A stretch of 64,000 nucleotides of DNA from Rhynchopus sp. YZ270_cl-10 (Eukaryota). Below the pieces are notes generated by a model. It did not search any database, was not told the origin of the DNA, and worked only from the letters and a program-made list of their open reading frames with translations. This document shows, piece after piece, positions 1-64,000 of this stretch. How positions within the stretch are numbered: position 1 is the stretch's first letter; every line of letters begins with the position of its first letter. The position numbers were made by a program, and so were the translations under genes. The DNA is taken from NCBI GenBank assembly GCA_964035575.1, contig OZ037834.1, forward strand, positions 744,001-808,000. The letters run 5' to 3'.

Positions 1-522
1 AGGGGGCTACTCTTCAGGGGGGTCTACTATTTGACCCCCCAGTAATAGTATTGGTAGAAAACACGGTGCATACAACTTTTGTGTCCTTGTTTCCTCACAA
101 CAACTATGGGGAGGAAGCCGAAGACGTGGGTGATGAGGAACACGGAGGTCAGCATAAAGGAAGAGGCAGACACTGCAATGGATAACACCCTCGCAACAGC
201 TTCATCAACCGCACACGAGAAGGAGTACATGAAGTGTTGCACCTATGTCCGAGTCAAAGAGAACATAAAGAGTGCAGCCTAGCTCCTCTGCACCAACATG
301 TGAGATGTTCACATCGCACATAGTACTTTAAACACCTACATGATACGGGGTCAGGGAGTATTTTTAAAATGGGGGTATTTTTCTGTAGTACCTACCCCCC
401 ACCCACCCTCTGCCTCGCAAACACCACTCACCACGGGTTTATTATGACACACCACGTTTTCTCCTTCACACGTTCATCCATTTTTTCCATCTCAACTTTA
501 TCAAATTTTGAATAAAATTACG

Positions 523-669
523 TATTAAATGAAAATCAGGCAGATTTTCACTTGTGGGTGACTTTTTCACTCGTTTCTATTACTCCACTCGCTTCGCTCG
601 TGAAGTAAACCTCACTCGTGAAAAAGTCACCCACGCGTGAAAATCAAGCGATCTGATTTTCATTTAATA
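523..669. repeat. Long imperfect palindrome (foldback element) with TCGCTTCGCTC apex
   Basis: TATTAAATGAAAATCAG (523-539) pairs with CTGATTTTCATTTAATA (653-669). GTGGGTGACTTTTTCAC pairs with GTGAAAAAGTCACCCAC. The same apex occurs in the element at 59154-59296. Confidence 0.85.
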
Positions 670-1217
670 AATAGTCATAATTCCTACAAAGCCTAGCTGA
701 AAGGAGAAATAGTTCAGATACGGGTCGCCAATATCACACCCCATCCAACAGGGTAATTGAGCAGTCATGTTTTTCCTGGTCGCATACTGTGAATTTTCCT
801 GGATGCGCAGGAAAAAATGACTGGGGATGTGTTGGTGGCGTCCGTGATGCCACAAGAGCCGGCACACTAGTTGAGTGCCTCACAAAAAAAACCTCAAAAC
901 TTACTTCCGCTTTTTGATTTTATTTGTTGTCTTCAGGCTTTATCATTGTTGGGTTGGGAAATAAAATTCCCTTTTACTTACCTAACTCAGAGTTACTATT
1001 TTTTACCCTTTTGCATGAGCTTGACCGAGATGCGTTTGAGCAAGTTTCAACGCGACTTTTAATAATTCTTGATTGATTTTTACAGCTAAAAAACCCCCCA
1101 CAGAATATCACGAAACAAATAAAATAAAACAAAGACAAATGGATATTTTGCACAAAACTGTGGCAACACAAACCAGGCAACTTACTCCAAACAATGTATA
1201 CAAAAATAAAAAAAATG

Positions 1218-1391
1218 TCATCACGCTCGTCTGCGGTGACGTAAAAAGTGTTTAGTATAGTGGAGCACACTCTAGGGTGGCTACACTAATACAAACCAAG
1301 TTTTCAAAAAAGTTGGACAGTGGAGATTTGCACTAACTGTGGCAACACAACCTGAGGCAAACTACACTACTCCAACAATTTATCAAAAAAA
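1218..1391 (+). repeat. Short dispersed repeats of AGTGGAG...CTACACT hairpin type
   Basis: GTGGAGCACACTCTAGGGTGGCTACAC recurs at ~6870, ~7157 and (diverged) ~63425. GTGGAGATTTGCAC..TGTGGCAACACAACC..GAGGCAA.CTACAC recurs at ~37540 and on the minus strand at ~61400-61455 and ~62010-62063. Confidence 0.7.
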
Positions 1392-1775
1392 TAGACAAAA
1401 ACCACCTCTAGCCATCCTTTGTTTCTGGATCCGATTTTTCGATGCTCCTCCCTCGCTCTTCCCGCTCTTGACCGGTCACAAAAAATACATTGTGATCACC
1501 TCTTCCTCCTTTCCTGATTACAAAGGCGCGTTAGGCCCCTTTAGTCAGGATTTCCTACTTCTCACAACAAAAAAAAAAACAACAAAAAAAACAAAAATGC
1601 AATTTGGTGCTATGGGAAATCGGTCAACGATCTGTCAGCGACCTGACTATATCGAGCCCCTCCCGGAGCACCACAATTTTTAAAAAAGGTCGAAGGTACA
1701 CTACAAGATTTGTATTTCAATTTTTTTTGGGGGGAATATGGCCCAATGTTGGTGCACGAACCGCCCCCCTTTTAC

Positions 1776-1808
<33 letters not shown>

Positions 1809-1811
1809 GGT

Positions 1812-2614
1812 CAGGGTCCTCAACCGTAGACAAAGTCTGGCCACAGATTTGTCTAAGTTAAAAAAAAAGGCTAAAAAAAAATTTTCGCGCTCCGCGCGAA
1901 AAGGTCCTGTACAAAGCTAAAAATTGGGGGCTTTTTTTTTTTGTGTTGCTTTTTCGAAACTCGTTAAGTGGTCTTTTCATTTCAATAGAAGAGTTCGACA
2001 AATGAACAATCACACCCCACCCCACCCCTTCGCCCCACCCGTACCCCTAACCCCATTGTCCCCCCAACCTGATAAGCATCACACAGAAACTCTAACCTTC
2101 TTTCTTTTAAAGGCTTCAAAAATCCTTTGGATTTGGTCAGGCGTAAATTTATTCTCATTTGTCTCTGCCTGTTTGCACATAAGAATGCATAGCAGACTTG
2201 AATCCAGCAGTTTGTTTCTGTAGCTATTCTTGACGTACTTCATGCCGTTGAAGCAGCGCTCGTCTTCAACTGATGTGACGGGGATTGACAACCCAAGCAA
2301 AACAAGATCCCTCATAATGGGGTAGGCGTCTCCTGCGGAACTTGTCAAGAATGTTGCGATCAGGTCCGAAGTGTCCTTTGTTGTAGTTCTCTTCGACAAA
2401 ACGTCCACCAGGATCCTCCATTCTTCTTGCGCAGGTGAGGACTGAGGGAGTCTTGAGGGAACTCATTTTTTTTTTTGTTTTCAGTAAAGCTTCTTCTCTT
2501 TCAAACCACCCAAAAACCCAAAACCCAGGTTTTGTCTAACTTAGACAAAGCGTTTTTCAAAAAAAAAAAAAATTGTCTAAGTTAAGGCCTAACTTAGACA
2601 GGTTGAGGACCCTG
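1812..2614 (-). mobile_element. Internally deleted hAT DNA transposon carrying a transposase C-terminal (dimerisation domain) remnant
   Basis: TIRs CAGGGTCCTCAACC / GGTTGAGGACCCTG. Perfect 8-bp TSD TTTTGGGT (1804-1811, 2615-2622). Minus ORF 2079-2408 contains YPIMRDLVLLGLSIPVTSVEDERCFNGMKYVKNSYRNKL, matching the hAT PxTSxxxERxFS..K..RNxL motif. Confidence 0.9.
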
Positions 2615-2630
2615 TTTTGGGTGACTAATC

Positions 2631-3174
2631 CAGGGAAATAGCTTGGTTTTCCTCCAAAATCAGGAATTATGCGAAAACGAAATTTTTTTTCGCCCGGTCG
2701 AAAGCGGTCGTTGTGCGCTTTGCGCAAGCCTCCCTGAGTGGAGAGGCGAAAGGTCAAATTGCGAGATAACAAAAAACAACGGAATGTAATCCTTTATTAC
2801 GGAGCTTGGTCTTGCACCTTACGTTCCACTAACCGTGTGGGAAAAAAATAAATGGCGCCGCAGGCGAAAAAAAAATAGGGTACGGTGTAAAAATGCTGGT
2901 TTACAACCACACAGCCACTCAACAAACCCTTTTTTGCGGAGCAAAAAAGGAAAATGGCGCCGCAGGCAAAAAAAAATAAGGGGTACGGTACCTCTGCAAA
3001 CGCAGCGAGCGAAAATTTTAAGATTCCATCATTCCAGTCATTTGGGAGATCTGGGGGTCGGGCGAGGGGCCCCCAAAAGTGCCCAAAAATCCCTCTTTTT
3101 TTTTTTTTTTTTTTTCCCCAAAAATCTAGAATTATGCGATGTCGCATAATTCGGTATATGGAGCTATTTCCCTG
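2631..3174. mobile_element. hAT-type MITE
   Basis: TIRs CAGGGAAATAGCT / AGCTATTTCCCTG. Perfect 8-bp TSD GACTAATC (2623-2630, 3175-3182). Confidence 0.85.
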
Positions 3175-3362
3175 GACTAATCACAGAGAGGCTTAGGATC
3201 ATCTTATCCGGTACACTGTCACGAGAGGGGCTTTTTGTATTTCCAGCTCTCTTTTTTCTTCTCTGGGGCAAGCCATTTGTGTTTCCTTTTTACACCTTCA
3301 GTTGTTGGCCGCAGGGTAACTCTGTGCCCTTCAGCCTGGTCAGCGCTCATCTCATCGAACTT

Positions 3363-3394
<32 letters not shown>

Positions 3395-3553
3395 TCGATG
3401 TGTGCACGAGAAAGCGCAGTGCATCTCACAAGTTTCATTTTCTGGTGACTAACAGGGGTGACGTAAGCACGAGAGGCTTAGGTTCATCACTAAACCCTCC
3501 TTTTCTTTCCACGCCACAGTTCCCTTTTACGCTTTCTGCTGGCTATCACACCG

Positions 3554-3750
3554 GTATCACTTGTGATACAGTTTCCATTGATAGACCTGAAAAGGGGCAG
3601 CACACAGGTGGTTCCGTGTCATGTTTTTCCACAGAACCGACACGTGTGGCGTGTCTCCCAAACAACAAAAAAGCGTGGTGCCAATGAATAAAAAATGTTG
3701 AAAGGAAAAAGGAAGAACAAAACAGCGTGGTTTACAACAGGGACTATAAA
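3554..3750 (+). repeat. ~200-bp dispersed repeat
   Basis: A diverged copy lies at ~21575-21770 (GTATCACTTGTGATACAGTTTCCATTGA..AGACCTGAAAAGGGGCAG...GGGACTATAAAA). Confidence 0.8.
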
Positions 3751-4424
3751 ACCCCCCACCCAGCCACCAAACCCAAAAAAAAACCCCCCCCTCCTCCCCA
3801 AAGTTCGACATACAGTGCTATTTGGGAGGGTCGTCCAACTTTTTTCTATGTTTTCCTTCTTTTTTCTTTTCTTTTTTTTTTTGTTGCCCTGTTCAGCCAA
3901 AAAAGAAATGCAGAAGAAAAATAACTGTTGGTGAGAAAGTGGGTTTACACATCACTCTCTCAATACCGGTTTTTATTTTTTTTCAAAAAAAAAAAAAAAA
4001 AGAAAAAAAACGAAAAACCATTTACAACACAAAAAAGACAACCTCACTCTTTTCCCCCCCAATCATTTTTTTTTCTACCCTCAAATACACACCCCACTCT
4101 CTCAGCATTTTTCTTTTCTTTGTAGTGAGGCTTCAACAGGAATTCGTCGCTATCTCAACAAAGAAGCGCACCTACCTTTTCAACTTACAAAGTACTACTT
4201 GGTGTGGCTGAAAGGGGGTGCTATTTTCTGCTATTTTCTGCTATTTTGGGGGTCGTCAGCCACACCAACTACAAATGAAATACAATACAAAACAGAATAG
4301 CAAAAAAAACAAACACAAAACAAACTTTCAAACCACCCTCTCTCAACCCTCTTTATTACAGTACATACACAACAACAAAGCAAGGTCACATTCCCTCCTA
4401 CCCACCTACCCACCCACCACCACC

Positions 4425-6644
4425 ATGGTCGCCGAAACACCCCCTCTCGAAGAGAGGGACTCAGACCTAATGAGGGCAGCTGTAGATGGTGTCGCCGCAG
4501 ACGACGAAAGAGTGTTAAAGGTCACTGTGACCAAACTCAACGGAAAGGTGGGATGGACCCGCGACTGCGACACCCTCATGATTGACGCTGTGGAGAAGGA
4601 CTCTGCTGCAGACCGTGCTGGGATCAAACCCAAAATGCGCATTATCTCTTTAAACGGCGCTATGGTCACCAACGATGAAGACTATTCACGTGAACAGGCA
4701 AAAATTCCTTCTAACATTGATCATTTCACTTTGGTGCTTGATTTAGAAGAGCTTTTGGAGGATCAAGCAACAGAGGTGTTGGACGAAGCGATTATACGGA
4801 GGGCGCAGAATTTGACTCTCGAGGAACAGGTCGCGGAGGACCAAAAAATTATGGTAGGGATCGATCTGTTCATGAATAATGACTACGCTGCTGCAGAAAA
4901 GCTGTTTGAGGAGCGTGCTGGGGTGGACCCCTTGGCGGCGGAGGCGCACGCTACGATAGCCTTTCTTCGTGCAGCAATGTCGTTCTCTCAAAAGGATATG
5001 AAAGAAGCAAGACGCCGAATCCGTCGCTGTATTTCTATCGCCACTCAAGTTGGAACCCCTCTCGATGCAAAGGGGGGTGTTGCTGGTGTTGCCTCCTCAA
5101 TAAAAGGAATATTTAAACAGCCGAAATCCATTTCAAACTGCGAGGCGAGGTGTCAAATCATTGTCATTGAAGCGAATTTGTTGAAAAGCATTTTACTTCT
5201 CTCCGAGGATTCGGTTATATCTCATGTTCGTGCTGGGTTGGGGTTGAGGAGGGGGTATGTTGCTGCAGAAGCGCTGGCCAAACTGATCGATTCTTCTCTG
5301 AAAAAAGGAGAGAAAAAAGGAGTAGTCGACACTACAGGGCACCCAAAGGGACTGCCAAAAGGAGCGGAAATTCCGAAAGATGGGTCGAAATTTGGAGAAT
5401 GGGGTGAATCCGCATTTCACTATTTCGACTACAATACTGTAGGGGGCGTTCAACTCAACCTCGGTGCAATAAACTGCGCGCTCTCCTCAATGCCCGCTAG
5501 GGTGCTGGCATTGCTCTCTATGTTTGGCTATATGTGCGACAGAGAGGCGGGGTTCAGCCACTTAAAAACGGTGCTCGCCGGAGGGGGGACCCGGGCTGCA
5601 GTAGGGGGACTATTTTTGACCATCCATTTCGGCGTTTTACCCTCATTCTCTTCAGTTCTTGCGAAAGATGCGCTACCAGAAGCAGAGGCTTTAGTTCAAA
5701 CCATGTTAGGACAATATCCTAACTCAGCGATCTATCTGTGGGTTGCAGGGAGGGTGTCGCGGTTGAAACGGCATGTTACAGAGGCAGAAGGGAAATTCCT
5801 AAAGGCGATTGAGCTTGGGAGAAAGGCAGAATTCCCGCAATTAACGCATATTTCGTATTATGAGATGGCATGGTGCCACTGCTTTGATTTGAACTGGGAG
5901 AAGGCGGTGCCGTGCTTCGAACTATTGTATGAAGAAAGCGAGTGGTCGAAATCTTTCAATGCGTATAGTATTGCCTGCTGTTATGTCGAATTGAAGAAAA
6001 GCAAGGAAGCAAAAATTTGGTTTACCAAAGCAGAATCAAACCTTGGACGCAAATTTGGGGGTCGAACCATCTCCGTTGAGCAATATATCGAACGGAAAAT
6101 CGCTTTCTTTAAAGGAGGCGATTTCACGTCAATGCACTTCCCTGGGGTAGAATTGATGATGTTGTTTAATGCATTTGGCCAGATGGGGCCGGCGTTTTTG
6201 AGTATGGTGAAGGACAACGTCGCAAACAGACGGGACGCAATTCGGGAAGGTAAAGCAACAGCAGGGAGTCCCGACCATGTGGTGGCCCTGCGATTAATCG
6301 AGGCAAATTGCTACAAAGAGGTTAAGGAGATTGAGACGGCACGAAAAATGTATGTGGACATCGAGGCCGAGTGTCCTACCAAAAAATGGAAGAAAATCCT
6401 CCCGCAGGAGTCCTGGGTACTCCCCTATGCGTATTATGAGCACGGTTGTCTCGAATTTGAGGCAGGTAACATTACCCTCGCAAATGAGCTGCTCTCGAAA
6501 AGCAATTCCTTCAAAGATTTTAACTTTGAAATGCCGCTCGCCCTGCGCATCCATATCACAAAGGAGCTGATGACGCGGACTGCACCCAAGGAGAAAACTG
6601 AAAAGAAGAAGAGCGGCGGGCTGCTCGGGATGTTTAAAAAATGA
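4425..6644 (+). CDS. TTC39: TTC39/IML2-family TPR protein with N-terminal PDZ domain (739 aa)
   Basis: First plausible ATG (CACCATGG) follows low-complexity leader sequence. PDZ-like segment VTKLNGKVGW..IDAVEKDSAADRAGIKPKMRIISLNG. TTC39-like motifs GIDLFMNNDY, LSSMPARVLALLSMFGYMCDREAG, YPNSAIYLW, YYEMAWCH, LYEESEWSKSFNAY, PYAYYE. Confidence 0.85.
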   Translation: MVAETPPLEERDSDLMRAAVDGVAADDERVLKVTVTKLNGKVGWTRDCDTLMIDAVEKDSAADRAGIKPKMRIISLNGAMVTNDEDYSREQAKIPSNIDHFTLVLDLEELLEDQATEVLDEAIIRRAQNLTLEEQVAEDQKIMVGIDLFMNNDYAAAEKLFEERAGVDPLAAEAHATIAFLRAAMSFSQKDMKEARRRIRRCISIATQVGTPLDAKGGVAGVASSIKGIFKQPKSISNCEARCQIIVIEANLLKSILLLSEDSVISHVRAGLGLRRGYVAAEALAKLIDSSLKKGEKKGVVDTTGHPKGLPKGAEIPKDGSKFGEWGESAFHYFDYNTVGGVQLNLGAINCALSSMPARVLALLSMFGYMCDREAGFSHLKTVLAGGGTRAAVGGLFLTIHFGVLPSFSSVLAKDALPEAEALVQTMLGQYPNSAIYLWVAGRVSRLKRHVTEAEGKFLKAIELGRKAEFPQLTHISYYEMAWCHCFDLNWEKAVPCFELLYEESEWSKSFNAYSIACCYVELKKSKEAKIWFTKAESNLGRKFGGRTISVEQYIERKIAFFKGGDFTSMHFPGVELMMLFNAFGQMGPAFLSMVKDNVANRRDAIREGKATAGSPDHVVALRLIEANCYKEVKEIETARKMYVDIEAECPTKKWKKILPQESWVLPYAYYEHGCLEFEAGNITLANELLSKSNSFKDFNFEMPLALRIHITKELMTRTAPKEKTEKKKSGGLLGMFKK

Positions 6645-8504
6645 TGTAAAAGGGAGCAAAGGGGAGGGGGAAAAAAAATGTGTATTTTTTTTAGGTGCAG
6701 TGTACAGAGAAAGTTTCTGTTGCGATGAAGGAGTTGTAGCACGGTGTAGATGCTTCAACGCAACAAACGAACAACAACAAAAGAGAGACACAAGAAACTT
6801 TTCAATGTGACATCTGCCGCACAAGAGAGATCATCGCGCTCGTCTGCGGTGACGTAAAAATGTTTAGTAGTGGAGCACACTCTAGGGTGGCTACACGGAT
6901 ACAAAGTTTTCAAAAAATAGAGGGGAAAAAAATGGTGAAGCAGAAGAAGAGAGAAAGAGGAGTTCATCGACCGAAACTTCTTTTTTCAAAAAAATGTGTA
7001 TTTTTAAATGGTGGTGATTGAGAGTTGAAGAGAGGGAGGGTAGGGGGGGAGGGGGGGAATAAAAAGAGATATAAAAGACACACTGTGTGACAAAAGGACC
7101 TGCGCCTTGGTAGTAGGTTTTGCTTTTTCTTTCGTTCAATTTAAAAAAAAAAAATAGTGGAGCACACTCTAGGGTGGCTACACTAATACAACCAAGTTTT
7201 CAAAAAAAAAAAAAAAAAAAATGACAGTGGATCTTGCGCAGGTGGCAACTACACTAATTCTAACATTTTTTCACAAAAAAAAGACAAAGTAATGTTTGGG
7301 TATCCGAGCAGTGTATGTAAGCCACTGTCGGAGTTTTTGTTTTGTTTTGTTTTTTTGTATTGTCAGTTACCTTCGTTTGTGGTACATTTTCCAAAATGAG
7401 TGCAAACCTAGACCCCGCAAAAATGGATTGTAGGACTGAATGATTTGGGGGTCCACCCGCACCGTTAATGCACCCAAGGGTAACATTTGTCACGAGAGAT
7501 CTTTGTATTTCAAGTCCACTTTTGTTTCCTGTCGGTGCCCGGGTCTGTGGGAATATTATCTAAATGATTGGACAATCGTGGTGGTGATCTGTTCATGTAG
7601 CATGATTTGTTTTTTTGTAATTTTTTTTCCACAACAGAATAAAGGAACGAAAGCTGTTTTATTATGTACCGACCCCTCCCCACGGGGGATGGTCGGTATT
7701 AACGTTTAGGCAAGGGATGCATGTGGCCAAGAAGACACCCCCCTTCTTTGGACGGTGGAGACCTTAGTATTCCCCCTGTTTTTTTGTGCCGTTTTTTTTT
7801 TGACTTATTTTCTCTCATTTTGTATATTTGTTGATGCTGTGCGATAAAGAATGTGATCAAGGTGACGAAGCACGAGAGGCTTAGGGTCATCTTATAAAAT
7901 TTTCTTTTCTTTTTTTTTTTGATAAAACAACTTGTTGTCAATTCTAAAAAGATTGGAGGCAGCGCTGCAGGGCAAACAAAACGGATTGAAAAAAACAGAA
8001 GCTTGCTTGTTTTCTTTGAGTACTCAATTAACCACAACAACCGTACTTCAGTTTAACACATTTTTTCACCTTTTTGTTTTCCCGGCTTTGCGCGCACGAA
8101 CAAAAGACCCGATCTTTTTTTATTCTCTATTTTTGACCATAAAACCCATTTGTATAACTGCACTACAAACTAACACGACCACAAGAGCTTTGTTGATCTC
8201 CATTCTTTTGCTTTTCCTCACTCCCTCTCTTAGAAAACTTAAGGTGTTTCAGTGTAGCTGCCGTCGGGGCACCGTGTCTGCCATTTTCCCGTTCCCATGC
8301 CCACGTCCGTACACTGCACACAACCCACTTTTGAGACCCTTCTTCACAGCTGTCTGATGCTGCTGGTGGTGCATCACCACACAACCTCTGTTGCTGGGAC
8401 AGGCATCACCTTTGTTCAAGTTTCTTTGTGTCCGCAACACCACACCACACAGGTCCCTTCCTTCTCTCCCTACCCCTTCCCACCCCTCCTTCCACAAAAC
8501 GAAA

Positions 8505-10766
8505 ATGTGTTTTGGCGCCTCCCCCACCACGCCACCGATGGTTGTGTGTGAAAACGTTGGATGCACGTCACCTGCAGAGCTGCAGTGTGGGTACTGCAAC
8601 GAGATGTACTTCTGCAGCAAGGATGACTGCTTCGACTTGCTGCACCGTGAACCCGACCGTGCCGTGCACCGCAAGTCTGTCAGTGCGTATGGGACAACAT
8701 CGATGTGTGCCCTGCATCGGGGCCAAGAGCTGCGCCTCATCTGTGAAGACCCTGCATGTGGAAAAGCCTTGCTCTGCACGTCCTGCGTCACGACGGAACA
8801 CGTGGGACACACCACAACCGACATCCCGCAGTACATGGAGCGTGTGCGCGGAACCCTCTGCACACATGAGGCAGATCTGAGGAAGCGACGCACTGCTGCA
8901 GAGGAGGAGTGCCGTGTGCTTGAGGGATTGGGTGTCAGGTGCAAAGACCATCTGCAGCAGACAGAGCGCGGGTACCTCTTTATGGCGGAGGGCTGGACAC
9001 GCAGCCACATTGAGAGCGAGGAGGAGGTGTCGAGGAAGCTCCACACACAGCTGTACAGTATTGCAGGTGACGTGTCTGCACTGAAGGCGTTCAGCGCACA
9101 TGCGGACGACGTGGTTGCTACGTGCAAGGATGTGTGCCAGCTTGGGCCTGATGTCGCACAGCGCATGATCACACAGTCGCAGGAGATCATGCACACCATA
9201 GCAAGCATCCCACCGAACATGAACCGCCACCGCCTTGTGGGTGTTGTCTCCCCACACGCAGAGCTTTCCGTGACACTGCCTGAGTGTGTTGCGAGCCTGC
9301 ACGACGACCTTGCCCAGAGTTTGCGAGTTGGCGTGTCTCTGCCTGTGGAGGGCTTTGATGGCGAGATGCACAAGGTTGAGGTGGGTGAGGAGGACACAGC
9401 CGCAGACTTGCATCGGAAGGTGGTGTCTGCAGTGGGGTTGCCTGAAGAGGTGGTGCACGTGAACTACAAGGGCGAAGCGATTGTGGAGGGAGAGGACATG
9501 TGGCCAGCGCCGCTGCGTGCAGACAGGATCGTGGTGACGAAGACAACGAAGTACGAAGCCACCACTGCACTGGAGGCATTGGGTGTGCCAGCACACACAG
9601 AGTCGCTGCAGCGTGTGGATGATGCAAAGGTGGCCTGCTTGCTTCTGCAGGCGGAGGTTGCGACTGCAATTCCCGACAGGTTCCTGTCCGGTGCAATATT
9701 CACAACACTCGACCTGACCGGCACGGACTTGAGCTTTGTTACGACTGTTGGTGAGAGCTTTCTTCGCAGCTGTCCGAACCTGACAACAGCCAACATCTCA
9801 GGCTTGACTGGCGTGACTGCGATTGGGACGCACTTCCTGAGTACGTGCACGTATCTGACAGAGCTTGTCGCTGACTTGAGCCATGTGACCGCCATACCAG
9901 ACTTCTTTCTCTACCAGTGCACGGCACTGACCAAGGTCGACGTCACCAGTTGGAACAGCGTGACCTCGATTGGGAACAGCTTCTGTCGCAGGTGCGCATC
10001 GTTGGAAAGCTTCGACCTGACTGGGTTCGTGAATGTCACTGCCATTAAGGATGGTTTCCTGCAGGAGTGTGCGTTGCTGAGACGCCTCGACCTCTCTTGC
10101 ATGAGCAGTCTCGCCGAAGTTGGTGACGCCTTTCTGAAGGACTGCCGGACACTGACAGACGTGGACGTGTCTGGTCTGCCCAGTCTGGGTGTGATCGGGA
10201 ACAGCTTCCTCGATGGCTGTTCGGCACTGAAAACACTCAACCTATGTGGCTTCGAAGGTGTGACCGCAATTGGCACTCACTTCGCTTACAATTGCACACG
10301 GCTGCAAGCAGTGAGCATTTCAGGCTTGAACAGCGTGGCTGCGATTGGGAAGTACTGCCTTGCCGGGTGCACGATGCTGAAGACACTTACGATCACTGGC
10401 TTGACAGCGCTGCCTCGTATCGAAGACTCCTTCGCTTCAAACTGTGTGTCGTTGACGTCACTGAACATTGCTGGTTTGCGCAGTGTGACCGTTCTTGGGG
10501 ACGACTTCCTGTCCGGGTGCACGAATTTACGAGGACACGACTTCACTGCCTTGTCAGGCGTCACTGCAGTTGGGGCGAACTGCCTTCAGGGGTGTGCGGA
10601 CTTGGAACTGTTGAAGGAGCTTCATCGTGTTCAGACGGAGGAGAAGAAGCTACAGGAGGAGCTTGAGCGCGTTAAGGAAAACAAGAAGCGGGAGCTGCCT
10701 GAGCGTATTCAGAAGGAGAAAATGAAGCAGCAACTTGAGCGTGTTCAGGAGGAGGAGGAGAAGTAG
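8505..10766 (+). CDS. B-box1/B-box2/coiled-coil/ubiquitin-like/BspA-type LRR protein, copy 1 (753 aa, soluble charged tail)
   Basis: Two Cys/His clusters (CENVGC..CGYC..FC..DC..LH..H; CALH..IC..AC..LCTSC..EHVGH). Ubl-like VEGFDGEMHKVEVGEEDTAADLHRKV..GLP..YKG. About 12 repeats of the form LDLSxLxxVTxIGxxFLxxCxxL. The ATG context ACGAAAATG is shared by all four copies. Confidence 0.85.
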   Translation: MCFGASPTTPPMVVCENVGCTSPAELQCGYCNEMYFCSKDDCFDLLHREPDRAVHRKSVSAYGTTSMCALHRGQELRLICEDPACGKALLCTSCVTTEHVGHTTTDIPQYMERVRGTLCTHEADLRKRRTAAEEECRVLEGLGVRCKDHLQQTERGYLFMAEGWTRSHIESEEEVSRKLHTQLYSIAGDVSALKAFSAHADDVVATCKDVCQLGPDVAQRMITQSQEIMHTIASIPPNMNRHRLVGVVSPHAELSVTLPECVASLHDDLAQSLRVGVSLPVEGFDGEMHKVEVGEEDTAADLHRKVVSAVGLPEEVVHVNYKGEAIVEGEDMWPAPLRADRIVVTKTTKYEATTALEALGVPAHTESLQRVDDAKVACLLLQAEVATAIPDRFLSGAIFTTLDLTGTDLSFVTTVGESFLRSCPNLTTANISGLTGVTAIGTHFLSTCTYLTELVADLSHVTAIPDFFLYQCTALTKVDVTSWNSVTSIGNSFCRRCASLESFDLTGFVNVTAIKDGFLQECALLRRLDLSCMSSLAEVGDAFLKDCRTLTDVDVSGLPSLGVIGNSFLDGCSALKTLNLCGFEGVTAIGTHFAYNCTRLQAVSISGLNSVAAIGKYCLAGCTMLKTLTITGLTALPRIEDSFASNCVSLTSLNIAGLRSVTVLGDDFLSGCTNLRGHDFTALSGVTAVGANCLQGCADLELLKELHRVQTEEKKLQEELERVKENKKRELPERIQKEKMKQQLERVQEEEEK

Positions 10767-10959
10767 GAGGAACTTCAGCATGTTCTGACCGCCTTGCACG
10801 CTGTCTCTGACGCAGGTGGAAGCGCCTCGCTCCACACACAGACAAACAGCTCTGCACCCCCACTCTGCATCACATCTGTCACCATAATACGGGGTTAGGT
10901 CCCTCTTACAGGAGGATCTTTGTCAAACAACGTTTTCCCCATCCCTTCCCTCCCCTTTA

Positions 10960-11113
10960 CACACATTGTCCACATGAGACAGTGCCTCGTGTGCACCCAG
11001 CAAGATGGCTGGCTGAACACACGTAATAATTGTTAGTTCTTGCCCTGTTTCGGTCACTTCATTGCATCCTGTTTTTAAGAGTGCACAACGCATTCATTGT
11101 TTTGTGACGTAGT
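10960..11113 (+). repeat. Conserved spacer unit of the LRR/dynamin array
   Basis: CACATTGTCCACATGAGACAGTGCCTCGTGTGCACCCAGCAAGA...GTTCTTGCCCTGTTT...AAGAGTGCACAACGCATTCATTGTTTTG also occurs at ~17740, 22410, 23120, 43805 and 44480, and partially at ~37220 and 40671. Confidence 0.9.
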
Positions 11114-11246
11114 TTGTGAAGCTTGTGAAGCTTGTGAAGCTTGTGAAGCTTGTGAAGCTTGTGAAGCTTGTGAAGCTTGTGAAGCTTGTGAAGCTTGTGA
11201 AGCTTGTGAAGCTTGTGAAGCTTGTGAAGCTTGTGAAGCTTGTGAA
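11114..11246. repeat. 9-bp tandem repeat (TTGTGAAGC)n, ~15 copies
   Basis: Direct reading of the sequence. Confidence 0.97.
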
Positions 11247-11693
11247 ACGTATGTGAGTTACCTCGGTGTGCAACGCATCCCACCCCTTTGTCTTGGCTTC
11301 ACTTTCCCTCCCCTCATTCCAACACAAGGACATCTCCCCTGTGCGTGCACCGCTTAGTGGTGTCCTTGTCACCTGTATCATACCCCACCCCATTACCTTA
11401 CCTGCTTGCATGCCCCTGAGAGATACGAAGGAAAGTAAATATTAAACATACTGTGGGTGTTATAACGTTATCTATAACGTTAATAACGTTATTAAAAGTG
11501 TTATTTTTGTTATTTTTTTTCCTATCTACTTCTAAGGGCCAGGAGTGGTTCGGAACGTGCCCAAAAACCTCTTTTTGTTGTAACCCCCCCAAAAAAATTT
11601 TTTTGGGGGGGTTACAACAAAAAAAATGCCCCAAAAACATGTTTTTTTCATATTTTTAAAAAATTCCAACAAAAAAAGTGTTATTGGAGTGTT

Positions 11694-12400
11694 CACGGCG
11701 TACGAAAGCGCTTGAAGCGTTTTTTTTTTTTCGGGGGGAAAAAAAAGCACTTTTCGCTTGATGAAAAAAAAAAGCGCTTTTTTTTTTTGTGTGGGGTTTT
11801 TGGTAAGGCGTACCTGTTCTCATGTTTTTTTTGATATTTTGGTTGTTTTTTTGCGTTGGGGTCAGCCCCGCCGCCAGGATTTTTGAGTTTTGAAAAACTT
11901 CTGTTGATGGTCCCAAAAAAAACCCCCTGCAATCGTAGCCTCCGGCAGAGAGACGAATATTACCCAAGCACAGTCAGAGTTCCTCCGAATCAGCGACATT
12001 CGCTCCTTCTCACTTCCTACCGGGCTGTTGTGCAGGAGGCATGTACATTGTACTCTTCCGTGGCCGGTGCAGGTGGCCGTGCACAAGCCGCAGTGGATGT
12101 CAGCCTTCTTATCAGTAAACAGCAGTCATGGCACCCAAAGGTTCCTGGCGAAGCCACGGTACGCAACATTTCTAAAAAATGTTGCCATAAAATGGCACTG
12201 CGTTCGTAATTTTTGTCAGAAAAATGCCCACAGCGGGAAATCGGCGACTCGATAAATTTGGTTTGGGTCACTTGTAGTGTGGACTTAAACCCCCTTAACA
12301 AACCCCTTCAGGAAAAAAAAGCGCTTTTTCCTAAAAATTCAAGCGCTTTTTTTTTTGAAAATTTCTCAAAAAACTCCTCGAAGCGCTTTCGTACGCCGTG
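11694..12400. mobile_element. Nested MITE, CAC..GTG ends, 6-bp TSD
   Basis: TIRs CACGGCGTACGAAAGCGCTT / AAGCGCTTTCGTACGCCGTG. TSD AGTGTT on both sides. Confidence 0.88.
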
Positions 12401-13922
12401 AGTGTTATTTGAGTGTTATTTTTAACATTTTTTTTTCACAAAAATGCCAAAAATGCCAGATTTTGCCAACAAAAATACCAAAAATGGCCGAAAGTTACAT
12501 ATTTTTACCTCCTACACGCCAAAAATCCACCAAAAATGTGTCCCGAGAAAAAATGAGTCCCAAAAATAGCCACTCTCAAAAAAGTTCCTATTTAAAAATT
12601 CTTCCAAAACATAACTTACAATTAGTAATTTTCATTGACGCGCAATTATTGACGAGCACAAAATCCTGTTACAGGCGTGCAATGTGTAACCGCTAAAGAC
12701 GCCTCCCTAAAGCGATGGTGGTAGGTGAAGGGGAGGGAGGAGGTGAAAAGTGCAAGGGGGGTCTGGAGGACCCCGGGAGAGCTTGTTAGACGTACCCGCG
12801 TAATGCAGGATACATAAAGACGCGTTCCTCCGTCCCAGATGGGTCATCGCTTGCACTTCTTCATTGAACCAACGACCTCCGTTGTTTTGGTCACCCCGGC
12901 TCGCTGATTTTGAGACCAAATATTTTCCCCAGCAATTTTTACCCACAAAAAATTGGGAATTTTTTGTTTTTGCTGCCTGATATGTTGTGCAGGTCTGGAG
13001 TGGAAGCGTGTAATTACAAATACTTAATTACACAGTTTCCACTCATTTTCCACAGAAAAATCCCAGACCTAGACCCATCACAAGAGCTTGTCAAGAGCTT
13101 GTAATAATCTACAAAACTCTAATAATACTCTAATAAATCACTCATAATTGATTTTAGTTTTGTTTTACACCACCCCCATAGACCACCCTAATTATTATGA
13201 AACTCTTAGTCAGTCACTGCTATAGCCATTTAACCCAGGGAGCATAGCGTGTGCAAGAAATTCGACTTTGGAAACCTTCTGGAAAGTCTGTCCTCTGCTC
13301 GCGGAGGACTAGGCACAAGAAAATATTGCGTTCCCCCAGAAACCAGTTTTTGTCACAGTAATTTTTGCCCAGGGCATGCTCTTGAAGCATGGCAGCTTGG
13401 TGTGAGAAGGGGCAGTGTGTTGTTTTGTTCTAGATTTCAACGGTTGTTAGAACGAGTCAAGTGGATGCTTATCTAAACACTGACTTTAGTACAGACCCGA
13501 GAGATCACACATGACTTTGAGGAAAGAACAAAGCAATGCATCTGTACCCGCACGCCAGGTTGTAGTTACTTCAGAATTTTCTTAAGTTTGCATGAAAGAG
13601 AAGGGGGCGAAACCTTTGTATACGTTTACGACGAAGGTAGTAGCCCAATGACAACCATGTGGTGGCTGTAATTCACATCCCTTAGAATTACCAGAATTCA
13701 GCCTTTGTTGAAGTAACGTGCATACTTGTATGTGCGTGTCACGCTTCTCCACCCTTATATGGGTGCACCGCTCGGTGAGCAGTGGTAACCCTTCTTGACT
13801 AGTGCAAACTTAAGAATTTTCTGCTGGAACTTACCAAAATCGATTTTCTTTCACCCCAAACACCCGCAACACCCCACCTGCTACTTCGGTAGCCTGTGTT
13901 GTTGGGAGTTGGTTCTCATGTT

Positions 13923-14152
13923 GATCCCCAGTGTTTTGCACTGCTTCTTCTGAGCCCAACGCTGTTTGGCCTGTCGACGTAATAAATACGAAGACAGGGG
14001 GGCGGTGCCAACAATTTTCCAATGATGTAACGTTTATCTGATTGATTTATCGGTTGATATACCTTGGCAATGCTTGTGTGCTACTTCATGCACACCAAGA
14101 AAGGTATATTGAACGGTACTTTCAAGCGATACTTCGTTATGTCATTGGGGGT
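13923..14152. repeat. Dispersed ~230-bp repeat with an inverted copy in the riboflavin-gene intron
   Basis: Reverse complement of ~58860-59079 (for example GACAGGGGGGCGGTGCCAACAATTTTCCAATGATGTAACG). Confidence 0.85.
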
Positions 14153-14702
14153 TATAAGGAGGCACGGCAAAAATGCGCATTTTTGATATTTTTGATATTT
14201 TTGGCAGAATTTTTTGGGCGTTTTGGCGTTTTTTAGGGGGGAAAAATAGTGAGGGGAGTTGGGTCCAGTCATAGGAAGTGTAGAGAATTTTTGAAAAATT
14301 CTTCCATTGGAATAAGGGTTTGCGGGCCTTGCCCTCTGAGGTGTTAGAAGGTTTGCAGGTTTGCAGGTTTAAGGAGGCGAATCTGTGTGGATGAGGGTTG
14401 AGGGTGCTTAGATGGGGTATGATACTGAGGTGCTTAAATGGTGGTTTTGTAGGTTACATAGTCACGAGACTGCCCTTGTATTAAAAGGGGGAGAGGGGAG
14501 ATGATAGGGGACAAGGCTACCAACCCGACTTAAACCGACTCAGTAGGGTCAGGTCGGACCGACCCAAACCTACCCAGCAAAAAGGTCCAAAAATAGATGT
14601 CAATTTTGAGACACTTTTTTTCCACTTTTTTCCTTAGGGATTTTTCCAGGTACTTAGCGAAGCGTTAGGGCGACTTAAGTCCCTTGGCCCCAGCGCCCTA
14701 TG

Positions 14703-14904
14703 CATAGTGTGCAGACGAACATTTTTGGACCGACGAACAAAATGTTCGTCGGTTTTGTTCGTCGATGTTCGTCGACGAACATCGACGAACAGGTCCCTGC
14801 CACAAGGGCAACCCACGACGAACATCGACGAACAACGACGAACAAAAATTTTTCCCCCCCCCACGACGAACATCGACGAACATTTTGTTCGTCTGCACAC
14901 TATG
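14703..14904. mobile_element. Nested MITE, CAT..ATG ends, 6-bp TSD, internal GACGAAC motifs
   Basis: TIRs CATAGTGTGCAGACGAACA / TGTTCGTCTGCACACTATG. TSD CCTATG on both sides. Confidence 0.88.
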
Positions 14905-16025
14905 CCTATGGGGCGCCTCCTCGTCGGGCCGTTAGGGCCCTCCGGTGGCCAGGTTCTTTCTCTGGGCTTAGAGGCTCGAAGTTCCCCGTCAGATTGGAGC
15001 TGGTGTGCTTTATGAGGCTCGCTCGTCTAGATTGAGGCTCGCTCGTCCGGATTGGGCTAGCTCGTCCGCCTTCGGCTAGACCCTCCGCCTTTGGGTGGGC
15101 TCGTGTATCTTCGTTATGTACGTACGGGTTCGATACTCTGGTTGGAGTGTGACAGCACGTCATTTCTTGAGCACGTTGGTAACACACGAAGTGCAATGGC
15201 GATAATGGAAAGATAGATGCCGGCATTGGTGAATTGCTGGAGTTCTGCACAGGAAGCCAGCATGACGTAGAATCACTGTGTGAACAAAATGACCGTATTT
15301 TGGTTGAAAATTTGACTTGAAATTTTTTTTCATAATTTGCCCAATCGAAGGTTTTCCTTGGATTTTTTGGGCCATTTTATGACGTACCACGCCCGATTTT
15401 GGGCGAAAAAAAAATTTTTTTTTTGGTCAAAAATCGCCTTGTATTACCACTGTATTGGTGTAGGCTCGTACAGAAGTGTGTTTTGTGTAACCACAGATGG
15501 TCAAAACACCCGATTTTTGCATTTTTTTTGCATTTTTTGGTGCCCAAAGACCCACCTCAGTGGTCGAAATTTTCCCGGAAAAAAATTTTTTTTTTTTGAG
15601 ATTTTTCGATTTTTTGACAAGGCGCTGGCCCATACAAAGTGCACTGGTGGTGCAGAAAATGGCTGGGGAATAAACTCTAGATGCTCAAAACAGCCCAATT
15701 CTTGCTTTTTTTGACTTTTTGGTCCCAGAAGGGTGCCTAGGGTGTAGTGAGCAGGCCTCAAAAACACTTGCGAAAAAAAAATTGGGATTTTTTTTTTTGA
15801 GATTTTTCCAAAAAATCGACTTGTCTGTGGTAAAAATCACGAAATTTTGGGTTCGCGGAACCGCGTTTTAGACCCCCCTAGATGCTCAAAAGTGCCAAAT
15901 TTTGCTTTTAATGGCCTCAAATCGTCGAAATTAGCCCTATATAGGGGCAAAAAAAAAAAATTCGAGGGTCTAGGTATGGAGAGCGAGCACCTTAGAAGGA
16001 GATCGGACCAAAAAAGGTACCCTAA

Positions 16026-16141
16026 GGAGGCACGGCACTTTTGTGGAATTTTGTGGAATTTTGTGGAATTTTTTATAAGGGGAAAAAGTAGAAGTCGAGT
16101 TTTTGAAATTCCACAAAATTCCACAAAAGTGCCGTGCCTCC
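16026..16141. mobile_element. PIF/Harbinger-type MITE (TAA TSD)
   Basis: TIRs GGAGGCACGGCACTTTTGTGGAATTTTGTGGAATTT and its reverse complement, with TAA on both sides. A further left end TAA|GGAGGCACGGCA lies at 14158. Confidence 0.8.
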
Positions 16142-17891
16142 TAACGGTGTTATAACGTTATCGATAACGTTATAACACTTTTATTTTTTGTTATAACGTT
16201 ATTGGATAACGTTATAACAAAAATAACGTTATAACAAAAATAACGTTATACATAACGTTATAACACCCACAGTATGACTAAAGACGTCCTTTCAACAGCC
16301 CAGTGGAAGTGACTCCGTGAGTTAAAGGAGGGGCAAAATGAAAAAAAAACAACCATTTTTTGCGGCCACGGTTTTTCGCAAAACGAACCCCGCAAAATGG
16401 CCTTGTCAGAACCACCAATTTGGGTACTTTTCTGCCACTCTGATCACAGAAACGTCACAAAAAAAATCACAAGGAGGGAAATGCCGGGGGGAAAGCGGAA
16501 AACCCATGTTATTTTTTTGTGTTTTTATTGTAATTCGCGTTTCAGATTTGGTGTATTTTTTTTTTTTGGAAAATTTCTGTGTTTTGTTGTAATGTTTTTT
16601 GTGATTTATTGTGATTGGCCCAGCTGCTCCCCCTACACACTACCACGTGTATCTGACGACGACGACCCAGTGCAGCACCAACCGGACCATAGGCTTTTCT
16701 CAGCACGGTGATGCGTGAAGGGGCCAGATGGGGAGAACGTAGAGGGCAAGATCAAGGAAGTGAAGGAGAAGTTTTGGGCTTGTGAACTCTGCTTCAACGA
16801 CTTGGAGAAGATGTTCTGGATCAACAAAGCAACTCTGCCTGCCAAGGCTGACATGTCAACGTTTTGTTCCTTTCTTCTGTTATTTTTTTTTGCTTTGTTT
16901 TACTTTTCCCTATTCTACGACCTTCCTTCACCCTAACGGAACTTCAATTATATTTCTAAATCAAAGTTACTTCTGCAAGCTGTTGTGTAAGTTGTCGAGA
17001 AAGTTAGCCAAGTTGAAGTGAAGAAGTACCCACTCCTGCAGAAGCAAAAAAATGTACATTCATGAACCCCTGAGAAGCCCGTAAGTTTCTGTTCTCTTGT
17101 TCCCGCCTGCGTCAGCTGAGTCCTTTGTAGTGACACGTTTCTTTTTCAGATGAGATGGCAACATTGAAGATGAGAGCTCCTGGTGCAGACGTCAACCAAA
17201 CACAGGTGTGGGTCACAAAAATCCTTGTTTTCTTCCGACGGTGTGGTCAAATCCAAGGTGTTTGGCTAGCGACACGGCACTGTTTATGGGCACAATGTCA
17301 TAGCTTTTTTTGAAATCGACGGATATGCCGTAACGCTGTTCACCGTGGAGGTGTGCGTGCTCGAACTGTGCTGCAACAAAAAGTACCCCAGATCACCCCA
17401 ACATTTTTTTTCTCTATGTTAACACGAGCGGATTGGTTGATCTCTCAAACCTTTCACTTACAAATACTGTTTCCTTGAGCAAGAGAAAACCGAATAGTCG
17501 GAACGTAGTGAGCGCACGGAAACCCGAATAATATAGCCAACGGTTAATCGCCTGATACCGACCATTGTCTCCCTCCCTTTAAAACACTTGCCCTGCGTTC
17601 AACGAAAGGTGTCCTGTTGGTGACGCCGTTTCTAAGGTTGACAACACCACTGTTGTGTTCGTCAGCTGTGGGTAGGAAGCAGTGCGAAAGGAGGATCTTT
17701 GCCAAACCAACGTTTCCCCCAATCCCTCCCTCCCCTTTACACACATTGTCCACATGAGACAGTGCCTCGTGTGCACCCAGCAAGACGTCTGGATGAGTAC
17801 ACGTAATAATTGTTAGTTCTTGCCCTGTTTCTGTCACTTCATTGCATCATGTTTTTAAGAGTGCACAACGCATTCATTGTTTTGTGACGTA

Positions 17892-18019
17892 GCTTGCGAA
17901 GCTTGCGAAGCTTGCGAAGCTTGCGAAGCTTGCGAAGCTTGCGAAGCTTGCGAAGCTTGCGAAGCTTGCGAAGCTTGCGAAGCTTGCGAAGCTTGCTAAG
18001 CTTGTGAAGCTTGTGAAGC
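17892..18019. repeat. 9-bp tandem repeat (GCTTGCGAA)n, ~14 copies, at the site paralogous to 11114
   Basis: Direct reading. One-base variant of the 11114 unit at the same position in the spacer repeat. Confidence 0.97.
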
Positions 18020-18325
18020 GCATGGGGCACCCTGAGCTTCCCAAAGGAACAATAACAAAAAGTAAAGCGCAAAATACCTCCTTTGTTGCTCCCTCACACC
18101 CTTACGACAGCGACTGTGTCGGCCATTTTCCGTTCACTGCACACAACCCACTCTTGAGACCCTTCTTCACAGCTGTCTGTGCTGCTGGTGGTGCATCACC
18201 ACACAACCTCTGTTGCTGGGACAGGCATCACCTTTGTTCAAGTTTCTTTGTGTCCACAACACCACACCACACAGGTACTTCCTTCTCTCCCTACCCCTTC
18301 CCACCCCTCCTTCCACAAAACGAAA

Positions 18326-20740
18326 ATGGGTGCCGCAAAGGGCGCGTCTCCCACCGCACCACCGATGGCTGAGTGTGACAAGGTTGGATGCACCTCGCCT
18401 GCAGAGCTGCAGTGTGGGTTCTGCAACGAGATGTACTTCTGCAGCAAGGCGTCCTGCTTCGACGCTCTGCACCGTGAACCCGACCGTGCCGTGCACCGCA
18501 AGTCTGTCAGTGCGTATGGGACAACATCGATGTGTGCCCTGCATCGGGGCCAAGAGCTGCGCCTCATCTGTGAAGACCCTGCATGTGGAAAAGCCTTGCT
18601 CTGCACGTCCTGCGTCACGACGGAACACGTGGGACACACCACAACCGACATCCCGCAGTACATGGAGCGTGTGCGCGGAACCCTCTGCACACATGAGGCA
18701 GATCTGAGGAAGCGACGCACTGCTGCAGAGGAGGAGTGCCGTGTGCTTGAGGGATTGGGTGTCAGGTGCAAAGACCATCTGCAGCAGACAGAGCGCGGGT
18801 ACCTCTTTATGGCGGAGGGCTGGACACGCAGCCACATTGAGAGCGAGGAGGAGGTGTCAAGGAAGCTCCACACACAGCTGTACAGTATTGCAGGTGACGT
18901 GTCTGCACTGAAGGCGTTCAGCGCACATGCGGACGACGTGGTTGCTACGTGCAAGGATGTGTGCCAGCTTGGGCCTGATGTCGCACAGCGCATGATCACA
19001 CAGTCGCAGGAGATCATGCACACCATAGCAAGCATCCCACCGAACATGAACCGCCACCGCCTTGTGGGTGTTGTCTCCCCACACGCAGAGCTTTCCGTGA
19101 CACTGCCTGAGTGTGTTGCAAGCCTGCACGACGACCTTGCCCAGAGTTTGCGAGTTGGTGTGTCTCTGCCTGTGGAGTGCTTTGATGGCGAGATGCACAA
19201 GGTTGAGGTGGGTGAGGAGGACACAGCCGCAGACTTGCATCGGAAGGTGGTGTCTGCAGTGGGGTTGCCTGAAGAGGTGGTGCACGTGAGCTACAAGGGC
19301 GAAGCGATTGTGGAGGGAGAGGACATGTGGCCAGCGCCGCTGCGTGCAGACAGGATCGTGGTGACGAAGACAACGAAGTACGAAGCCACCACTGCACTGG
19401 AGGCATTGGGTGTGCCAGCGCACGCAGAGTCGCTGCAGCGTGTGGACGATGCAAAGGTGGCCTGCTTGCTTCTGCAGGCGGAGGTTGCGACTGCAATTCC
19501 CGACAGGGTCCTGTCCGGTGCAATATTCACAACACTCGACCTGACCGGCACGGGCTTGAGCTTTATTACGACTGTTGGTGAGAGCTTTCTTCGCAGTTGT
19601 CCGAACCTGACAACAGCCAACATCTCAGGCTTGACTGGCGTGACTGCGATTGGGACGCACTTCCTGAGTGGGTGCCCGTCTCTGACAGAGCTTGTCGCTG
19701 ACTTGAGCCATGTGACCGCCATACCAGACTTCTTTCTCCACCAGTGCACGGCACTGACGAACGTCGACGTCACCAGTTGGAACAGCGTGACCTCGATTGG
19801 GAAGAGCTTCTGTCGCAGGTGCGCATCGTTGGAAAGCTTCGACCTGACTGGGTTCGTGAATGTCACTGCCATTAAGGATGGTTTCCTGCAGGAGTGTGCG
19901 TTGCTGAGACGCCTCGACCTCTCTTGCATGAGCAGTCTCGCCGAGGTTGGTGATGGCTTTCTGAAGGACTGCCGGACACTGACAGACGTGGACGTGTCTG
20001 GTCTGCCCAGTCTGGGTGTGATCGGGAACAGCTTCCTCGATGGCTGTTCGGCACTGAAAACACTCAACCTATGTGGCTTCGAAGGTGTGACCGCAATTGG
20101 CACTCACTTCGCTTACAATTGCACACTGCTGCAAGCAGTGAGCATTTCAGGCTTGAACAGCGTGGCTGCGATTGGGAAGTGCTGCCTTGCCGGGTGCACG
20201 ATGCTGAAGACACTTACGATCACTGGCTTGACAGCGCTGCCTCGTATCGAAGACTCCTTCGCTTCAAACTGTGTGTCGTTGACGTCACTGAACATTGCTG
20301 GTTTGCGCAGTGTGACCGTTCTTGGGGACGACTTCCTGTCCGGGTGCCCGAATTTAAGAGGACACGACTTCACTGCCTTGTCAGGCGTCACTGGCAAGCT
20401 CCCTTCAGGGGTGTGCGTACTTGGCACCGCCAAACCAGATGGAGTTGCAAGAGGAGCAGCTTCAGCTTCAGAAGCCGAAGAAGGAGGAACAGCACCCTGC
20501 AGTGCAGGAACACGACCATCTGGAGGAACAGCAACACAGAAAGGAGGCAGAGTATCGACTGTGGATGCAGCAGGCGCGGCGCCGATGACCTCTCAGACAC
20601 CAGTCTATTTTGGGAGCTTTTTTATAGTTACCATTGCGTTGTGTGTGTTTTCTCTGCTGACCGGCACGGGATTGAGCCTGGGCTTGAGCTTTGTTATTGC
20701 ATTGTGTTTGTGTTTGTGTGCGTGGATTTTTTTCCTGTGA
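18326..20740 (+). CDS. B-box/coiled-coil/Ubl/LRR protein, copy 2 (804 aa) with Ala/Ser/Thr stalk and C-terminal hydrophobic anchor
   Basis: Near-identical to copy 1 up to ..ALSGVT, then GKLPSGVCV.. and the hydrophobic end FGSFFIVTIALCVFSLL...LSFVIALCLCLCAWIFFL. Confidence 0.85.
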   Translation: MGAAKGASPTAPPMAECDKVGCTSPAELQCGFCNEMYFCSKASCFDALHREPDRAVHRKSVSAYGTTSMCALHRGQELRLICEDPACGKALLCTSCVTTEHVGHTTTDIPQYMERVRGTLCTHEADLRKRRTAAEEECRVLEGLGVRCKDHLQQTERGYLFMAEGWTRSHIESEEEVSRKLHTQLYSIAGDVSALKAFSAHADDVVATCKDVCQLGPDVAQRMITQSQEIMHTIASIPPNMNRHRLVGVVSPHAELSVTLPECVASLHDDLAQSLRVGVSLPVECFDGEMHKVEVGEEDTAADLHRKVVSAVGLPEEVVHVSYKGEAIVEGEDMWPAPLRADRIVVTKTTKYEATTALEALGVPAHAESLQRVDDAKVACLLLQAEVATAIPDRVLSGAIFTTLDLTGTGLSFITTVGESFLRSCPNLTTANISGLTGVTAIGTHFLSGCPSLTELVADLSHVTAIPDFFLHQCTALTNVDVTSWNSVTSIGKSFCRRCASLESFDLTGFVNVTAIKDGFLQECALLRRLDLSCMSSLAEVGDGFLKDCRTLTDVDVSGLPSLGVIGNSFLDGCSALKTLNLCGFEGVTAIGTHFAYNCTLLQAVSISGLNSVAAIGKCCLAGCTMLKTLTITGLTALPRIEDSFASNCVSLTSLNIAGLRSVTVLGDDFLSGCPNLRGHDFTALSGVTGKLPSGVCVLGTAKPDGVARGAASASEAEEGGTAPCSAGTRPSGGTATQKGGRVSTVDAAGAAPMTSQTPVYFGSFFIVTIALCVFSLLTGTGLSLGLSFVIALCLCLCAWIFFL

Positions 20741-20799
20741 GGATAAAACGAAAACGGAAATAAACCTTGTGAAATGAGAGTGGAGGTTTTTTTGTAATA

Positions 20800-21519
20800 C
20801 CGTCTTTTGAAAAATTATGGACCAGAAAAATAGGTCCATAAAAAAAAAAATCCCAAAAAGTCCATAATTGTTCTGGTCCATCATTGTTCTGGTCCATGTT
20901 ATTTCTGGTCCATCTGTGTTAGGCTTTTTTTTAACTTGTCCATTTTCAGACCCATTCCGAGCTTTCGGTACCGCACGTTGGCGGGGCATCTCGGCTTACA
21001 TGTGGCCCGGTAGACCCATTCCGAGCTTTCTCCCCACACAAGCGGTCGTCGCACGCGCTTCGCGCGCGCGACTCCCTGTCAAAATTCTGGACAAGTACAA
21101 AAAAACCCCACACATGTGTCGGACCAGAAAAATAGGTCCATAAAAAAAAAAAATCCCAAAAGGTCCATAATCATGGATAGAGAACGCGCGCCGACGCAAA
21201 AAAACAGAAAAAAGGACGCGCGTGGACGCGCGTCCTTTTTTGTGTTTTTTTTACCCTTTTACTCACGCGTACACGGGGTGGGGGGGGTGGGGGGAGTATA
21301 CCCCCCCACCACCCCACCCCCCCTGCTAGGGGCCGCAGTAGGGGTTTTTGGGTGTATTTTTAGGACGCGCGTAAAAAAAAAACACACACAAAAATACGCG
21401 CGTACGCGCGTCTACGCGCGTAGTTGCGTCCACGCGCGTTCTCTATCCATGCATAATTGTTCTGGTCCATCATTATTCTGGTCCATGTTATTTCTGGTCC
21501 ATATTTTTTCAAAAGACGG
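20800..21519. mobile_element. Tc1/mariner(pogo)-type MITE, TA TSD
   Basis: TA|CCGTCTTTTGAAAAA.TATGGACCAGAAA ... TTTCTGGTCCATATTTTTTCAAAAGACGG|TA. Confidence 0.85.
21172..21451. mobile_element. Nested MITE, CAT..ATG ends, 6-bp TSD, internal ACGCGCGT motifs
   Basis: TIRs CATGGATAGAGAACGCGCG / CGCGCGTTCTCTATCCATG. TSD CATAAT on both sides. Confidence 0.88.
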
Positions 21520-23599
21520 TATTTTATTCTCCCCATTACCACACACTTCGCAGAAAAACTCTTTTTATTGTTCCGTATCACTTGTGATACAGTTTCCATT
21601 GACTAGACCTGAAAAGGGGCAGCGCACAGGTGGTTCCGTGCTGGTTTTTCCACAGAACCGACACGTGGGGCGTGTCTCCCCAAATAGCAAAAAAGTACAT
21701 GAATATAAAATGTTGAAAGCAAAAAAGGAAGAACAAAACAATGTGGTTTTTCAAAGGGGACTATAAAATGCCCGAATCGTTAGGGGAATTCAAAAAATGA
21801 CATCCCCATGTCAGCGACCTGTCATGTATGTAGGGGGCCTTGCATATATTTACCGGTCCAGTGTCCGTAGTCCGCCGATGAACGGTGAGGCGGTTGCACT
21901 TTCAACTTTTCTTTTGTTTGTGTTTTTTTCCCCTACCCAAAAGCCTTGGAGTGCCGCTCATAATTTGTAAGGCTGCGGAGCAGCCGCACGGTGCGCTACT
22001 TTTTATTAGGGTAAGGTGACTAAGCACAAGAGGCTTAGGTTCATCTTATAAACTTTTCTTTTTTTAGTTTTGCCGATCCCTTTTTCTCGCCAGGCAGATC
22101 GGGTGAGTCCCAAAGATATAGTTTTGCGGTTTTGTGGTTTTGGGCTCGCGAGCTTTTTCACCCTTAAAAACAAGCTGTTGTGCAGGAGGCCGTACCTGGC
22201 ACTCTGTTTTCTCCCCCCTTTAAAACACTTGCGCAAAATTCAGATCTCACACTGTTTTGGCTGCGTTCAACGAAAGGTGTCCTGTTGGTGACACCGTTTC
22301 TATGGTCGACAACACCACTGTTGTGTTCGTCAGCTGTGGGTAGGAAGCAGTGCGAAAGGTGAATCTTTTCCAAACCAACGTTTCCCCTATCCCTTCCCTC
22401 CCCTTTACACACATTGTCCACATGAGACAGTGCCTCGTGTGCACCCAGCAAGATGGCTGGATGAACACACGTATTAAATAATTGTTAGTTCTTGCCCTGT
22501 TTCTCTCACTTCATTGCATCATGTTTTTAAGAGTGCACAACGCATTCATTGTTTTGTGACGTAGCTTGTGAAGCTTATGTGAGTTACCTGGTGTGCAAGC
22601 ACCCACCCCTTTGTCTTGGCTTCACTTTCCCTCCCCTCATTCCAACACACGGACATCTCCCCTGTCCGTGCACCGCTTAGTGGTCCTTGTCACCACCCTT
22701 TTTTGCGGAGTAAAAAAGGAAAAATAGCGCCGCAGGCAAAACAATATTTAAGGTACAGCCTCTCGGGTGCTCCTTTAGACCCTTCCCACGTGCAAAACCC
22801 TGCAGCATTTTTAGATTTTCCGATTTCTAATTTTCCCCCCCGCGGTTTGGAGACCGCGAAAAGGTACCACGCTATCCCTCTGCCATAAAACGCGTGATTC
22901 GCGAGCGGTTATGAACCGCCTCCGTTCTCTTACGGTACGGATCACCCATGTCCCACCCTTTGCATGAGCTCGACTAAGATGCGTTTTAGCACGTTTCAAC
23001 TACTCCTTATTTTTTACACAGGTGTCCTTTCTGTGACACCGTTTCTCAGGCTGCACAAAACGTGTTCGTCATGTGGGTTGGTACCCCGTGTGGTACGTTT
23101 CCCTCATTCCCTCCTCTTTACACATTGTCCACATGAGACAGTGCCTCGTGTGCACCCAGCAAGATGGCTGGATGAACACACGTATTAAATAATTGTTAGT
23201 TCTTGCCCTGTTTCTCTCACTTCATTGCATCATGTTTTTAAGAGTGCACAACGCATTCATTGTTTTGAAACGTAGCTTGTGAAGCTCGTGAAGCGCTTGC
23301 GGCACCCTGAGATTCCCAAAGGAACAATAACAAAAAGTAAAGCGCAAAATACCTCCTTTGTATCTCACCTGCCCCCCTCACACCCTTACGACAGCGACTG
23401 TGTCAGCCATTTTCCGTTCCCCACTCTTGAGACCCTTCTTCACAGCTGTCTGTGCTGCTGGTGGTGCATCACCACACAACCTCTGTTGCTGGGACAGGCA
23501 TCACCTCTGTTCAAGTTTCTTTGTGTCCGCAACACCACACCACACAGGTCCCTTCCTTCTCTCCCTACCCCTTTCTACCCCTCCTTCCACAAAACGAAA

Positions 23600-25993
23600 A
23601 TGGTTGTCGTAAATGGCACGTCTCCCACCACACCACCGATGGCTGAGTGTGGCAGGGTTGGATGCACGTCGCCTGCAGAGCTGCAGTGTGGGTACTGCAA
23701 CGAGATGTACTTCTGCAGCAAGGATGACTGCTTCGACTTGCTGCACCGTGAACCCGACCGTGCCGTGCACCGCAAGTCTGTCAGTGCGTATGGGACAACA
23801 TCGATGTGTGCCCTGCATCGGGGCCAAGAGCTGCGCCTCATCTGTGAAGACCCTGCATGTGGAAAAGCCTTGCTCTGCACGTCCTGCGTCACGACGGAAC
23901 ACGTGGGACACACCACAACCGACATCCCGCAGTACATGGAGCGTGTGCGCGGAACCCTCTGCACACATGAGGCAGATCTGAGGAAGCGACGCACTGCTGC
24001 AGAGGAGGAGTGCCGTGTGCTTGAGGGATTGGGTGTCAGGTGCAAAGACCATCTGCAGCAGACAGAGCGCGGGTACCTCTTTATGGCGGAGGGCTGGACA
24101 CGCAGCCACATTGAGAGCGAGGAGGAGGTGTCGAGGAAGCTCCACACACAGCTGTACAGTATTGCAGGTGACGTGTCTGCACTGAAGGCGTTCAGCGCAC
24201 ATGCGGACGACGTGGTTGCTACGTGCAAGGATGTGTGCCAGCTTGGGCCTGATGTCGCACAGCGCATGATCACACAGTCGCAGGAGATCATGCACACCAT
24301 AGCAAGCATCCCACCGAACATGAACCGCCACCGCCTTGTGGGTGTTGTCTCCCCACACGCAGAGCTTTCCGTGACACTGCCTGAGTGTGTTGCAAGCCTG
24401 CACGACGACCTTGCCCAGAGTTTGCGAGTTGGTGTGTCTCTGCCTGTGGAGTGCTTTGATGGCGAGATGCACAAGGTTGAGGTGGGTGAGGAGGACACAG
24501 CCGCAGACTTGCATCGGAAGGTGGTGTCTGCAGTGGGGTTGCCTGAAGAGGTGGTGCACGTGAACTACAAGGGCGAAGCGATTGTGGAGGGAGAGGAGAG
24601 GCGTGCAGACAGGATCGTGGTGACGAAGACAACGAAGTACGAAGCCACCACCGCGCTGGAGGCATTGGGTGTGCCAGCGCACGCAGAGTCGCTGCAGCGT
24701 GTGGACGATGCAAAGGTGGCCTGCTTGCTTCTGCAGGCGGAGGTTGCGACTGCAATTCCCGACAGGTTCCTGTCCGGTGCAATATTCACAACACTCGACC
24801 TGACCGGCACGGACTTGAGCTTTGTTACGACTGTTGGTGAGAGCTTTCTTCGCAGCTGTCCGAACCTGACAACAGCCAACATCTCAGGCTTGACTGGCGT
24901 GACTGCGATTGGGACGCACTTCCTGAGTGGGTGCCCGTCTCTGACAGAGCTTGTCGCTGACTTGAGCCATGTGACCGCCATACCAGACTTCTTTCTCCAC
25001 CAGTGCACGGCACTGACGAACGTCGACGTCACCAGTTGGAACAGCGTGACCTCGATTGGGAACAGCTTCTGTCGCAGGTGCGCATCGTTGGAAAGCTTCG
25101 ACCTGACTGGGTTCGTGAATGTCACTGCCATTCAGTATGGTTTCCTGCAGGAGTGTATGTCGCTGAGACGCCTCGACCTCTCTTGCATGAGCCGTCTCGC
25201 CGAGGTTGGTGACGGCTTTCTGAAGGACTGCCGGACACTGACAGACGTGGACGTGTCTGGTCTGCCCAGTCTGGGTGTGATCGGGAACAGCTTCCTCGAT
25301 GGCTGTTCGGCACTGAAAACACTCAACCTATGTGGCTTCGAAGGTGTGACCGCAATTGGCACTCACTTCGCTTACAATTGCACACTGCTGCAAACAGTGA
25401 GCATTTCAGGCTTGAACAGCGTGGCTGCGATTGGGAAGTACTGCCTTGCCGGGTGCACGATGCTGAAGACACTTACGATCACTGGCTTGACAGCGCTGCC
25501 TCGTATCGAAGACTCCTTCGCTTCAAACTGTGTGTCGTTGACGTCACTGAACATTGCTGGTTTGCGCAGTGTGACCGTTCTTGGGGAAGACTTCCTGTCC
25601 GGGTGCCCGAATTTACGAGGACACGACTTCACTGCCTTGTCAGGCGTCACTGGAAAACTGCCTTCAGGGGTGTGCGTAGTTGGCACCGCTCACTCAGCAG
25701 ATGGATTTGCAACAGAAACACCGTCAGAAGCAGCTTCAGCTTCAGAAGCCGAAGCAGGAGCGACATCGGACGCGGCACGAGAGAGTGGAGCAGCAGCCTG
25801 CAGTGCAGCAACTCTGCCATCTGCAGGAACAGCGACACAGGAAGGAGAAAGTTCATCGACTGTGGATGAAACAGGCGCAGCGCCGACGACCAGCCAGCTA
25901 CCTGTCGAAATAGGGCTCCTTTTTATATTTACCATTTCAGTTTGTGTGTTTTTGTGTGTGTGTTTCTTTCCCTACCCCAAATGGTACGAATGA
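23600..25993 (+). CDS. B-box/coiled-coil/Ubl/LRR protein, copy 3 (797 aa) with stalk and C-terminal TM helix
   Basis: Paralog of copies 1 and 2. In-frame deletion in the Ubl (GEERRADR). Ends IGLLFIFTISVCVFLCVCFFPYPKWYE. Confidence 0.85.
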   Translation: MVVVNGTSPTTPPMAECGRVGCTSPAELQCGYCNEMYFCSKDDCFDLLHREPDRAVHRKSVSAYGTTSMCALHRGQELRLICEDPACGKALLCTSCVTTEHVGHTTTDIPQYMERVRGTLCTHEADLRKRRTAAEEECRVLEGLGVRCKDHLQQTERGYLFMAEGWTRSHIESEEEVSRKLHTQLYSIAGDVSALKAFSAHADDVVATCKDVCQLGPDVAQRMITQSQEIMHTIASIPPNMNRHRLVGVVSPHAELSVTLPECVASLHDDLAQSLRVGVSLPVECFDGEMHKVEVGEEDTAADLHRKVVSAVGLPEEVVHVNYKGEAIVEGEERRADRIVVTKTTKYEATTALEALGVPAHAESLQRVDDAKVACLLLQAEVATAIPDRFLSGAIFTTLDLTGTDLSFVTTVGESFLRSCPNLTTANISGLTGVTAIGTHFLSGCPSLTELVADLSHVTAIPDFFLHQCTALTNVDVTSWNSVTSIGNSFCRRCASLESFDLTGFVNVTAIQYGFLQECMSLRRLDLSCMSRLAEVGDGFLKDCRTLTDVDVSGLPSLGVIGNSFLDGCSALKTLNLCGFEGVTAIGTHFAYNCTLLQTVSISGLNSVAAIGKYCLAGCTMLKTLTITGLTALPRIEDSFASNCVSLTSLNIAGLRSVTVLGEDFLSGCPNLRGHDFTALSGVTGKLPSGVCVVGTAHSADGFATETPSEAASASEAEAGATSDAARESGAAACSAATLPSAGTATQEGESSSTVDETGAAPTTSQLPVEIGLLFIFTISVCVFLCVCFFPYPKWYE

Positions 25994-27069
25994 TTCAAAT
26001 GACACCCCCCTACGGCAACGACCTGTCAGCGACGACCTGCCAATGCCTACCCTCCACGGCACACTATAATCGCGACTTTATGATTTTTTTTTTCCAAATT
26101 TACTCCAGGTAAGATCCTACTCATGTGCCTTCCGGAGGGGGGCTATACTGACAGGTCCCTGACAGGTCCTTGACACAAGGGGAGGTTAGGGGGTCAAAAG
26201 GGGTAAACAAATTGAAAAAAATGAGTTTCTGTTCCTAAGTGCTAAAAAATGCCCAAAACCAGAAAATTCTGTTTTAGCATCCGGGCAGTTCCACTGTTTC
26301 GAAATTTTTATTTATTTTGTTTTCGTTTTTTTGTTTTGTTTTTTGTATTGTAAGTTACCTTCGTCTGTGGGACATTTTCGAAAGTGAGACGTAGACCCCG
26401 AAAAATGGATTGTATTTATTTTTTACAACAGAATTCCACCTGATTTTTACCTCGCGAATAGGACCGTACAGGCTCCCAAGACGCGTCTATCCGAGGGGTA
26501 AAAATCAGGTGGAGAATAGCAAAAAAGGAACGAACGCGGTTTTATTTTGTATTAACGTTTAGGCAAGGGATACATACGGCCAAGAAGACACCCCCTTTTC
26601 TTTGGACGGTGGAGACCTTAGTATTCCCCCTTATTTTGACAAGTGCGCACACAGGGATATTGCTAACTATCGACCCCTTTAAACCTCGTGAGACGCTTTT
26701 TTTTTTTTTTTTTTAACTGTCAGCCCATATAATCCGTACCAACGAGGATAATGCTAATTTTAAGAGGTAAAAATTACTGGCTGTAACCTCACTAAACTTT
26801 TTGAAGTCAGCCCATGTATGTTCTGCATGCTACACACTTAGGGAAAGGTGTACTGGCTGTGCCCTAACAGACCTTTGTGAAACTTTAGTGACGATGCTAT
26901 ATGCATTATTTGCTAAAGAGGAAAAAAAAAAATAAACGAGTCCACTTTGTTATCATAACCACAACAAACACAAACAAAAAAAGCAAGGGTACTTCTTTAG
27001 CACCCTCTGTACCTTCTTTTCATTAGAAAAAGAATGTATATGAAACAATTTTTTTTTTGTAACCCCCTT

Positions 27070-28638
27070 CATACAAGTATAACGGCCGTCACGACGGGAA
27101 AAAATTTTTTTTGTCGGGGAGGTCACGGCCGTGAAGAAAATCTGAAAAATTTAACGGCCGTGAAATTTTGCATTGATCACGGCCGTGAAATATTTCCACG
27201 CTTTTTGCTTGTTTTTTCTTTTTCGTTCGTAGACAGGGTTTACGGGTTTGCCAACCCCCTTTCCCATCCCTCCCAAGTCATTCTTGGGGGGGTAAAAGCA
27301 ACATAAAAAATGCAAAAAAAAATCGGCCCCACTGCGATCGGGAAGCTGACCACACGAATGAGCACTTATGGTGGTCCTGCCCTGCCTGCGATGCTATACG
27401 CTCAGATCCTAGTTTCCACTTCGTCACAACTGCTGACAGGTCGCCGTGGCCTACTGTGTGTCGAACTGTGGAGTTATCCCTACTGCCCTGATTGACAGTA
27501 TTGATGCTACCTCCAGCGTCTGATGGGGAGCATCCTCATACACCGGTTGTCTCTGAACAACAGCCTCCGTATCAACAATCTGCCACTCACGCCTGGAGAA
27601 CAGCTCAGCTGCAACCTTTGTTCCGCCCCACTATGACTTCGACCGGATTCCACTCTCACAGGAAATGGACTTATCCAAACCATCACCTGTGTGCCCTGCG
27701 CTCCTGGCTCTCCTCACTGCGCTGGTCTCCCGCTGCCCGCCCACGTTTTCACCCTACTGTGAATTGTAGTTGGAGCGTGTGGCATTTCTGAGCACTTGTG
27801 CGTGCTCCCGGTTCTTCAGAGTAGCATATTTCTCGTGTTTCAGCACTTGTAACCGGTTCTTGAGCAAAGTACTCTTCTCATATTTGATGGGCTTTCCGTT
27901 GTGGAGCACACATCAATACTGTGAGACGAACCTCATCTGTGTTGAACCATTTGCGGTGTTCTTCAGCTTCCAGTGCAAAATCTTCCGACAGAATCAGCAC
28001 ACCATTGAACAACTATCCTTCGTCTTTTTTGTCGGAAAATAGACCGCATCACGTTTTGCACACCTCTGGATCTTCTTCGCTACGTTGGCGAGATACGCGC
28101 AGAGGGAGGGGTCCACCCTTTTGCTCCCGTGAACTTGTACTGTTTGCCCGATGTTTTCTTTGGCACAAGAGTGATTGAACGGGGTTGAATTGAACGGGGT
28201 TGAGTGAGTCCACACGCATCCTTCTCGGGCAAAGAGTAATAAGAGGTTATGAGACGCTTGGGACGCTGCGAATTCAGTATGCAGAACTGGAAGGCAGTGT
28301 TGAAACCAGAAGATTACAGATGGTACTGTGTACTGTGTACTGTGTACTGTGTACTGTGTACTGTGTACTGTGTACTGTGTACTGTGTACTGTGTACTGTG
28401 TACTGTGTACTGTGTACTGTGTACTGTGTACTGTGTACTGTGTACTGTGTACTGCGTGTTCCTTCAAAGACCTGTACAAAAATTTCACGGCCGTTGTTTT
28501 TTTTTAACGGCCGTGAAATTTTTGTACATAAGAAAGGCGCTTTTTTTTCACGGCCGTTTTTTTTTATTTTTCACGGCAACGACGGCAGTGGGTCGAGCAT
28601 TTTTTTTTCATTTCCGTGACGTCCGTTTTACTTGTATG
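27070..28638. mobile_element. Nested TIR element, CAT..ATG ends, 6-bp TSD, subterminal ACGGCCGT motifs
   Basis: TIRs CATACAAGTATAACGGCCGTCACG / CGTGACGTCCGTTTTACTTGTATG. TSD CCCCTT on both sides. Confidence 0.85.
28323..28454. repeat. 7-bp tandem repeat (GTACTGT)n, ~19 copies
   Basis: Direct reading. A short related run lies at ~49793-49833. Confidence 0.97.
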
Positions 28639-28921
28639 CCCCTTTCTCAGAAAAATTCCACTCCCCCCTTTTTTTGACCATCGCCCCACGAAATCCCAAA
28701 ATCCCGAAAGTCAGCAATATCCCTGGTGCGCACAGCGTGCTCTACTCTTATAAGGGGTAGACGACGTCAGTGCTATGCACACGCGCCACACACACGCTTT
28801 TTCAAACATTGCTTGTTTTGTTCACCACATCTTCACAATAAAAAGCGGCCTTGCCTCCCCTCTGTTTTCCATCGCGACCCTGTTGTCCCAACACACCACA
28901 CTCTCACAGACAACTTGGAAG

Positions 28922-31327
28922 ATGTCGGGAAAGGGAGTTGCCGTGCCAGAGGAGGTGATTAAATGTTTGGAGTCAAGTGAGAAGCTCAGCAAAGTGGTGC
29001 GTCAATGCAAGGACGAAGGGATTCACCTGGAAGGCTACGACTTTTCCGGTGTGAACAACACAGTGCGAATTGTTCTCACCGGCCCGCAGTCTGCAGGGAA
29101 GTCCTCCTTGCTCGATGCAATGCTTGGCTTTCCATTCTCCCTGATCCTCAGCGGCACAGGCACGCGTCGCCCGATCCACCTCGTGTGCGAAACCAAGCCC
29201 GAGGGCGATGAGGAATTTTCAGTGGGGGGTACGAGTTACGCGTCACGCTCAGAGATGCAGGCGGCGGTGAAGGCTGCGAACGGGTCTGTGTTTTCGGAGG
29301 AGAAGCTCGACGTCCGCATCTGTTCCAAACATGTCCCGAACATTGCGGTGGTCGACCTGCCCGGGTTGAGATCTGTGGGAGAAGCGAATGAATTGGAGCT
29401 GATTAAAAAAATCACGAAAGACCACCTGGCGGAGGAGTCCAACTATATTGTGTGTGTGATTGGCGCACCAAATGATGCAGCTTCGTGGGGAGAATTGAAC
29501 GACACCATGGGTCCGTTCCTCAAGGCCAACGCAGGGTGGGAGAAGCGAGTCATAATCATCGCCAACAGGTTTAACCTGCGGATGAACGAGAACAAGACCC
29601 CGGCTCTGTGGAACGAGTATTTCCAGAATATGCGCAACTCCGGGACGGTGTTCGTGACAACCCTCGGGTACAGCAAGGACAAGTTATCTGAGGAAAGCTG
29701 GCAGGAGGACCTCGGCACTGTGCAGGAGAGGGACTCCAAGTACCTGAAGGATTTCATGGACAGCAACAACCTCTTGCACAACTCCGATTGGGACAAAGCA
29801 AACTGCGAGATGATGGGTTTGGACAGAATTCTCGCCCGGATCAACGACCTGCTAAGGGAGGGAGCGCTCTCGAAGGCTCAGCACAACCTGAGGGATGCGA
29901 ACGAACTGACGAAGGACCTGAAAGCAAGCCAGCAGCGCATCCAGGACCAGCTGGCTGCAAACACGGAGGAGCAGATCATATCTTTGATGGAGAGGTACGC
30001 GAAGGAGCTGGCCACGCACCTTCTTGCACTGCACGACAACAGAAGCATCGATGACAACTCGCGCTACACGAAGAACGAGTTCGCGAGCCCGCCTCGCAAG
30101 AAGTACACCCCGAGCCACCTTCCTGAAAACCTCAAGTGCAGCTTTTGGGATGACATGGAGAAGGTTTCCTGCGACAGCAACATTCTGATTCCACACAAGC
30201 AGGCGGAGAAGAAGATGTCCTCACAAGAGTTGAAGGACAGGCTGAATATGGAGACAGCAGGGAAGGAAAATGCAGAGCGCGTTCTAATCATGGCACAGTG
30301 GTACATTCTGAGCGCGAAAGTGGAGAAAGTGACTCGTGAAGACATCTGGGCGAGCGCAACGAACCAGCAGAGGAGGCCGGACGTGAACAAACTGGTGTGT
30401 AGCGGTGCTCGGAACCGTGTGGCGGAGCTAGGGGATATTGTCATCCCGTGGATGGCAGAGATGCTGCACCAAATGGAGGTGACGTACTACAACTTCGTTG
30501 AGGGGCACCTGCTGTCAGAGGAAGGCAGTTTCGCAAGGATGGCGAACCCAGAAGCCGTGAGTTTCCACGAAGCCCTGAGGGATGCGATTTTCAACACCGT
30601 CTTGAGATCGAAGACAAAATCTTTTGCTGAGCGCTTCGGCAAGGAGGTGAATAACTGTCGCAAGTTCATGTCCCTCAACGCTGTAGAACGGGAGATGCTC
30701 GGCACGTTCATGGGGAACGGAAATAATGCAATCGTCATCCCGCAGGAACCAGCCAAGTATGAGCCGAGTGAGCAATTGCAAGCAGCGTTCAAAGATCCTG
30801 CTACGAAGTTGCAGGCGTCGGGGTCCGCAGTGCAGGCGGAGAAAAAGACTGACTTTGAAAACAACGAACGTCGCGCTGCCGTGCTTTCGCTGTTGCGCGT
30901 TGGGGACTCCAGCCAGAGTATTGTGAGCAAGCAGATCAATGCGGATGACTGGGTGTTGTCGGGGAACTTGAGTGCCATCAACAGAGCTCTGGTCGAAGTG
31001 ACGCCTGATTACGTGGAAAATATGTCCCAGCGACTGTACGAGTCCTCTGCCAGGTACGTGTGCAGTTGGTTGGAGATGGAGTACTTTGCGAATGTGATGC
31101 CACTGTTCACAGAGGATAATGACAACACGATCATAGGTGAGGTGAACAGCGCCGCCACTAAATTTATCCAAGCACATCGTGAACACCTGCTTCCCATGTT
31201 CGGTGTGGACGATGACAAACTGCGCAACCAGCTGGAGCTCCTTGAATCAGCACTGAAGGCTGCCCTGCACCATTCCTCCGTGCAAACTGCCCTGCTAGCT
31301 TCCGCAACGGCACGCAAGGCTCGCTAA
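28922..31327 (+). CDS. Dynamin-related GTPase (DRP5/Dlp-like), copy 1 (801 aa)
   Basis: G1 GPQSAGKSS, followed by LLDAMLGFPF..GTRRP (G2) and VVDLPG (G3). Atypical G4 NRFN. Long helical stalk. The ATG follows a CACAG acceptor-like site. Confidence 0.88.
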   Translation: MSGKGVAVPEEVIKCLESSEKLSKVVRQCKDEGIHLEGYDFSGVNNTVRIVLTGPQSAGKSSLLDAMLGFPFSLILSGTGTRRPIHLVCETKPEGDEEFSVGGTSYASRSEMQAAVKAANGSVFSEEKLDVRICSKHVPNIAVVDLPGLRSVGEANELELIKKITKDHLAEESNYIVCVIGAPNDAASWGELNDTMGPFLKANAGWEKRVIIIANRFNLRMNENKTPALWNEYFQNMRNSGTVFVTTLGYSKDKLSEESWQEDLGTVQERDSKYLKDFMDSNNLLHNSDWDKANCEMMGLDRILARINDLLREGALSKAQHNLRDANELTKDLKASQQRIQDQLAANTEEQIISLMERYAKELATHLLALHDNRSIDDNSRYTKNEFASPPRKKYTPSHLPENLKCSFWDDMEKVSCDSNILIPHKQAEKKMSSQELKDRLNMETAGKENAERVLIMAQWYILSAKVEKVTREDIWASATNQQRRPDVNKLVCSGARNRVAELGDIVIPWMAEMLHQMEVTYYNFVEGHLLSEEGSFARMANPEAVSFHEALRDAIFNTVLRSKTKSFAERFGKEVNNCRKFMSLNAVEREMLGTFMGNGNNAIVIPQEPAKYEPSEQLQAAFKDPATKLQASGSAVQAEKKTDFENNERRAAVLSLLRVGDSSQSIVSKQINADDWVLSGNLSAINRALVEVTPDYVENMSQRLYESSARYVCSWLEMEYFANVMPLFTEDNDNTIIGEVNSAATKFIQAHREHLLPMFGVDDDKLRNQLELLESALKAALHHSSVQTALLASATARKAR

Positions 31328-31522
31328 AATACAGAGGAAATGAAAACATATCTGAGTGTGCCCGAATTTTTGGTGTGAGCGATGTAAACACGACACAACT
31401 TATCCACAGAAAAGTTTATGATTTTGTTCTTGCACACTCCACAAAATCCGGTGCGATCAACGACAATTCTTTTTTTGATTTTGTTTCTTTCTTTATCAGA
31501 CTAGCTTAAACTCAGATAACAG

Positions 31523-31653
31523 TTTCTTTTTCTTTTTCTTTTTCCTTTTCTTTTTCTTTTTCTTTTTCTTTTTCTTTTTCTTTTTCTTTTTCTTTTTCTT
31601 TTTCTTTTTCTTTTTCTTTTTCTTTTTCTTTTTCTTTTTCTTTTTCTTTTTCT
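31523..31653. repeat. (TTTTTC)n polypyrimidine microsatellite
   Basis: Direct reading of the sequence. Confidence 0.95.
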
Positions 31654-33527
31654 TTTTTTTTTTGTGTTATCAAAGCATTGACGTATAGAAATGGAAAACG
31701 ACGGATGGTGCGTACCCGCTTTAGCGTATTGTTTTTCCACTAACACCACTCACATTCATAAGTGAAAAACACAAACCTTTTGCGGTGCGATAAACGAAAA
31801 AGTGTTTTCTTTATTTCATTTAACTGTCATATCCTGAAGTCGTTTTCTATTTATTTATTTTTTACGCGCGTACTAAAAAAAAAATCACGTATCCGCCTGT
31901 ATTTGCGACTCAGGGATTGTGCTTTATTCGAGCCTCTCCCAGGATGCAACATTCCTGGACCATATTCGGATCTGATTCGCTCTATCTGTGCTTATTCCAC
32001 CTGATTTGCAAAAAACGACAAATCCTCCCAACGCCTCCCAACGCCCTCCCAACACCCAGCTAGTTCAGGTGCTTATTTATTGACTGCGACGCGACATCTG
32101 AGGACCCCGCGGTTCATGATGCGACGTTGATCATCATGACTCTGACACCACTGAAGGCTCTTGGGACCTAACGGACAGAGTCTTGTCCGTACCCATTTTC
32201 CCCACGTACCCCCTTGCAAACATGTATGCGTTTCCCTCCCAAGCCTTCGTTCAGTGCATCGTGAGTTATTGCAGTGGCCTACTCTGCCCCGTCCTTGTAA
32301 CTGTATCCCATTTTCCCCCACCGCAACCCTTCGCTGTGTGTTGCACTCACCAGTAACACAAGCTCGACCCTGTCCCACCCCTTGTAACGTCCCTGTAGAG
32401 CTTGTACACATTCTCCCTCTCCCACCCATGTGTTGAGGACAGGGGAGAAGCTCTTAAGGGGCTTGCTGGTTTCAAAACCAGAACACGACTTTTTGCTGGT
32501 TTTTGGGGGGGTGTAAAAATGTGCTATTATAAGCGCATTTTTTTTGAAATGTTGCGCACCGTGGCTTCGCCAAAAAATTTTTGTTCAGCAAAATAGGAGG
32601 AAGTAAAATTTACAGAAACTGACGACAATTACTAACGATATGGTGCCATTTGCCTGATGTCAACATTTTTTAGAAATGTTGCGTGCCGTGGCTTTCGCCT
32701 GAAACCTTTGGGTGACATGCGAGAGGTGCTTCAGCAAACTCACATGCTTGAGGAAGAGACTCTATAACACAGCACTCTGCGATATCGTGCATCTTGCTTA
32801 CTCCAGTTCCCATGGTGTCCAAAAAGGAGTTGCCGTGGACACAATGAGGAGTTGCACAAGCATGGCTATCAATACAACACGCTCAATTTTTTTCTGATTT
32901 TGACGAACACCTCGTAGAAATTCAGGTGGAAAAAAATTTTTGTTTCTCAAACCAGCAAAACCAGCTTTTTTGTTTTTTGGACCCCCTTCAGAGCTTCTCC
33001 CCACAACAAACGAACACCAACAAAGAGACAGAAGTAACTTTTTTTGGTACACTGTTCACGAGAGGGCTTTGTATTTCAACTCTACTTTTTTTTAGGTCCT
33101 GGGCTGGACCTTAAACTGCATCCGTGGGTTCGTTCCTCCAGAAACTCTATGAAGGTGTTGACCGCTCGAACCGATGTCTCCTACCTGAGAGATTACAAAA
33201 CAGGAGGCGAGGAGGGGGTATGCGGGGCGTTTTGCCTTCAGGGTCTTTTTGTTTTTCAGCAACCCTGCCTCTTCTTTAAACTACTAGTGCATAGCCTTTG
33301 TCTTTCTTTTTGGGTATGCGGGACTCTCCCCCTTGTCCTCAGGGTGCTAAACGCCCCTGCCCCTGCCCCTTCCCTATGCAAAGTTGAACCCCTGAAGAAA
33401 ACTCTGTTTTTTAGATAGTGCTTGCCGAATTACTCCCCCTGACTCATTCACTCAGGAACACTAATAATTCGAGCGATCAACGAAAAAATTTCTCTCCTTT
33501 TCTTGTTTTCGTTTCTTTGACTGAATA

Positions 33528-33632
33528 CAGTCCCGGCCGATATCACGGACCGTCGAAATTATGGCCGAACCCAAAATCCGGCCATAATTTCGACATCGCA
33601 ATATTAACCGGCCGTAGTATCGGTCGGGACTG
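33528..33632. mobile_element. Tc1/mariner-type MITE (105 bp), TA TSD
   Basis: TA|CAGTCCCGGCCGATA ... TATCGGTCGGGACTG|TA, with an internal inverted pair TCGAAATTATGGCCG. Confidence 0.8.
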
Positions 33633-34420
33633 TATCTATCTAAACAAGTACGTGTTTTATTTGTTTGGTATTTTTTGTGGTTTTTTTTTGGTGTGTGACC
33701 AGGTGCCCAGACCCACGCAGTGGCACATGACCTCAAGTGTGAGTGACCCACACACGAGGGAGTGACTGTGTACCTGTGTACCTACCAAGTCGCATGACGA
33801 CGGGTACAATAAGTACCAGCCGGATATTGTGGACAAGGAGTCTCGGGAGGAGAGAGGCGAACCCGGCGGAGGGTTGAAGAGATGCCAGTGATGGAGGTTC
33901 CATCACTGCCAGCCTTACATTGTTCTTGATTCGGTTTTTCCACACCTCCACACCACCATCCACCCAGCCACCAACGCCAATAAAAAAAACCCCAAAGTGC
34001 TATTTTGTGCTATTTGGGGTCATCAGCCACACCAGTTTTGTTTTGTTTTTTTGTTTTTTTTTGGGGAGGGGTGAAAGTTTTGTGGTTTTTATGAAAAGGA
34101 TTGTTGGGGCATCCAGGTACAGATTTGACAGACGCAAACCCGCAAGGGGAAGCAACCGGCTGGGATGTCACGAAACTGACAGAACAGCCGGTTTTCGACC
34201 ACTTTTTTTTGTCACTTTTTGACGACTGGTCACAGCGTGCTCTACTCTTATAAGGGGTAGACGGCGTCAGTGCTATGCACACGCGTCACACACACGCTTT
34301 TTCAAACATTGCTTGTTTTGTTCACCACATCTTCACAATAAAAAGCGGCCTTGCCCCCCCTCTGTTTCCATTGCGACCCTGTTGTCCCAACACACCACAC
34401 TCTCACAGACAACTTGGAAG

Positions 34421-36808
34421 ATGTCGGGAAAGGGAGTGGCCGTGCCAGAGGAGGTGGTTAAATGTTTGGAGTCAAGTGAGAAGCTCAGCAAAGTGGTGCG
34501 TCAATGCAAGGACGAGGGGTTTCACCTGGAAGGCTACGACTTTTCCGGTGTGAACAACACAGTGCGAATTGTTCTCACCGGCCCGCAGTCTGCAGGGAAG
34601 TCCTCCTTGCTCGATGCAATGCTTGGCTTTCCATTCTCCCTGATCCTCAGCGGCACAGGCACGCGTCGCCCGATCCACCTCGTGTGCGAAACCAAGCCCG
34701 AGGGCGATGAGGAACTTTCAGTGGGGGGTACGAGTTACGCGTCACGCTCAGAGATGCAGGCGGCGGTGAAGGCTGCGAACGGGTCTGTGTTTTCGGAGGA
34801 GAAGCTCGACGTCCGCATCTGTTCCAAACATGTCGCGAACATTGTTGTGGTCGACCTGCCCGGGTTGAGATCTGTGGGAGATGCGGATGAATTGGAGCTG
34901 ATTAAAAAAATCACGAAAGACCACCTGGCGGAGGAGTCCAACTATATTGTGTGTGTGATTGGCGCACCAAATGATGCAGCTTCGTGGGGAGAATTGAACG
35001 ACACCATGGGTCCGTTCCTCAAGGCCAACGCAGGGTGGGAGAAGCGAGTCATAATCATCGCCAACAGGTTTAACCTGCGGATGAACGAGAACAAGACCCC
35101 TGCTCTGTGGAACGAGTATTTCCAGAATATGCGCAACTCCGGGACGGTGTTCGTGACAACCCTCGGGTACAGCAAGGACAAGTTATCTGAGGAAAGCTGG
35201 CAGGAGGACCTCGGCACTGTGCAGGAGAGGGACTCCAAGTACCTGAAGGATTTCATGGACAGCAACAACCTCTTGCACAACTCCGATTGGGACAAAGCAA
35301 ACTGCGAGATGATGGGTTTGGACAGAATTCTCGCCCGGATCAACAACCTGCTAAGGGAGGGAGCGCTCTCGAAGGCTCAGCACAACCTGAGGGATGCGAA
35401 CGAACTGACGAAGGACCTGAAAGCAAGCCAGCAGCGCATCCAGGACCAGCTGGCTGCAAACACGGAGGAGCAGATCGTATCTTTGATGGAGAGGTACGCG
35501 AAGGAGCTGGCCACGCACCTTCTTGCACTGCACGACAACAGAAGCATCTATGACAACTCGCGCTGCAAGAAGAACGATTTTGCGAGCTCGCCTCGCAAGA
35601 AGTACACCCCGAGCCACCTTCCTGAAAACCTCAAGTGCAGCTTTTGGGATGACATGGAGAAGGTTTCCTGCGACAGCAACATTCTGATTCCACACAAGCA
35701 GGCGGAGGAGAAGATGTCCTCACAAGAGTTGAAGGACAAGCTGAATATGAAGACAGCAGGGAAGGAAAATGCCCAGCGCGTCCTAATCATGGCACAGTGG
35801 TACATTCTGAGCGCGAAAGTGGAGAAAGTGTCTCGTGAAGACATCACAACGAAGGCGAGCGCAACGAACCAGCAGAGGAGACCAGACGTGAACAAACTGG
35901 TGTGTAGCGGTGCTCGGAACCGTGTGGCGGAGCTAGGGGATATTGTCATCCCGTGGATGGCAGAGATGCTGCACCAAATGGAGGTGACGTACTACAACTT
36001 CGTTGAGGGGCACCTGCTGTCAGAGGAAGGCAGTTTCGCAAGGATGGCGAACCCAGAAGCCGCGAGTTTCCACGAAGCCCTGAGGGACGCGATTTTCAAC
36101 ACCGTCTTGAGATCGAAGACAGGATCTTTTGCCGCTCGCTTCGACAAGGAGGTGAATAACTGTCGCAAGGTCATGTCCCTCGACGCTGTAGAACGGGAGA
36201 TGCTCGGCACGTTCATGGGGAACGGAAATAATGCAATCGTCAACCCGCAGGGATCAGCCAATTCTGGGCCGAATCAGCCATTGCCAGGATCTTTTGCAGA
36301 TGCTGGAACGAAGTTGCAGGCGTCGGGGATTGTCTTCGAAACCAACGAACGTCGTGCTGCCGTGCTTGCGCTGTTGCGCGCTGCGGACTCCAGCCAGGGC
36401 ATTGTGAACAACCAGATCAATGCGGATGACTGGGTGTTGGCGGGGAACTTGAGTGCCATCAGCAGACCTCTGTTCGAAGTCACGACTGATTACGTGGAAT
36501 ATATGTCCCAGCGACTGTACGAGTCCTCTGCCAGGTACGTGTGCAGTTGGATGGAGTTGGAGTACTTTGCGAATGTGATGCCGCTGTTCACAGGCGATGA
36601 TGACAACACGATCATAGGTGCGGTGAACAGCGCCGCCACTAAATTTATCCAAGCACATCGTGAACACCTGCTTCCCATGTTCGGTGTGCAAGAGGACAAA
36701 CTGCGCAACCAGCTGGAGCTCCTTGAATCAGCACTGGAGGCTGCCCGGCACCATTCCTCCGTGCAAACTACCCTGCTAGCTTCCGCAACGGCACACAGGG
36801 CTCGCTAA
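34421..36808 (+). CDS. Dynamin-related GTPase, copy 2 (795 aa)
   Basis: Paralog of 28922-31327 with the same G motifs and a divergent stalk-tip segment. Confidence 0.88.
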   Translation: MSGKGVAVPEEVVKCLESSEKLSKVVRQCKDEGFHLEGYDFSGVNNTVRIVLTGPQSAGKSSLLDAMLGFPFSLILSGTGTRRPIHLVCETKPEGDEELSVGGTSYASRSEMQAAVKAANGSVFSEEKLDVRICSKHVANIVVVDLPGLRSVGDADELELIKKITKDHLAEESNYIVCVIGAPNDAASWGELNDTMGPFLKANAGWEKRVIIIANRFNLRMNENKTPALWNEYFQNMRNSGTVFVTTLGYSKDKLSEESWQEDLGTVQERDSKYLKDFMDSNNLLHNSDWDKANCEMMGLDRILARINNLLREGALSKAQHNLRDANELTKDLKASQQRIQDQLAANTEEQIVSLMERYAKELATHLLALHDNRSIYDNSRCKKNDFASSPRKKYTPSHLPENLKCSFWDDMEKVSCDSNILIPHKQAEEKMSSQELKDKLNMKTAGKENAQRVLIMAQWYILSAKVEKVSREDITTKASATNQQRRPDVNKLVCSGARNRVAELGDIVIPWMAEMLHQMEVTYYNFVEGHLLSEEGSFARMANPEAASFHEALRDAIFNTVLRSKTGSFAARFDKEVNNCRKVMSLDAVEREMLGTFMGNGNNAIVNPQGSANSGPNQPLPGSFADAGTKLQASGIVFETNERRAAVLALLRAADSSQGIVNNQINADDWVLAGNLSAISRPLFEVTTDYVEYMSQRLYESSARYVCSWMELEYFANVMPLFTGDDDNTIIGAVNSAATKFIQAHREHLLPMFGVQEDKLRNQLELLESALEAARHHSSVQTTLLASATAHRAR

Positions 36809-37880
36809 AATACCGCCCAAAAACCCGCACGGTGGCTCTTTCTGGCAAAATTTTTCCACGCTATGTACAAATTCCTTAACAAATCTCGGAGATATTGTCT
36901 ACTTTATTTTGTGTAATCTCCAGAAGGAATTTCGAAAACGCGGCTCAACATTATTACACACAAGTGAGATAAAGTACTTTATCATCGCAACACTCGTTTT
37001 TACAGCAAAATCCGCAACATGCAACACGTTATATCCCCATGAGAGAAAATATCGTACAATGCTATTGCATTCTGAAAAGCGCACTTCACACAACTCGGGA
37101 GCTGTGGTTCCGAGTTGCATAAAATTAATTGGTGCACTCGCTGTGCTCGTGCACCAAAGCGGAACCATAGCTCCCTCGTGATGTAAAGTGCACCTTACAT
37201 CATGCAATGAATAGTTATTAGTTCTTGCCCTGTTTCCATCAATCCTTTTTTTAAGAGTGCACAACGCATTCGTTGTTTTGCAACGTATCTTGTAAAGTTT
37301 GTGAAGCGCGTGTGAGTTACCTTGGTGTACAAGGCGTGAAAGCGCGGTTTCGAAACGTTCAATTCTGGCAATTCTGTCAGACGATAAAAAATTATCAACT
37401 TCTCATTTTCTGAGATAAAAAAAACAAAAAAGAATGACATCGGTTACTGGGGGGGTTATTTCTAAAAACCTGTCCCTGTTTCTCATGTTTGGAAAATGAA
37501 AGTTGTCAATAAATTTGCATTGGGAGTTTAAAAAAACAGTGGAGATTGCACAACTGTGGCAACACAACCGAGGCAACTACACGACTCCGACATTTTGTTT
37601 TTTTGGCCCCCTTTTTTTTACCAGGGGGTTTCAACTGACAGAACAGCCGGTTTTCGACCACTTTTTTTTGTCACTTTTTGACGACTGGTCACAGCGTGCT
37701 CTACTCTAATGAGGGGTAGACGACGTCAGTGCTATGCACACGCGTCACACACACGCTTTTTCAAACACTGCTTGTTTTGTTCACCACATCTTCACAATAA
37801 AAAGCGGCCTTGCCTCCCCTCTGTTTTCCATCGCGACCCTGTTGTCCCAACACACCACACTCTCACAGACAACTTGGAAG

Positions 37881-40661
37881 ATGTCGGGAAAGGGAGTGGC
37901 CGTGCCAGAGGAGGTGGTTAAATGTTTGGAGTCAAGTGAGAAGCTCAGCAAAGTGGTGCGTCAATGCAAGGACGAGGGGTTTCACCTGGAAGGCTACGAC
38001 TTTTCCGGTGTGAACAACACAGTGCGAATTGTTCTCACCGGCCCGCAGTCTGCAGGGAAGTCCTCCTTGCTCGATGCAATGCTTGGCTTTCCATTCTCCC
38101 TGATCCTCAGCGGCACAGGCACGCGTCGCCCGATCCACCTCGTGTGCGAAACCAAGCCCGAGGGCGATGAGGAACTTTCAGTGGGGGGTACGAGTTACGC
38201 GTCACGCTCAGAGATGCAGGCGGCGGTGAAGGCTGCGAACGGGTCTGTGTTTTCGGAGGAGAAGCTCGACGTCCGCATCTGTTCCAAACATGTCGCGAAC
38301 ATTGTTGTGGTCGACCTGCCCGGGTTGAGATCTGTGGGAGATGCGGATGAATTGGAGCTGATTAAAAAAATCACGAAAGACCACCTGGCGGAGGAGTCCA
38401 ACTATATTGTGTGTGTGATTGGCGCACCAAATGATGCAGCTTCATGGGGAGAATTGAACGACACCATGGGTCCGTTCCTCAAGGCCAACGCAGGGTGGGA
38501 GAAGCGAGTCATAATCATCGCCAACAGGTTTAACCTGCGGATGAACGAGAACAAGACCCCTGCTCTGTGGAACGAGTATTTCCAGAATATGCGCAACTCC
38601 GGGACGGTGTTCGTGACAACCCTCGGGTACAGCAAGGACAAGTTATCTGAGGAAAGCTGGCAGGAGGACCTCGGCACTGTGCAGGAGAGGGACTCCAAGT
38701 ACCTGAAGGATTTCATGGACAGCAACAACCTCTTGCACAACTCCGATTGGGACAAAGCAAACTGCGAGATGATGGGTTTGGACAGAATTCTCGCCCGGAT
38801 CAACAACCTGCTAAGGGAGGGAGCGCTCTCGAAGGCTCAGCACAACCTGAGGGATGCGAACGAACTGACGAAGGACCTGAAAGCAAGCCAGCAGCGCATC
38901 CAGGACCAGCTGGCTGCAAACACGGAGGAGCAGATCATATCTTTGATGGAGAGGTACGCGAAGGAGCTGGCCACGCACCTTCTTGCACTGCACGACAGCA
39001 GAAGCATCGATGACAACTCGCGCTACACGAAGAACGAGTTCGCGAGCCCGCCTCGCAAGAAGTACACCCCGAGCCACCTTCCTGCAAACCTCAAGTGCAG
39101 CTTTTGGGATGACATGGAGAAGGTTTCCTGCGACAGCAACATTCTGATTCCACACAAGCAGGCGGAGGAGAAGATGTCCTCACGAGAGTTGAAGGACAGG
39201 CTGAATATGGAGACGGCAGGGAAGGAAAATGCAGAGCGCGTTCTAATCATGGCACAGTGGTACATTCTGAGCGCGAAAGTGGAGAAAGTGACTCGTGAAG
39301 ACATCTGGGCGAGCGCAACGAACCAGCAGAGGAGACCAGACGTGAACAAACTGGTGTGTAGCGGTGCTCGGAACCGTGTGGCGGAGCTAGGGGATATTGT
39401 CATCCCGTGGATGGCAGAGATGCTGCACCAAATGGAGGTGACGTACTACAACTTCGTTGAGGGGCACCTGCTGTCAGAGGAAGGCAGTTTCGCAAGGATG
39501 GCGAACCCAGAAGCCGCGAGTTTCCACGAAGCCCTGAGGGATGCGATTTTCAACACCGTCTTGAGGTCGAAGACAAAATCTTTTGCTGAGCGCTTCGGCA
39601 AGGAGGTGAATAACTGTCGCAAGTTCATGTCCCTCAACGCTGTAGAACGGGAGATGCTCGGCACGTTCATGGGGAACGGAAATAATGCAATCGTCATCCC
39701 GCAGGAACCAGCCAAGTATGAGCCGAGTGAGCAATTGCAAGCAGCGTTCAAAGATCCTGTTACGAAGTTGCAGGCGTCGGGGTCCGCAGTGCAGGAGGAG
39801 AAAAAGACTGACTTCGAAAACAACCAACGTCGCGCTGCCGTGCTTGCGCTGTTGCGCGTTGGGGACTCCAGCCAGACCATTGTGAACAAGCAGATCAATG
39901 CGGATGACTGGGTGTTGTCGGGGAACTTGAGTGCCATCAACAGAGCTCTGGTCGAAGTCACGACTGATTACGTGGAAAATGTGTCCCAGCGACTGTACGA
40001 GTCCTCTGCCAGGTACGTGTGCAGTTGGATGGAGTTGGAGTACTTTGCGAATGTGATGCCACTGTTCACAGAGGATAATGACAACACGATCATAGGTGCG
40101 GTGAACAGCGCCACCACCAAATTTATCCAAGGACATAATGGAAAACTGCTTTCCATGTTCGGTGTGCAAGAGGACAAACTGCGCAACCAGCTGGAGCTCC
40201 TCGAATCAGCACTGAAGGCTGCCCTGCACCATTCCTCTGTGCAAACTGCCCTGCTAGCTTCCGGAATGGCATACAAGGCTCAGCAACAGGAGGAGCTTCA
40301 GCGTGCCCTGCAGGTGAAGCGTAGATTGCAGGAGGAACTTGATCGTGTTAAGCTTCAGAAGGAGAAGGAGAAAAAGCAGCAAGAGGCCCTGAAGGAGAAG
40401 CGAAGACTGCAGGAGGAGCTTCAGAAGGAGAAGGAGAAAAAGAAGCAGCAGGAGCTTGAGCGTGTTCAGAAGCAGAAAAAGAAGCAGGAGCTTCAGCGTG
40501 CTCAGGAGGAGATTAATCGTGCCCAGAAGGAGGTGCACGATATCAAGAGTAAGAATCTTCCTACATTAAGACCCCCCGCGAAGAGAATACTGCAGGAGGA
40601 GCTTGCACGTGCTGTGAAGGCGCTTGAGCTTGCCCAGAAGGCGAAAAGGGACCTTGAGTGA
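37881..40661 (+). CDS. Dynamin-related GTPase, copy 3 (926 aa) with extra E/K/Q-rich coiled-coil tail
   Basis: Paralog whose frame continues past the stop position of copies 1 and 2 into a 126-aa charged tail (40281-40661). Confidence 0.88.
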   Translation: MSGKGVAVPEEVVKCLESSEKLSKVVRQCKDEGFHLEGYDFSGVNNTVRIVLTGPQSAGKSSLLDAMLGFPFSLILSGTGTRRPIHLVCETKPEGDEELSVGGTSYASRSEMQAAVKAANGSVFSEEKLDVRICSKHVANIVVVDLPGLRSVGDADELELIKKITKDHLAEESNYIVCVIGAPNDAASWGELNDTMGPFLKANAGWEKRVIIIANRFNLRMNENKTPALWNEYFQNMRNSGTVFVTTLGYSKDKLSEESWQEDLGTVQERDSKYLKDFMDSNNLLHNSDWDKANCEMMGLDRILARINNLLREGALSKAQHNLRDANELTKDLKASQQRIQDQLAANTEEQIISLMERYAKELATHLLALHDSRSIDDNSRYTKNEFASPPRKKYTPSHLPANLKCSFWDDMEKVSCDSNILIPHKQAEEKMSSRELKDRLNMETAGKENAERVLIMAQWYILSAKVEKVTREDIWASATNQQRRPDVNKLVCSGARNRVAELGDIVIPWMAEMLHQMEVTYYNFVEGHLLSEEGSFARMANPEAASFHEALRDAIFNTVLRSKTKSFAERFGKEVNNCRKFMSLNAVEREMLGTFMGNGNNAIVIPQEPAKYEPSEQLQAAFKDPVTKLQASGSAVQEEKKTDFENNQRRAAVLALLRVGDSSQTIVNKQINADDWVLSGNLSAINRALVEVTTDYVENVSQRLYESSARYVCSWMELEYFANVMPLFTEDNDNTIIGAVNSATTKFIQGHNGKLLSMFGVQEDKLRNQLELLESALKAALHHSSVQTALLASGMAYKAQQQEELQRALQVKRRLQEELDRVKLQKEKEKKQQEALKEKRRLQEELQKEKEKKKQQELERVQKQKKKQELQRAQEEINRAQKEVHDIKSKNLPTLRPPAKRILQEELARAVKALELAQKAKRDLE

Positions 40662-41080
40662 GGCTTTGCGAGTTCTTGCCCTGTTTCTATCACATTATTG
40701 CATCTTGTTTTTAAGAGTGCACAACGCATTCATTGTTTTGTAACGTAGCTTGTGAAGCGCAGCTCCCCAAAGGAACAATAACAAAAGTAAAGCGCAAAAT
40801 ACCTCCTTTGTATCTCACCTGCCCCCCTCACACCCTGACGACAGCGACTGTGTCAGCCACTTTGCCTTCCCGTGCCCACCACGTTCGGACACTGCACACA
40901 ACCCACTTTTGAGACCCTTCTTCACAGCTGTCTGTGCTGCTGGTGGTGCATCACCACACAACCTCTGTTGCTGGGACAGGCATCACCTTTGTTCAAGTTT
41001 CTTTGTGTCCACAACACCACACCACACAGGTCCTTCCTTCTCTCCCTACCCCTTCCCACCCCTCCTTCCACAAAACGAAA

Positions 41081-43563
41081 ATGGTTGTCGTAAATGGCGC
41101 GTCTCCCACCGCACCACCGATGGCTGAGTGCGGCAACACTGGATGCACGTCACCTGCAGAGCTGCAGTGTGGGTACTGCATCGATATGTACTTCTGCAGC
41201 AAGGATGCCTGCTTCGACGCTCTGCACCGTGAACCCGACCGTGCCGTGCACCGCAAGTCTGTCAGTGCGTATGGGACAACATCGATGTGTGCCCTGCATC
41301 GGGGCCAAGAGCTGCGCCTCATCTGTGAAGACCCTGCACGACGGAACACGTGGGACACACCACAACCGACATCCCGCAGTACATGGAGCGTGTGCGCGGA
41401 ACCCTCTGCACACATGAGGCAGATCTGAGGAAGCGACGCACTGCTGCAGAGGAGGAGTGCCGTGTGCTTGAGGGATTGGGTGTCAGGTGCAAAGACCATC
41501 TGCAGCAGACAGAGCGCGGGTACCTCTTTATGGCGGAGGGCTGGACACGCAGCCACATTGAGAGCGAGGAGGAGGTGTCGAGGAAGCTCCACACACAGCT
41601 GTACAGTATTGCAGGTGACGTGTCTGCACTGAAGGCGTTCAGCGCACATGCGGACGACGTGGTTGCTACGTGCAAGGATGTGTGCCAGCTTGGGCCTGAT
41701 GTCGCACAGCGCATGATCACACAGTCGCAGGAGATCATGCACACCATAGCAAGCATCCCACCGAACATGAACCGCCACCGCCTTGTGGGTGTTGTCTCCC
41801 CACATGCAGAGCTTTCCGTGACATTGCCTGAGTGTGTTGCAAGCCTGCACGACGACCTTGCCCAGAGTTTGCGAGTTGGTGTGTCTCTGCCTGTGGAGGG
41901 CTTTGATGGCGAGATGCACAAGGTTGAGGTGGGTGAGGAGGACACAGCCGCAGACTTGCATCGGAAGGTGGCGTCTGCAGTGGGGTTGCCTGAAGAGGTG
42001 GTGCACGTGAGCTACAAGGGCGAAGCGGTTGTGGAGGGAGAGGACATGTGGCCAGCGCCGCTGCGTGCAGACAGGATCGTGGTGACGAAGACAACGAAGT
42101 ACGAAGCCACCACTGCACTGGAGGCATTGGGTGTGCCAGCGCACGCAGAGTCGCTGCAGCGTGTGGATGATGCAAAGGTGGCCTGCTTGCTTCTGCAGGC
42201 GGAGGTTGCGACTGCAATTCCCGACAGGTTCCTGTCCGGTGCAATATTCACAACACTCGACCTGACCGGCACGGGCTTGAGCTTTGTTACGACTGTTGGT
42301 GAGAGCTTTCTTCGCAGCTGTCCGAACCTGACAACAGCCAACATCTCAGGCTTGACTGGCGTGACTGCGATTGGGATGCACTTCCTGAGTGGGTGCTCGT
42401 ATCTGACAGAGCTTGTCGCTGACTTGAGCCACGTCACCGCCATACCAGACTTCTTTCTCTACCAGTGCACGGCACTGACGAACGTCGACGTCACCAGTTG
42501 GAACAGCGTGACCTCGATTGGGAACAGCTTCTGTCGCAGGTGCGCATCGTTGGAAAGCTTCGACCTGACTGGGTTCGTGAATGTCACTGCCATTGAGGAT
42601 GGTTTCCTGCAGGAGTGTATGTCGCTGAGACGCCTCGACCTCTCTTGCATGAGCAGTCTCGCCGAGGTTGGTGGTGGCTTTCTGAAGGACTGCCGGACAC
42701 TGACAGACGTGGACGTGTCTGGTCTGCCCAGTCTGGGTGTGATCGGGAACAGCTTCCTCGATGGCTGTTCGGCACTGAAAACACTCAACCTATGTGGCTT
42801 CGAAGGTGTGACCGCAATTGGCACTCACTTCGCTTACAATTGCACACTGCTGCAAACAGTGAGCATTTCAGGCTTGAACAGCGTGGCTGCGATTGGGAAG
42901 TGCTGCCTTGCCGGGTGCACGATGCTGAAGACACTTACGATCACTGGCTTGACAGCGCTGCCTCGTATCGAAGACTCCTTCGCTTCAAACTGTGTGTCGT
43001 TGACGTCACTGAACATTGCTGGTTTGCGCAGTGTGACCGTTCTTGGGGACGACTTCCTGTCCGGGTGCCCGAATTTACGAGGACACGACTTCACTGCCTT
43101 GTCAGGCGTCACTGCAGTTGGGGCGAACTGCCTTGAGGGGTGTGCGGACTTGGGACCGTTGAAGCAGCTTCAGGAACAGGAAGCGAAAAAGAAGCAGGTG
43201 GAGAAGAAGCAACAGGAGGAGCTTGAGCGTGTACAGAAGCAGAAGAAACTTGAGTGTGCCCCGAAGGAGAAGAAGAAGCAGGAGGAGTTGCAGGAGAAGC
43301 AGCTGTACCTTCAGAAGCAGCGGGAGCGGAAACTGGCAATGAAGCAGGCAAACTTTCAGATGTGGGTGCGCATGGCGGCGCGCCAGTGCGCCAGGAAGGA
43401 GACTCAGTTGACACCTCAGGAAGAGGAGAAGAACAAGAAGGAGGAGCAGCAGCAGCGGCACAAACAGGAACAGAAGCGTAAGCAGAGGAAGCACCAAGAA
43501 CGCAAGCACAAAGAACGGAGCCGGGATCCGCAGGAATTTTGCAAATGGGGACAGACCAAATAA
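41081..43563 (+). pseudogene. B-box/coiled-coil/Ubl/LRR copy 4, frameshifted by a 34-bp deletion in B-box 2 (or an N-truncated isoform from ATG 41383)
   Basis: TGTGGAAAAGCCTTGCTCTGCACGTCCTGCGTCA, present in copies 1-3, is missing at 41338/41339 (CA microhomology). The downstream frame stays open to TAA 43563. Confidence 0.75.
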
Positions 43564-44918
43564 TAGGGAAATATGGGATTTGGTGTACCTTCGTCGTGTA
43601 CGGGAAAGAAAAACATTTACAAACCAGTTCACCACGCTGTGGGTAGGTCCCGTGCGAAAATGAGAATAATTAAAACTTGGTTTTCCAAACAACGTTTCCT
43701 CAACCCCTCTCCTCCCCTCCCTTTCTTTTTTTACCCAGTCCTGTTTGTGACACCGTTTCTCAGGCTGCATAAAACGTGTTCGACGTTTCCCTCCCCTTTG
43801 CAGACATTGTCCACATGAGACAGTGCCTCGTGTGTGCACCCAGCAAGATGGCTGGATGAACATATTATTATTTTTCTTGCCCTGTTTCTGTCACTTCATT
43901 GCATCCTGTTTTTAAGAGTGTACGACGCATTCATTGTTTTGTAACGTAGCTTTCACCTCGGTGTGCAAGCACCCCACCCCTTTGTCTTGGCTTCACTTTC
44001 CCTGCCCTCATTCCAACGCAAGGGCATCTCCCCTGTCCGTGCACCGCTCAGTTGTCCTTGTCACTTTCATACCCTACCTCATTGCCTTGCTTGCTTGCAT
44101 ACCCCTAAGAAATAAGAGAGAAATAAATAATAAAGCGCAAAAGACCTCTTCTTCTACACAGCAGTGGAAGTGACACCTCCGTGAGGTTGAGTACTTTCAC
44201 ACTAGTATTTTTTTTTGGCCAATAAAACGCATGATTCGCCGAGCGGTTGTGAACCGCCTCCGACCACCCACGTCCCACCCTTTGCATGAGCTCGACTGAG
44301 ATGCGTTTTAGCACGTTTCAACTGCTCCTTTTTTTTTACACAGGTGTCCTTTTGTGGCACCGTTTCTCAAACTCAAACAACGTGTTCGTCATGTGGGTTG
44401 GTATCCCGTGTGAAAAAATAGGAAGAAGACTCAGTTTGCCAAACAACGTTTCCCTCATCCCTTCCCTCCCCCTTTGCACACATTGTCCACATGAGACAGT
44501 GCCTCGTGTGCACCCAGCAAGATGGCTGGATGAACATATTATCATTTTTCTTGCCCTGTTTCTATCACTTCATTGCATCTTGTTTTCAAGAGTGTACGAC
44601 GCATTCATTGTTTTGTAACGTAGCTTTCACCTCGGTGTACAAGCACCCACCCCTTTGTCTTGGCTTCACTTTCCCTCCCCTCATTCCAACACAAGGACAT
44701 CTCCCCTGTCCGTGCACCGCTTAGTGGTGTCCTTGTCATCTCACTTTCATACCCCTACCCCATTGGCTTACTTTGCACATGCACACACCCAAAAAAAGAG
44801 AGATTTTTTTTTCTTTTCACTCAAAACCGAACCACAATCTCCACCACCTCAGAAAACGACACATCCTCCACTCCACTGACTCTCTCTCTCTTTCTCTTTC
44901 TCTTTCTCTCACACCAAA

Positions 44919-45602
44919 ATGTCAACCCCAGCCGAAGTCTCTCGCCAGGCCCGTTCCGAACGCAGCCGCGACATTCACGAAAAAGCTGCAGAAGGCTGCA
45001 TCAAACTCCGTGAGCACGAGGACTGGGTCGAATACTACCACACAGAGAAGCGTCTGGTCTTCTACTTCTGCGTCGGCAGCAACTACAAAACGAATGCCCG
45101 CGAGAAGACACCCTTCAAGACACCAGCCCGCCCTGAGCTCGGCGCCATGCCTGAATTCGATGAGACCGGGGGAAAAGGCGCTTTTGTCCCGCAGCAAAAA
45201 TTTGTGTCCAAACTGCTGCAGCATGCGGGAGACACGATTGAGGTGGAGGAGATCGGGGGTGGGGCGGCGCAGGTGATAAAGTTTAGGGATGTGGAGAAGG
45301 AGAAGATTGCGTTGCAGTCGAGAACCAATAAATATAAAAGCGAGCAGGCAAAGTTTATACAGGAGCAAGCCGACAAGAAGGTGGCAGAAGAATTAGAGCA
45401 AGAAAAACAACGGCAAAAGCGGGCACGCGAAGAGGAGAAGGAGGCCCTCAGGTCTGCAGCGAAGAAACGCAGGATGGACACCAACGACGAGCAGAACCAA
45501 AAGATGGCGGGGCAGTTTTCCAGGCGGAAGGGGACCTCGAGCACCTCAAGCACGCTGAGCTTTGGAGGGGCTTCAAAAAAACCGAGCTTTGCAAAAAAAT
45601 GA
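44919..45602 (+). CDS. Hypothetical protein (227 aa) with degenerate WW-like segment and basic/charged C-terminus, possibly nuclear
   Basis: ATG after a polypyrimidine tract. Coding-like composition. EDWVEYYHTEKRLVFYF resembles a WW domain. KKRR is NLS-like. Confidence 0.7.
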   Translation: MSTPAEVSRQARSERSRDIHEKAAEGCIKLREHEDWVEYYHTEKRLVFYFCVGSNYKTNAREKTPFKTPARPELGAMPEFDETGGKGAFVPQQKFVSKLLQHAGDTIEVEEIGGGAAQVIKFRDVEKEKIALQSRTNKYKSEQAKFIQEQADKKVAEELEQEKQRQKRAREEEKEALRSAAKKRRMDTNDEQNQKMAGQFSRRKGTSSTSSTLSFGGASKKPSFAKK

Positions 45603-45977
45603 TTCTTCTTCCCCCCTCATACGACATTAACCGCTCGAAAAATGGTCGATCCACACCCGGTCATACCCCAAGGTACACTGTTACGAGAGGACTATAGCAC
45701 CATATTATTAGCAAACGTTATTTTTTCCGCGCTTCTGGCGTTCCGGAAAACCCTGTCAAGGATATGACAATATAGGCCCCCCCTCCGGAACAGCTCCAGA
45801 AGAAAGGAACCTTGACCTCGTACGTCCACTACTAGGTGTATATGATGCCGAGACAATGTGCTCCCACTGTCCTTCGTTGTCTGCCTCGGAAAGCAGGAGC
45901 ATGCCAGGAGTAATTTGGACTGTCGGACTCTTCTTTACTTCTTCGAAAATTATGCAAGACAAAACCACTGTCCAGCG

Positions 45978-46280
45978 GGATCAATAAGGGACTGCCGGGG
46001 GGTCGTACGTACTCATGGCAGAGGTGAAATTCTTAGATCGTGGGAAAGACGAGAACTTCTGCGAAAGAGCATTTGACAAAAAGAATGTCTTCATTAATCA
46101 AGAACGAGAGTGTGGGGATCGAAGATGATCAGATACCGTCGTAGTCCACGACTGTAAACGATGCCGTCTCAGGATCGAAGGGCGCTCTATTATGGCCCCT
46201 ACGGCACTACCCTTGAAACGAGAAATCAAAGATTATGGGTTCAGGGGGGAGTACATTCGCAAGGCTGAAACTTAAAGGAA
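45978..46280 (+). pseudogene. Degenerate 18S (SSU) rRNA fragment, central domain
   Basis: Universal eukaryotic SSU motifs GAGGTGAAATTCTTAGA, CATTAATCAAGAACG, GATCAGATACCGTCGTAGTC, GCAAGGCTGAAACTTAAAGGAA. Small indels in conserved stretches. Truncated, and may extend ~100 bp further upstream. Confidence 0.88.
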
Positions 46281-47031
46281 GGACGCTCTATTATGGCCCC
46301 TAGGGCGAGGGGTAGTGGGGTGGAAAACTGTTAGGTTGGGGTGGTTCTCACTACCCCACAACACACATTTTTTTTTTTTTTTGGAACCAAAAACCGAACA
46401 TTTGATACGGAACCTGACTCTCTCTCTCTATTTTGTTCATTTTATACGTCATGTGTCATTGGGAAGGCAAAACTGCATGTGGTGTTGTGACAGGCTCCAG
46501 AAAGCTCTGCAGGAGAAATTTGACACCTGTGGAAGAAGTATTTTTCGTTCCTGCAGGATGATGGATGGTCTTGTGGATACCAGTGTGTGTACACCCTCAC
46601 ACAGCTCTTCCCTCATGATATCCATTGGCCTTACTCTGTATCTCCTACTCGCCCCCTTCCCTGCAAAAATAGCAACTCTCATTGAAAAACTGGCAACACT
46701 TTTTACTGGCAAGTGTTGTCTATAACCAAAAAATTTTTTTCATACATCATGACCACAATATCCTCGTCGCGTTTCTTGGTACTCACCTATATACGCAAAC
46801 CCCCATGACATCTGTAATCCAAGGGAAGCAGAAGAAACGCAAACCCAGAGCGCCTCCCTAACGTTCCACTCTCGCAACCATCCTTGGCGACCTTTACATT
46901 TTGACAACAACCCTGATGTGTGCAGCAGAGGGGACAGTCAAAACGGAAACAACTTAAAATTCAAACACCACCCCACACAGATTTGGACCATATCCCCTCA
47001 CAAAGGGATTTATCCAAAAAAAACATAAAAA

Positions 47032-48318
47032 ATGTCAGTTCTCATAGTACCTATGCATCGCCGCAGTATAGGGAGGGCAGTTAGGCAATACCGGCAAATT
47101 CGCTTCAAACCATATGAAGTCAGGTATCCTGCATTTTTGACGTCTCAAAAGTCTCAGGAGTCTAGAAGGAGGGATGTAACCAAAGTTCGTGGTATGCACT
47201 CTGACGCCCGCCAAAAATCGTATCACGAAGGGAACAATAGTATCGCGAATTTACATGGTGCTGACCGACCGATGTCTCCCATCAAAGCGAAGGGCAGATC
47301 CACACAGTACTATGACCTCCGGAGGCGGGTTGGGCTTGCGAAAACTGGGGAGGAGGTGTTGGACGTTGTGTTCTTCGAGAGGGGTGTAGAAGACTCTATG
47401 GTACGCGACCCACCTACGCTTGCAGCTGCAGCCAAGCGTCTCGGAGAGCTCCATGCCCTGGACACGCTGTTGTCGTTTCTTTCTCTTCTTCGGTCCTCTC
47501 CGCTTGCAGTGCCTCCAATGAACGCTACCTTGGTCGCCTCGATTCTCACAGCATTAACCCGCTGCATTTCCGGAGACAACCCGACCAGGAGAGACCAGGT
47601 ATTTCACGAAGCGGTGCTCTGGTGGAATCTGTTGATCGATAAAACGGCTCCGGCCTATGGGGCAGCCCTATCCCTTTGCGCGAGAGTGTTGAAACGGGGG
47701 GAGATCCCTGCTGGGGTGGCGAAAATCGCGCTGGATTGGGCGAAAGGATTATACAGGGAAATAGAGTCAGAAGCAAATGTCATTCATTTAAGCTGTTTTC
47801 TCCGGGTTCTTGCGAGTCAAGGGGAGTGGGAGAAGGTAACACAGTTATGGGGTGATGTGAACGGACCTACCCCAAATGCAGCGTGTCTAGCAGGATTGTT
47901 GGTCGAGGCGGAGTCCTTGGAGAGGGTGGAGGGGTTGTGGCGTGATCATAGTGAGGCCGTGGCGGTGCCTGCTGCACCTACATTGTATAGCCTGGCAATG
48001 CAGAGATTCCTGCATTTTGGCAGCCCCGAGGGCGTACTGCGTGTAGAGGAGGCGAGGTGCGCGGCAGGGGCGTCCGACTTCGTGGTGGATCGATTCGGCA
48101 ATGTGCGTACCCTGCTTGCGTTGTGGCATTACCGTGTGAACGCGCATCTCCTGCTTGCGGAGGAGGAGGATCGTTCCGCAGAGGAGCGTCTCATGCACCG
48201 CGCAGAGGCAGTGCGGCATGCGGCAGAGGCGTTGGAGGTGCACGTCTGTCATAGCACACCGGAGAAGCATTTGACCTTCTTCAGACAGGTCGTTGCAGAG
48301 CATGGGGGGATTCGGTAG
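47032..48318 (+). CDS. PPR-like helical-repeat protein (428 aa), possibly mitochondrial
   Basis: Arg-rich, acid-poor N-terminus. Degenerate PPR-like units (APAYGAALSLCAR, ANVIHLSCFLRVLASQGEWEKVTQLW, PTLYSLAMQRFLHFGSPE). Confidence 0.6.
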   Translation: MSVLIVPMHRRSIGRAVRQYRQIRFKPYEVRYPAFLTSQKSQESRRRDVTKVRGMHSDARQKSYHEGNNSIANLHGADRPMSPIKAKGRSTQYYDLRRRVGLAKTGEEVLDVVFFERGVEDSMVRDPPTLAAAAKRLGELHALDTLLSFLSLLRSSPLAVPPMNATLVASILTALTRCISGDNPTRRDQVFHEAVLWWNLLIDKTAPAYGAALSLCARVLKRGEIPAGVAKIALDWAKGLYREIESEANVIHLSCFLRVLASQGEWEKVTQLWGDVNGPTPNAACLAGLLVEAESLERVEGLWRDHSEAVAVPAAPTLYSLAMQRFLHFGSPEGVLRVEEARCAAGASDFVVDRFGNVRTLLALWHYRVNAHLLLAEEEDRSAEERLMHRAEAVRHAAEALEVHVCHSTPEKHLTFFRQVVAEHGGIR

Positions 48319-49577
48319 TACGAAATGAAGTTCTTCTGGACTGTGGGATCGTGAGGGTGGCAGAACCCCGAAGTGCAAGACTGAGCCCCCATGGAGAGGC
48401 TCCTTCACGTAGCACCCGGGGGAGTTGTATGTGTGTGTGTGTGTGCGCAAGGGGGTGCGGTACATCTGCTTTCATATTGCGTGTTGTGCACAGCTCTGCG
48501 ATGGTGTGGCAGTCTGTGTACACTGCCAAACGACGCTGTCCAGAGGTGGCAACATCAAACAGCTCCAAAACAACGAAGCCTACAGCCACGGAGATTCACT
48601 GTACCAGACCCCAAGCCGAAAAAACGCATCTGTATTCATGTCCACATACTTTGGGGGTTGCGTCTGGCTCCTTGCTGTGTGTAGAATATTTTGATGCTTC
48701 TCAAGGCTCAATGTGCGGCAATGGTGCGTCGTGGTTTGAGTGGATCGATTCGGTAAAGGTGCGTACCCTCTCTCGTACTGCGGTGCCAACTACCCAAAGG
48801 TTCAGTAAACCCCATATTGCGAGCATTTGATGTTGAGCTTTGTTCTTGAAAAAGTTTTGGGTTGGGTGGCAGAGTTGAGGGTTATGGTCATCTTATAAAA
48901 AAAACTGCTTTGTTCTTTGAAGGCGTGTGTGTGGTCCACGAGAGGCTCAGGTCATGAATCTCTTTAACTTAGTGTAGAATTAGCGAAATATGCCTCAAAT
49001 GTGTGTTGTGTTGTGTTTGAAGGCAGCTTCGTAAAATACAACGTTATACGTTATAGTTACACAGAAACTGGTTTTTTTTTTGTGCGTCTTTGATGGTTGG
49101 GAGGTACACTGTACTGTTCACGAGAGGGCTTTGTATTTCAGGTCAATTTTGATGCTTTGTACACAACTGGCGCACAACGTTCTCCCCACTAACCTCTCCT
49201 TCTTCTTCCCTCTCGCTTACGAAACACAAAAAAAAGGCCGCAAAAAGACCAGCGCTACGTTGTAGACAGTCGAGGCTTTTGCTTTGTTGTGTTAATCACG
49301 TAGAAATATACCTAACGATGTCCCAGATCTGCAAAACGTTTTCTCTCTCTCTTCCCTGCAATTTAATTCCCCACTCTACATTCTTCAACCGAGACCTTAC
49401 ATCAGGATTCGCGTCCCTGTGTTTTGCAATGATTCCCTATTCACCTGGCTGATGAGTGATGCATAACGAATATGATAAGGTGACTAGCACGACAGGCTTA
49501 GGATCATCTTATAAACTTTTCTTTAATTCCATACTCCACACCTCCACACCTTCCCCCCCCCAAAAAAAAAACAACAA

Positions 49578-50278
49578 TGGGGTGGCGACAAGGGGGGTCG
49601 GAACTGGGCAGTCACGAAAAATCACGAAAAATCACAAAGAATCATTTTTCTTCTTTGTGATTCTTTGCGACAGGTCGTGATTTTTTGTGATTTTTTTGCG
49701 ATTTTTTTGCGATTTTTTGCGATTTTTTGTGATCTTTTGTGATTTTTTGTGATCGGCATATTTTGAGATGAGCTTTTTTTTGTCCCACTCTGGTACTGTA
49801 CTGTGTACTGTACTGTGTATACTGTGTATACTGCGGAAATTGACCAAAAACGAGAACTTGTCCATTTCGGCAAATTGACCCCACCACTGGCCGGACGGAT
49901 TCCGGAAATGCAAATGCCGGCGTTTAAAAATTTCACCAATGAAAACAAAACAAAAATTTCCAACAACAAACAACACATGAATGCCCCCCAAAACGGCATG
50001 ACATCTGGTAGAAACACGGTAGGGAATCGGTTATGCAGCCACGCCGAAAAAGTTCAATTTTAAGCGAAACTTACACATACTTACGCAGAACTGAGAACAA
50101 CTGAGCACAATTCCACCTCAATTACAGCACAATTGCAGCAGCCCAAAACGGTACACTTTTGTGATTTTTTGTGATTTTTCGTGATTTTTTGTGAATTTTT
50201 GTGATTTTTTGTGATCGAGATAATTTGAAAATATTTTTTGTGAATATTTTTTTCCACACCCCCCCTGTAGCCACCCCA
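49578..50278. mobile_element. TIR element with internal ATCAC/GTGATTTTT arrays
   Basis: TGGGGTGGCGACAAGGGGG ... CCCCCCTGTAGCCACCCCA, flanked by AACAA on both sides (TSD length ambiguous). Confidence 0.65.
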
Positions 50279-50319
50279 AACAATCTTTTATACAGAATGG
50301 GGTTGGGCTGTTGGGCACA

Positions 50320-53300
50320 ATGAAGCTGTTTTTTGTTCTATTTTTTTGCTTGATTTGGTGCGACGCGAAAGAGGCTCAGGACGAGGAAGATCCCACACAC
50401 ACACGCAACAGATGGACACCACGCGCCGCATGGCACGGCCTCAGCCGCACACTTGATGCAATCATCGCTCGGCGCGGCCGCTCTGGGGAGTACAGTGGCG
50501 CGCAGAAGGAGACCCTTCTCGAAGACGCTGAGAAAATTGTACGCGACTTATTGATTGCTGAACGGAGCCTTCGTTACGACCCGGCTGCACCATCCACACC
50601 AAAGGAAAACCCACAGGACACACTAAAAGGCATTCAAAAAAGCCTGAACAATGCGCTACAACAACTCAAAGGGTTCGGGTTGGAGCCAAAGGGAGGGTCC
50701 CCTTCTGATGATGGGATATTCGATGCACTGTCTGGCCTGCTAAAAAATGGGGGCAAAATGGAGTTTAAAATGGATTTTGAGGAAGGTGCGGAAGGGGAAT
50801 TACAACAGAAGCTTTTAGGCAGTCTTGGAAAGCTGGGGGGATTGGTAGGGATGTTAGGTGAGTCGTCTGATCCTTCAGAGACAATAATAAATACAGAAAA
50901 CTACCCAAAAGATGGCTGGGAGGAGGCCCCAAACCTACCAGCAGACCAGCTTCCATCCGACGACGATTTGGATGAAGAAGACGATCTCTCTGAAGCTAAC
51001 ACTGATGAGGATGAAGACGGATATTTCTCCGATCCATTTAAACGAGAGTCTAATAAAGCGAATAAGCAAAAATGGAGAGCGGCAGAAAAGGAAGAAGACA
51101 AAAAGGCGGCGGAAGAAGCAAAACGGAAGAAAACCGAGCAAAAAAAGAAGGATACAAAACCGGCGCCACCAGGGGATTATGATTACAACGCGCCCGATGA
51201 AGAGAGCTTTGTGAACTATGAGAAGGGGCGCGATCTGAAGCTTTCCGCGCATTTTAACAAACAAAAAAGCGACAAAAAGCTTCGCCGCGGGATGAGTCAT
51301 TTATACTACGGAAAAGACAGCATTTCCTTCGCATGGGGGGTACCATGGTCACTTGCCAACAACCCTACTAAGAAACGACGATGGGATTACATGGAAGACC
51401 GCCTTCTATATGTCGAAGACTTCCCACATCTCAGACGAATGTTCGAAGGCCACGCCACCTCCTTCTTCGACCCAGAGAGTGATACCAAAGACGATAAAGT
51501 ACGAAAAGCGCGAAAAGCGGTAAAACAGCTCGTCGCTGACGTCAAATCCAAGCGGAAGCTACCTACTCTGGAGGACGAGGAGGAGGAGGAGGAGGAGGGC
51601 GAGAACGCCCCTATACATACAGAAACCAAAGAAACGCTGTTTGTCCGTCTTTCTCTCCCATTCGGCGCGTTCTTCGAGGGGCACCGCTATTTTGTAGCAA
51701 ATAGCAGTACAAAAAATCGCTCAGAAAATCTTTCCAATCCATCATGCAATGATGAACCCCCTTCCGATGACACCCCACCTACCTGTTCTGGACCGCCTTT
51801 GGAATCTCCTGTTGAGGAGGAGGAGGGGGAGGGGGAAAATGCCTCATTTTCCCCTGAACACCCCAAATTTCATTATGTAGGTCGAATTAGTGGAGAAAAA
51901 TACAGCTATACCGGAGAATGTGCTGGTGTGGTCGAAGGAGGGGGGTCTGCAAGGAAGGCTGGTGGGGATTCTCAAAAGGCGCCTTTGGGGAGAACTTCGC
52001 AGTATTTTGCCGATCTTGGTGTTCAGGAGGATTTTGCGACCAATAATGCACCTTATGTCAGCCCTGAAGGGAATGGTATTGTTACTACCACACATGTAAC
52101 GTACTCTGGTTCATTTCATCGTGGGGTACCTCATGGGTTTGGGACTTTAACGATAAATGCGGATTCACCAAACGGTTGCACCTACAATGGTGCCTTTCAA
52201 AGAGGATTCCTTCATGGAGAAGGTAGGCTGGACTGTGGAGTGGGTAACACCTTTTCAGGGAGTTTCGCATGGGATCGCTTTGGGAATGGTGTTCTAAAAA
52301 GCGGGGCCTGCTCTGTAAAAGGAGATTTTATGAGAGAGAGATATGCAGTCGCGCAGTGTCGAACCTCAGATGGGGTAATCCCGCTTCAAACCAAGATTTT
52401 AAAAGGACCGCATTTTGAGGGTTATGTTACTCCAAGGTTTTCGTTGCAGCATGCGGCACCGATGCTACAATTTGATGGGAAGGTGAGTAAGGCGGCGATA
52501 GAAGCTTCAGAACGACCGAAAGGGGTTTGTACCATAACCTATAGTAGACTGCGCTATGAAGGGGAATGTAATGGAGATAATGCAACGGGGGCAGGGTACG
52601 TGGAGGTTTTTTCTGAAGTGAAAGGGAAAAAGGAAGCGGTGATCTCGCTTTCCGCGACGTTTCGATCCATGGGGTTGGTCCCGGGGCCGACCGTAGGGGT
52701 GGTCTTTCATTGCAGTTTCTCGGGCACCACAACGCGCACCCTGCAGCTGAACCCACTCACCTCACTGCTGCCAAACACAGATCTCATTTCTTCAAAACCG
52801 TTTCGCGCCTGGCATGCTAGGGGTACCCTCTCATGTTCTAAAAACCTTCCGTTTGTGGAGTACGAAGGCACATTAAAAGGGGGGCGCCCAAATGGGAAAG
52901 GAAGCATGACAAGGCTGTGGGATAAAAGCGAGGATTTGGCAGGGATTTTGGAGGTGATTGAGCATGCTGTGGTAGAGTGTGGTGGGGTGGGGAGGATGGA
53001 TGAGGTGTACGACGTGGTGTTGTTCGGAGAGTTCGCAGATGGGAAGCCGCATGGCTTGGTCGCAGTCGCAGCGCGTGGTGCTGATGGGAAGCCTGCGTTA
53101 TCAGGAATGGTTATTAGGGTTACCTTCTTGCACGGTCTCGCCTCTGGTGCTGGTGTGGTGACCGCAGAGTCAGGTGCCGCTCGATGGCGTGCAACCTTCG
53201 TCTCAGGCCGCCCCTCCGAGGAAGCGCCGCTCAACGATTTGGAATCTCCAGCCCCCGTGGAAATATTTTTTTGGTATCTCGGACGGATGTGCGACTTTGT

Positions 53301-53418
53301 GCTCTTCAGCTATTTGGTGGATGAAGAAAGGGAGGTCAGCATTCTTGCAGTGTTGATGGTCGTCACGGCGCTCACAGCATACCTCACAATGTACATCCGA
53401 GCTAGGGGGATGGTGTAA
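50320..53418 (+). CDS. MORN-repeat protein with signal peptide and C-terminal TM helix (1032 aa)
   Basis: Signal peptide MKLFFVLFFCLIWCDA. MORN-like YSGSFHRGVPHGFGTL, YNGAFQRGFLHGEGRL, YEGTLKGGRPNGKGSM, FGEFADGKPHG. TM segment ILAVLMVVTALTAYLTMYI followed by RARG. Confidence 0.8.
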   Translation: MKLFFVLFFCLIWCDAKEAQDEEDPTHTRNRWTPRAAWHGLSRTLDAIIARRGRSGEYSGAQKETLLEDAEKIVRDLLIAERSLRYDPAAPSTPKENPQDTLKGIQKSLNNALQQLKGFGLEPKGGSPSDDGIFDALSGLLKNGGKMEFKMDFEEGAEGELQQKLLGSLGKLGGLVGMLGESSDPSETIINTENYPKDGWEEAPNLPADQLPSDDDLDEEDDLSEANTDEDEDGYFSDPFKRESNKANKQKWRAAEKEEDKKAAEEAKRKKTEQKKKDTKPAPPGDYDYNAPDEESFVNYEKGRDLKLSAHFNKQKSDKKLRRGMSHLYYGKDSISFAWGVPWSLANNPTKKRRWDYMEDRLLYVEDFPHLRRMFEGHATSFFDPESDTKDDKVRKARKAVKQLVADVKSKRKLPTLEDEEEEEEEGENAPIHTETKETLFVRLSLPFGAFFEGHRYFVANSSTKNRSENLSNPSCNDEPPSDDTPPTCSGPPLESPVEEEEGEGENASFSPEHPKFHYVGRISGEKYSYTGECAGVVEGGGSARKAGGDSQKAPLGRTSQYFADLGVQEDFATNNAPYVSPEGNGIVTTTHVTYSGSFHRGVPHGFGTLTINADSPNGCTYNGAFQRGFLHGEGRLDCGVGNTFSGSFAWDRFGNGVLKSGACSVKGDFMRERYAVAQCRTSDGVIPLQTKILKGPHFEGYVTPRFSLQHAAPMLQFDGKVSKAAIEASERPKGVCTITYSRLRYEGECNGDNATGAGYVEVFSEVKGKKEAVISLSATFRSMGLVPGPTVGVVFHCSFSGTTTRTLQLNPLTSLLPNTDLISSKPFRAWHARGTLSCSKNLPFVEYEGTLKGGRPNGKGSMTRLWDKSEDLAGILEVIEHAVVECGGVGRMDEVYDVVLFGEFADGKPHGLVAVAARGADGKPALSGMVIRVTFLHGLASGAGVVTAESGAARWRATFVSGRPSEEAPLNDLESPAPVEIFFWYLGRMCDFVLFSYLVDEEREVSILAVLMVVTALTAYLTMYIRARGMV

Positions 53419-53621
53419 AATTGGGAGAGGGAGGGGATGGGAGGGTGTTTTGTTTCACTTTTGATGACCAAAAATGATAATAGGTATCCACAGTAAATGA
53501 TCCCCCATTACTCCTATTTATTTCCTTCCTTCCCGTTTTTTTTCTCATCACTGGGTTCGTCCCATTCCTGCATGGTTCCTACCACACTTTTTCACACAGA
53601 GGTTCTCTTTGGGAAACATAG

Positions 53622-54077
53622 ATGAGCCTCAAATGTCGCAGTGTTTACCGCCACTGGGGTAAGATCCACACGAGGTGGCAAGACCAGGACACCTTCGGGC
53701 ATGTGAACAACGTAGAGTACTACAGCTACGTGGACAGCACGGTGTGCGCCTTCCTGCGAGGCGGCGACGTCTTGCGTGCTGCGACCATGAGCCCCGGGGC
53801 ACCCCGCCCCTTCGTGGTCGAGTCTGCGTGCAAATACCTGCAGCCCGTGGGGTTTCCCGCCACACTCGATGTGGGCATTCTGGTCACCTCCTGCGGGCGC
53901 AGCAGCTGTACCTACAAGGCAGGGCTGTTCAAGGAAGGGGAAAGTGACCCTGCAGCTATCGCCACCTTTGTGCACGTCTGGACCGACGCTGAGACACAAC
54001 GTCCTACACAAATACCAGAAGCAGTACGCACTGCCTACGAAGGGCTGATTCATGAAGGCAGTTTGGAGGGTATCTGA
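53622..54077 (+). CDS. Hotdog-fold acyl-CoA thioesterase (4HBT/YbgC family, 151 aa)
   Basis: RWQDQDTFGHVNNVEYYSYVD matches the D-x-x-G-H-V-N-N-x-x-Y signature. Also FVVESACKYLQPVGFP, GRSSCTY, FVHVW. Confidence 0.9.
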   Translation: MSLKCRSVYRHWGKIHTRWQDQDTFGHVNNVEYYSYVDSTVCAFLRGGDVLRAATMSPGAPRPFVVESACKYLQPVGFPATLDVGILVTSCGRSSCTYKAGLFKEGESDPAAIATFVHVWTDAETQRPTQIPEAVRTAYEGLIHEGSLEGI

Positions 54078-54098
54078 TTCCTCTCTCTTCCTTTTAAA

Positions 54099-54137
54099 GG
54101 TGACTAAGCACGAGAGGCTTAGGGTCATCTTATAAAC
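54099..54137 (+). repeat. ~40-bp hairpin repeat GGTGACTAAGCACGAGAGGCTTAGGNTCATCTTATAAA (representative copy)
   Basis: Copies at ~3175 (split), 3457, 7861, 22015, 49479, 54099, 61506, 62647 (truncated) and 62714. Confidence 0.85.
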
Positions 54138-54510
54138 CTTTTCTTTTTTTATATTGAACACCTGCGTTGAATGCTGGCACATATACTATCTCGGTGTGGT
54201 GATGTTGCAGAGCATTGGATGAGTGAACGACGAACTACGTGACACTTTCCGCAAAAAAAAAAAAAGTGTGCATAAAACAAACAAACAAAAACAACATCTC
54301 TTCCTTTCCTTGAAGGTATTATTTCCTCTCCCTCTCCACTCTTAGAATCTAGAAATCGAACGTACTCCCCTCCCTCCCTCTTCCTCTCTCTTTCTCTCCT
54401 CTTCTTCAACAAAGTCCCAACCCCCTTCCTCTCTCTCCCTCCCTCCCCCCAAAGAACCCTCTCAGGAAAAAAACACCCCCCTCCAGCGCCCCTTTTTTTG
54501 TTATTTCATA

Positions 54511-57500
54511 ATGAGTGGGGACAAAGCACCTACATGGCAGACCGCTGCTGTGGCAGCAGGTAGCGCCGCTGCGGTTGCTGCCGCGCTTGCGAAGATGCAC
54601 GACCAGTACGTCGTGAGCCGGCCGATGGCGAGTATCGAGACTGCCATTGAGGCCTTCCGCAATGGAATTCCCTGCGTTGTCATGGATGATGAGGACCGTG
54701 AGAACGAAGGAGACATCATCGTCCCTGCCGGCGCGCTAACAGAGGAGATGTCCACCATCATGATCAACCACACTACTGGGATCCTCTGCGCTCCGATGAC
54801 CGAAGAACGCGCCAGCATGCTTGGACTCGGCCCTATGCTTGCAAACAACCAGGACCCCAAGGGAACTGCCTTCACCGTCACCACCGATTTGAAACCCACT
54901 GTCCCAAAGGATTCTGGTCTCATCCCGGATCTTGCTGACGCTGATGGTGAGACCGGGTTGACCACTGGAGTTTCCGCATACGACAGAATGATCACCTTCA
55001 AAGCATTGGCGCACCCTAAGGCTAGGGCAACAGACTTTGGCCGTCCTGGACACATCTTCCCTCTGAGGGCGAAGCGTGGCGGAGTACCAGAGAGGAGAGG
55101 ACACACCGAGGCATCGGTGGATCTCTGCCGTCTGGCAAACTGTGTCCCAGTCGGTGCCATCGGAGAGCTTGTCAACGAAACCGGAGAGATGAAGCGGCTC
55201 GATGACTGCAAGCGTTTTGGCTACAAATTCGGCTACCCCTGCATCACGATCGACGCCCTGGTGAACTATCTCTACAGAAAGCCCCTCGCCATGCCCACAG
55301 CGAACGTCGCCGTCAACCTCGCGGCCACCTGCACGATCCCGGTGACCCGCGAGGGCCGCTTCCTTGGCATCTGGGATATGTCGTGCTACGTCGAGGCGGG
55401 ACGGCATGAGCATGTGGTCCTCTCCCTGGGGGACATCTCCGCGTCTGATGCAGTTCCGGTTCGCATCCACTCTGAGTGCTTGACAGGAGACCTGATCGGA
55501 AGCATGCGGTGTGACTGTGGTGAGCAGCTCAACGCCGCCTTCCGTCACATCGCCGACAAAGGAGTCGGTGTCATCATCTACATGACCGGGCACGAAGGCC
55601 GTGGTATTGGTCTGATCAACAAGATGCACGCCTACCAGCTGCAGTCCAACGAAGGATACGACACCTACCGCGCGAACAGAGAGCTCGGCTTCCAGGACGA
55701 CATGAGATCCTTCGATGCATGCGCGGAAATCATCAAGCAGATGGGCATGCAGTCGAAGACGGTCCAGCTCCTAACAAACAGTCCACTCAAGGTCCGCGGC
55801 ATGGCTGCCCTCAAGGGAAACGTGAAGATCGAGGTTGTCCCCCTGCTGTGCAAGCACAATGAGTACAACCAACGCTACCTGACCGACAAGAGGAACCACG
55901 AGGCGCGTCTCCGTGAAGGCGGTCTTGCATCCCGTCCGGAGAACATCAGAACGTCGCTCCGTCTGTCGGACCGTGCCCACATCTCCTTGGTCCCCAAGCT
56001 TCGTGTTGCCATCATCCAGACCGTGTGGTTCCACACCCCGCTCAAAGCCCTGAAGAAGCAGGTCATCCGCCACCTGAACGAGGCTGGTGTCACCTCCGAG
56101 AACATCTGCACCATCGAGGTGGCCGGGGCACAGGATATCCCATTCGCTGCCCGCACCGTGGCGTTGACAGGAAAGGTTGACGCCGTGCTCTGCCTTGGTA
56201 TTACCATTCAAGGGGAGGTGAAGCAGGCGTTCAGCTGTCTCTCCTCTGCGGTGTCTCACGGTGTGAACGCAGTGCAGACGGAGACCGGAGTGCCAACCCT
56301 CTTCGGCGTCATCGCATGCAAGCAGCAGCAGCAGGCGATCGACCGCTGCAGTGAAGGGTCCGAGCTTGCGTACTCGCTTGCCCTCTCCACAATCCAGGTT
56401 GCCACCGAGCGTCACATCTTCAGCCCAGCGAAGGCAGGCGCCCTTCCCTCCTTTTCGCAGGACGGCGCGACCTCGCCTCTGGGGTCCAAGCCTAAGGTGT
56501 TGTCTTCTTCGACCGCATCGAACGAAACCCAGGTGCAGGGTCTGGCGGACCTCATTGTGCACCCCTCTGCCGCAGAAATGCCCAACCTCAAGATTGTGGT
56601 TGTCGCTGCAGCATGGCAGGGACGCTACGTGGACTCGGTGGTGAATGGGCTGACCGAGGAGCTCATCTCCCATGGGGTGGACGGAAACAACATTGGAGTG
56701 GTGCGTGTCCCCACTATCTTCAACATTCCGCATGCCGCTGCGGTGGCCGCGGCCAGCGGGGTCGATGCAGTGGTGACCTGCGGTTTCCTGGTGAAGGACG
56801 AAACGTCTCATTTCGACTACGTCGCTCAGGCGCATGCGATCGGAACCCTGCACACCCAGCTGCGTTGTACCATCCCCATCGTGTCTGGGGTGCTTCTCAC
56901 GAACACCGAGGAGATGCTGACACAACGTGCCCCTGATGTGCCGCACCCGCTTGCTGCGTCTGTGTTGCATCAGATTGCCTTTGCCAGAGAGGTGAGCGGT
57001 GTCAAGAAGTCTCCCGCAACGCTCTTCATGTTCGGATCGCAGCCGGGCGCTGAGGAGGCAACGTTGGTTGCTGAGCCTGCCTCGATGCTGAAGGTTCTGA
57101 CCGCCCCGACTGCCGTGCAGGCGAAGAGCATCCGCGTCGGCATTGTGCGCACCGCATGGAATGAGAGCTTCGTGGAGGAGATGGCCGCCGGCATCACGAC
57201 GTACCTCACGGACGCTGGGGTCGCCTCTGTGAACATTGTGGAGCGTGTCGTGCCTGGATCCTACGAGCTTCCTACTGGAGCTCGCATCACCGCTGACGCC
57301 GAAGCTGTCGACGTTGTCGTCTGCCTTGGAGTTCTCCTGAAGGGAGACACCAAGCATTTTGAGTACATCTGTGAGTCCACCTCTGATGCTCTTCTCAAGA
57401 CTGAGGCGGCGACAGAGGTGCCCATCGTATGGGGAGTGCTGACGTGCCAGACGATTGATCAGGCAAAGGAGCGTGCCGTGAGTGCGGAGATGCATGCTGA

Positions 57501-60186
57501 ATGGGGGGCAAGCGCACTGCATCTGGCGCTTCTGCGTGATCAGTCGCCGGCAGCAAAGAAGGGGGCCAAGGCAAGGATGACCCCAGTGCAGACACGTGAG
57601 ATCCCTCCAACGAGCTTGAGGAAGGCGCTGGTAGGGGAGTTGGTGAAGGATATCCCAAGAACGTTGAAGGCGCCGGCGGCAGACGTGGCGGAGAGCATGA
57701 GCATTGCGGTGGTGGCGACGTCGAACGAGGAGTACGCCTTGGTGAGGCAGATGGTGGACGGCATCAGCGCGGTGTTCAGTGCAGCAGGCCTCCCGGAGGT
57801 CAACGTTGTCACCCAATGGGTCCCGACGTCCTTCGACCTCCCCCACGCGGTGAACTGCATTCTCGAGAGCACCCCGGTGCTTGCGGTGCTGGCGGTAGGT
57901 ATGTCACATATTAAACAACCTGACCTTCTTGCAATACGGCTTTATCGGTTTTGACATCCCGAAGGAAATTGCAGTTTTTTTTAGCGGAAGCTCATCCCTC
58001 GGGGTGTCATAACAACTAATATGCAACCCAACATTTTTTTTTATCCACGCGCGTGAAGCTTTATTTTCCTCGCCCACCCAAAAGTACGTGGAGGGGTGTG
58101 AAAATAAAATTTTTATTTTCACCCTGTGAAAATAAAAATTTTATTTTCACCGTTTTTTTTCACCCGTCTTACTGGGGGGGGCCGAATAAACGAGGTAATT
58201 CGAATAAAGCACGTACGTCGAATAAAGCACGCATTTGAAAAATGGGTTTTTTGCTTTTTTTTCCGTCGAATAAAGCACGTACGTGTTTTATTCGACTTTT
58301 TGAACTTTTCCTGTGTTGTAACAAGGTAGTTCGTATTTTGTGAAAATTTAAGTCGCTGAAATTTTGTCCATTTTTCCGTATATCCCCCACCACAAGCCGG
58401 GATTGGCTCGGAAATGCAACAAAATCACCTCTTGGGCGAAAAAAAATCGAAAAAAAAATTGCGACTGGAAAAAGTTTCCAAAAAGTTCGAAAAGGCGAAT
58501 AAAGCACGTACGTGCTTTATTCGCCTTTTCGAACTTTTTTTTTTTTTTAAACCTCAGGATCTGAAGTGTAGGGACGCCTAATAAAACACGTACGTGCTTT
58601 ATTCGACCCCCCCCAGTAAGCCCCCAAACACCCCCAAACTCACCCTATTTTTTTCGAGTTTTTTTTTTCCCCAGGGTATCTGGACTGGGGTGGGGGGACG
58701 GGGCGTGCATGGTGGTAGCTACAAACTTGTTGGAGTAGCCCTCGAGCTGTGTCAGCGGAGGTAATATATTTTAGGGTAAATTGCGATAGCACGTACAAAA
58801 AGTGTGCGTGTTATCGCGAACAAAAACGTACGTGTTTTCCCCAGGTACCCAGTACCAGTACCCCCAATGACATAACGAAGTATCGCTTGAAAGTATCGTT
58901 CAATAACCTTGGGTGTGCAGGTGAAGTAGGACACACAAGGTATATCAAACGATAAATCAATCAGATAAACGTTACATCATTGGAAAATTGTTGGCACCGC
59001 CCCCCTGTCTTCGTATTTAGTACGTCGACAGGCCAAACAGCGTTGGGCTCAGAAGAAGCGGTGCAAGACACTGGAGATCCACACTACAGGTCTCACACGA
59101 CACTTGGGCGGGCTCGGAAAATAAAGCTTCACACTTATGGATAAAATTATGTCTTGGAGTAGAAAATAAGCGTTTTTTTCACCTCGTTGGTGTTTTCAAC
59201 CCTCGTGACTTTAATTCCCTCGCTTCGCTCGTGAATTAAAGTAACTCGGGTTGAAAACACCAACTCGGTGAAAAAAACGACTTATTTTCACTCCAATAAA
59301 TAGCTATTTTTCAAATCACCCCACCCCCACCGCACCTCACACTCACCCAAACAGGAGTCCTCATCGAGGAGGCAAACGACAACTTCGACACCGCCTGCGA
59401 GGCCTCCGCACACGGCCTTCAAGAGGTATGCCTCCCTCCCCCCCATCCACCCCCACCCCCACACTCTAGAATTTCCTCCTTCCCACCCCACCCCCCTTCC
59501 CTCTTACCTATTCAAATTCAAAAAAAAAATTCAAAAAACAGGCCTCCCTCAAGCACAACGTCCCTGTGCTCTTCGGGGTTCTGACCTGCCAGACCAGAGA
59601 GCAGGCAAGGGAGCGTGCCGAGGCGGGGAGTGAGCTGCACTACTCGCTCTCGATGTCTGCCCTGCATATGGCCTGCATGCGCATGCAGCTGGGTCTCCGC
59701 GGGAAGAACGTGGCGGCCAAGAGAGAGCTCGGCGTCGTCGCGACAGTGCCACCTGCCTCTCTGCGCAAGCTCCGTGTCGCGCTTGTCCGCACCAGCTGGA
59801 ATGAGAACAACGTGCTCGCAGTCGTCGAAGCCCTCAGAGGCAAGCTCCTCGACGCTGGTGTCCGCGTTGGAAACATCACAGAGGAGGTGGTCCCCGGAAG
59901 CCACGAGCTTCCCTTCACCGCGCAAAAGATTGTGAGCGCCAAGGAGGCTGACGTTGTCTGTCTCCTCGGCTCCCTGGTCAAGGGGGACGTGGAGAACTAC
60001 GACTACATGGCGGCAGCAACGATCAAGAGCTTCCTTGCCGTGCAGAGGAACCAGACCGCCCCTGTGGTGTGGGGGGTCCGTTGTGTCGAGGAGGGAGACG
60101 CGTTGGCGCTGAACGTCGAAGACCAGGCCGCTCTTCTGTCGACCAGGATTGTTAAGGCATCCAGAGTCCACGCTGAGTTGAACTGA
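54511..60186 (+). CDS. ribBA-ribH: Riboflavin-biosynthesis multienzyme: DHBP synthase (RibB) + GTP cyclohydrolase II (RibA) + five tandem lumazine synthase (RibH) domains; join(54511..57898,59355..59425,59542..60186), 1367 aa
   Basis: RibB motifs DDEDRENEGD, TTGVSAYDR, RPGHIFPL, RRGHTEA. RibA motifs RIHSECLTGD..SMRCDC, EGRGIGL, DMRSF, LLTNSPLK. RibH motifs such as RTAWNE, VPGSYELP, GVLLKGDTKHFEYI, PVLFGVLTC..QARERA. Splicing at two GTATG..CAG introns keeps the frame and restores the missing RibH segment GVLIEEANDNFDTACEASAHGLQE. Confidence 0.92.
58172..58616. mobile_element. Tc1/mariner-type MITE (TA TSD) with internal AATAAAGCACGTACG motifs
   Basis: TA|CTGGGGGGGGCCGAATAAA ... TTTATTCGACCCCCCCCAG|TA. 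Similar termini occur at ~35-44 and ~37447. Confidence 0.85.
59154..59296. repeat. Bulged palindrome with TC/TC internal loops and TCGCTTCGCTC apex
   Basis: Arms GTTGGTGTTTTCAACCC / GGGTTGAAAACACCAAC, ACTTTAATTC / GAATTAAAGT and GAAAATAAG / CTTATTTTC. Confidence 0.9.
59426..59541 (+). other. Intron 2 of the riboflavin gene (phase 0, 116 bp)
   Basis: GAG|GTATGC donor and ACAG|GCC acceptor, in frame with ORF 59566-60186. Confidence 0.88.
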
Positions 60187-63100
60187 AAAAAAAAAAAAAA
60201 TGTGAAGAGTGAGGAAAGAACAACGACGTTGAAAGACACATCGCTTATTTGATCGTTTTTTTTCTCTCTTTTTGGAAGATTTGACAGAATAAGTGTGTTG
60301 TTTATTCTTATTTTTTCGTTTTTTTTTTGTTTTTTTTTTTGCTATTCGTTCAATAAAGGAGAGTATGTGTGGGTACATTTTTTTGTTTTTTGTGTACCAA
60401 AAAAAGGAGGAGAGGTATGCACCTCGCTAGCTAGGACAAATCTCTCGGGATGGGTTTTTCTTTTTTAAAAAAAAAATTCCAAGGTGTACCTAAAGTACTT
60501 ACTGGGGGTGGGGGGAGGCGAACGAAAGAGATATCTCGACACCTCTTGTCATTTGCCCTCCCCCAGCCCCTCCCCCAGCCCCTGTCTTCGGTTCATTTTG
60601 TAAAAAGTGCGTTTTTTTTTCCCTTCTTTTTTCTTTTGCGGCAATGTTTGTGATTTTTTTCTTTTTTTTTGTGAATTTGACCAGGGAAACATGAGGGTTT
60701 AGACATGAAGTTGGGGGTGTTTTTTATCCGAATTGACGAAGCTAGGCATAAGGAATAAGGCATAAGGATAAAGACCCCCCCACCTTTAGTCTAACACGCT
60801 ATTTTGAAAAGTTTTTAAAAAAAAACTTCTTTTTGACGTGGTGTTGCAAATACCATTCGTGTGTACCCCTACACACCATCCCGAGATGGGAAAGGGGTTT
60901 TTTTTTTCTCGCACTGTTTCTTTTGTTACACTTGCTTTTTATGGTTCAAACAGAAGAAGAAAACAGGATCCATAGCAGGGCTAAACAGAGGTATAGGTTC
61001 GACAAAAAAAAATCATCCCATCTTTTTTGGACAAAGGATATATTGAGCAATACCCCTTCGTGGGAAAACCGTGTGTCAAAAAATATGAAGTGCTCGGGGG
61101 GGGGGGTTCGGTAACCCCACCGCGGGAGAATATGCGCCTCGCCGATGTAACGGTGAAGCGTTTTTTTTTTTTTGTGCACTTTTTCAAACACTTCTCTTTT
61201 TTTTTTAGTATTTTGCTCTCGCCGTCTTCCCCCTATTTTTTCCTCCTTCACAACCCCACCTTGGTGACTAAGCCTTTCATGACTCAAGTCACCTTTTTGG
61301 ATTTCAAGTAATTTTTTTTGTTTTTTTTGTTGTGTTTGAGCCCCCCCGTGTTGAACACTGTTTTGTTCATTTTTTTTTGATTTTTTTTTTTTTTTTTGAT
61401 AAATTGTTGGAGTGTAGTTGCGTTCTTGGTTGTGTTGCGCTGTGCACATCTCCACCTTACAGTTTGTCTAGTATCTTTCCTTTTTGAGTATGCCGTTTAT
61501 TTAAAGGTGACTAAGCATGAGAGGCTTGGGCTCATCTTTAAAAAAAAAATTTTTCCGTGTTTTTTTTGTGTCCGTACCAGTTTGGTGTGTATTGTGTGTA
61601 TGTTTGAAAAAGCAGGGTTCCGCGGTAGGTCCTTAGAAACGGAACAGACACACTGTTGGTGCTTTTCGGAAGTCGGTCAACGACCTGTCAGCGACGTGTC
61701 ACGACCTGTCGGTGACCTGTCAATATCGGCCCCTCCCGGAGGCACCAACTGTTTATATTTCTGTCTCCTCTCTACGCTTCGGAGTGTTGAGGCCGGCAAC
61801 AGATGGCTTGCTCTGTTTTTTTGTATCGGGTTCAAAACAAAACAAAAAAATAAAAAACAAAACAAAATATCCCCGATACAAATCTCATAGTAAAAGGAAG
61901 AGAGGAAACCCCCTGTTTGGTCAAATCCCATCTTTTCGGTATTGAAAAAAAAGTGAAAAAAAAATATCTCGAGTCATTTTCCCCCGATTTGTGATGTTTT
62001 TTTTGATAAAATTGTTGGAGTAGTGTTGCCTCGGTTGTGTTGCCACAGTTGTGCAAATCTCCATTTTTCCGAAAGTTCACATGCTTTTTGTTGTTGTTGT
62101 TGTTGTTTTGTTGTTATGTTTTTTTTCTCCCCTATTCCTTCGGCATCACATACGGAGGCTTGCATTTAGCGCTTTCGCGATGTCGTTTAGTTCAGGTGGT
62201 CCTTATTATTTTATTTTATTTTTTGACCAAATTATAATTACAAAAAAGGTAAGTAAATACATTGTTCTTGTTGTTGCTTTTCATCCGGATCGCTGGCATT
62301 GTACAGTACATTATACGGAACGCCTGCATCAACTCTCCACCCACTCCCCCAAAAAAAAGTTTGTGGTCACTCTTCCCAGCCTTTTCTCTTTGAAAACATG
62401 ATGTGTCTGTGTGTGTTGTTTGATAACTAATAGGGGTAAATTCTTGCGCAGAATATGGCCCCAATGTGTGTGTATATGCAACGTGAGGCATATTCTCATC
62501 AGTTTTTTTACTCTCTTCCTTAGCGCGATTGTATATCGATGATTGTTTTCTTCCCCTCCCCCCAGAGTCCAAAGCCCTCTCATCTTCCTCCTCCTCCTCC
62601 TCATCTCCCACGCTTCTTCAGGGGGAGATTATTATTTTTTTTGTAAGGTGACTAAGCACGAGAGAAAAAGATTGATGAATAACCAATGTTCAAAACATTA
62701 AGTAATCTAATCAGACTAAGCACGAGAGGCTTAGGATCATCTTATAAACTTTTCCTTTTTTTTTTTTTCTCTTCCATGCGTCCGCCGATGAACGGTGAGA
62801 CGTCTGCGCTTTTTTCAACTTCTCTTTTCTCCCCTTCCTCCCCTCCACCCACCCCATCACACGACACCTCATGTCAACGTGACATGTGAGAAAGGGCATG
62901 TTGCTTTTCTGGCAATGTAACATGGCATGTGGCAGATGTCATAATGACATGTGCACATGTCATCGTTTTTTTTTTACCATGTCATGTGGCATGTGGCGTT
63001 CGTGCACATGGAGCGTTAAAGTGCGGTAACCTTTCCCTCCCAAAGAAGGTGATTTGCACTGTCAACTTCACTTTGATTTTTTTTTGTTATCAAGAGCAGA

Positions 63101-63954
63101 AGAAAAATTGTTCCAAAAATAAAGTAAAAAAAAATATACCGGTCTCTTGTCTCTGGAATCCTTTTTCACAAAACAAGGACTCCAGAGAGAGACTTGGGTT
63201 TTCATCTTATAAGCTATTCCATTCTTCTTTAGTAAAGATTGTGTGTGCACAGGAAAGCACTTTTTGCATCTTTCTGATTTTCTTTTCTTTTTTGATTCTT
63301 TGAGAGCTTTCAAAAAAGCAACTTCACAAAAACCCCCCATTCCCAAATACCCTGAGGTACCATTAATGTGGTCCCCGGATATAGGAAGGGTGGGGGAGGC
63401 TCTAAAAAAAAATTAAATAAAATAGTGGAGCTCATCCTCTGGGGGGGTGTCACTACCAAAAAAAAGCCAAGTTTTCAATAAACAAAATAAAATGGGAAAA
63501 ATAAAGTACTAATTGAAAAAGTCATCAAAAAAAAAAAAAAATGAAAAAAGTAAACCAGCGAGATCGGGGAGGGGACAAGCGAAGCATTCTCTCAAAAAAT
63601 GGCGACTCAAAGAATTTAAAAAAAAAAAATCGCATTTTTTTTGGATTTTTTTTTAATTGTTCAAATGGTTTCGGCCGACATTGAGTACAGAAGCTTTGTC
63701 CATTGTTATTTGATTTTTTTTTATTAAGTGTACACACTCCAGGGGTTCGATGACCCGCGGAGTGTTAGTGCCTACGCTTCCCAGAGGCGTTTTGCACTAT
63801 CAACTTCACTTATTTTTTTTTAGTTGTCAACAACAATAAAACAACAACAACAACGACTAAAAAAAAAAGAGAGAAAACATTTATCAGACCCACCTCCCAC
63901 CCCCCCCCCGGGGTCCCCCCCCCCGCCAACTTCCCTCGCCATCAAGATGTGACC

Positions 63955-64000
63955 ACCATAGTACCATAGTACCATAGTACCATAGTACCATAGTACCATA
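63955..64000. repeat. 8-bp tandem repeat (ACCATAGT)n running off the window end
   Basis: Direct reading of the sequence. Confidence 0.9.

What the first reader, a model, noticed from the sequence alone, without database searches (positions are those of the whole stretch)
8505..43563. Interleaved array of RING-less TRIM-like LRR proteins and dynamin GTPases: candidate cell-autonomous immunity locus
Seen: the order is LRR-LRR-LRR-DYN-DYN-DYN-LRR. The copies are recent near-identical duplicates that share spacer DNA, with variable C-termini, one broken copy and dense transposon insertions. The LRR genes have an unusual B-box1/B-box2/coiled-coil + ubiquitin-like + BspA-type LRR architecture and no signal peptide. 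Established: B-box/coiled-coil proteins (TRIMs), LRR sensors and dynamin-superfamily GTPases (Mx, GBPs) are core animal cell-autonomous defence factors and evolve by birth-and-death in clusters. Inference: this may be a convergent sensor/effector cluster in a protist, acting against viruses or intracellular bacteria.
Basis: partly seen in the sequence, partly recalled or inferred. Interest (0 to 1): 0.7.

Follow-up and report, generated by a model that had tools for sequence, protein, structure and literature searches.

The report
Hypervariable LRR genes beside triplicated dynamin
Four recent copies of a large, fast-diversifying family of leucine-rich-repeat genes, which likely make binding receptors, sit next to three copies of an unusual dynamin that is not of the antiviral Mx type in what is likely a marine diplonemid protist; the two are probably neighbours through local duplication rather than partners in one immune system.

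Summary
The array is real: LRR-LRR-LRR-DYN-DYN-DYN-LRR, with copy-specific tails at single-copy read depth. The LRR genes (two zinc modules, coiled coil, ubiquitin-like domain, 12 BspA-type repeats; no RING, no signal peptide) are a divergent outpost of a family with at least 63 further clusters on 19 other contigs, probably in the same genome. In that family, repeat positions 17, 18 and 21 are only 21-26% identical between paralogs that are 94% identical in their N-terminal halves, and the window copies also vary preferentially there. This fits a diversified binding surface. The dynamin is not Mx or GBP. It belongs to a divergent protist clade next to class C (DRP5/Dlp), has a degenerate G4 motif, and its nearest named relatives are diplonemid. 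No dynamin of this type was found on the other LRR contigs, so co-clustering is not supported. All four LRR copies have lost the family's C-terminal cap; one is frameshifted early, two late, one has a stop in the tail. DYN3 shares tail and spacer DNA with the LRR copies, which points to local recombination. Verdict: an interesting diversified LRR family; the sensor/effector pairing is weakly supported.

The parts
8505..10766 (+). LRR1: zinc module 1 (aa 15-55), B-box2 (68-102), coiled coil, ubiquitin-like domain (about 275-346), 12 BspA-type 25-aa repeats (400-699), short Lys/Glu/Gln tail ended by a TAG with the tail frame continuing behind it
   Evidence: TAG on a read contig with 0 differences
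18326..20740 (+). LRR2: 8-nt deletion in the last repeat (near 20394) shifts the tail to an Ala/Ser/Gly spacer with a hydrophobic end (19-aa mean hydropathy 2.6)
23600..25993 (+). LRR3: same 8-nt deletion (near 25653), hydrophobic end (2.9), 15-nt in-frame deletion in the ubiquitin-like domain
28922..31327 (+). DYN1: 801-aa dynamin-related protein; G1 GPQSAGKS, G2 Thr81, G3 DLPG, G4 read as NRFN; GTPase, BSE and helical stalk predicted; no Dynamin_M, GED or PH hit
34421..36808 (+). DYN2: 795-aa copy, most divergent in the stalk insert
37881..40661 (+). DYN3: 926-aa copy with a Lys/Glu/Gln tail (40283-40661) related in DNA to the LRR1 and LRR4 tails
   Evidence: D19; score 115, best of 300 codon shuffles 45
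41081..43563 (+). LRR4: broken by a 34-nt deletion at 41337/41338 in B-box2; the rest of the frame, with a long Lys/Glu/Gln tail, is open
10910..11446 (+). Shared spacer element, first of 8 copies (cores at 11077, 17857, 22529, 23240, 37253, 40713, 43914, 44588); follows LRR genes, DYN2 and DYN3 and precedes the unrelated gene at 44919
11447..16276 (.). 4.8-kb insertion bounded by inverted repeats, with nested repeats and no transposase hit; likely a non-autonomous DNA transposon
   Evidence: (I5)

Best explanation
The LRR genes are a local, recently triplicated-plus-one outpost of a large family whose repeat surface is hypervariable and which likely acts as a set of cytosolic binding receptors, and they probably came to flank three copies of an unrelated, class-C-related dynamin by local duplication and recombination rather than to work with it. 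Shown: architecture, family size and clustering, hypervariable positions, dynamin clade, shared tail and spacer DNA. Inferred mechanism of the LRR proteins: the constrained B-box2/coiled coil oligomerises, the variable face of the repeats binds diverse foreign or symbiont ligands, and the ubiquitin-like domain (no terminal Gly-Gly) would link bound targets to proteasome or autophagy machinery; there is no RING, so they would not be ligases on their own. Inferred history: an LRR gene that lost the family's C-terminal cap and a dynamin gene came to share one 3' module (Lys/Glu/Gln tail plus spacer); tandem duplication and gene conversion then made the array, and the copies are now partly decaying, with two re-framed into predicted tail-anchored forms. 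Inferred role of the dynamin: membrane fission or remodelling as in DRP5/Dlp (cytokinesis, phagosome), possibly with altered nucleotide specificity.
For: 63 of the 120 listed LRR hits form one family on 19 contig lengths, with 22, 13 and 9 on three contigs; clusters are clades by contig. Read loose ends in the runs that hold the window translate to motifs of those relatives, so they are probably the same genome. Positions 17/18/21: entropy 3.7-3.8 bits, 27-32% aromatic at 18 and 21 (259 repeats from 59 of 63 proteins); identity 22/105, 27/104, 24/104 between nearest paralogs with 94% N-terminal identity, against 47-90% at other variable positions (33 of 38 pairs). Window copies: 8 of 22 variable LRR sites at those positions, 11% expected, p 0.002; pN/pS there 2.75, p 0.04. 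B-box2 plus coiled coil: 0 nonsynonymous, 4 synonymous changes. Dynamin: only 3 proteins at E<1e-30 among 1.84 billion representatives: itself, Flectonema, Lacrimia; groups with class-C-motif proteins against Mx-like, DNM1 and Mgm1 at 100/98. DYN3 tail shares DNA with LRR tails. 47 of 63 relatives end in a cap motif that the window copies lack; 0 of 63 have the Lys/Glu/Gln tail.
Against: No ligand, expression or localisation evidence. The same repeat positions are variable and aromatic in bacterial BspA proteins too (811 repeats), so part of the signal is a property of the fold. Against whole-gene synonymous sites the window ratio is 2.1, p 0.06, and whole-domain pN/pS is about 1, which relaxed selection also gives. 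The dynamin triplication beside the LRR copies, with pN/pS 1.3-1.4 in its distal stalk and insert (not significant), and the shared tail are what a coupled system could also show. The genome itself was not available, so absence of co-clustering rests on protein databases.
Confidence: 0.6

Rival explanations
1. Coupled sensor/effector locus: the LRR proteins detect an intracellular microbe and recruit the dynamin, for example through the shared charged tail, to attack its membrane.
For: Both families are duplicated side by side; DYN3, LRR1 and LRR4 share a helical tail; LRR surface diversified; Dictyostelium DlpA is reported on nascent bacteria-containing phagosomes (PMC8565484, passages); diplonemids carry Holosporaceae and Rickettsiaceae symbionts (10.1101/719211, passages).
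Against: Not Mx or GBP; no such dynamin detected on the 19 other LRR contigs; the tail is missing from DYN1 and DYN2, re-framed in LRR2 and LRR3, cut short in LRR1, and LRR4 is broken; in D. papillatum neighbours are co-transcribed in long mixed clusters anyway (PMC10161547, passages).
Confidence: 0.13
2. Neutral gene graveyard: a duplication-prone region in which redundant copies of both genes drift and decay, with no receptor role for these copies.
For: All four LRR copies are altered at the 3' end or broken; overall pN/pS 0.75 for LRR and 0.90 for DYN, neither different from 1; LRR2 versus LRR3 tails show no clear constraint in either frame (8 syn/24 nonsyn and 5/30 codons); repeat-filled spacers.
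Against: Changes concentrate at the family's hypervariable positions; all 16 zinc ligands, the coiled coil and the GTPase motifs are intact; five tail indels between LRR2 and LRR3 before the hydrophobic end region are mostly multiples of three and the new frame stays open despite 18% divergence.
Confidence: 0.2
3. Symbiont management rather than defence: the LRR repeat type is shared with Holosporales proteins, the host family binds or mimics symbiont effectors, and the dynamin controls division of a symbiont or its compartment.
For: The best hit outside the family is a Holosporales LRR protein (E 1e-41) with the same 25-aa consensus, 52% identical to family member P0062 over 271 aa; LRR genes lie beside T6SS effectors in diplonemid symbionts; a dynamin-like protein controls symbiont division in Angomonas (PMC13109935, search listing only).
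Against: One bacterial sequence, host unknown; repeat similarity is inflated by periodicity; direction of transfer untested; no evidence that this organism has a symbiont.
Confidence: 0.07

Closest known systems
RING-less TRIM-like proteins (TRIM29, TRIM44, TRIM66; B1-B2-CC, PMC2533329 passages)
   Same: Two zinc modules with 8 conserved Cys/His each, followed by a long predicted coiled coil and a C-terminal binding domain; the family profile matches a TRIM5 B-box/coiled-coil structure (5va4, E 2.5e-4).
   Different: No RING; a ubiquitin-like domain and BspA repeats instead of SPRY, NHL or PHD; not a metazoan; descent from TRIMs not shown; dimer not tested.
Dictyostelium B-box + FNIP proteins such as AreA (PMC4554924 passages)
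   Same: Protist, RING-less B-box protein with a C-terminal repeat domain; AreA binds the autophagy factor Atg101.
   Different: FNIP rather than BspA repeats; no ubiquitin-like domain reported in the passages read; hypervariability not reported there.
BspA-like (TpLRR) expansions of Trichomonas vaginalis and Entamoeba (PMC2843621 abstract)
   Same: Large protist family of LRR_5 proteins with structural diversity among paralogs.
   Different: Those are candidate surface proteins of mucosal parasites; here the repeats sit behind B-boxes and a ubiquitin-like domain, without signal peptide, in a probably free-living marine protist.
Class C dynamins (plant DRP5A/ARC5, Dictyostelium DlpA-C)
   Same: Only Dynamin_N is detected; the stalk profile hits 9 of 16 proteins with the class C motif and the GTPase tree joins the two groups.
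   Different: Forms a separate clade (100/98) with a degenerate G4 (NRFN, NYFN, NRVN); the class C label rests on a recalled motif, not on a named reference.
Mx and Mx-like dynamins (PMC11789081 passages)
   Same: Same GTPase-BSE-stalk fold; gene duplication.
   Different: Monophyly with fungal Mx-like proteins is rejected; no Dynamin_M or GED hit; Mx is not the best match by sequence or fold.

Membership tests
TRIM (RBCC) | N-terminal RING domain | tested here: not met
   No RING hit in the window ORFs at E up to 1 or in 53 family members at E 0.05.
TRIM (RBCC) | B-box2 | tested here: met
   zf-B_box E 3e-5, above cut-off; 29 of 53 members; 8 ligands conserved in 88-100% of rows.
TRIM (RBCC) | B-box1 before B-box2 | tested here: inconclusive
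   C6H2 module with 8 nearly invariant ligands; ANCHR-like B-box in 17 of 53 but below cut-off; weak MYND/MetAP1-type matches too.
TRIM (RBCC) | Coiled coil after the B-boxes | tested here: met
   Helices 107-154 and 172-211 in the model, pLDDT about 60-79.
TRIM (RBCC) | Antiparallel coiled-coil dimer | not tested
BspA/TpLRR (LRR_5) proteins | Tandem LRR_5 repeats with a BspA-type fold | tested here: met
   LRR_5 E 1e-23 to 1e-30, 53 of 53 members; top fold matches 4fs7 and 4gt6.
BspA/TpLRR (LRR_5) proteins | Surface location (signal peptide or membrane anchor) | tested here: not met
   No hydrophobic N-terminus in the window copies (sequence) and in 61 of 63 relatives; hydrophobic ends in LRR2 and LRR3 only, from a frameshift. 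Hydropathy scan, not a signal-peptide predictor.
Dynamin superfamily | Dynamin_N GTPase with G1-G3, followed by BSE and helical stalk | tested here: met
   E 5e-20; full-length fold matches to OPA1, dynamin, Drp1, E 1e-13.
Dynamin superfamily | Canonical G4 (T/N)KxD | tested here: not met
   NRFN in the window and in both diplonemid relatives. Canonical form and its role in guanine specificity are recalled.
Mx / Mx-like (class B) | Monophyly with Mx-like proteins; Dynamin_M and GED | tested here: not met
   AU p 8e-9 (3 diplonemid rows) and 0.0017 (15-row clade) with 9 fungal Mx-like rows, one named Mx by its source; animal Mx was not in the tree; no Dynamin_M or GED hit.
Class C dynamins (DRP5/Dlp) | Grouping with DRP5/Dlp and shared stalk | tested here: inconclusive
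   Sister group in an unrooted tree (100/98) and stalk similarity, but a separate clade, long branches, and no named DRP5/Dlp sequence among the rows.
Guanylate-binding proteins | GBP domain | tested here: not met
   No GBP hit at E up to 1.
Sensor/effector immune cluster | Recurrent co-clustering of the two families | tested here: not met
   No such dynamin among ENA proteins other than the window's, against 63 LRR clusters on 19 contig lengths. Indirect; the assembly was not available.
Sensor/effector immune cluster | Induction on infection and physical interaction | not testable with these tools
   Needs challenge RNA-seq and co-immunoprecipitation.

The most novel reading that the evidence does not exclude
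Diplonemids have built a cytosolic immune-receptor repertoire of dozens to hundreds of RING-less TRIM-like proteins whose Holosporales-type LRR face is nearly randomised between paralogs, and at this locus one branch has been coupled, through a shared coiled tail, to an undescribed class-C-related dynamin that attacks symbiont or virus compartments. The receptor-repertoire half alone has about 0.3; the full coupled system is scored here.
Probability: 0.12. Interest if true: 0.85.

Novelty: new variant of a known kind. Interest (0 to 1): 0.48.

Why it matters
How free-living protists recognise intracellular bacteria and giant viruses is largely open. A large, clustered LRR family with three near-randomised positions per repeat gives named candidate receptors and named residues to test, in a lineage known to host Holosporaceae and Rickettsiaceae. 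The dynamin marks a protist clade beside class C with a changed G4 motif, which I did not find described. The array itself, as a unit, matters less: it is mainly an example of local duplication and tail exchange between unrelated genes.

Tried and rejected
Whole genome not held, so no direct genome-wide scan. No RNA holder listed. Complex prediction for the B-box/coiled-coil dimer was not available. The profile search with three diplonemid dynamins missed even the window's own and the Lacrimia protein, so it is a weak negative. Atlas: the dynamin's hits (0.98) are unnamed dynamin clusters and do not give a class; the LRR N-terminal half gave only leads under 0.9 (B-box + DUF285 clusters, 0.82-0.83). 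Viral fold search gave giant-virus dynamins at 10-14% identity, no sign of viral origin. The gene at 44919 is not the donor of the tail (E 3.5). Haplotype artefact rejected by contig depth. Whole-domain pN/pS never exceeded 1 significantly. No earlier scan notes for this genome. Supplement of PMC10280142 was unreadable and 7 of 19 files of PMC11789081 were not searched; either could already name this dynamin clade. Tree rows left out: P0165, P0251, P0209, P0316 (no G1 match); P0136, P0267, P0162 (long branches) and redundant rows; 18 of 63 short or ubiquitin-LRR-only relatives.
Full report
Setting. All 14 long genes of the window lie on the + strand, as in the unidirectional clusters of Diplonema papillatum (PMC10161547, passages). 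The only full-length relatives of the dynamin are from the diplonemids Flectonema neradi (33%) and Lacrimia lanifica (32%). I therefore infer a diplonemid; the flanking genes were not tested for lineage. No genome was held.

Observation. The order LRR-LRR-LRR-DYN-DYN-DYN-LRR is confirmed. Copies are 93-98% identical in DNA. A spacer core occurs 8 times from 11077 to 44588 and follows genes of both families. Read contigs argue against an assembly artefact: in run X1 unique flanks are at 117-120x, the tails of LRR1, LRR4 and DYN3 at 119x, 110x and 110x, the collapsed dynamin core at 276x and the LRR core at 358-395x; X2 gives the same pattern, X3 is noisier. One of these runs may be the source of the assembly, so this tests the assembly, not the range of the locus. 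Repeats fill the spacers (summed depth up to 1e5) but also the spacers outside the array; coding density is 49% inside and 41% outside. Of 120 spacer ORFs of 85 aa or more, 74 were scanned; the only transposase hit is a hAT fragment outside the array.

LRR protein. The model (mean pLDDT 76) shows two zinc modules, long helices at 107-154 and 172-211, a beta-grasp at about 277-346 and a well-predicted repeat solenoid whose best fold matches are bacterial BspA-type proteins. Sixteen Cys/His ligands are conserved in 88-100% of rows. In 53 aligned members Pfam finds LRR_5 in 53, zf-B_box in 29, FERM_N in 27, ANCHR-like B-box in 17 and ubiquitin in 15, and no RING. The family profile matches ubiquitin and a TRIM5 B-box/coiled-coil fragment.

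Family. Of 379 hits, 120 were listed; 63 of these form one family at 31-50% identity on 19 contig lengths, with 22, 13 and 9 clusters on three contigs. Among the 63, 47 have module 1, 50 B-box2, 54 the coiled coil, 52 the ubiquitin-like domain and 61 the repeats. Clusters are clades by contig and the window copies are a long separate branch (48 rows). In the runs that hold the window at 99% or more, loose ends at the LRR gene translate, by eye, to motifs found in 8 and 17 of the 63 relatives; the family is therefore probably in the same genome.

Hypervariable face. The repeat is 25 residues, L-x-x-L-D-L-S-x-L-x-x-V-T-x-I-G-x17-x18-F-L-x21-x-C-x-S. Positions 17, 18 and 21 have 3.7-3.8 bits of entropy and 18 and 21 are 32% and 27% aromatic. 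Between nearest paralogs (33 of 38 pairs had repeats; mean N-terminal identity 94%) these positions are 21-26% identical, position 22 is 47%, other variable positions 62-90% and the framework 90-100%. Among the four window copies 8 of 22 variable LRR residues fall on those three positions (11% expected, p 0.002); pN/pS there is 2.75 against LRR synonymous sites (p 0.04) and 2.1 against the whole gene (p 0.06). B-box2 plus coiled coil has 0 nonsynonymous and 4 synonymous changes; module 1 and the whole LRR domain are near 1. Against over-reading: bacterial BspA repeats are variable and aromatic at the same positions (811 repeats), repeat shuffling and gene conversion were not modelled, and no DNA of the relatives was available.

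Tails. 47 of 63 relatives end in a cap motif; none has a Lys/Glu/Gln tail. The window copies lack the cap. LRR1 and LRR4 carry a Lys/Glu/Gln tail; LRR1's is cut by a TAG that the reads confirm. LRR2 and LRR3 share an 8-nt deletion; the old tail can still be read in the next frame, and the new frame runs into T-rich DNA and ends in a hydrophobic stretch. Their tails differ at 44 of 245 sites against about 2% in the gene body, without clear constraint in either frame. DYN3's tail is related in DNA to LRR1's (score 115; best of 300 codon shuffles 45) and LRR4's (71; 44); DYN1 and DYN2 stop before it. DYN3 runs through a shortened spacer straight into LRR4's 5' region. The simplest reading is exchange of one 3' module between neighbours; the direction is unresolved.

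Dynamin. G1-G3 are intact; G4 reads NRFN. The model (pLDDT 75) matches OPA1, dynamin and Drp1 over the full length at 11-15% identity, Mx lower in the list. Among 1.84 billion representatives 284 pass E 0.001, 12 pass 1e-10 and 3 pass 1e-30. A stalk profile built without the class-C-motif row hits 9 of 16 proteins with that motif and 0 of 31 Dynamin_M-bearing proteins at E 0.01; built from the three diplonemid rows alone it hits 1 of 16 and 0 of 31. In the GTPase tree (37 rows) the window protein lies in a 15-row clade (100/98) that includes Chromera and unnamed protist-like rows, joined to the class-C-motif clade and apart from Mx-like, DNM1, dynamin and Mgm1 rows; grouping with Mx-like rows is rejected. 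The class C motif is recalled; long branches are a caveat. Class C members act in cytokinesis and organelle division, and DlpA is seen on nascent phagosomes (PMC8565484, PMC11789081, PMC10280142, passages). pN/pS rises from 0.46 in the GTPase to 1.3-1.4 in the insert and distal stalk, not significant.

Coupling. No protein of this dynamin type was found on any of the other LRR contigs (the last is weak; relatives hidden inside a 50% cluster cannot be fully excluded). With one LRR copy beyond a dynamin block, shared 3' DNA and polycistronic gene order, adjacency needs no functional link. I give coupling about 0.13.

Comparison and novelty. Each part has precedent: RING-less B1-B2-CC proteins in animals and B-boxes in protists (PMC2533329, passages), B-box + FNIP in Dictyostelium (PMC4554924, passages), BspA expansions in Trichomonas (PMC2843621, abstract). 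The best hit outside the family is a Holosporales protein with the same repeat, and diplonemid symbionts carry LRR genes (10.1101/719211, passages). I found no description of this family or this dynamin clade in eight searches; the library lacks most subscription papers and two supplements were unread or partly read. Rating: new variant of a known kind, interest 0.48, carried by the diversified LRR family and the dynamin clade rather than by the pairing.

Noticed in passing
window 54346-57954 and 59470-60186 (+): Riboflavin fusion: DHBP synthase, GTP cyclohydrolase II and four lumazine synthase domains, with two more lumazine domains in the next ORF across a repeat-filled gap. If spliced, up to six lumazine domains in one chain, close to a single-chain version of the usual pentamer (pentamer recalled).
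   Followed up: no
window 4212-6644 (+): PDZ domain (weak) in front of an Iml2/TTC39 TPR protein.
   Followed up: no
P0070 (Holosporales bacterium, CAO5674230.1): Bacterial LRR protein with the same 25-aa repeat consensus as the host family, 52% identical to P0062 over 271 aa; possible host-symbiont transfer.
   Followed up: partly
P0132-P0145, P0149, P0169, P0172, P0217, P0235: A clade of divergent protist dynamins beside class C with G4 changed to NRFN, NYFN or similar; includes diplonemid, Flabellula and Chromera proteins.
   Followed up: partly
window 11447-16276: 4.8-kb element with terminal inverted repeats and nested insertions; its part 13919-14152 recurs inverted at 58860-59083.
   Followed up: partly
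window 2082-2462 (-): hAT transposase dimerisation-domain fragment.
   Followed up: no
window 50224-53418 (+): MORN-repeat protein with a hydrophobic N-terminus and C-terminal hydrophobic stretch.
   Followed up: no
P0032: Family member with an extra, well-conserved ubiquitin domain (E 1e-17) and a duplicated ubiquitin-like segment in place of zinc module 1.
   Followed up: no

Follow-up and report, generated by a model that had tools for sequence, protein, structure and literature searches.

Human ARHGAP11B and NOTCH2NL are duplicate genes with frameshifted C-termini, as described in PMC8872073. In S. paradoxus, the stop codon of PIS1 is bypassed by a frameshift that adds 59 new residues with a predicted transmembrane helix, and 45 of the 54 C-terminal additions described there for yeast were frameshifts (PMC4494051). 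Transmembrane segments have been described to arise from thymine-rich non-genic DNA (PMC7005711), and hydrophobic tails from non-coding DNA to be sorted to degradation or membranes (10.1101/2022.07.20.500724). Among BspA-type LRR proteins, over 190 of the 911 TvBspA proteins of Trichomonas vaginalis have transmembrane segments, and TvBspA were proposed as surface proteins (PMC2843621).

The window analysed here, a stretch of 64,000 nucleotides of Rhynchopus sp. YZ270_cl-10 (contig OZ037834.1, positions 744,001 to 808,000 of the forward strand), contains four tandem copies of an LRR gene, starting at 8505, 18326, 23600 and 41081, with three dynamin-like genes interspersed among them. Gene content and an intron-like GT-AG break mark the window as eukaryotic. 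In copies 2 and 3, 8 nt are missing close to the 3' ends, and the reading frame beyond is shifted.

8505..10766, + strand: copy 1 gene (open reading frame), undeleted (10567-10574) and intact, with a Lys/Glu/Gln tail and without a hydrophobic tail.
18326..20740, + strand: copy 2 gene, 804 amino acids (open reading frame; Pfam PF00643 and PF13306). Order of parts: B-box zinc finger(s), predicted coiled coil, putative ubiquitin-like region, BspA-type LRR, frameshifted stalk, two hydrophobic helices.
23600..25993, + strand: copy 3 gene, 797 amino acids (open reading frame; Pfam), with body and deletion as in copy 2, a longer stalk, a single hydrophobic helix and a 7-residue C-terminal tail.
41081..43563, + strand: copy 4, undeleted (43115-43122), with a long Lys/Glu/Gln tail, broken as assembled.

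PF13306 (LRR_5) was found in all four copies (83-112 bits against a gathering cut-off of 27.7), and the top structure match for the BspA-type LRR fold was 4fs7 (E 8.9e-09). The Pfam search detected the B-box PF00643 in copies 1-3, no RING family in the copies at E 0.01, and no PF00240 in the window copies, though PF00240 is listed for many relatives; we infer a ubiquitin-like region in the copies. TRIM (RBCC) proteins carry a RING ahead of a B-box zinc finger, a coiled coil and a variable C-terminal binding domain, PRY-SPRY. The window proteins share with them, as a resemblance of layout only, a B-box, a coiled coil and a variable C-terminal module, and differ from them in that no RING was found and a BspA LRR takes the place of PRY-SPRY. 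Like TvBspA, they belong to a large BspA-type LRR (PF13306) paralog family with a transmembrane minority (here 11 of 127 at a Kyte-Doolittle (KD) mean of at least 1.9); unlike TvBspA as described, the window copies carry N-terminal B-box and putative ubiquitin-like regions (PMC2843621). The only close relative with a name was a Diplonema japonicum protein with 35% identity, and the full-length search (protein searches only; candidates of 442-1407 aa) gave high identity solely to the window's own cluster. The literature searched contained no description of this LRR family, nor did it describe an anchor made by frameshift in LRR proteins of a protist.

The bodies of copies 2 and 3 differed at 39 positions in ca. 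2,050 nt. Among the four copies, 9, 6 and 6 sites backed the three possible pairings, and this mosaic sharing suggests gene conversion; intact gene bodies therefore prove little. Over the six copy pairs, pN/pS was 0.17-0.32 in the middle region and 0.94-2.86 in the LRR (small counts, with mosaic sharing); this is consistent with a live family whose binding surface varies, and cannot vouch for individual copies. As assembled, copy 4 carries at 41337, in its B-box region, a frameshifting 34-nt deletion that the initial annotation had overlooked. The initial annotation had described a family with both cytosolic and membrane-tethered members. An undeleted pair does exist, but copy 1 is, as assembled, its only intact member.

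CAGTTGGG lies at 10567-10574 in copy 1 and at 43115-43122 in copy 4 and is missing from copies 2 and 3, at the coordinates given initially.

20393..20394, + strand: copy 2 junction, GGCGTCACTG joined to GCAAGCTCCCTT, inside the last LRR repeat; in contigs of runs X1-X5.
25652..25653, + strand: copy 3 junction, GGCGTCACTG joined to GAAAACTGCCTT; in contigs of runs X1-X5.

The near-identical DNA 3' of the junction is read in two frames, as LQGCA in copy 1 and as LPSGVC in the two deleted copies. Since the undeleted copies 1 and 4 continue the repeat as VTAVGANCL and the old frame thus carries on the LRR register, the deletion is the derived state.

The deletion was searched for in assembled read runs, which also cover intergenic DNA. 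None of the runs listed is recorded as RNA, which carries no information on expression. The deleted tails were present in five of the six runs, from two studies. Contigs of X1, X4 and X5 spanned 20365-20594 or more and 25624-26104 or more with 0 other letters and 0 gaps, and both deleted tails also occurred in X2 and X3; the undeleted junction formed a separate 50-nt contig in X2, X3 and X4. The depths of the undeleted, copy 2 and copy 3 contigs were 234:96:94 in X2 and 210:102:90 in X3, which fit 2:1:1, although depth is not copy number. X6 (share 0.31, scraps only) had no listed piece at either junction. Nothing positive spoke for a sequencing or assembly error, apart from the supporting contigs reaching only 29 letters to the left of the junction, where the bridging rule asks for 31, and one of the two studies possibly being the source of the assembly. 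An error is scarcely credible, because the identical deletion stands in two diverged copies and both junction forms were recovered in runs of two studies. These observations confirmed that the 8-nt deletion is real and genomic. As a separate observation, X5 had loose ends at 20594, consisting of two short contigs (agreement 0.61) without a match to the window.

As in ARHGAP11B and NOTCH2NL, duplication was followed by a frameshift near the C-terminus, with the main domains intact and the end replaced (PMC8872073). In contrast to the two human genes as described there, copies 2 and 3 share their new end of about 115 residues, which includes a predicted membrane anchor. Both new-frame tails are open as had been claimed, to 20740 in copy 2 and to 25993 in copy 3.

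20393..20596, + strand: copy 2 stalk, a shifted-frame reading of former Lys/Glu/Gln-type coding DNA; Ala/Gly/Ser/Thr-rich and predicted to be disordered.
20586..20588, + strand: copy 2 old-frame stop TGA; the matching place in copy 3 is CGA.
25677..25679, + strand: copy 3 old-frame stop TAG, eight codons past the junction and overlooked in the initial annotation.

The stalk extends for about 70-85 residues past the junction in copies 2 and 3. Its Ala/Ser/Thr/Gly character was borne out in copy 2 (64% A/G/S/T over 20420-20585), and the AlphaFold model of copy 2 had pLDDT < 50 at residues 419-480. Shifting the tails of copy 1, copy 4 and dynamin copy 3 in the same way gave 51-59% A/G/S/T. The composition of the stalk thus needs no explanation, since a shifted Lys/Glu/Gln tail yields Ala/Gly/Ser/Thr automatically. 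Over 328 codons, these shifted tails of unshifted copies contained 15 stops, and the copy 4 tail had one open run of 75 codons. Relatives of the new-frame tails were sought in metagenome contigs, and 0 of 597 pattern matches was confirmed.

The old-frame peptide of copy 2 is as first described, and the frame remains open for 63 codons past the junction; in copy 3 it is lost at the TAG at 25677, and the two copies show a stop/sense difference at 20586. The proposed homology between the old-frame tail of copy 2 and the tail of copy 4 was firm for a block of ca. 43 nt only (score reached by 1 of 500 codon shuffles for DNA and 84 of 2000 shuffles for protein). The old-frame tail of copy 3 gave no significant match to the copy 4 tail (146 of 500 DNA and 355 of 2000 protein shuffles), and none of 13 candidates among longer proteins was a relative of the old-frame peptide, which is weak evidence.

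A small intron running from a shared GT (20417 in copy 2, 25676 in copy 3) to an in-phase CAG would restore the old frame, so that a soluble tail would be made either exclusively or together with the anchored form. Both deleted copies show this GT as a derived state (GG in copies 1 and 4), CAGs in the right phase number 8 in copy 2 and 12 in copy 3, the intron would remove the old-frame TAG of copy 3, and GT-AG introns are apparently present in the organism, as judged from an intron-like break in a lumazine-synthase-like reading frame at about 59426-59541. The usual 5' splice consensus has a G at +5. The candidate donors GTACTT and GTAGTT lack this G, which is present in the GTATGC of the 59426-59541 intron, and the DNA around the candidate acceptors is purine-rich and of coding type. 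The number of CAGs is no evidence, because in-phase CAGs are old Gln codons. Splicing back to the old frame is thus very improbable.

Hydropathy was evaluated as Kyte-Doolittle 19-residue means, and the transmembrane prediction proposed in the initial annotation returned hydrophobic segments in both new-frame tails (KD maxima 2.61 in copy 2 and 2.86 in copy 3).

20597..20659, + strand: first predicted membrane helix of copy 2 (helix 1), by alignment a homologue of the copy 3 helix; best 19-residue KD mean 2.34; model helix 480-500.
20657..20696, + strand: patch from family LRR DNA in copy 2, with sources at 19541-19568 (copy 2) and 42262-42289 (copy 4), read in the native frame (LTGTGLSLGLSFV) and absent from copy 3.
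20678..20734, + strand: copy 2 predicted membrane helix 2, comprising the end of the LRR patch and a helix-1-like stretch, to the C-terminus; KD 2.61; model helix 507-525.
25910..25969, + strand: copy 3 predicted tail-anchor helix, 20 residues followed by 7 residues; KD mean 2.86.

Outside the last 60 residues, the best 19-residue KD mean was only 1.40 in copy 2 and 1.36 in copy 3, and neither a signal peptide nor another transmembrane segment was indicated upstream in either copy (judged from KD means). Tail-anchored proteins are inserted post-translationally by a C-terminal helix, the single hydrophobic helix that they carry, which lies no more than about 30 residues from the end of the chain. 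Copy 3 has this form, with a single 20-residue helix 7 residues from its end. Copy 2 is not a strict tail anchor: its 44 hydrophobic residues were modelled as two helices (pLDDT 56-70 in AlphaFold), the second of which had been overlooked, and they form a predicted C-terminal hairpin that would work like a tail anchor. The initial annotation proposed that a soluble protein was converted into a tail-anchored form. A frameshift-derived predicted anchor on an otherwise soluble-type protein is supported by the real deletion, the ancestral old frame and the KD maxima of 2.61 and 2.86 against at most 1.40 elsewhere; the strict single-helix form does not apply to copy 2. Because a hydrophobic N-terminal segment is lacking, we infer insertion after translation by the C-terminal helix, and the LRR would face the cytosol, unlike in TvBspA. 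Copies 2 and 3 resemble PIS1 in gaining a predicted transmembrane helix by frameshift; PIS1 as described was a membrane enzyme already and its extension is polymorphic, whereas here a soluble-type protein received its first predicted anchor and the paralogs diverged by 18% afterwards (PMC4494051).

The helix DNA is T-rich (T 0.39-0.43). As in the thymine-rich case, this DNA translates to a hydrophobic helix; unlike the open reading frames described there, the helix is a graft on a multidomain protein, and the second helix of copy 2 is partly copied coding DNA (PMC7005711). The new frame was the most hydrophobic of the three frames in both copies, and the remaining two frames of the same DNA were fairly hydrophobic too (KD up to 2.21). 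Among 32,628 non-coding + strand starts in the window, 1.2% reached KD 2.5 and 3.8% reached 2.0. Such a helix is therefore uncommon but not extraordinary. The helix had been attributed to former 3' sequence; the hydrophobic segment is present, and its origin from former 3' sequence is conjecture. No donor of the first helix was found in the window or among 149 proteins.

The predicted second helix of copy 2 is built partly from a patch of ca. 40 nt of the gene's own LRR, an observation new here. The patch matched one site of copy 4 by blastn in two blocks (20/21 and 17/17 matches, E 0.001 each), with an internal 12-nt duplication between them, and is followed by the helix-1-like stretch. A template switch may have caused it.

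The claim that the anchor is kept by selection had been based on three synonymous differences between copies 2 and 3 just past the junction. These differences are real but not representative of the tail: they head a series of 34 changed codons with 8 synonymous ones in all, close to the neutral expectation of 21-22% in simulation (P 0.37-0.40). The suggested comparison of frames revealed no codon-level signal between the two shifted copies: Nei-Gojobori dN/dS over 83 codons did not differ from 1 in any frame (new 1.17, old 1.14, third 1.29). New-frame dN/dS was 1.10 in the stalk and 1.16 beyond the old stop, compared with 1.17 overall (Fisher p 0.86). Substitutions at codon positions 1, 2 and 3 numbered 18, 14 and 15, and neither BLOSUM nor hydropathy conservatism of the amino-acid changes was significant (P 0.19-0.40).

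Alignment of the tails over 257 sites gave 47 differences (29/196 in the stalk, 18/61 beyond the old stop), and both tails are open with a hydrophobic core despite this divergence of 18-30%. In neutral simulations, with evenly mutable sites assumed, both frames stayed open in 16-18% of runs (17.6% of 6000 from a mid-point start). Open frames with a hydrophobic core were obtained in 2.6% of runs from the mid-point start and in 1.4-7.7% from end-point starts, at thresholds picked near the observed values. All four tail indels (3, 12, 27 and 57-63 nt, the last beyond the old stop of copy 2) are in frame, though for three of them the surrounding repeat DNA is codon-periodic and would in any case favour multiples of three. 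Retention of the anchor by selection is thus moderately supported by the open frame, the kept hydrophobicity and the in-frame indels in the two copies that carry the frameshift, and not by the synonymous-site argument; the support is only moderate because of the thresholds and the codon-periodic DNA.

The same data can be read as drift or decay of copies 2 and 3, in which both stalk and hydrophobic end arise incidentally from the way the genetic code reads Gln/Glu/Lys codons and a T-rich flank, and any protein is dispensable or removed as a hydrophobic-tail substrate. The dN/dS near 1 in all three frames and the neutral probability of 0.16-0.18 for the open frame alone agree with this, as does the broken copy 4 of the same cluster, which means that copies do decay there. 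A high-depth repeat starts about 20 nt past the copy 2 stop, and T-rich non-coding DNA is described as often giving hydrophobic C-termini that are degraded via BAG6 in human cells (10.1101/2022.07.20.500724). Drift would have to account for the joint retention of frame and hydrophobic core, seen in 1.4-7.7% of neutral runs, for four in-frame indels out of four, for an inserted patch that lengthened the hydrophobic stretch of copy 2 without a stop, and for five runs without a tail difference, the X5 dead-end contigs excepted. We regard it as possible, though on the whole unlikely. Another explanation is that the tails diverged in the old frame and that the deletion arose later in one copy and passed to the other by gene conversion, so that the anchor is recent and the similarity of the new frames is no evidence of long selection. 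Consistent with such a transfer, the body is homogenised and mosaic (the 9, 6 and 6 sites), several of the differences, read in the old frame, are the E/Q/K exchanges that characterise the old tail, and the 63 codons of copy 2 are still open in the old frame. The old-frame dN/dS in the stalk was, however, 1.78, without conservative bias. Moreover, a recent conversion tract would be expected to show identity next to the junction, yet three differences fall within the 9 nt that follow it, and an open hydrophobic new frame would have been needed by chance in both copies. This late transfer is improbable. On balance, we consider it somewhat probable that the products of copies 2 and 3 are anchored at the C-terminus and that what selection maintains is an open frame and hydrophobicity, not the sequence itself.

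Relatives were taken from the best 120 of 258 matches to P0007 as query; these 120 were all encoded on ENA contigs of 0.1-2.7 Mb, presumably of the same organism. The 127 other family proteins (P0002-7, P0028-29 and P0031-149) leave out the window's own three, P0008, the distant P0009-25 and the truncated P0030. Most family members end just past the LRR cap. A window of KD ≥ 1.9 within the last 80 residues was present in 11 of the 127, all with one cap motif, and P0007 and P0031 have weaker, different hydrophobic tails. None of the hydrophobic tails of the family resembled those of copies 2 and 3 among the 149 proteins compared. Hydrophobic ends thus appear to recur in the family with separate origins, and the family therefore tolerates such ends. 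Two likenesses were rejected. The copy 3 helix aligned with the P0007 tail at a score of 36 (reached by 48 of 5000 within-helix shuffles), and homology was dismissed as this was a post hoc pick, with a score of 23 for the sister P0031, 19-29 for the eleven other tails and no match by blastp. The spacing of GKLPSGVCVL, which recalls the family C-cap (GK, six residues, VL), is taken as a coincidence because its DNA is the LRR's own. A wider reading would make the family C-terminus a re-wirable address tag, with anchors that arose at least three times independently (by the frameshift, in the cap-motif clade and in the P0007/P0031 pair) and a Lys/Glu/Gln tail swapped between an LRR gene and a neighbouring dynamin gene. 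Copies 2 and 3 would then be a TRIM-like intracellular receptor caught gaining an anchor, followed by a second helix from its own LRR DNA, in an immune-like LRR and dynamin cluster of a protist. Taken as a whole, this reading is speculative and rather unlikely.

Under the favoured reading, in which copies 2 and 3 make anchored proteins, the 8-nt deletion in the last LRR repeat probably arose once, in the ancestor of copies 2 and 3. The shift turned the Lys/Glu/Gln tail into an Ala/Gly/Ser/Thr stalk running on into T-rich DNA that encodes a predicted membrane helix. Both copies are probably tail-anchored, with the B-box, putative ubiquitin-like and LRR parts presumably left in the cytosol on a flexible tether, and selection probably maintains openness and hydrophobicity without sequence conservation. 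Copy 2 may later have gained its second helix through a template switch from the LRR region, giving the hairpin. Their likely role would be to keep a variable LRR binding module at a membrane, with copy 1 as the soluble counterpart.

The two frameshifted copies add a tidy case to an established route to new protein ends. They would make a good example rather than a new mechanism, because the kind of every step is already in print. Since copy 1, the soluble sister gene, is 98% identical and can serve as a control, escape of the anchor from quality control would be testable by a tag swap. Provided that copies 2 and 3 are expressed as anchored proteins, the conversion of a soluble into a membrane protein would be readable step by step at this locus, from the deletion through the shifted-code stalk and the T-rich helix to the second helix from a copied patch.

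Differences among the four tandem B-box/LRR paralogs (LRR copies 1 to 4) were concentrated in the first zinc finger and at LRR positions, corresponding to positions 1-150 and 1171-2067 of the copy 2 coding sequence. The majority of these clustered differences were non-synonymous, with pN/pS values of 0.94-2.86 in the LRRs, and they were shared across the four copies in a mosaic manner. As read from the sequences, this pattern is like that of diversifying receptors under gene conversion. In copy 4, as assembled, a 34-nt deletion at window position 41337 shifts the reading frame in the B-box region.

Beyond the hydrophobic C-terminal tails predicted in copies 2 and 3, tails of this type were found in two further groups of LRR-family proteins, where they are of unrelated sequence:

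Hydrophobic-tail group: P0049, P0072, P0077, P0082, P0083, P0086, P0093, P0124, P0127, P0129, P0133
Second hydrophobic-tail group: P0007, P0031

A high-depth repeat with internally inverted segments (20760-21800) starts ca. 20 nt past the copy 2 stop codon. Contig depth in X5, one of the six public sequencing runs whose contigs were matched to the window, dropped from 841 to 216 at window position 20594 with two short contigs branching, and this branching may represent either extra tail variants or amplification chimeras.

Other ORFs were observed in the window:

2079-2408, minus strand: short ORF with a putative resemblance to the C-terminal part of a DNA transposase
54511-60186: riboflavin-pathway fusion, a single ORF encoding DHBP synthase, GTP cyclohydrolase II, and four lumazine-synthase domains, which apparently runs on via introns to another lumazine-synthase-like segment (59542-60186)

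Three tandem dynamin-family GTPase genes (95-98% identical) occupy 28922-40661, and PF00350 was present in both of those scanned. The C-terminus of dynamin-like copy 3 (37881-40661) is a Lys/Glu/Gln tail, and this tail with its 3' flank (40282-40758) is homologous to the tail and flank of LRR copy 1 (10600-11130). In dynamin copies 1 and 2, by contrast, the coding sequence terminates ca. 125 codons before the end of copy 3. A tail appears to have been exchanged between the two gene families, which are unrelated. Dynamin-family genes are interleaved with B-box/LRR genes in the window, a pairing which, by analogy, may be similar to TRIM plus Mx immune clusters.

Follow-up and report, generated by a model that had tools for sequence, protein, structure and literature searches.

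A diplonemid RibB-RibA fusion carrying five diverged lumazine synthase domains in one chain

Lumazine synthase (LS, RibH), which makes lumazine by condensing ARAPD with DHBP, is the standard example of a homo-oligomeric enzyme and is widely employed as a scaffold for protein cages. The Type I pentameric enzymes, among them the fungal RIB4 type (2jfb, 1ejb, 4kq6) and the LS of B. subtilis (1rvv), are homo-oligomers with equivalent sites. Each site is built by two adjacent subunits, one contributing residues 22 and 80-88 and the other Arg127, Lys135 and Glu138; replacing the Arg by an uncharged residue inactivates the enzyme, and most other changes are weak in effect (PMC2935281, section 3.3). 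Phe22, His88 and Arg127 are named as conserved catalytic residues of LS in the excerpted text of PMC12871164.

Two further enzymes of the pathway, RibB and RibA, are often found joined to each other or to LS. The best solved match to the RibB-RibA part of the gene described here is 4i14, which we take to be the bifunctional RibBA of M. tuberculosis; the match is full-length (E 2.4e-89) and the catalytic motifs are common to both, but bifunctional RibBA lacks the approximately 870 further residues with five LS domains seen here. Also related are trifunctional RibB-RibA-RibH fusions, represented by Balamuthia KAL6072659, Dracoamoeba and Orpheovirus ORPV_666, which share the domain order RibB, RibA, LS; for ORPV_666, homologs in Indivirus and Acanthamoeba are named in the part of PMC5786535 available to us. 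The nearest Atlas cluster is also of this RibB-RibA-LS(x1) type (612 aa, score 0.89). These proteins have one LS domain with canonical residues (H88 in 15/16 and R127 in 15/16, the latter compared to 24/24 for stand-alone LS) and would need five chains per ring, whereas the gene here encodes a single chain that starts with a hydrophobic N-terminal segment and contains five unequal LS domains. Compared to Type I LS it shares the fold, and in its third LS domain the substrate-face residues, but would form a covalent hetero-five with non-equivalent sites.

The passage from homomer to pseudo-symmetric single chain, with a repeat number equal to the stoichiometry and subsequent loss of sites, is described for beta-propellers and inverted-repeat transporters in those portions of the literature available to us. 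Four-repeat cation channels and the AAA rings of dynein and midasin represent the same kind of duplication and fusion. What differs here is that the object is a five-fold metabolic enzyme ring for which the unfused and the x1-fused states are still extant. In the literature searched, from which subscription journals were out of scope, no description of a multi-domain LS was found, in agreement with the sequence-only reading of this DNA, which knew of no natural five-domain single-chain LS. The words "fusion" and "fused" do not occur in the excerpted text of a 2026 pathway review (PMC13151069). What appears to be new is the array of five and the inequality of its domains; duplication-fusion of a homomer and the tethering of RibH to RibBA are known already.

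The window is a stretch of 64,000 nucleotides from Rhynchopus sp. YZ270_cl-10 (contig OZ037834.1). Its features are collected in Table 1. Computed joining of three exons gives an open reading frame of 4104 nt that encodes 1367 aa plus stop with no internal stop, and reads, from N to C terminus, RibB, RibA and five LS domains (D1 to D5).

Table 1. Features of the window, with positions counted from its first letter
Feature	Positions	Strand	Remarks
Four near-identical B-box + BspA-type LRR genes	8505-10766, 18326-20740, 23600-25993, 41383-43563	+	one scanned; C-terminal tails differ
Three tandem dynamin-family GTPase genes	28775-31327, 34421-36808, 37734-40661	+	795-975 aa; one scanned
MORN-repeat protein	50323-53418	+	about 1030 aa; likely signal peptide, C-terminal hydrophobic segment
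4HBT-type thioesterase	53622-54077	+	151 aa; Pfam 4HBT_2; directly upstream of the fusion gene
Exon 1	54511-57898	+	N-terminal segment, RibB, RibA, LS D1-D3, first half of D4
Ala/Val-rich N-terminal helix, aa 8-36	54532-54618	+	hydropathy; helix in predicted model
RibB, DHBP synthase domain	54634-55269	+	Pfam PF00926, 228 bits
RibA, GTP cyclohydrolase II domain	55360-55896	+	Pfam PF00925 (GTP_cyclohydro2), 164 bits
LS D1	56002-56403	+	substrate face largely lost (E58, T86, H88 positions); F/Y113, R127 kept
LS D2	56590-56976	+	substrate face partly kept, variable; R127 kept, 113 = Ser
LS D3	57133-57528	+	W22, G55, E58, T86, H88 in 7/7; R127 in just 3/7
LS D4	57700-59673	+	both introns inside; substrate face lost; F113, R127 kept
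Intron 1	57899-59354	+	GT..AG, 1456 nt; full of repeated palindromic elements
Exon 2	59355-59425	+	71 nt; mid-part of LS D4
Intron 2	59426-59541	+	GT..AG, 116 nt
Exon 3	59542-60186	+	D4 end, linker, LS D5, stop
LS D5	59773-60162	+	W22, G55 kept; H88 to Asn in 7/7; R127 absent in 7/7

The gene model of the sequence-only reading, in which two canonical introns are removed to leave one frame of 1367 aa, is borne out. Exons have a GC content of 0.60-0.62 against 0.42 and 0.50 for the two introns. In alignment, both junctions are uninterrupted sequence in three transcriptome-derived homologs and in a protein of D. papillatum, and two unspliced genomic calls (P0006 and P0007) diverge from the alignment at the site of intron 1, P0006 also ending at the site of intron 2. 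Short-read contigs are identical to the exons over 54736-58063 and 59283-60301, which serves as an assembly check only, as the window may itself derive from these runs. An artefact of assembly or of the splicing proposed could be argued from the fact that the exact junctions here are supported by homologs and not by RNA of this organism. It is almost certainly the wrong explanation: the domains are just 20-35% identical to one another, the contigs just mentioned match the exons without differences, and the same joined sequence stands in transcript-derived homologs, by which the part of the objection that concerns architecture is already refuted. As judged by sequence comparison, the gene architecture is real, conserved and apparently undescribed.

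Each of the five LS domains is recognizable by profile search. In exon pieces, Pfam model DMRL_synthase (PF00885; cut-off 26.7 bits) scores 97.3 bits for D1, 98.4 for D2, 124.4 for D3 and 74.3 for D5. D4 appears as two halves: the one upstream of intron 1 covers profile positions 2-63 (26.8 bits) and the one downstream of intron 2 covers 92-136 (34.9 bits). The middle exon, of 23 aa, has no Pfam match alone and falls within the gap of the D4 profile. A local LS profile applied to the spliced product finds all five, at 135, 110, 187, 118 and 92 bits. The count of five RibH-fold domains put forward from the sequence thus stands (four whole domains and two halves by Pfam, five by the local profile), and the boundaries given then agree with the domain cores found here. 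Core-to-core gaps are 62, 52, 57 and 33 aa in the window protein, within an overall range of 32-64 aa. Domains of one chain are 20-35% identical, compared to 56-68% at the same position across species, with D4 (68% mean identity) and D1 (63%) the most conserved. In the icosahedral capsid type of LS, twelve pentamers make up a shell; the nearest solved sequences to D3 are fungal pentameric LS enzymes.

A search with the LS region yielded seven proteins among 7993 candidates, namely the window's own and six more. Four are full-length diplonemid homologs, from the transcriptomes of Diplonema japonicum, D. ambulator and Flectonema neradi and from D. papillatum (KAJ9467862.1); all four have RibB-RibA followed by exactly five DMRL_synthase stretches, and the window protein is 56-59% identical to them, which identifies the window as diplonemid DNA. 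The remaining two, called from genomic sequence without splicing, are interrupted at intron 1; separate last-exon proteins that carry the missing part of D4 together with D5 lie on contigs of equal length to theirs. A single-domain LS profile run against 1.84 billion representatives gave 7444 matches; among the best 150 of the 7444, which were examined, the only five-domain protein beyond the window's pieces was P0144 from Papus ankaliazontas, a RibB-RibA-LSx5 protein. An array of strongly degenerate domains might have scored too low to be among those 150. We take Papus to be a prokinetoplastid. Among 297 proteins collected, none had three or more than five LS matches, and the three with four are intron-truncated calls. 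Freely varying repeat numbers, which would have spoken against a ring count, were not found: the number is five in 5/5 full-length relatives identified.

Elsewhere, a true tandem of two diverged LS domains occurs in the fungus Smittium culicis (P0263 and P0290), a number that cannot tile a ring of five evenly. P0145, whose 1.8-kb contig encodes a pair of almost identical LS halves, was set aside as a likely assembly duplicate, and P0050, P0061, P0089, P0199 and P0244 were rejected as multi-domain proteins since they are single LS domains split by inserts. A metagenome scan for LS arrays returned 47 pattern matches that reduced to one locus with an ordinary single bacterial-type ribH, and a phage collection held separate rib genes only.

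A quick tree of 72 rows places diplonemid LS domains in five positional clades of five rows each (SH-aLRT 95-100). The domains fall among fusion-type LS domains, with the backbone lacking resolution; a starred clade that unites 22 stand-alone LS with the two Smittium domains does not include them. Because each of the five positions forms its own clade, the array appears to be old and fixed.

Active-site residues were numbered by reference to P0058, whose alignment with 1rvv is gap-free. Counting the five positions W22, G55, E58, T86 and H88 over all members, D3 keeps 35/35, D2 23/35, D5 21/35, D1 12/35 and D4 3/25. Arg127 shows a different distribution, being present in D1 (7/7), D2 (7/7), D4 (5/5), only some D3 (3/7) and no D5 (0/7). 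Some substitutions are fixed, H88 being Asn in every D5 (7/7) and W22 being Asp or Asn in every D4 (5/5). By this alignment the full substrate-binding face is kept by D3 only, D4 has lost its face and keeps its Arg, and D5 has lost its Arg. D3 presumably cannot rely on copies of D3, since just 3/7 have Arg127 and an uncharged residue there inactivates. In any ring order, at least one interface, that completed by D5, would lack the Arg, and the face of D4 would be without every one of its residues. That the five domains are not equivalent as active units, judged by the site residues retained, went unnoticed in the sequence-only reading.

The LS region of the D. japonicum homolog (886 aa) was modelled by AlphaFold2 with 11 sequences, giving pLDDT 84.4 and pTM 0.88; the model represents the homolog rather than the window's chain, comes from a program trained with LS pentamers, and was judged by its confidence scores and by structural matching. 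It supports the packing of the homolog's five LS domains as one compact body, and the pTM would be too high for five independent beads. Solved LS entries match the model with a target TM of 0.76-0.89 by Foldseek; the top five Foldseek rows, RecA fusion chains with TM 0.11-0.17 and rmsd of about 24, were discarded as repeat-length noise. The best structural match is B. subtilis LS 1rvv (Z 19.8, rmsd 1.9, 153/154 aligned, model range 249-533), whose core aligns on D3 and whose first residues align on a strand of D2. LS N-termini contribute a strand to the neighbouring subunit, according to the portion of PMC2935281 available, so D2 and D3 appear as pentamer neighbours. The earlier proposal that one chain folds into a five-domain ring is upheld as to a compact single body in the model; the closing of the ring is a prediction.

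The direction of the ring depends on how interfaces are scored. With yes/no scoring the reverse order matches 5/5 interfaces and the forward order 3/5, and four of 24 rings score 5. With graded scoring of Arg only, reverse comes third and forward eighth among the 24; once position 113 is included, forward takes rank 3-4 and reverse rank 12-15. Conservation does not fix the direction. As a matter of judgement we favour the forward order 1-2-3-4-5, because it sets D3, which has the best substrate face, against D4, which has the best partner face, and the dead D4 against the dead D5.

The RibB and RibA parts carry their catalytic motifs in the diplonemids. The RibB motifs DDEDRENEGD and RRGHTE are present in 7/7 diplonemid proteins, and RibB has an insertion of about 19 aa relative to solved RibB. 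The three-Cys motif of RibA is seen in the alignment, and DxRxFD is present in 7/7; in this enzyme the three cysteines bind zinc and the Arg is catalytic. Ahead of RibB, the best 17-aa hydropathy of the N-terminal segment is 1.0-2.3 in six of the seven diplonemid proteins and 1.6 in Papus, compared to no more than 0.6 in 15 single-LS fusions, most of which have no such extension. The helix is possibly a membrane anchor or a targeting signal.

Taken together, the gene encodes a single chain of RibB, RibA and five diverged LS domains, and we think it quite probable that the latter form, as predicted, a pseudo-five-fold ring within the chain with likely one to three working sites. RibA and RibB would open the two branches of the pathway. 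They would sit on a flexible linker, likely dimerising between chains to give a dimer of rings, with the enzyme perhaps held at a membrane by its N-terminal helix. Short diffusion, not a tunnel, would bring DHBP to the ring, and the ring would condense it, at one to three sites, with a pyrimidine made by RibD and a phosphatase presumably encoded elsewhere. D3 would offer the one canonical substrate face and receive its phosphate-binding Arg from a neighbour, D4 in a forward ring or D2 in a reverse one. Some interfaces would be structural only, as D4's own face and D5's Arg are gone. In the available portion of PMC13151069, RibA and RibB are dimers, and kcat is 0.037 per s for RibB and 0.024 per s for LS; at these rates about two LS sites per RibB site should suffice. 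With dimeric RibA and RibB, an x1 fusion would have to reconcile two-fold with five-fold contacts, in assemblies of at least ten chains, where an x5 chain would need a dimer only.

The sequence-only reading went further and suggested that RibH tethered one to one to RibBA could channel DHBP. The tether is present but not new, single-LS fusions being common in amoebae and reported in giant viruses. A megasynthase with RibB and RibA held rigidly against the ring, handing DHBP straight to an LS site, would fit with DHBP being the LS substrate (PMC13151069, in the text available) and with a RibA-D1 linker conserved in sequence and length in 7/7 diplonemid proteins. The predicted structure does not favour it. 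The exon-1 product of the window (RibB-RibA-D1-D3-half D4, 22 sequences) was modelled by AlphaFold2 with pLDDT 82.4 and pTM 0.57, about the LS share of the chain (about 640 of 1147 residues), as a single chain without D5, half of D4 or dimer partners; linker residues 471-476 fall below pLDDT 50, the model does not dock RibBA against the LS domains, and RibA stands between RibB and the ring. Channelling is unlikely on these grounds. That the rings are assembled between chains, by swapping or as D3 pentamers decorated by the remaining domains, so that five is not a ring count, is very unlikely. The gaps between cores are long enough for swapping and tandem LS pairs do exist in Smittium culicis, but the constant count of five, the lack of an own Arg in four of seven D3 domains and the single-chain pTM all point the other way.

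A rather unlikely reading, which nevertheless accounts for some of the same observations, gives new jobs to the changed interfaces, either as regulatory pockets for riboflavin, lumazine or FMN or as a riboflavin synthase like the archaeal pentameric paralog. The substitutions in D1, D4 and D5 are fixed and not random, D1 and D4 rank highest in conservation, and archaeal riboflavin synthase has the LS fold (2b98, Z 14.0 against the model). The conservation of D1 and D4 is also explained by partner faces and packing, however, and LS entries outscore 2b98 (Z 19.8 vs 14.0) in a comparison that tested mainly D3 and D5. Diplonemid transcriptomes, moreover, hold all enzymes of the riboflavin pathway according to the available part of PMC7052976, where genes are not named. 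We would likewise give a low probability to a bolder version, in which the five interfaces have split roles, one or two making lumazine and the others serving as flavin pockets or for another reaction, in a membrane-anchored natural single-chain ring ancestral to diplonemids and kinetoplastids whose Papus form is a non-catalytic scaffold. The preferred reading remains the chain with one to three working sites described above.

Two further features escaped the sequence-only reading: the layout extends beyond diplonemids to Papus, and the hydrophobic N-terminal segment is shared by Papus and 6/7 diplonemid proteins while absent from the 15 single-LS fusions. In a tree of the RibBA part (33 rows, with no rows from euglenids or other kinetoplastids), Papus is sister to the seven diplonemid proteins with support of 99/95. 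Its LS domains have long branches in the 72-row tree and correspond only weakly to diplonemid domains by position, the best normalised match lying on the diagonal for 4/5 and the order by identity ranking 3 of 120. Most canonical LS residues are lost in all five Papus domains, RibA of P0144 lacks about 14 residues after its EGRG motif, and the acidic motif of its RibB is altered. The Papus ring may not be an active LS, to go by these losses, and P0144 may be a pseudo-enzyme or a paralog. The simplest reading of the trees and shared segment is a single origin of LSx5 before the split of diplonemids and kinetoplastids; with positional matching weak, Papus may also have grown to five independently.

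Fusions of the RibB-RibA-LS(x1) kind are common: of 26 proteins selected, 13 have only these three families and a single LS. The array likely arose from such a fusion. An ancestral gene of this type would have had its LS part multiplied to five before diplonemids and Papus split; each ring position would then have gained its own sequence, and no domain would have retained more than the face required of it. As to cause, an advantage in oligomer matching or kcat is no likelier than neutral duplication with later entrenchment, because many x1 fusions show that a mismatch of two-fold and five-fold symmetry is tolerable. With stand-alone, x1 and x5 states all extant, the family is a test case for how a homomer becomes an asymmetric ring that drops sites, and a template for pentamers whose five positions are engineered separately. 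The layout would also represent a shared derived character of diplonemids and a prokinetoplastid. Genome records that say RibBA hide the RibH step and call for correction; the architecture can be read from the public D. papillatum protein KAJ9467862.1, which is named only RibBA.

Several minor observations concern the surroundings of the gene. The palindromic repeats of intron 1 have a summed contig depth of 1e5-5e5, compared to 70-1250 on exons, and the contigs of three runs align mostly to these repeats. In contigs from four runs, 58169 is connected directly to 58617; the 447 nt left out, flanked by 30-nt inverted arms (58168-58197 and 58591-58620), are probably a MITE-like element inserted within another repeat. 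Upstream of the ATG, a long pyrimidine tract in 54300-54490 is followed by CAG (54463-54465 and 54484-54486), as expected for a spliced-leader trans-splicing acceptor, which it would represent. The neighbouring thioesterase shows no sign of a link to riboflavin. The dynamin-family GTPase genes sit between copies of the LRR gene, a pairing that, speculatively, recalls an immunity-type gene cluster. Among other proteins collected, P0166 (1262 aa) comprises almost the entire pathway, with riboflavin synthase, the deaminase and reductase of RibD, RibB, RibA and LS in a single chain, and P0299, P0300 and P0308 have similar domain sets.

Follow-up and report, generated by a model that had tools for sequence, protein, structure and literature searches.

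The gene lies on the forward strand between positions 54511 and 60186 of the window (the whole 64,000-nucleotide stretch of DNA that was analyzed), in a eukaryotic region from a marine diplonemid-type protist. It consists of three exons and encodes a 1367-residue fusion protein, in which RibB and RibA are followed by five consecutive copies of RibH. The Pfam matches are to DHBP synthase, GTP cyclohydrolase II and lumazine synthase. The 1147-residue open reading frame that begins at 54511 is the first exon running on into an intron. Joining the sequence across two GT-AG introns (57899-59354, 1456 bases, and 59426-59541, 116 bases) gives the 1367-residue frame, which has no internal stops. Exon 1 (54511-57898) encodes an alanine-rich N-terminal segment, RibB, RibA, RibH repeats 1 to 3 and the first half of repeat 4. 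Exon 2 (59355-59425) is 71 bases long and encodes VLIEEANDNFD...LQE, and exon 3 (59542-60186) carries the end of repeat 4, repeat 5 and the stop codon. Intron 1 contains high-copy repeats; between 57970 and 59350 these are dispersed and inverted elements of very high copy number, with a summed contig depth above 100,000 in two runs. The upstream neighbor on the same strand (53622-54077) is a 151-residue 4HBT-like thioesterase gene, and a 1035-residue open reading frame at 50311-53418 matches the MORN repeat and is hydrophobic at its ends.

RibB (54625-55269) is recognized by PF00926 with an E-value of 6e-67 and RibA (55330-55900, the end being approximate) by PF00925 with an E-value of 1.3e-47. 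Both domains exceed curated cut-offs (TIGR00506, 201.9 bits versus 177.45; NF001591, 201 bits versus 148); TIGR00505 falls below its own (187.3 versus 205.85). The RibH repeats are situated at 55984-56418 (R1), 56572-56994 (R2), 57115-57540 (R3), 57682-59694 (R4, split by both introns) and 59755-60183 (R5). With PF00885, exon 1 scores 313 bits and exon 3 scores 104 bits. Among the repeats scanned with TIGR00114, R4 being represented by its last third only, R3 alone is above the cut-off (115.2 versus 84.6). R1, R2, R3 and R5 score only 40-55 bits with the profile of type II lumazine synthase, RibH2 (PRK12419, cut-off 160). The alanine-rich segment ahead of RibB (54532-54594) is mildly hydrophobic, with a Kyte-Doolittle 19-residue maximum of 1.5. 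It is common to most diplonemid orthologues and to the distant five-repeat protein P0171 described below, is absent from three single-RibH fusions that were checked, and is possibly a targeting or anchor signal. The linker between R3 and R4 (57610-57680) contains the motif GELVKDIPRTL, identical in all seven sequences of the family and conserved beyond most of the repeats; RibB/RibA may perhaps dock there.

A search with the repeat region among 7993 candidates returned seven proteins, namely that of the window and six relatives with 47-54% identity: those of Diplonema japonicum, D. ambulator and Flectonema neradi (transcript assemblies), that of D. papillatum, which NCBI labels simply RibBA, and two genomic open reading frames. 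The spliced product aligns with the four complete orthologues (the three transcriptome-derived sequences and the D. papillatum model) without gaps at either junction, and both genomic open reading frames are interrupted where intron 1 lies. Diplonemid introns are mostly of the GT-AG type (PMC10161547, the main text of which mentions neither riboflavin nor lumazine). Splicing of the window gene is thus supported by its orthologues rather than by its own reads; no spliced joint was found in the contigs of four runs, which are uninformative on expression. With a hidden Markov model built from 115 single-domain RibH sequences, five RibH domains are recognized in the spliced protein, and the same number in all four other complete orthologues. 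P0006 and P0007 supply R1-R3 only, so that counts are out of seven sequences for R1-R3 and out of five for R4-R5; the seven are related rather than independent.

Residues are given in Bacillus subtilis numbering, transferred through P0011, which aligns one to one with residues 4-151 of PDB entry 1rvv. The A face comprises the loops with W22, S56-E58, G84-T86 and H88, and the B face comprises F113 and R127. We take E58 and F113 to have active-site roles. Phe22, His88 and Arg127 are named as active-site residues in PMC12871164, and in B. anthracis numbering F21, T85 and H87 belong to one subunit and R126 comes from its neighbor (PMC2935281). In the 115 single-domain sequences a W22-type residue, G55, E58, G84, T86, H88 and R127 are essentially invariant, so the losses described below are due neither to chance nor to normal variation.

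The first-pass annotation had proposed that the catalytic residues are partitioned among the five repeats, and all the motifs it listed are present in the spliced product. R3 holds a complete pyrimidine/phosphate face, consisting of W22 (W883, 57157-59), S56, E58 (E919, 57265-67), G84, T86 (T947, 57349-51) and H88 (H949, 57355-57). R4 was correctly described as having lost this set while retaining F113 (F1164, 59572-74) and R127 (R1178, 59614-16), both kept in 5/5 sequences. As had also been seen, R2 keeps W22 and H88 with E58 replaced by Asn and G84 by Asp; it keeps T86 too. R5, as claimed, keeps W22, S56, E58 and G84 and has lost T86, H88 and R127; these are replaced by Val, Asn (59995-97) and Asn, respectively. 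R1 retains the half with F113 and R127 (R612, 56344-56346), as claimed, and has lost E58, T86 and H88, although its alignment at positions 85-88 is uncertain on account of a short insertion. Several retained residues had been overlooked: R127 of R2 (R806, 56926-56928), found in 7/7 sequences, with Ser in place of F113; R127 of R3 (R988), found in the window and in 3/7 sequences overall; and W22 of R1 (7/7). The loss of E58 from R2 is restricted to two of the seven sequences. Across the family R127 is kept in 7/7 sequences in R1 and in R2, 3/7 in R3, 5/5 in R4 and 0/5 in R5. The number of canonical A-face residues retained, out of 11, is 3-5 in R1, 4-10 in R2, 10-11 in R3, 3 in R4 and 7-8 in R5.

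Conservation was compared per repeat among the five complete orthologues. The 11 A-face columns of R3 are 0.95 identical (p<0.001, computed like the other conservation p values against random column sets), whereas the mean over the repeat is 0.59. The corresponding columns of R5 are 0.75 identical (p 0.033), and A-face conservation is not raised in R1, R2 or R4. The seven B-face columns reach an identity of 0.90 in R4, with p 0.064, and of 0.80 in R1, with p 0.11; neither value is significant.

The five-repeat region was modeled with AlphaFold2 using the D. japonicum orthologue (888 residues, about 52% identical to the window protein), from a shallow alignment of 8 rows. The model has a pLDDT of 82.3 and a pTM of 0.85, and the five repeats are predicted to fold as one compact body, which fits one ring. 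A model of the window's own R1 and R2 has a pLDDT of 77.6 and a pTM of 0.78.

The direction of the ring was read from the points at which solved lumazine synthase chains begin when superposed on a repeat, together with a geometric argument. In icosahedral lumazine synthases the N-terminal beta1 strand joins the sheet of the adjacent subunit (PMC2935281, which is no more specific about the neighbor concerned). The order of strands in the sheet would be beta3-beta2-beta4-beta5 with F113 on the beta5 edge, and beta1 would fill the slot between beta3 of one subunit and beta5 of the next; the subunit that donates beta1 would therefore also be the donor of R127. When chains were superposed on R3 of the five-repeat model, 6 of the 50 matches listed started where beta3 of R2 begins, at residues 248-251 of the model. 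One of this group, 1rvv, has a Z-score of 22.1 with 153 aligned residues at 1.9 Å. Five of the 50 started instead at 359-360, which is the linker between R2 and R3, and most of the others were chains without an ordered beta1 or were placed on another repeat. In the R1+R2 model, chains superposed on R2 started at 52-54 (beta3 of R1) in 11 of the 50 matches listed and at 166 in one, where residue 1 of 1c2y aligns. The linker between R1 and R2 (ALPSF, 56440-56454, bridge at model residue 170) is predicted to fill the N-terminal beta1 site of R2, and that between R2 and R3 (LFMFG, 57022-57036, model residues 359-364 in the orthologue, with FG in 7/7) is the predicted beta1 mimic for R3. A beta-bridge is found 8-15 residues past alpha5 in all four linkers, which fits a uniform direction. 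In the R1+R2 model, which lacks R3, the bridge and the confidence of the linker between R2 and R3 are lost, so this linker fails to dock when R2 is its only partner; the tail of the alignment was also misaligned in this model. Together these results predict that the steps from R1 to R2 and from R2 to R3 run forward, with the A face of each repeat meeting Arg127 of the next. Two of the five steps of a ring closed in sequence order are thereby located, and we infer that the remaining steps, 3 to 4, 4 to 5 and 5 to 1, continue in order.

Conservation on its own would suggest the opposite direction, in which the A face of repeat i+1 would rest on the B face of repeat i. The contacts 2A/1B, 3A/2B and 5A/4B would then be partial to good, 4A/3B and 1A/5B would be dead, and the contact between R3 and R4 would carry no activity. 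The repeats that keep their A faces (2, 3 and 5) correspond exactly to the repeats with an invariant Arg (1, 2 and 4), and a crude residue-match score over the 24 possible ring orders places the reverse ring third to fourth (3.56) and the forward ring ninth to tenth (3.05). Moreover, position 113 is Asn or Tyr in single-RibH fusions, so that the Ser at this position in R2 may be tolerated. However, the superpositions spoke against this direction: in both models the beta1 site of the later repeat falls on beta3 of the repeat before it. The B face of R1 is also conserved in P0006, although the A face of R2 has been lost there. The reverse ring is thus decidedly improbable. With 1A/2B and 2A/3B fixed, two rings remain, and the one not in sequence order sets 3A against R5, which lacks the Arg, and ranks last of the 24. 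A placement of the R3 face against a repeat without R127, the case the first-pass annotation had named as contrary to its proposal, was not found by structure prediction. If the two forward steps are continued they imply a 3A/4B contact, in agreement with the earlier suggestion that the interface between R3 and R4 is likely catalytic.

Since R127 is missing from R3 in 4/7 sequences, R3 needs an Arg from another repeat. This bears on the idea that there is no ring within the chain and that R3 (or R2) of five separate chains assembles into homopentamers, the other repeats being relics or adaptors. R3 of the window does keep both faces, and single-RibH RibB-RibA-RibH fusions exist, which must assemble between chains. 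Against such assembly, in addition to the missing Arg, no available repeat of P0006 carries both sets, the copy number is exactly five and the pTM of the single chain is 0.85, making homopentamers of this kind very improbable indeed.

The composition of the interfaces in the forward ring can be written as residues 22, 56, 58, 84, 86 and 88 of the A face followed by 113 and 127 of the B face. Interface 3A/4B then reads WSEGTH|FR in 5/5 complete sequences. Interface 5A/1B is W[ST][ED]G[VT]N|[FY]R in 5/5, the replacement of His88 by Asn being invariant. In 1A/2B, W22, A56 and G84 with S113 and R127 are found in 7/7, and E58 and H88 are gone; R127 of R2 is kept throughout despite the degraded partner face on R1, a point against the forward ring. 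Interface 2A/3B is complete in 0/7: the A set is intact in a single species, which has lost the Arg, and it is damaged in the three that keep the Arg. Both faces of 4A/5B are lost in 5/5.

The first-pass annotation had counted one or two live active sites. A site between R3 and R4 is supported, and the count may be too low. Mutagenesis of lumazine synthase indicates that most of the residues lining the site, F21, T85 and H87 among them, have little influence, and that Arg126 is the exception, for which replacement by His leaves 62% of the activity and by Lys 9%, and a neutral residue inactivates the enzyme (PMC2935281, citing Fischer 2003). R127, the sole residue of that kind, is present at 4/5 forward interfaces in the window, and as it is near-essential, the number of sites that turn over may exceed one or two. 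A forward ring with three or four active interfaces could accordingly be proposed, in which only R127 is essential and the repeats have diverged through relaxed selection and tuning, without division of labor. However, E58, G84, T86 and H88 are invariant in 115/115 single RibH sequences, 2A/3B is complete in none of the seven proteins and strong constraint is limited to 3A. This reading is unlikely, though by no means negligible.

Some of the altered interfaces might have acquired a different chemistry or another ligand, such as a dismutation like that of riboflavin synthase, or flavin feedback sensing. The archaeal pentameric riboflavin synthase is a paralogue with the lumazine synthase fold (PMC7369331), the non-canonical residues in 5A and 1B are conserved (N88 in 5/5), and P0171 has five repeats with no intact A face. 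Against this, R3 scores 19.3 with the profile of that riboflavin synthase (TIGR01506), compared with a cut-off of 100.55, the other five pieces give no match at an E-value of 0.001, and no positive sign of a new activity was seen. Such a gain is highly doubtful.

The forward ring with one principal site accounts best for these observations. The five diverged repeats would close into a pseudo-pentameric ring in sequence order, with the interface between R3 and R4 likely to be the only fully canonical catalytic site, a reading to which we assign a probability of about 0.7. Each interface would pair the A face of one repeat with the B face of the next, and the linker past each alpha5 would take the place of the N-terminal beta1 strand and thereby fix the direction. 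Interface 3A/4B, the likely main active site, would condense the ribitylamino-pyrimidinedione with DHBP supplied by the fused RibB. Interface 1A/2B would retain only W22 and R127, 2A/3B would decay in a different way in each lineage, and 4A/5B would be dead and structural. Judged by their residues, 5A/1B, and 2A/3B in the window, may also be sites. Interface 5A/1B would be a conserved second pocket (W22, T/S56, E/D58, G84 and R127, with Asn for H88) that likely binds substrate or product and possibly turns over slowly, at slightly less than even odds. The earlier statement that such specialization is possible only once the ring is a single chain was too strong. Heteromeric rings built from separate paralogues, as in the proteasome and in Sm/LSm rings, can specialize likewise.

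In a phylogenetic tree the sequences group by repeat and not by species (support of 100 for the R1, R2, R4 and R5 clades, and 94/77 for R3), showing that the expansion is older than the sampled species. The repeats and the RibH domains of RibB-RibA-RibH fusions are separated from 29 single domains of bacterial and fungal type at 100/99 (SH-aLRT 99 in a quick tree). A search among proteins of 324-1033 residues gave 20 matches, all with a single RibH domain and including the Physarum and Dracoamoeba fusions; no intermediate with two or three repeats was among them. The amoebozoan single-RibH fusions are likely the ancestral form. A phmmer search of 1.84 billion representatives, from which 146 new proteins were examined, yielded one other five-repeat fusion, P0171 (1291 residues, 29% identity), and one two-copy bacterial protein, P0172, whose copies are nearly identical and which was set aside as a likely assembly artifact. 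In its RibBA part, P0171 branches as the sister of the diplonemid group (SH-aLRT 99). A full A face is missing from every one of its repeats, R127 is kept in one, and its RibB acidic motif is changed. Per-repeat models give no one-to-one correspondence, and its repeats fall outside R1-R5 on long branches. P0171 is either an independent five-fold expansion or a paralogue with a dead ring. Metagenome scans found no further loci, and a scan of GTDB gave five ordinary Planctomycetota ribH loci, which were set aside. Other fusions were encountered in P0201, a 1262-residue chain joining riboflavin synthase, RibD, RibB, RibA and RibH, and in P0192, which joins riboflavin synthase to RibH.

A further elaboration would make the site between R3 and R4 the enzyme and that between R5 and R1, with its invariant replacement of His88 by Asn, a dedicated lumazine- or flavin-binding site that serves the fused RibB-RibA in regulation or hand-over. 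The five-repeat ring would have arisen twice in this branch, and the ring of P0171 would be a wholly non-catalytic scaffold. This scheme as a whole is distinctly unlikely. RibB and RibA are dimeric, and one may speculate that fusion of the repeats avoided a clash of these dimers with a five-fold ring; the existence of the amoebozoan fusions shows that such a clash is tolerable.

Diplonemids synthesize riboflavin de novo, according to passages of PMC7052976 in which lumazine is unmentioned. A full-text literature search, covering mostly openly available papers, found no paper joining diplonemids and lumazine synthase, and among the papers covered no natural lumazine synthase in tandem or single-chain form was described. 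The lumazine synthases in the literature examined have equivalent sites on identical subunits. The five-repeat fusion is real and a variant form of the known enzyme, with the role proposed for the interface between R3 and R4 supported. A natural ring in one chain would allow mutation of a single site, which is impossible in a homopentamer, and would make it possible to test whether the sites are independent or cooperative and what H88 and T86 contribute. The family also shows, within a small system, duplication, fusion and the sharing out of residues among protomers, the single-copy form being still alive in amoebozoans and a five-repeat relative being fully degenerate. Lumazine synthase is a widely used nanoparticle scaffold (PMC7369331), and with natural linkers joining the five units of the pentamer into one closed chain, such scaffolds could be decorated asymmetrically at a single position.

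Comparison with known structures by Foldseek gave RecA concatemers as top matches, with TM-scores below 0.2 and rmsd values above 23 Å, which were dismissed as repeat artifacts; no tandem lumazine synthase chain was among the matches listed, and the ESM Atlas returned single-domain clusters only, at 0.85-0.86. Duplicated protomers with few live sites, several others being structural or regulatory, occur in the AAA+ rings of dynein and midasin, in fused 4-oxalocrotonate tautomerases and in the proteasome beta ring, the folds of which are unrelated to that of lumazine synthase. The RibH1 and RibH2 proteins of Brucella and Mesorhizobium (1di0, 2obx, 2f59; Z-scores of 17-19) have the same fold as the repeats and are lumazine synthase variants with substituted active-site residues. 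They are encoded by separate genes and form homo-oligomers with the same substitutions at every site, unlike the unequal repeats of the window protein. The single-RibH RibB-RibA-RibH fusions (P0142 of Physarum polycephalum, P0136 of Dracoamoeba jomungandri and P0008) have the same domain order, but their one RibH has an intact catalytic set, with W22, E58 and H88 in 20/21 sequences (one is truncated) and R127 in 21/21. The fungal pentameric lumazine synthases (1ejb, 2jfb, 1kyv) and B. subtilis RibH (1rvv) superpose on R3 with the same alpha/beta/alpha fold (Z-scores of about 22, 1.6-1.9 Å) and share the W22/E58/G84/T86/H88 and R127 set, with sites located at subunit interfaces (PMC2935281). 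These enzymes are homo-oligomers with equivalent sites, whereas in the window protein the five copies differ from one another and follow RibB and RibA within a single polypeptide, and one interface is predicted to be canonical.
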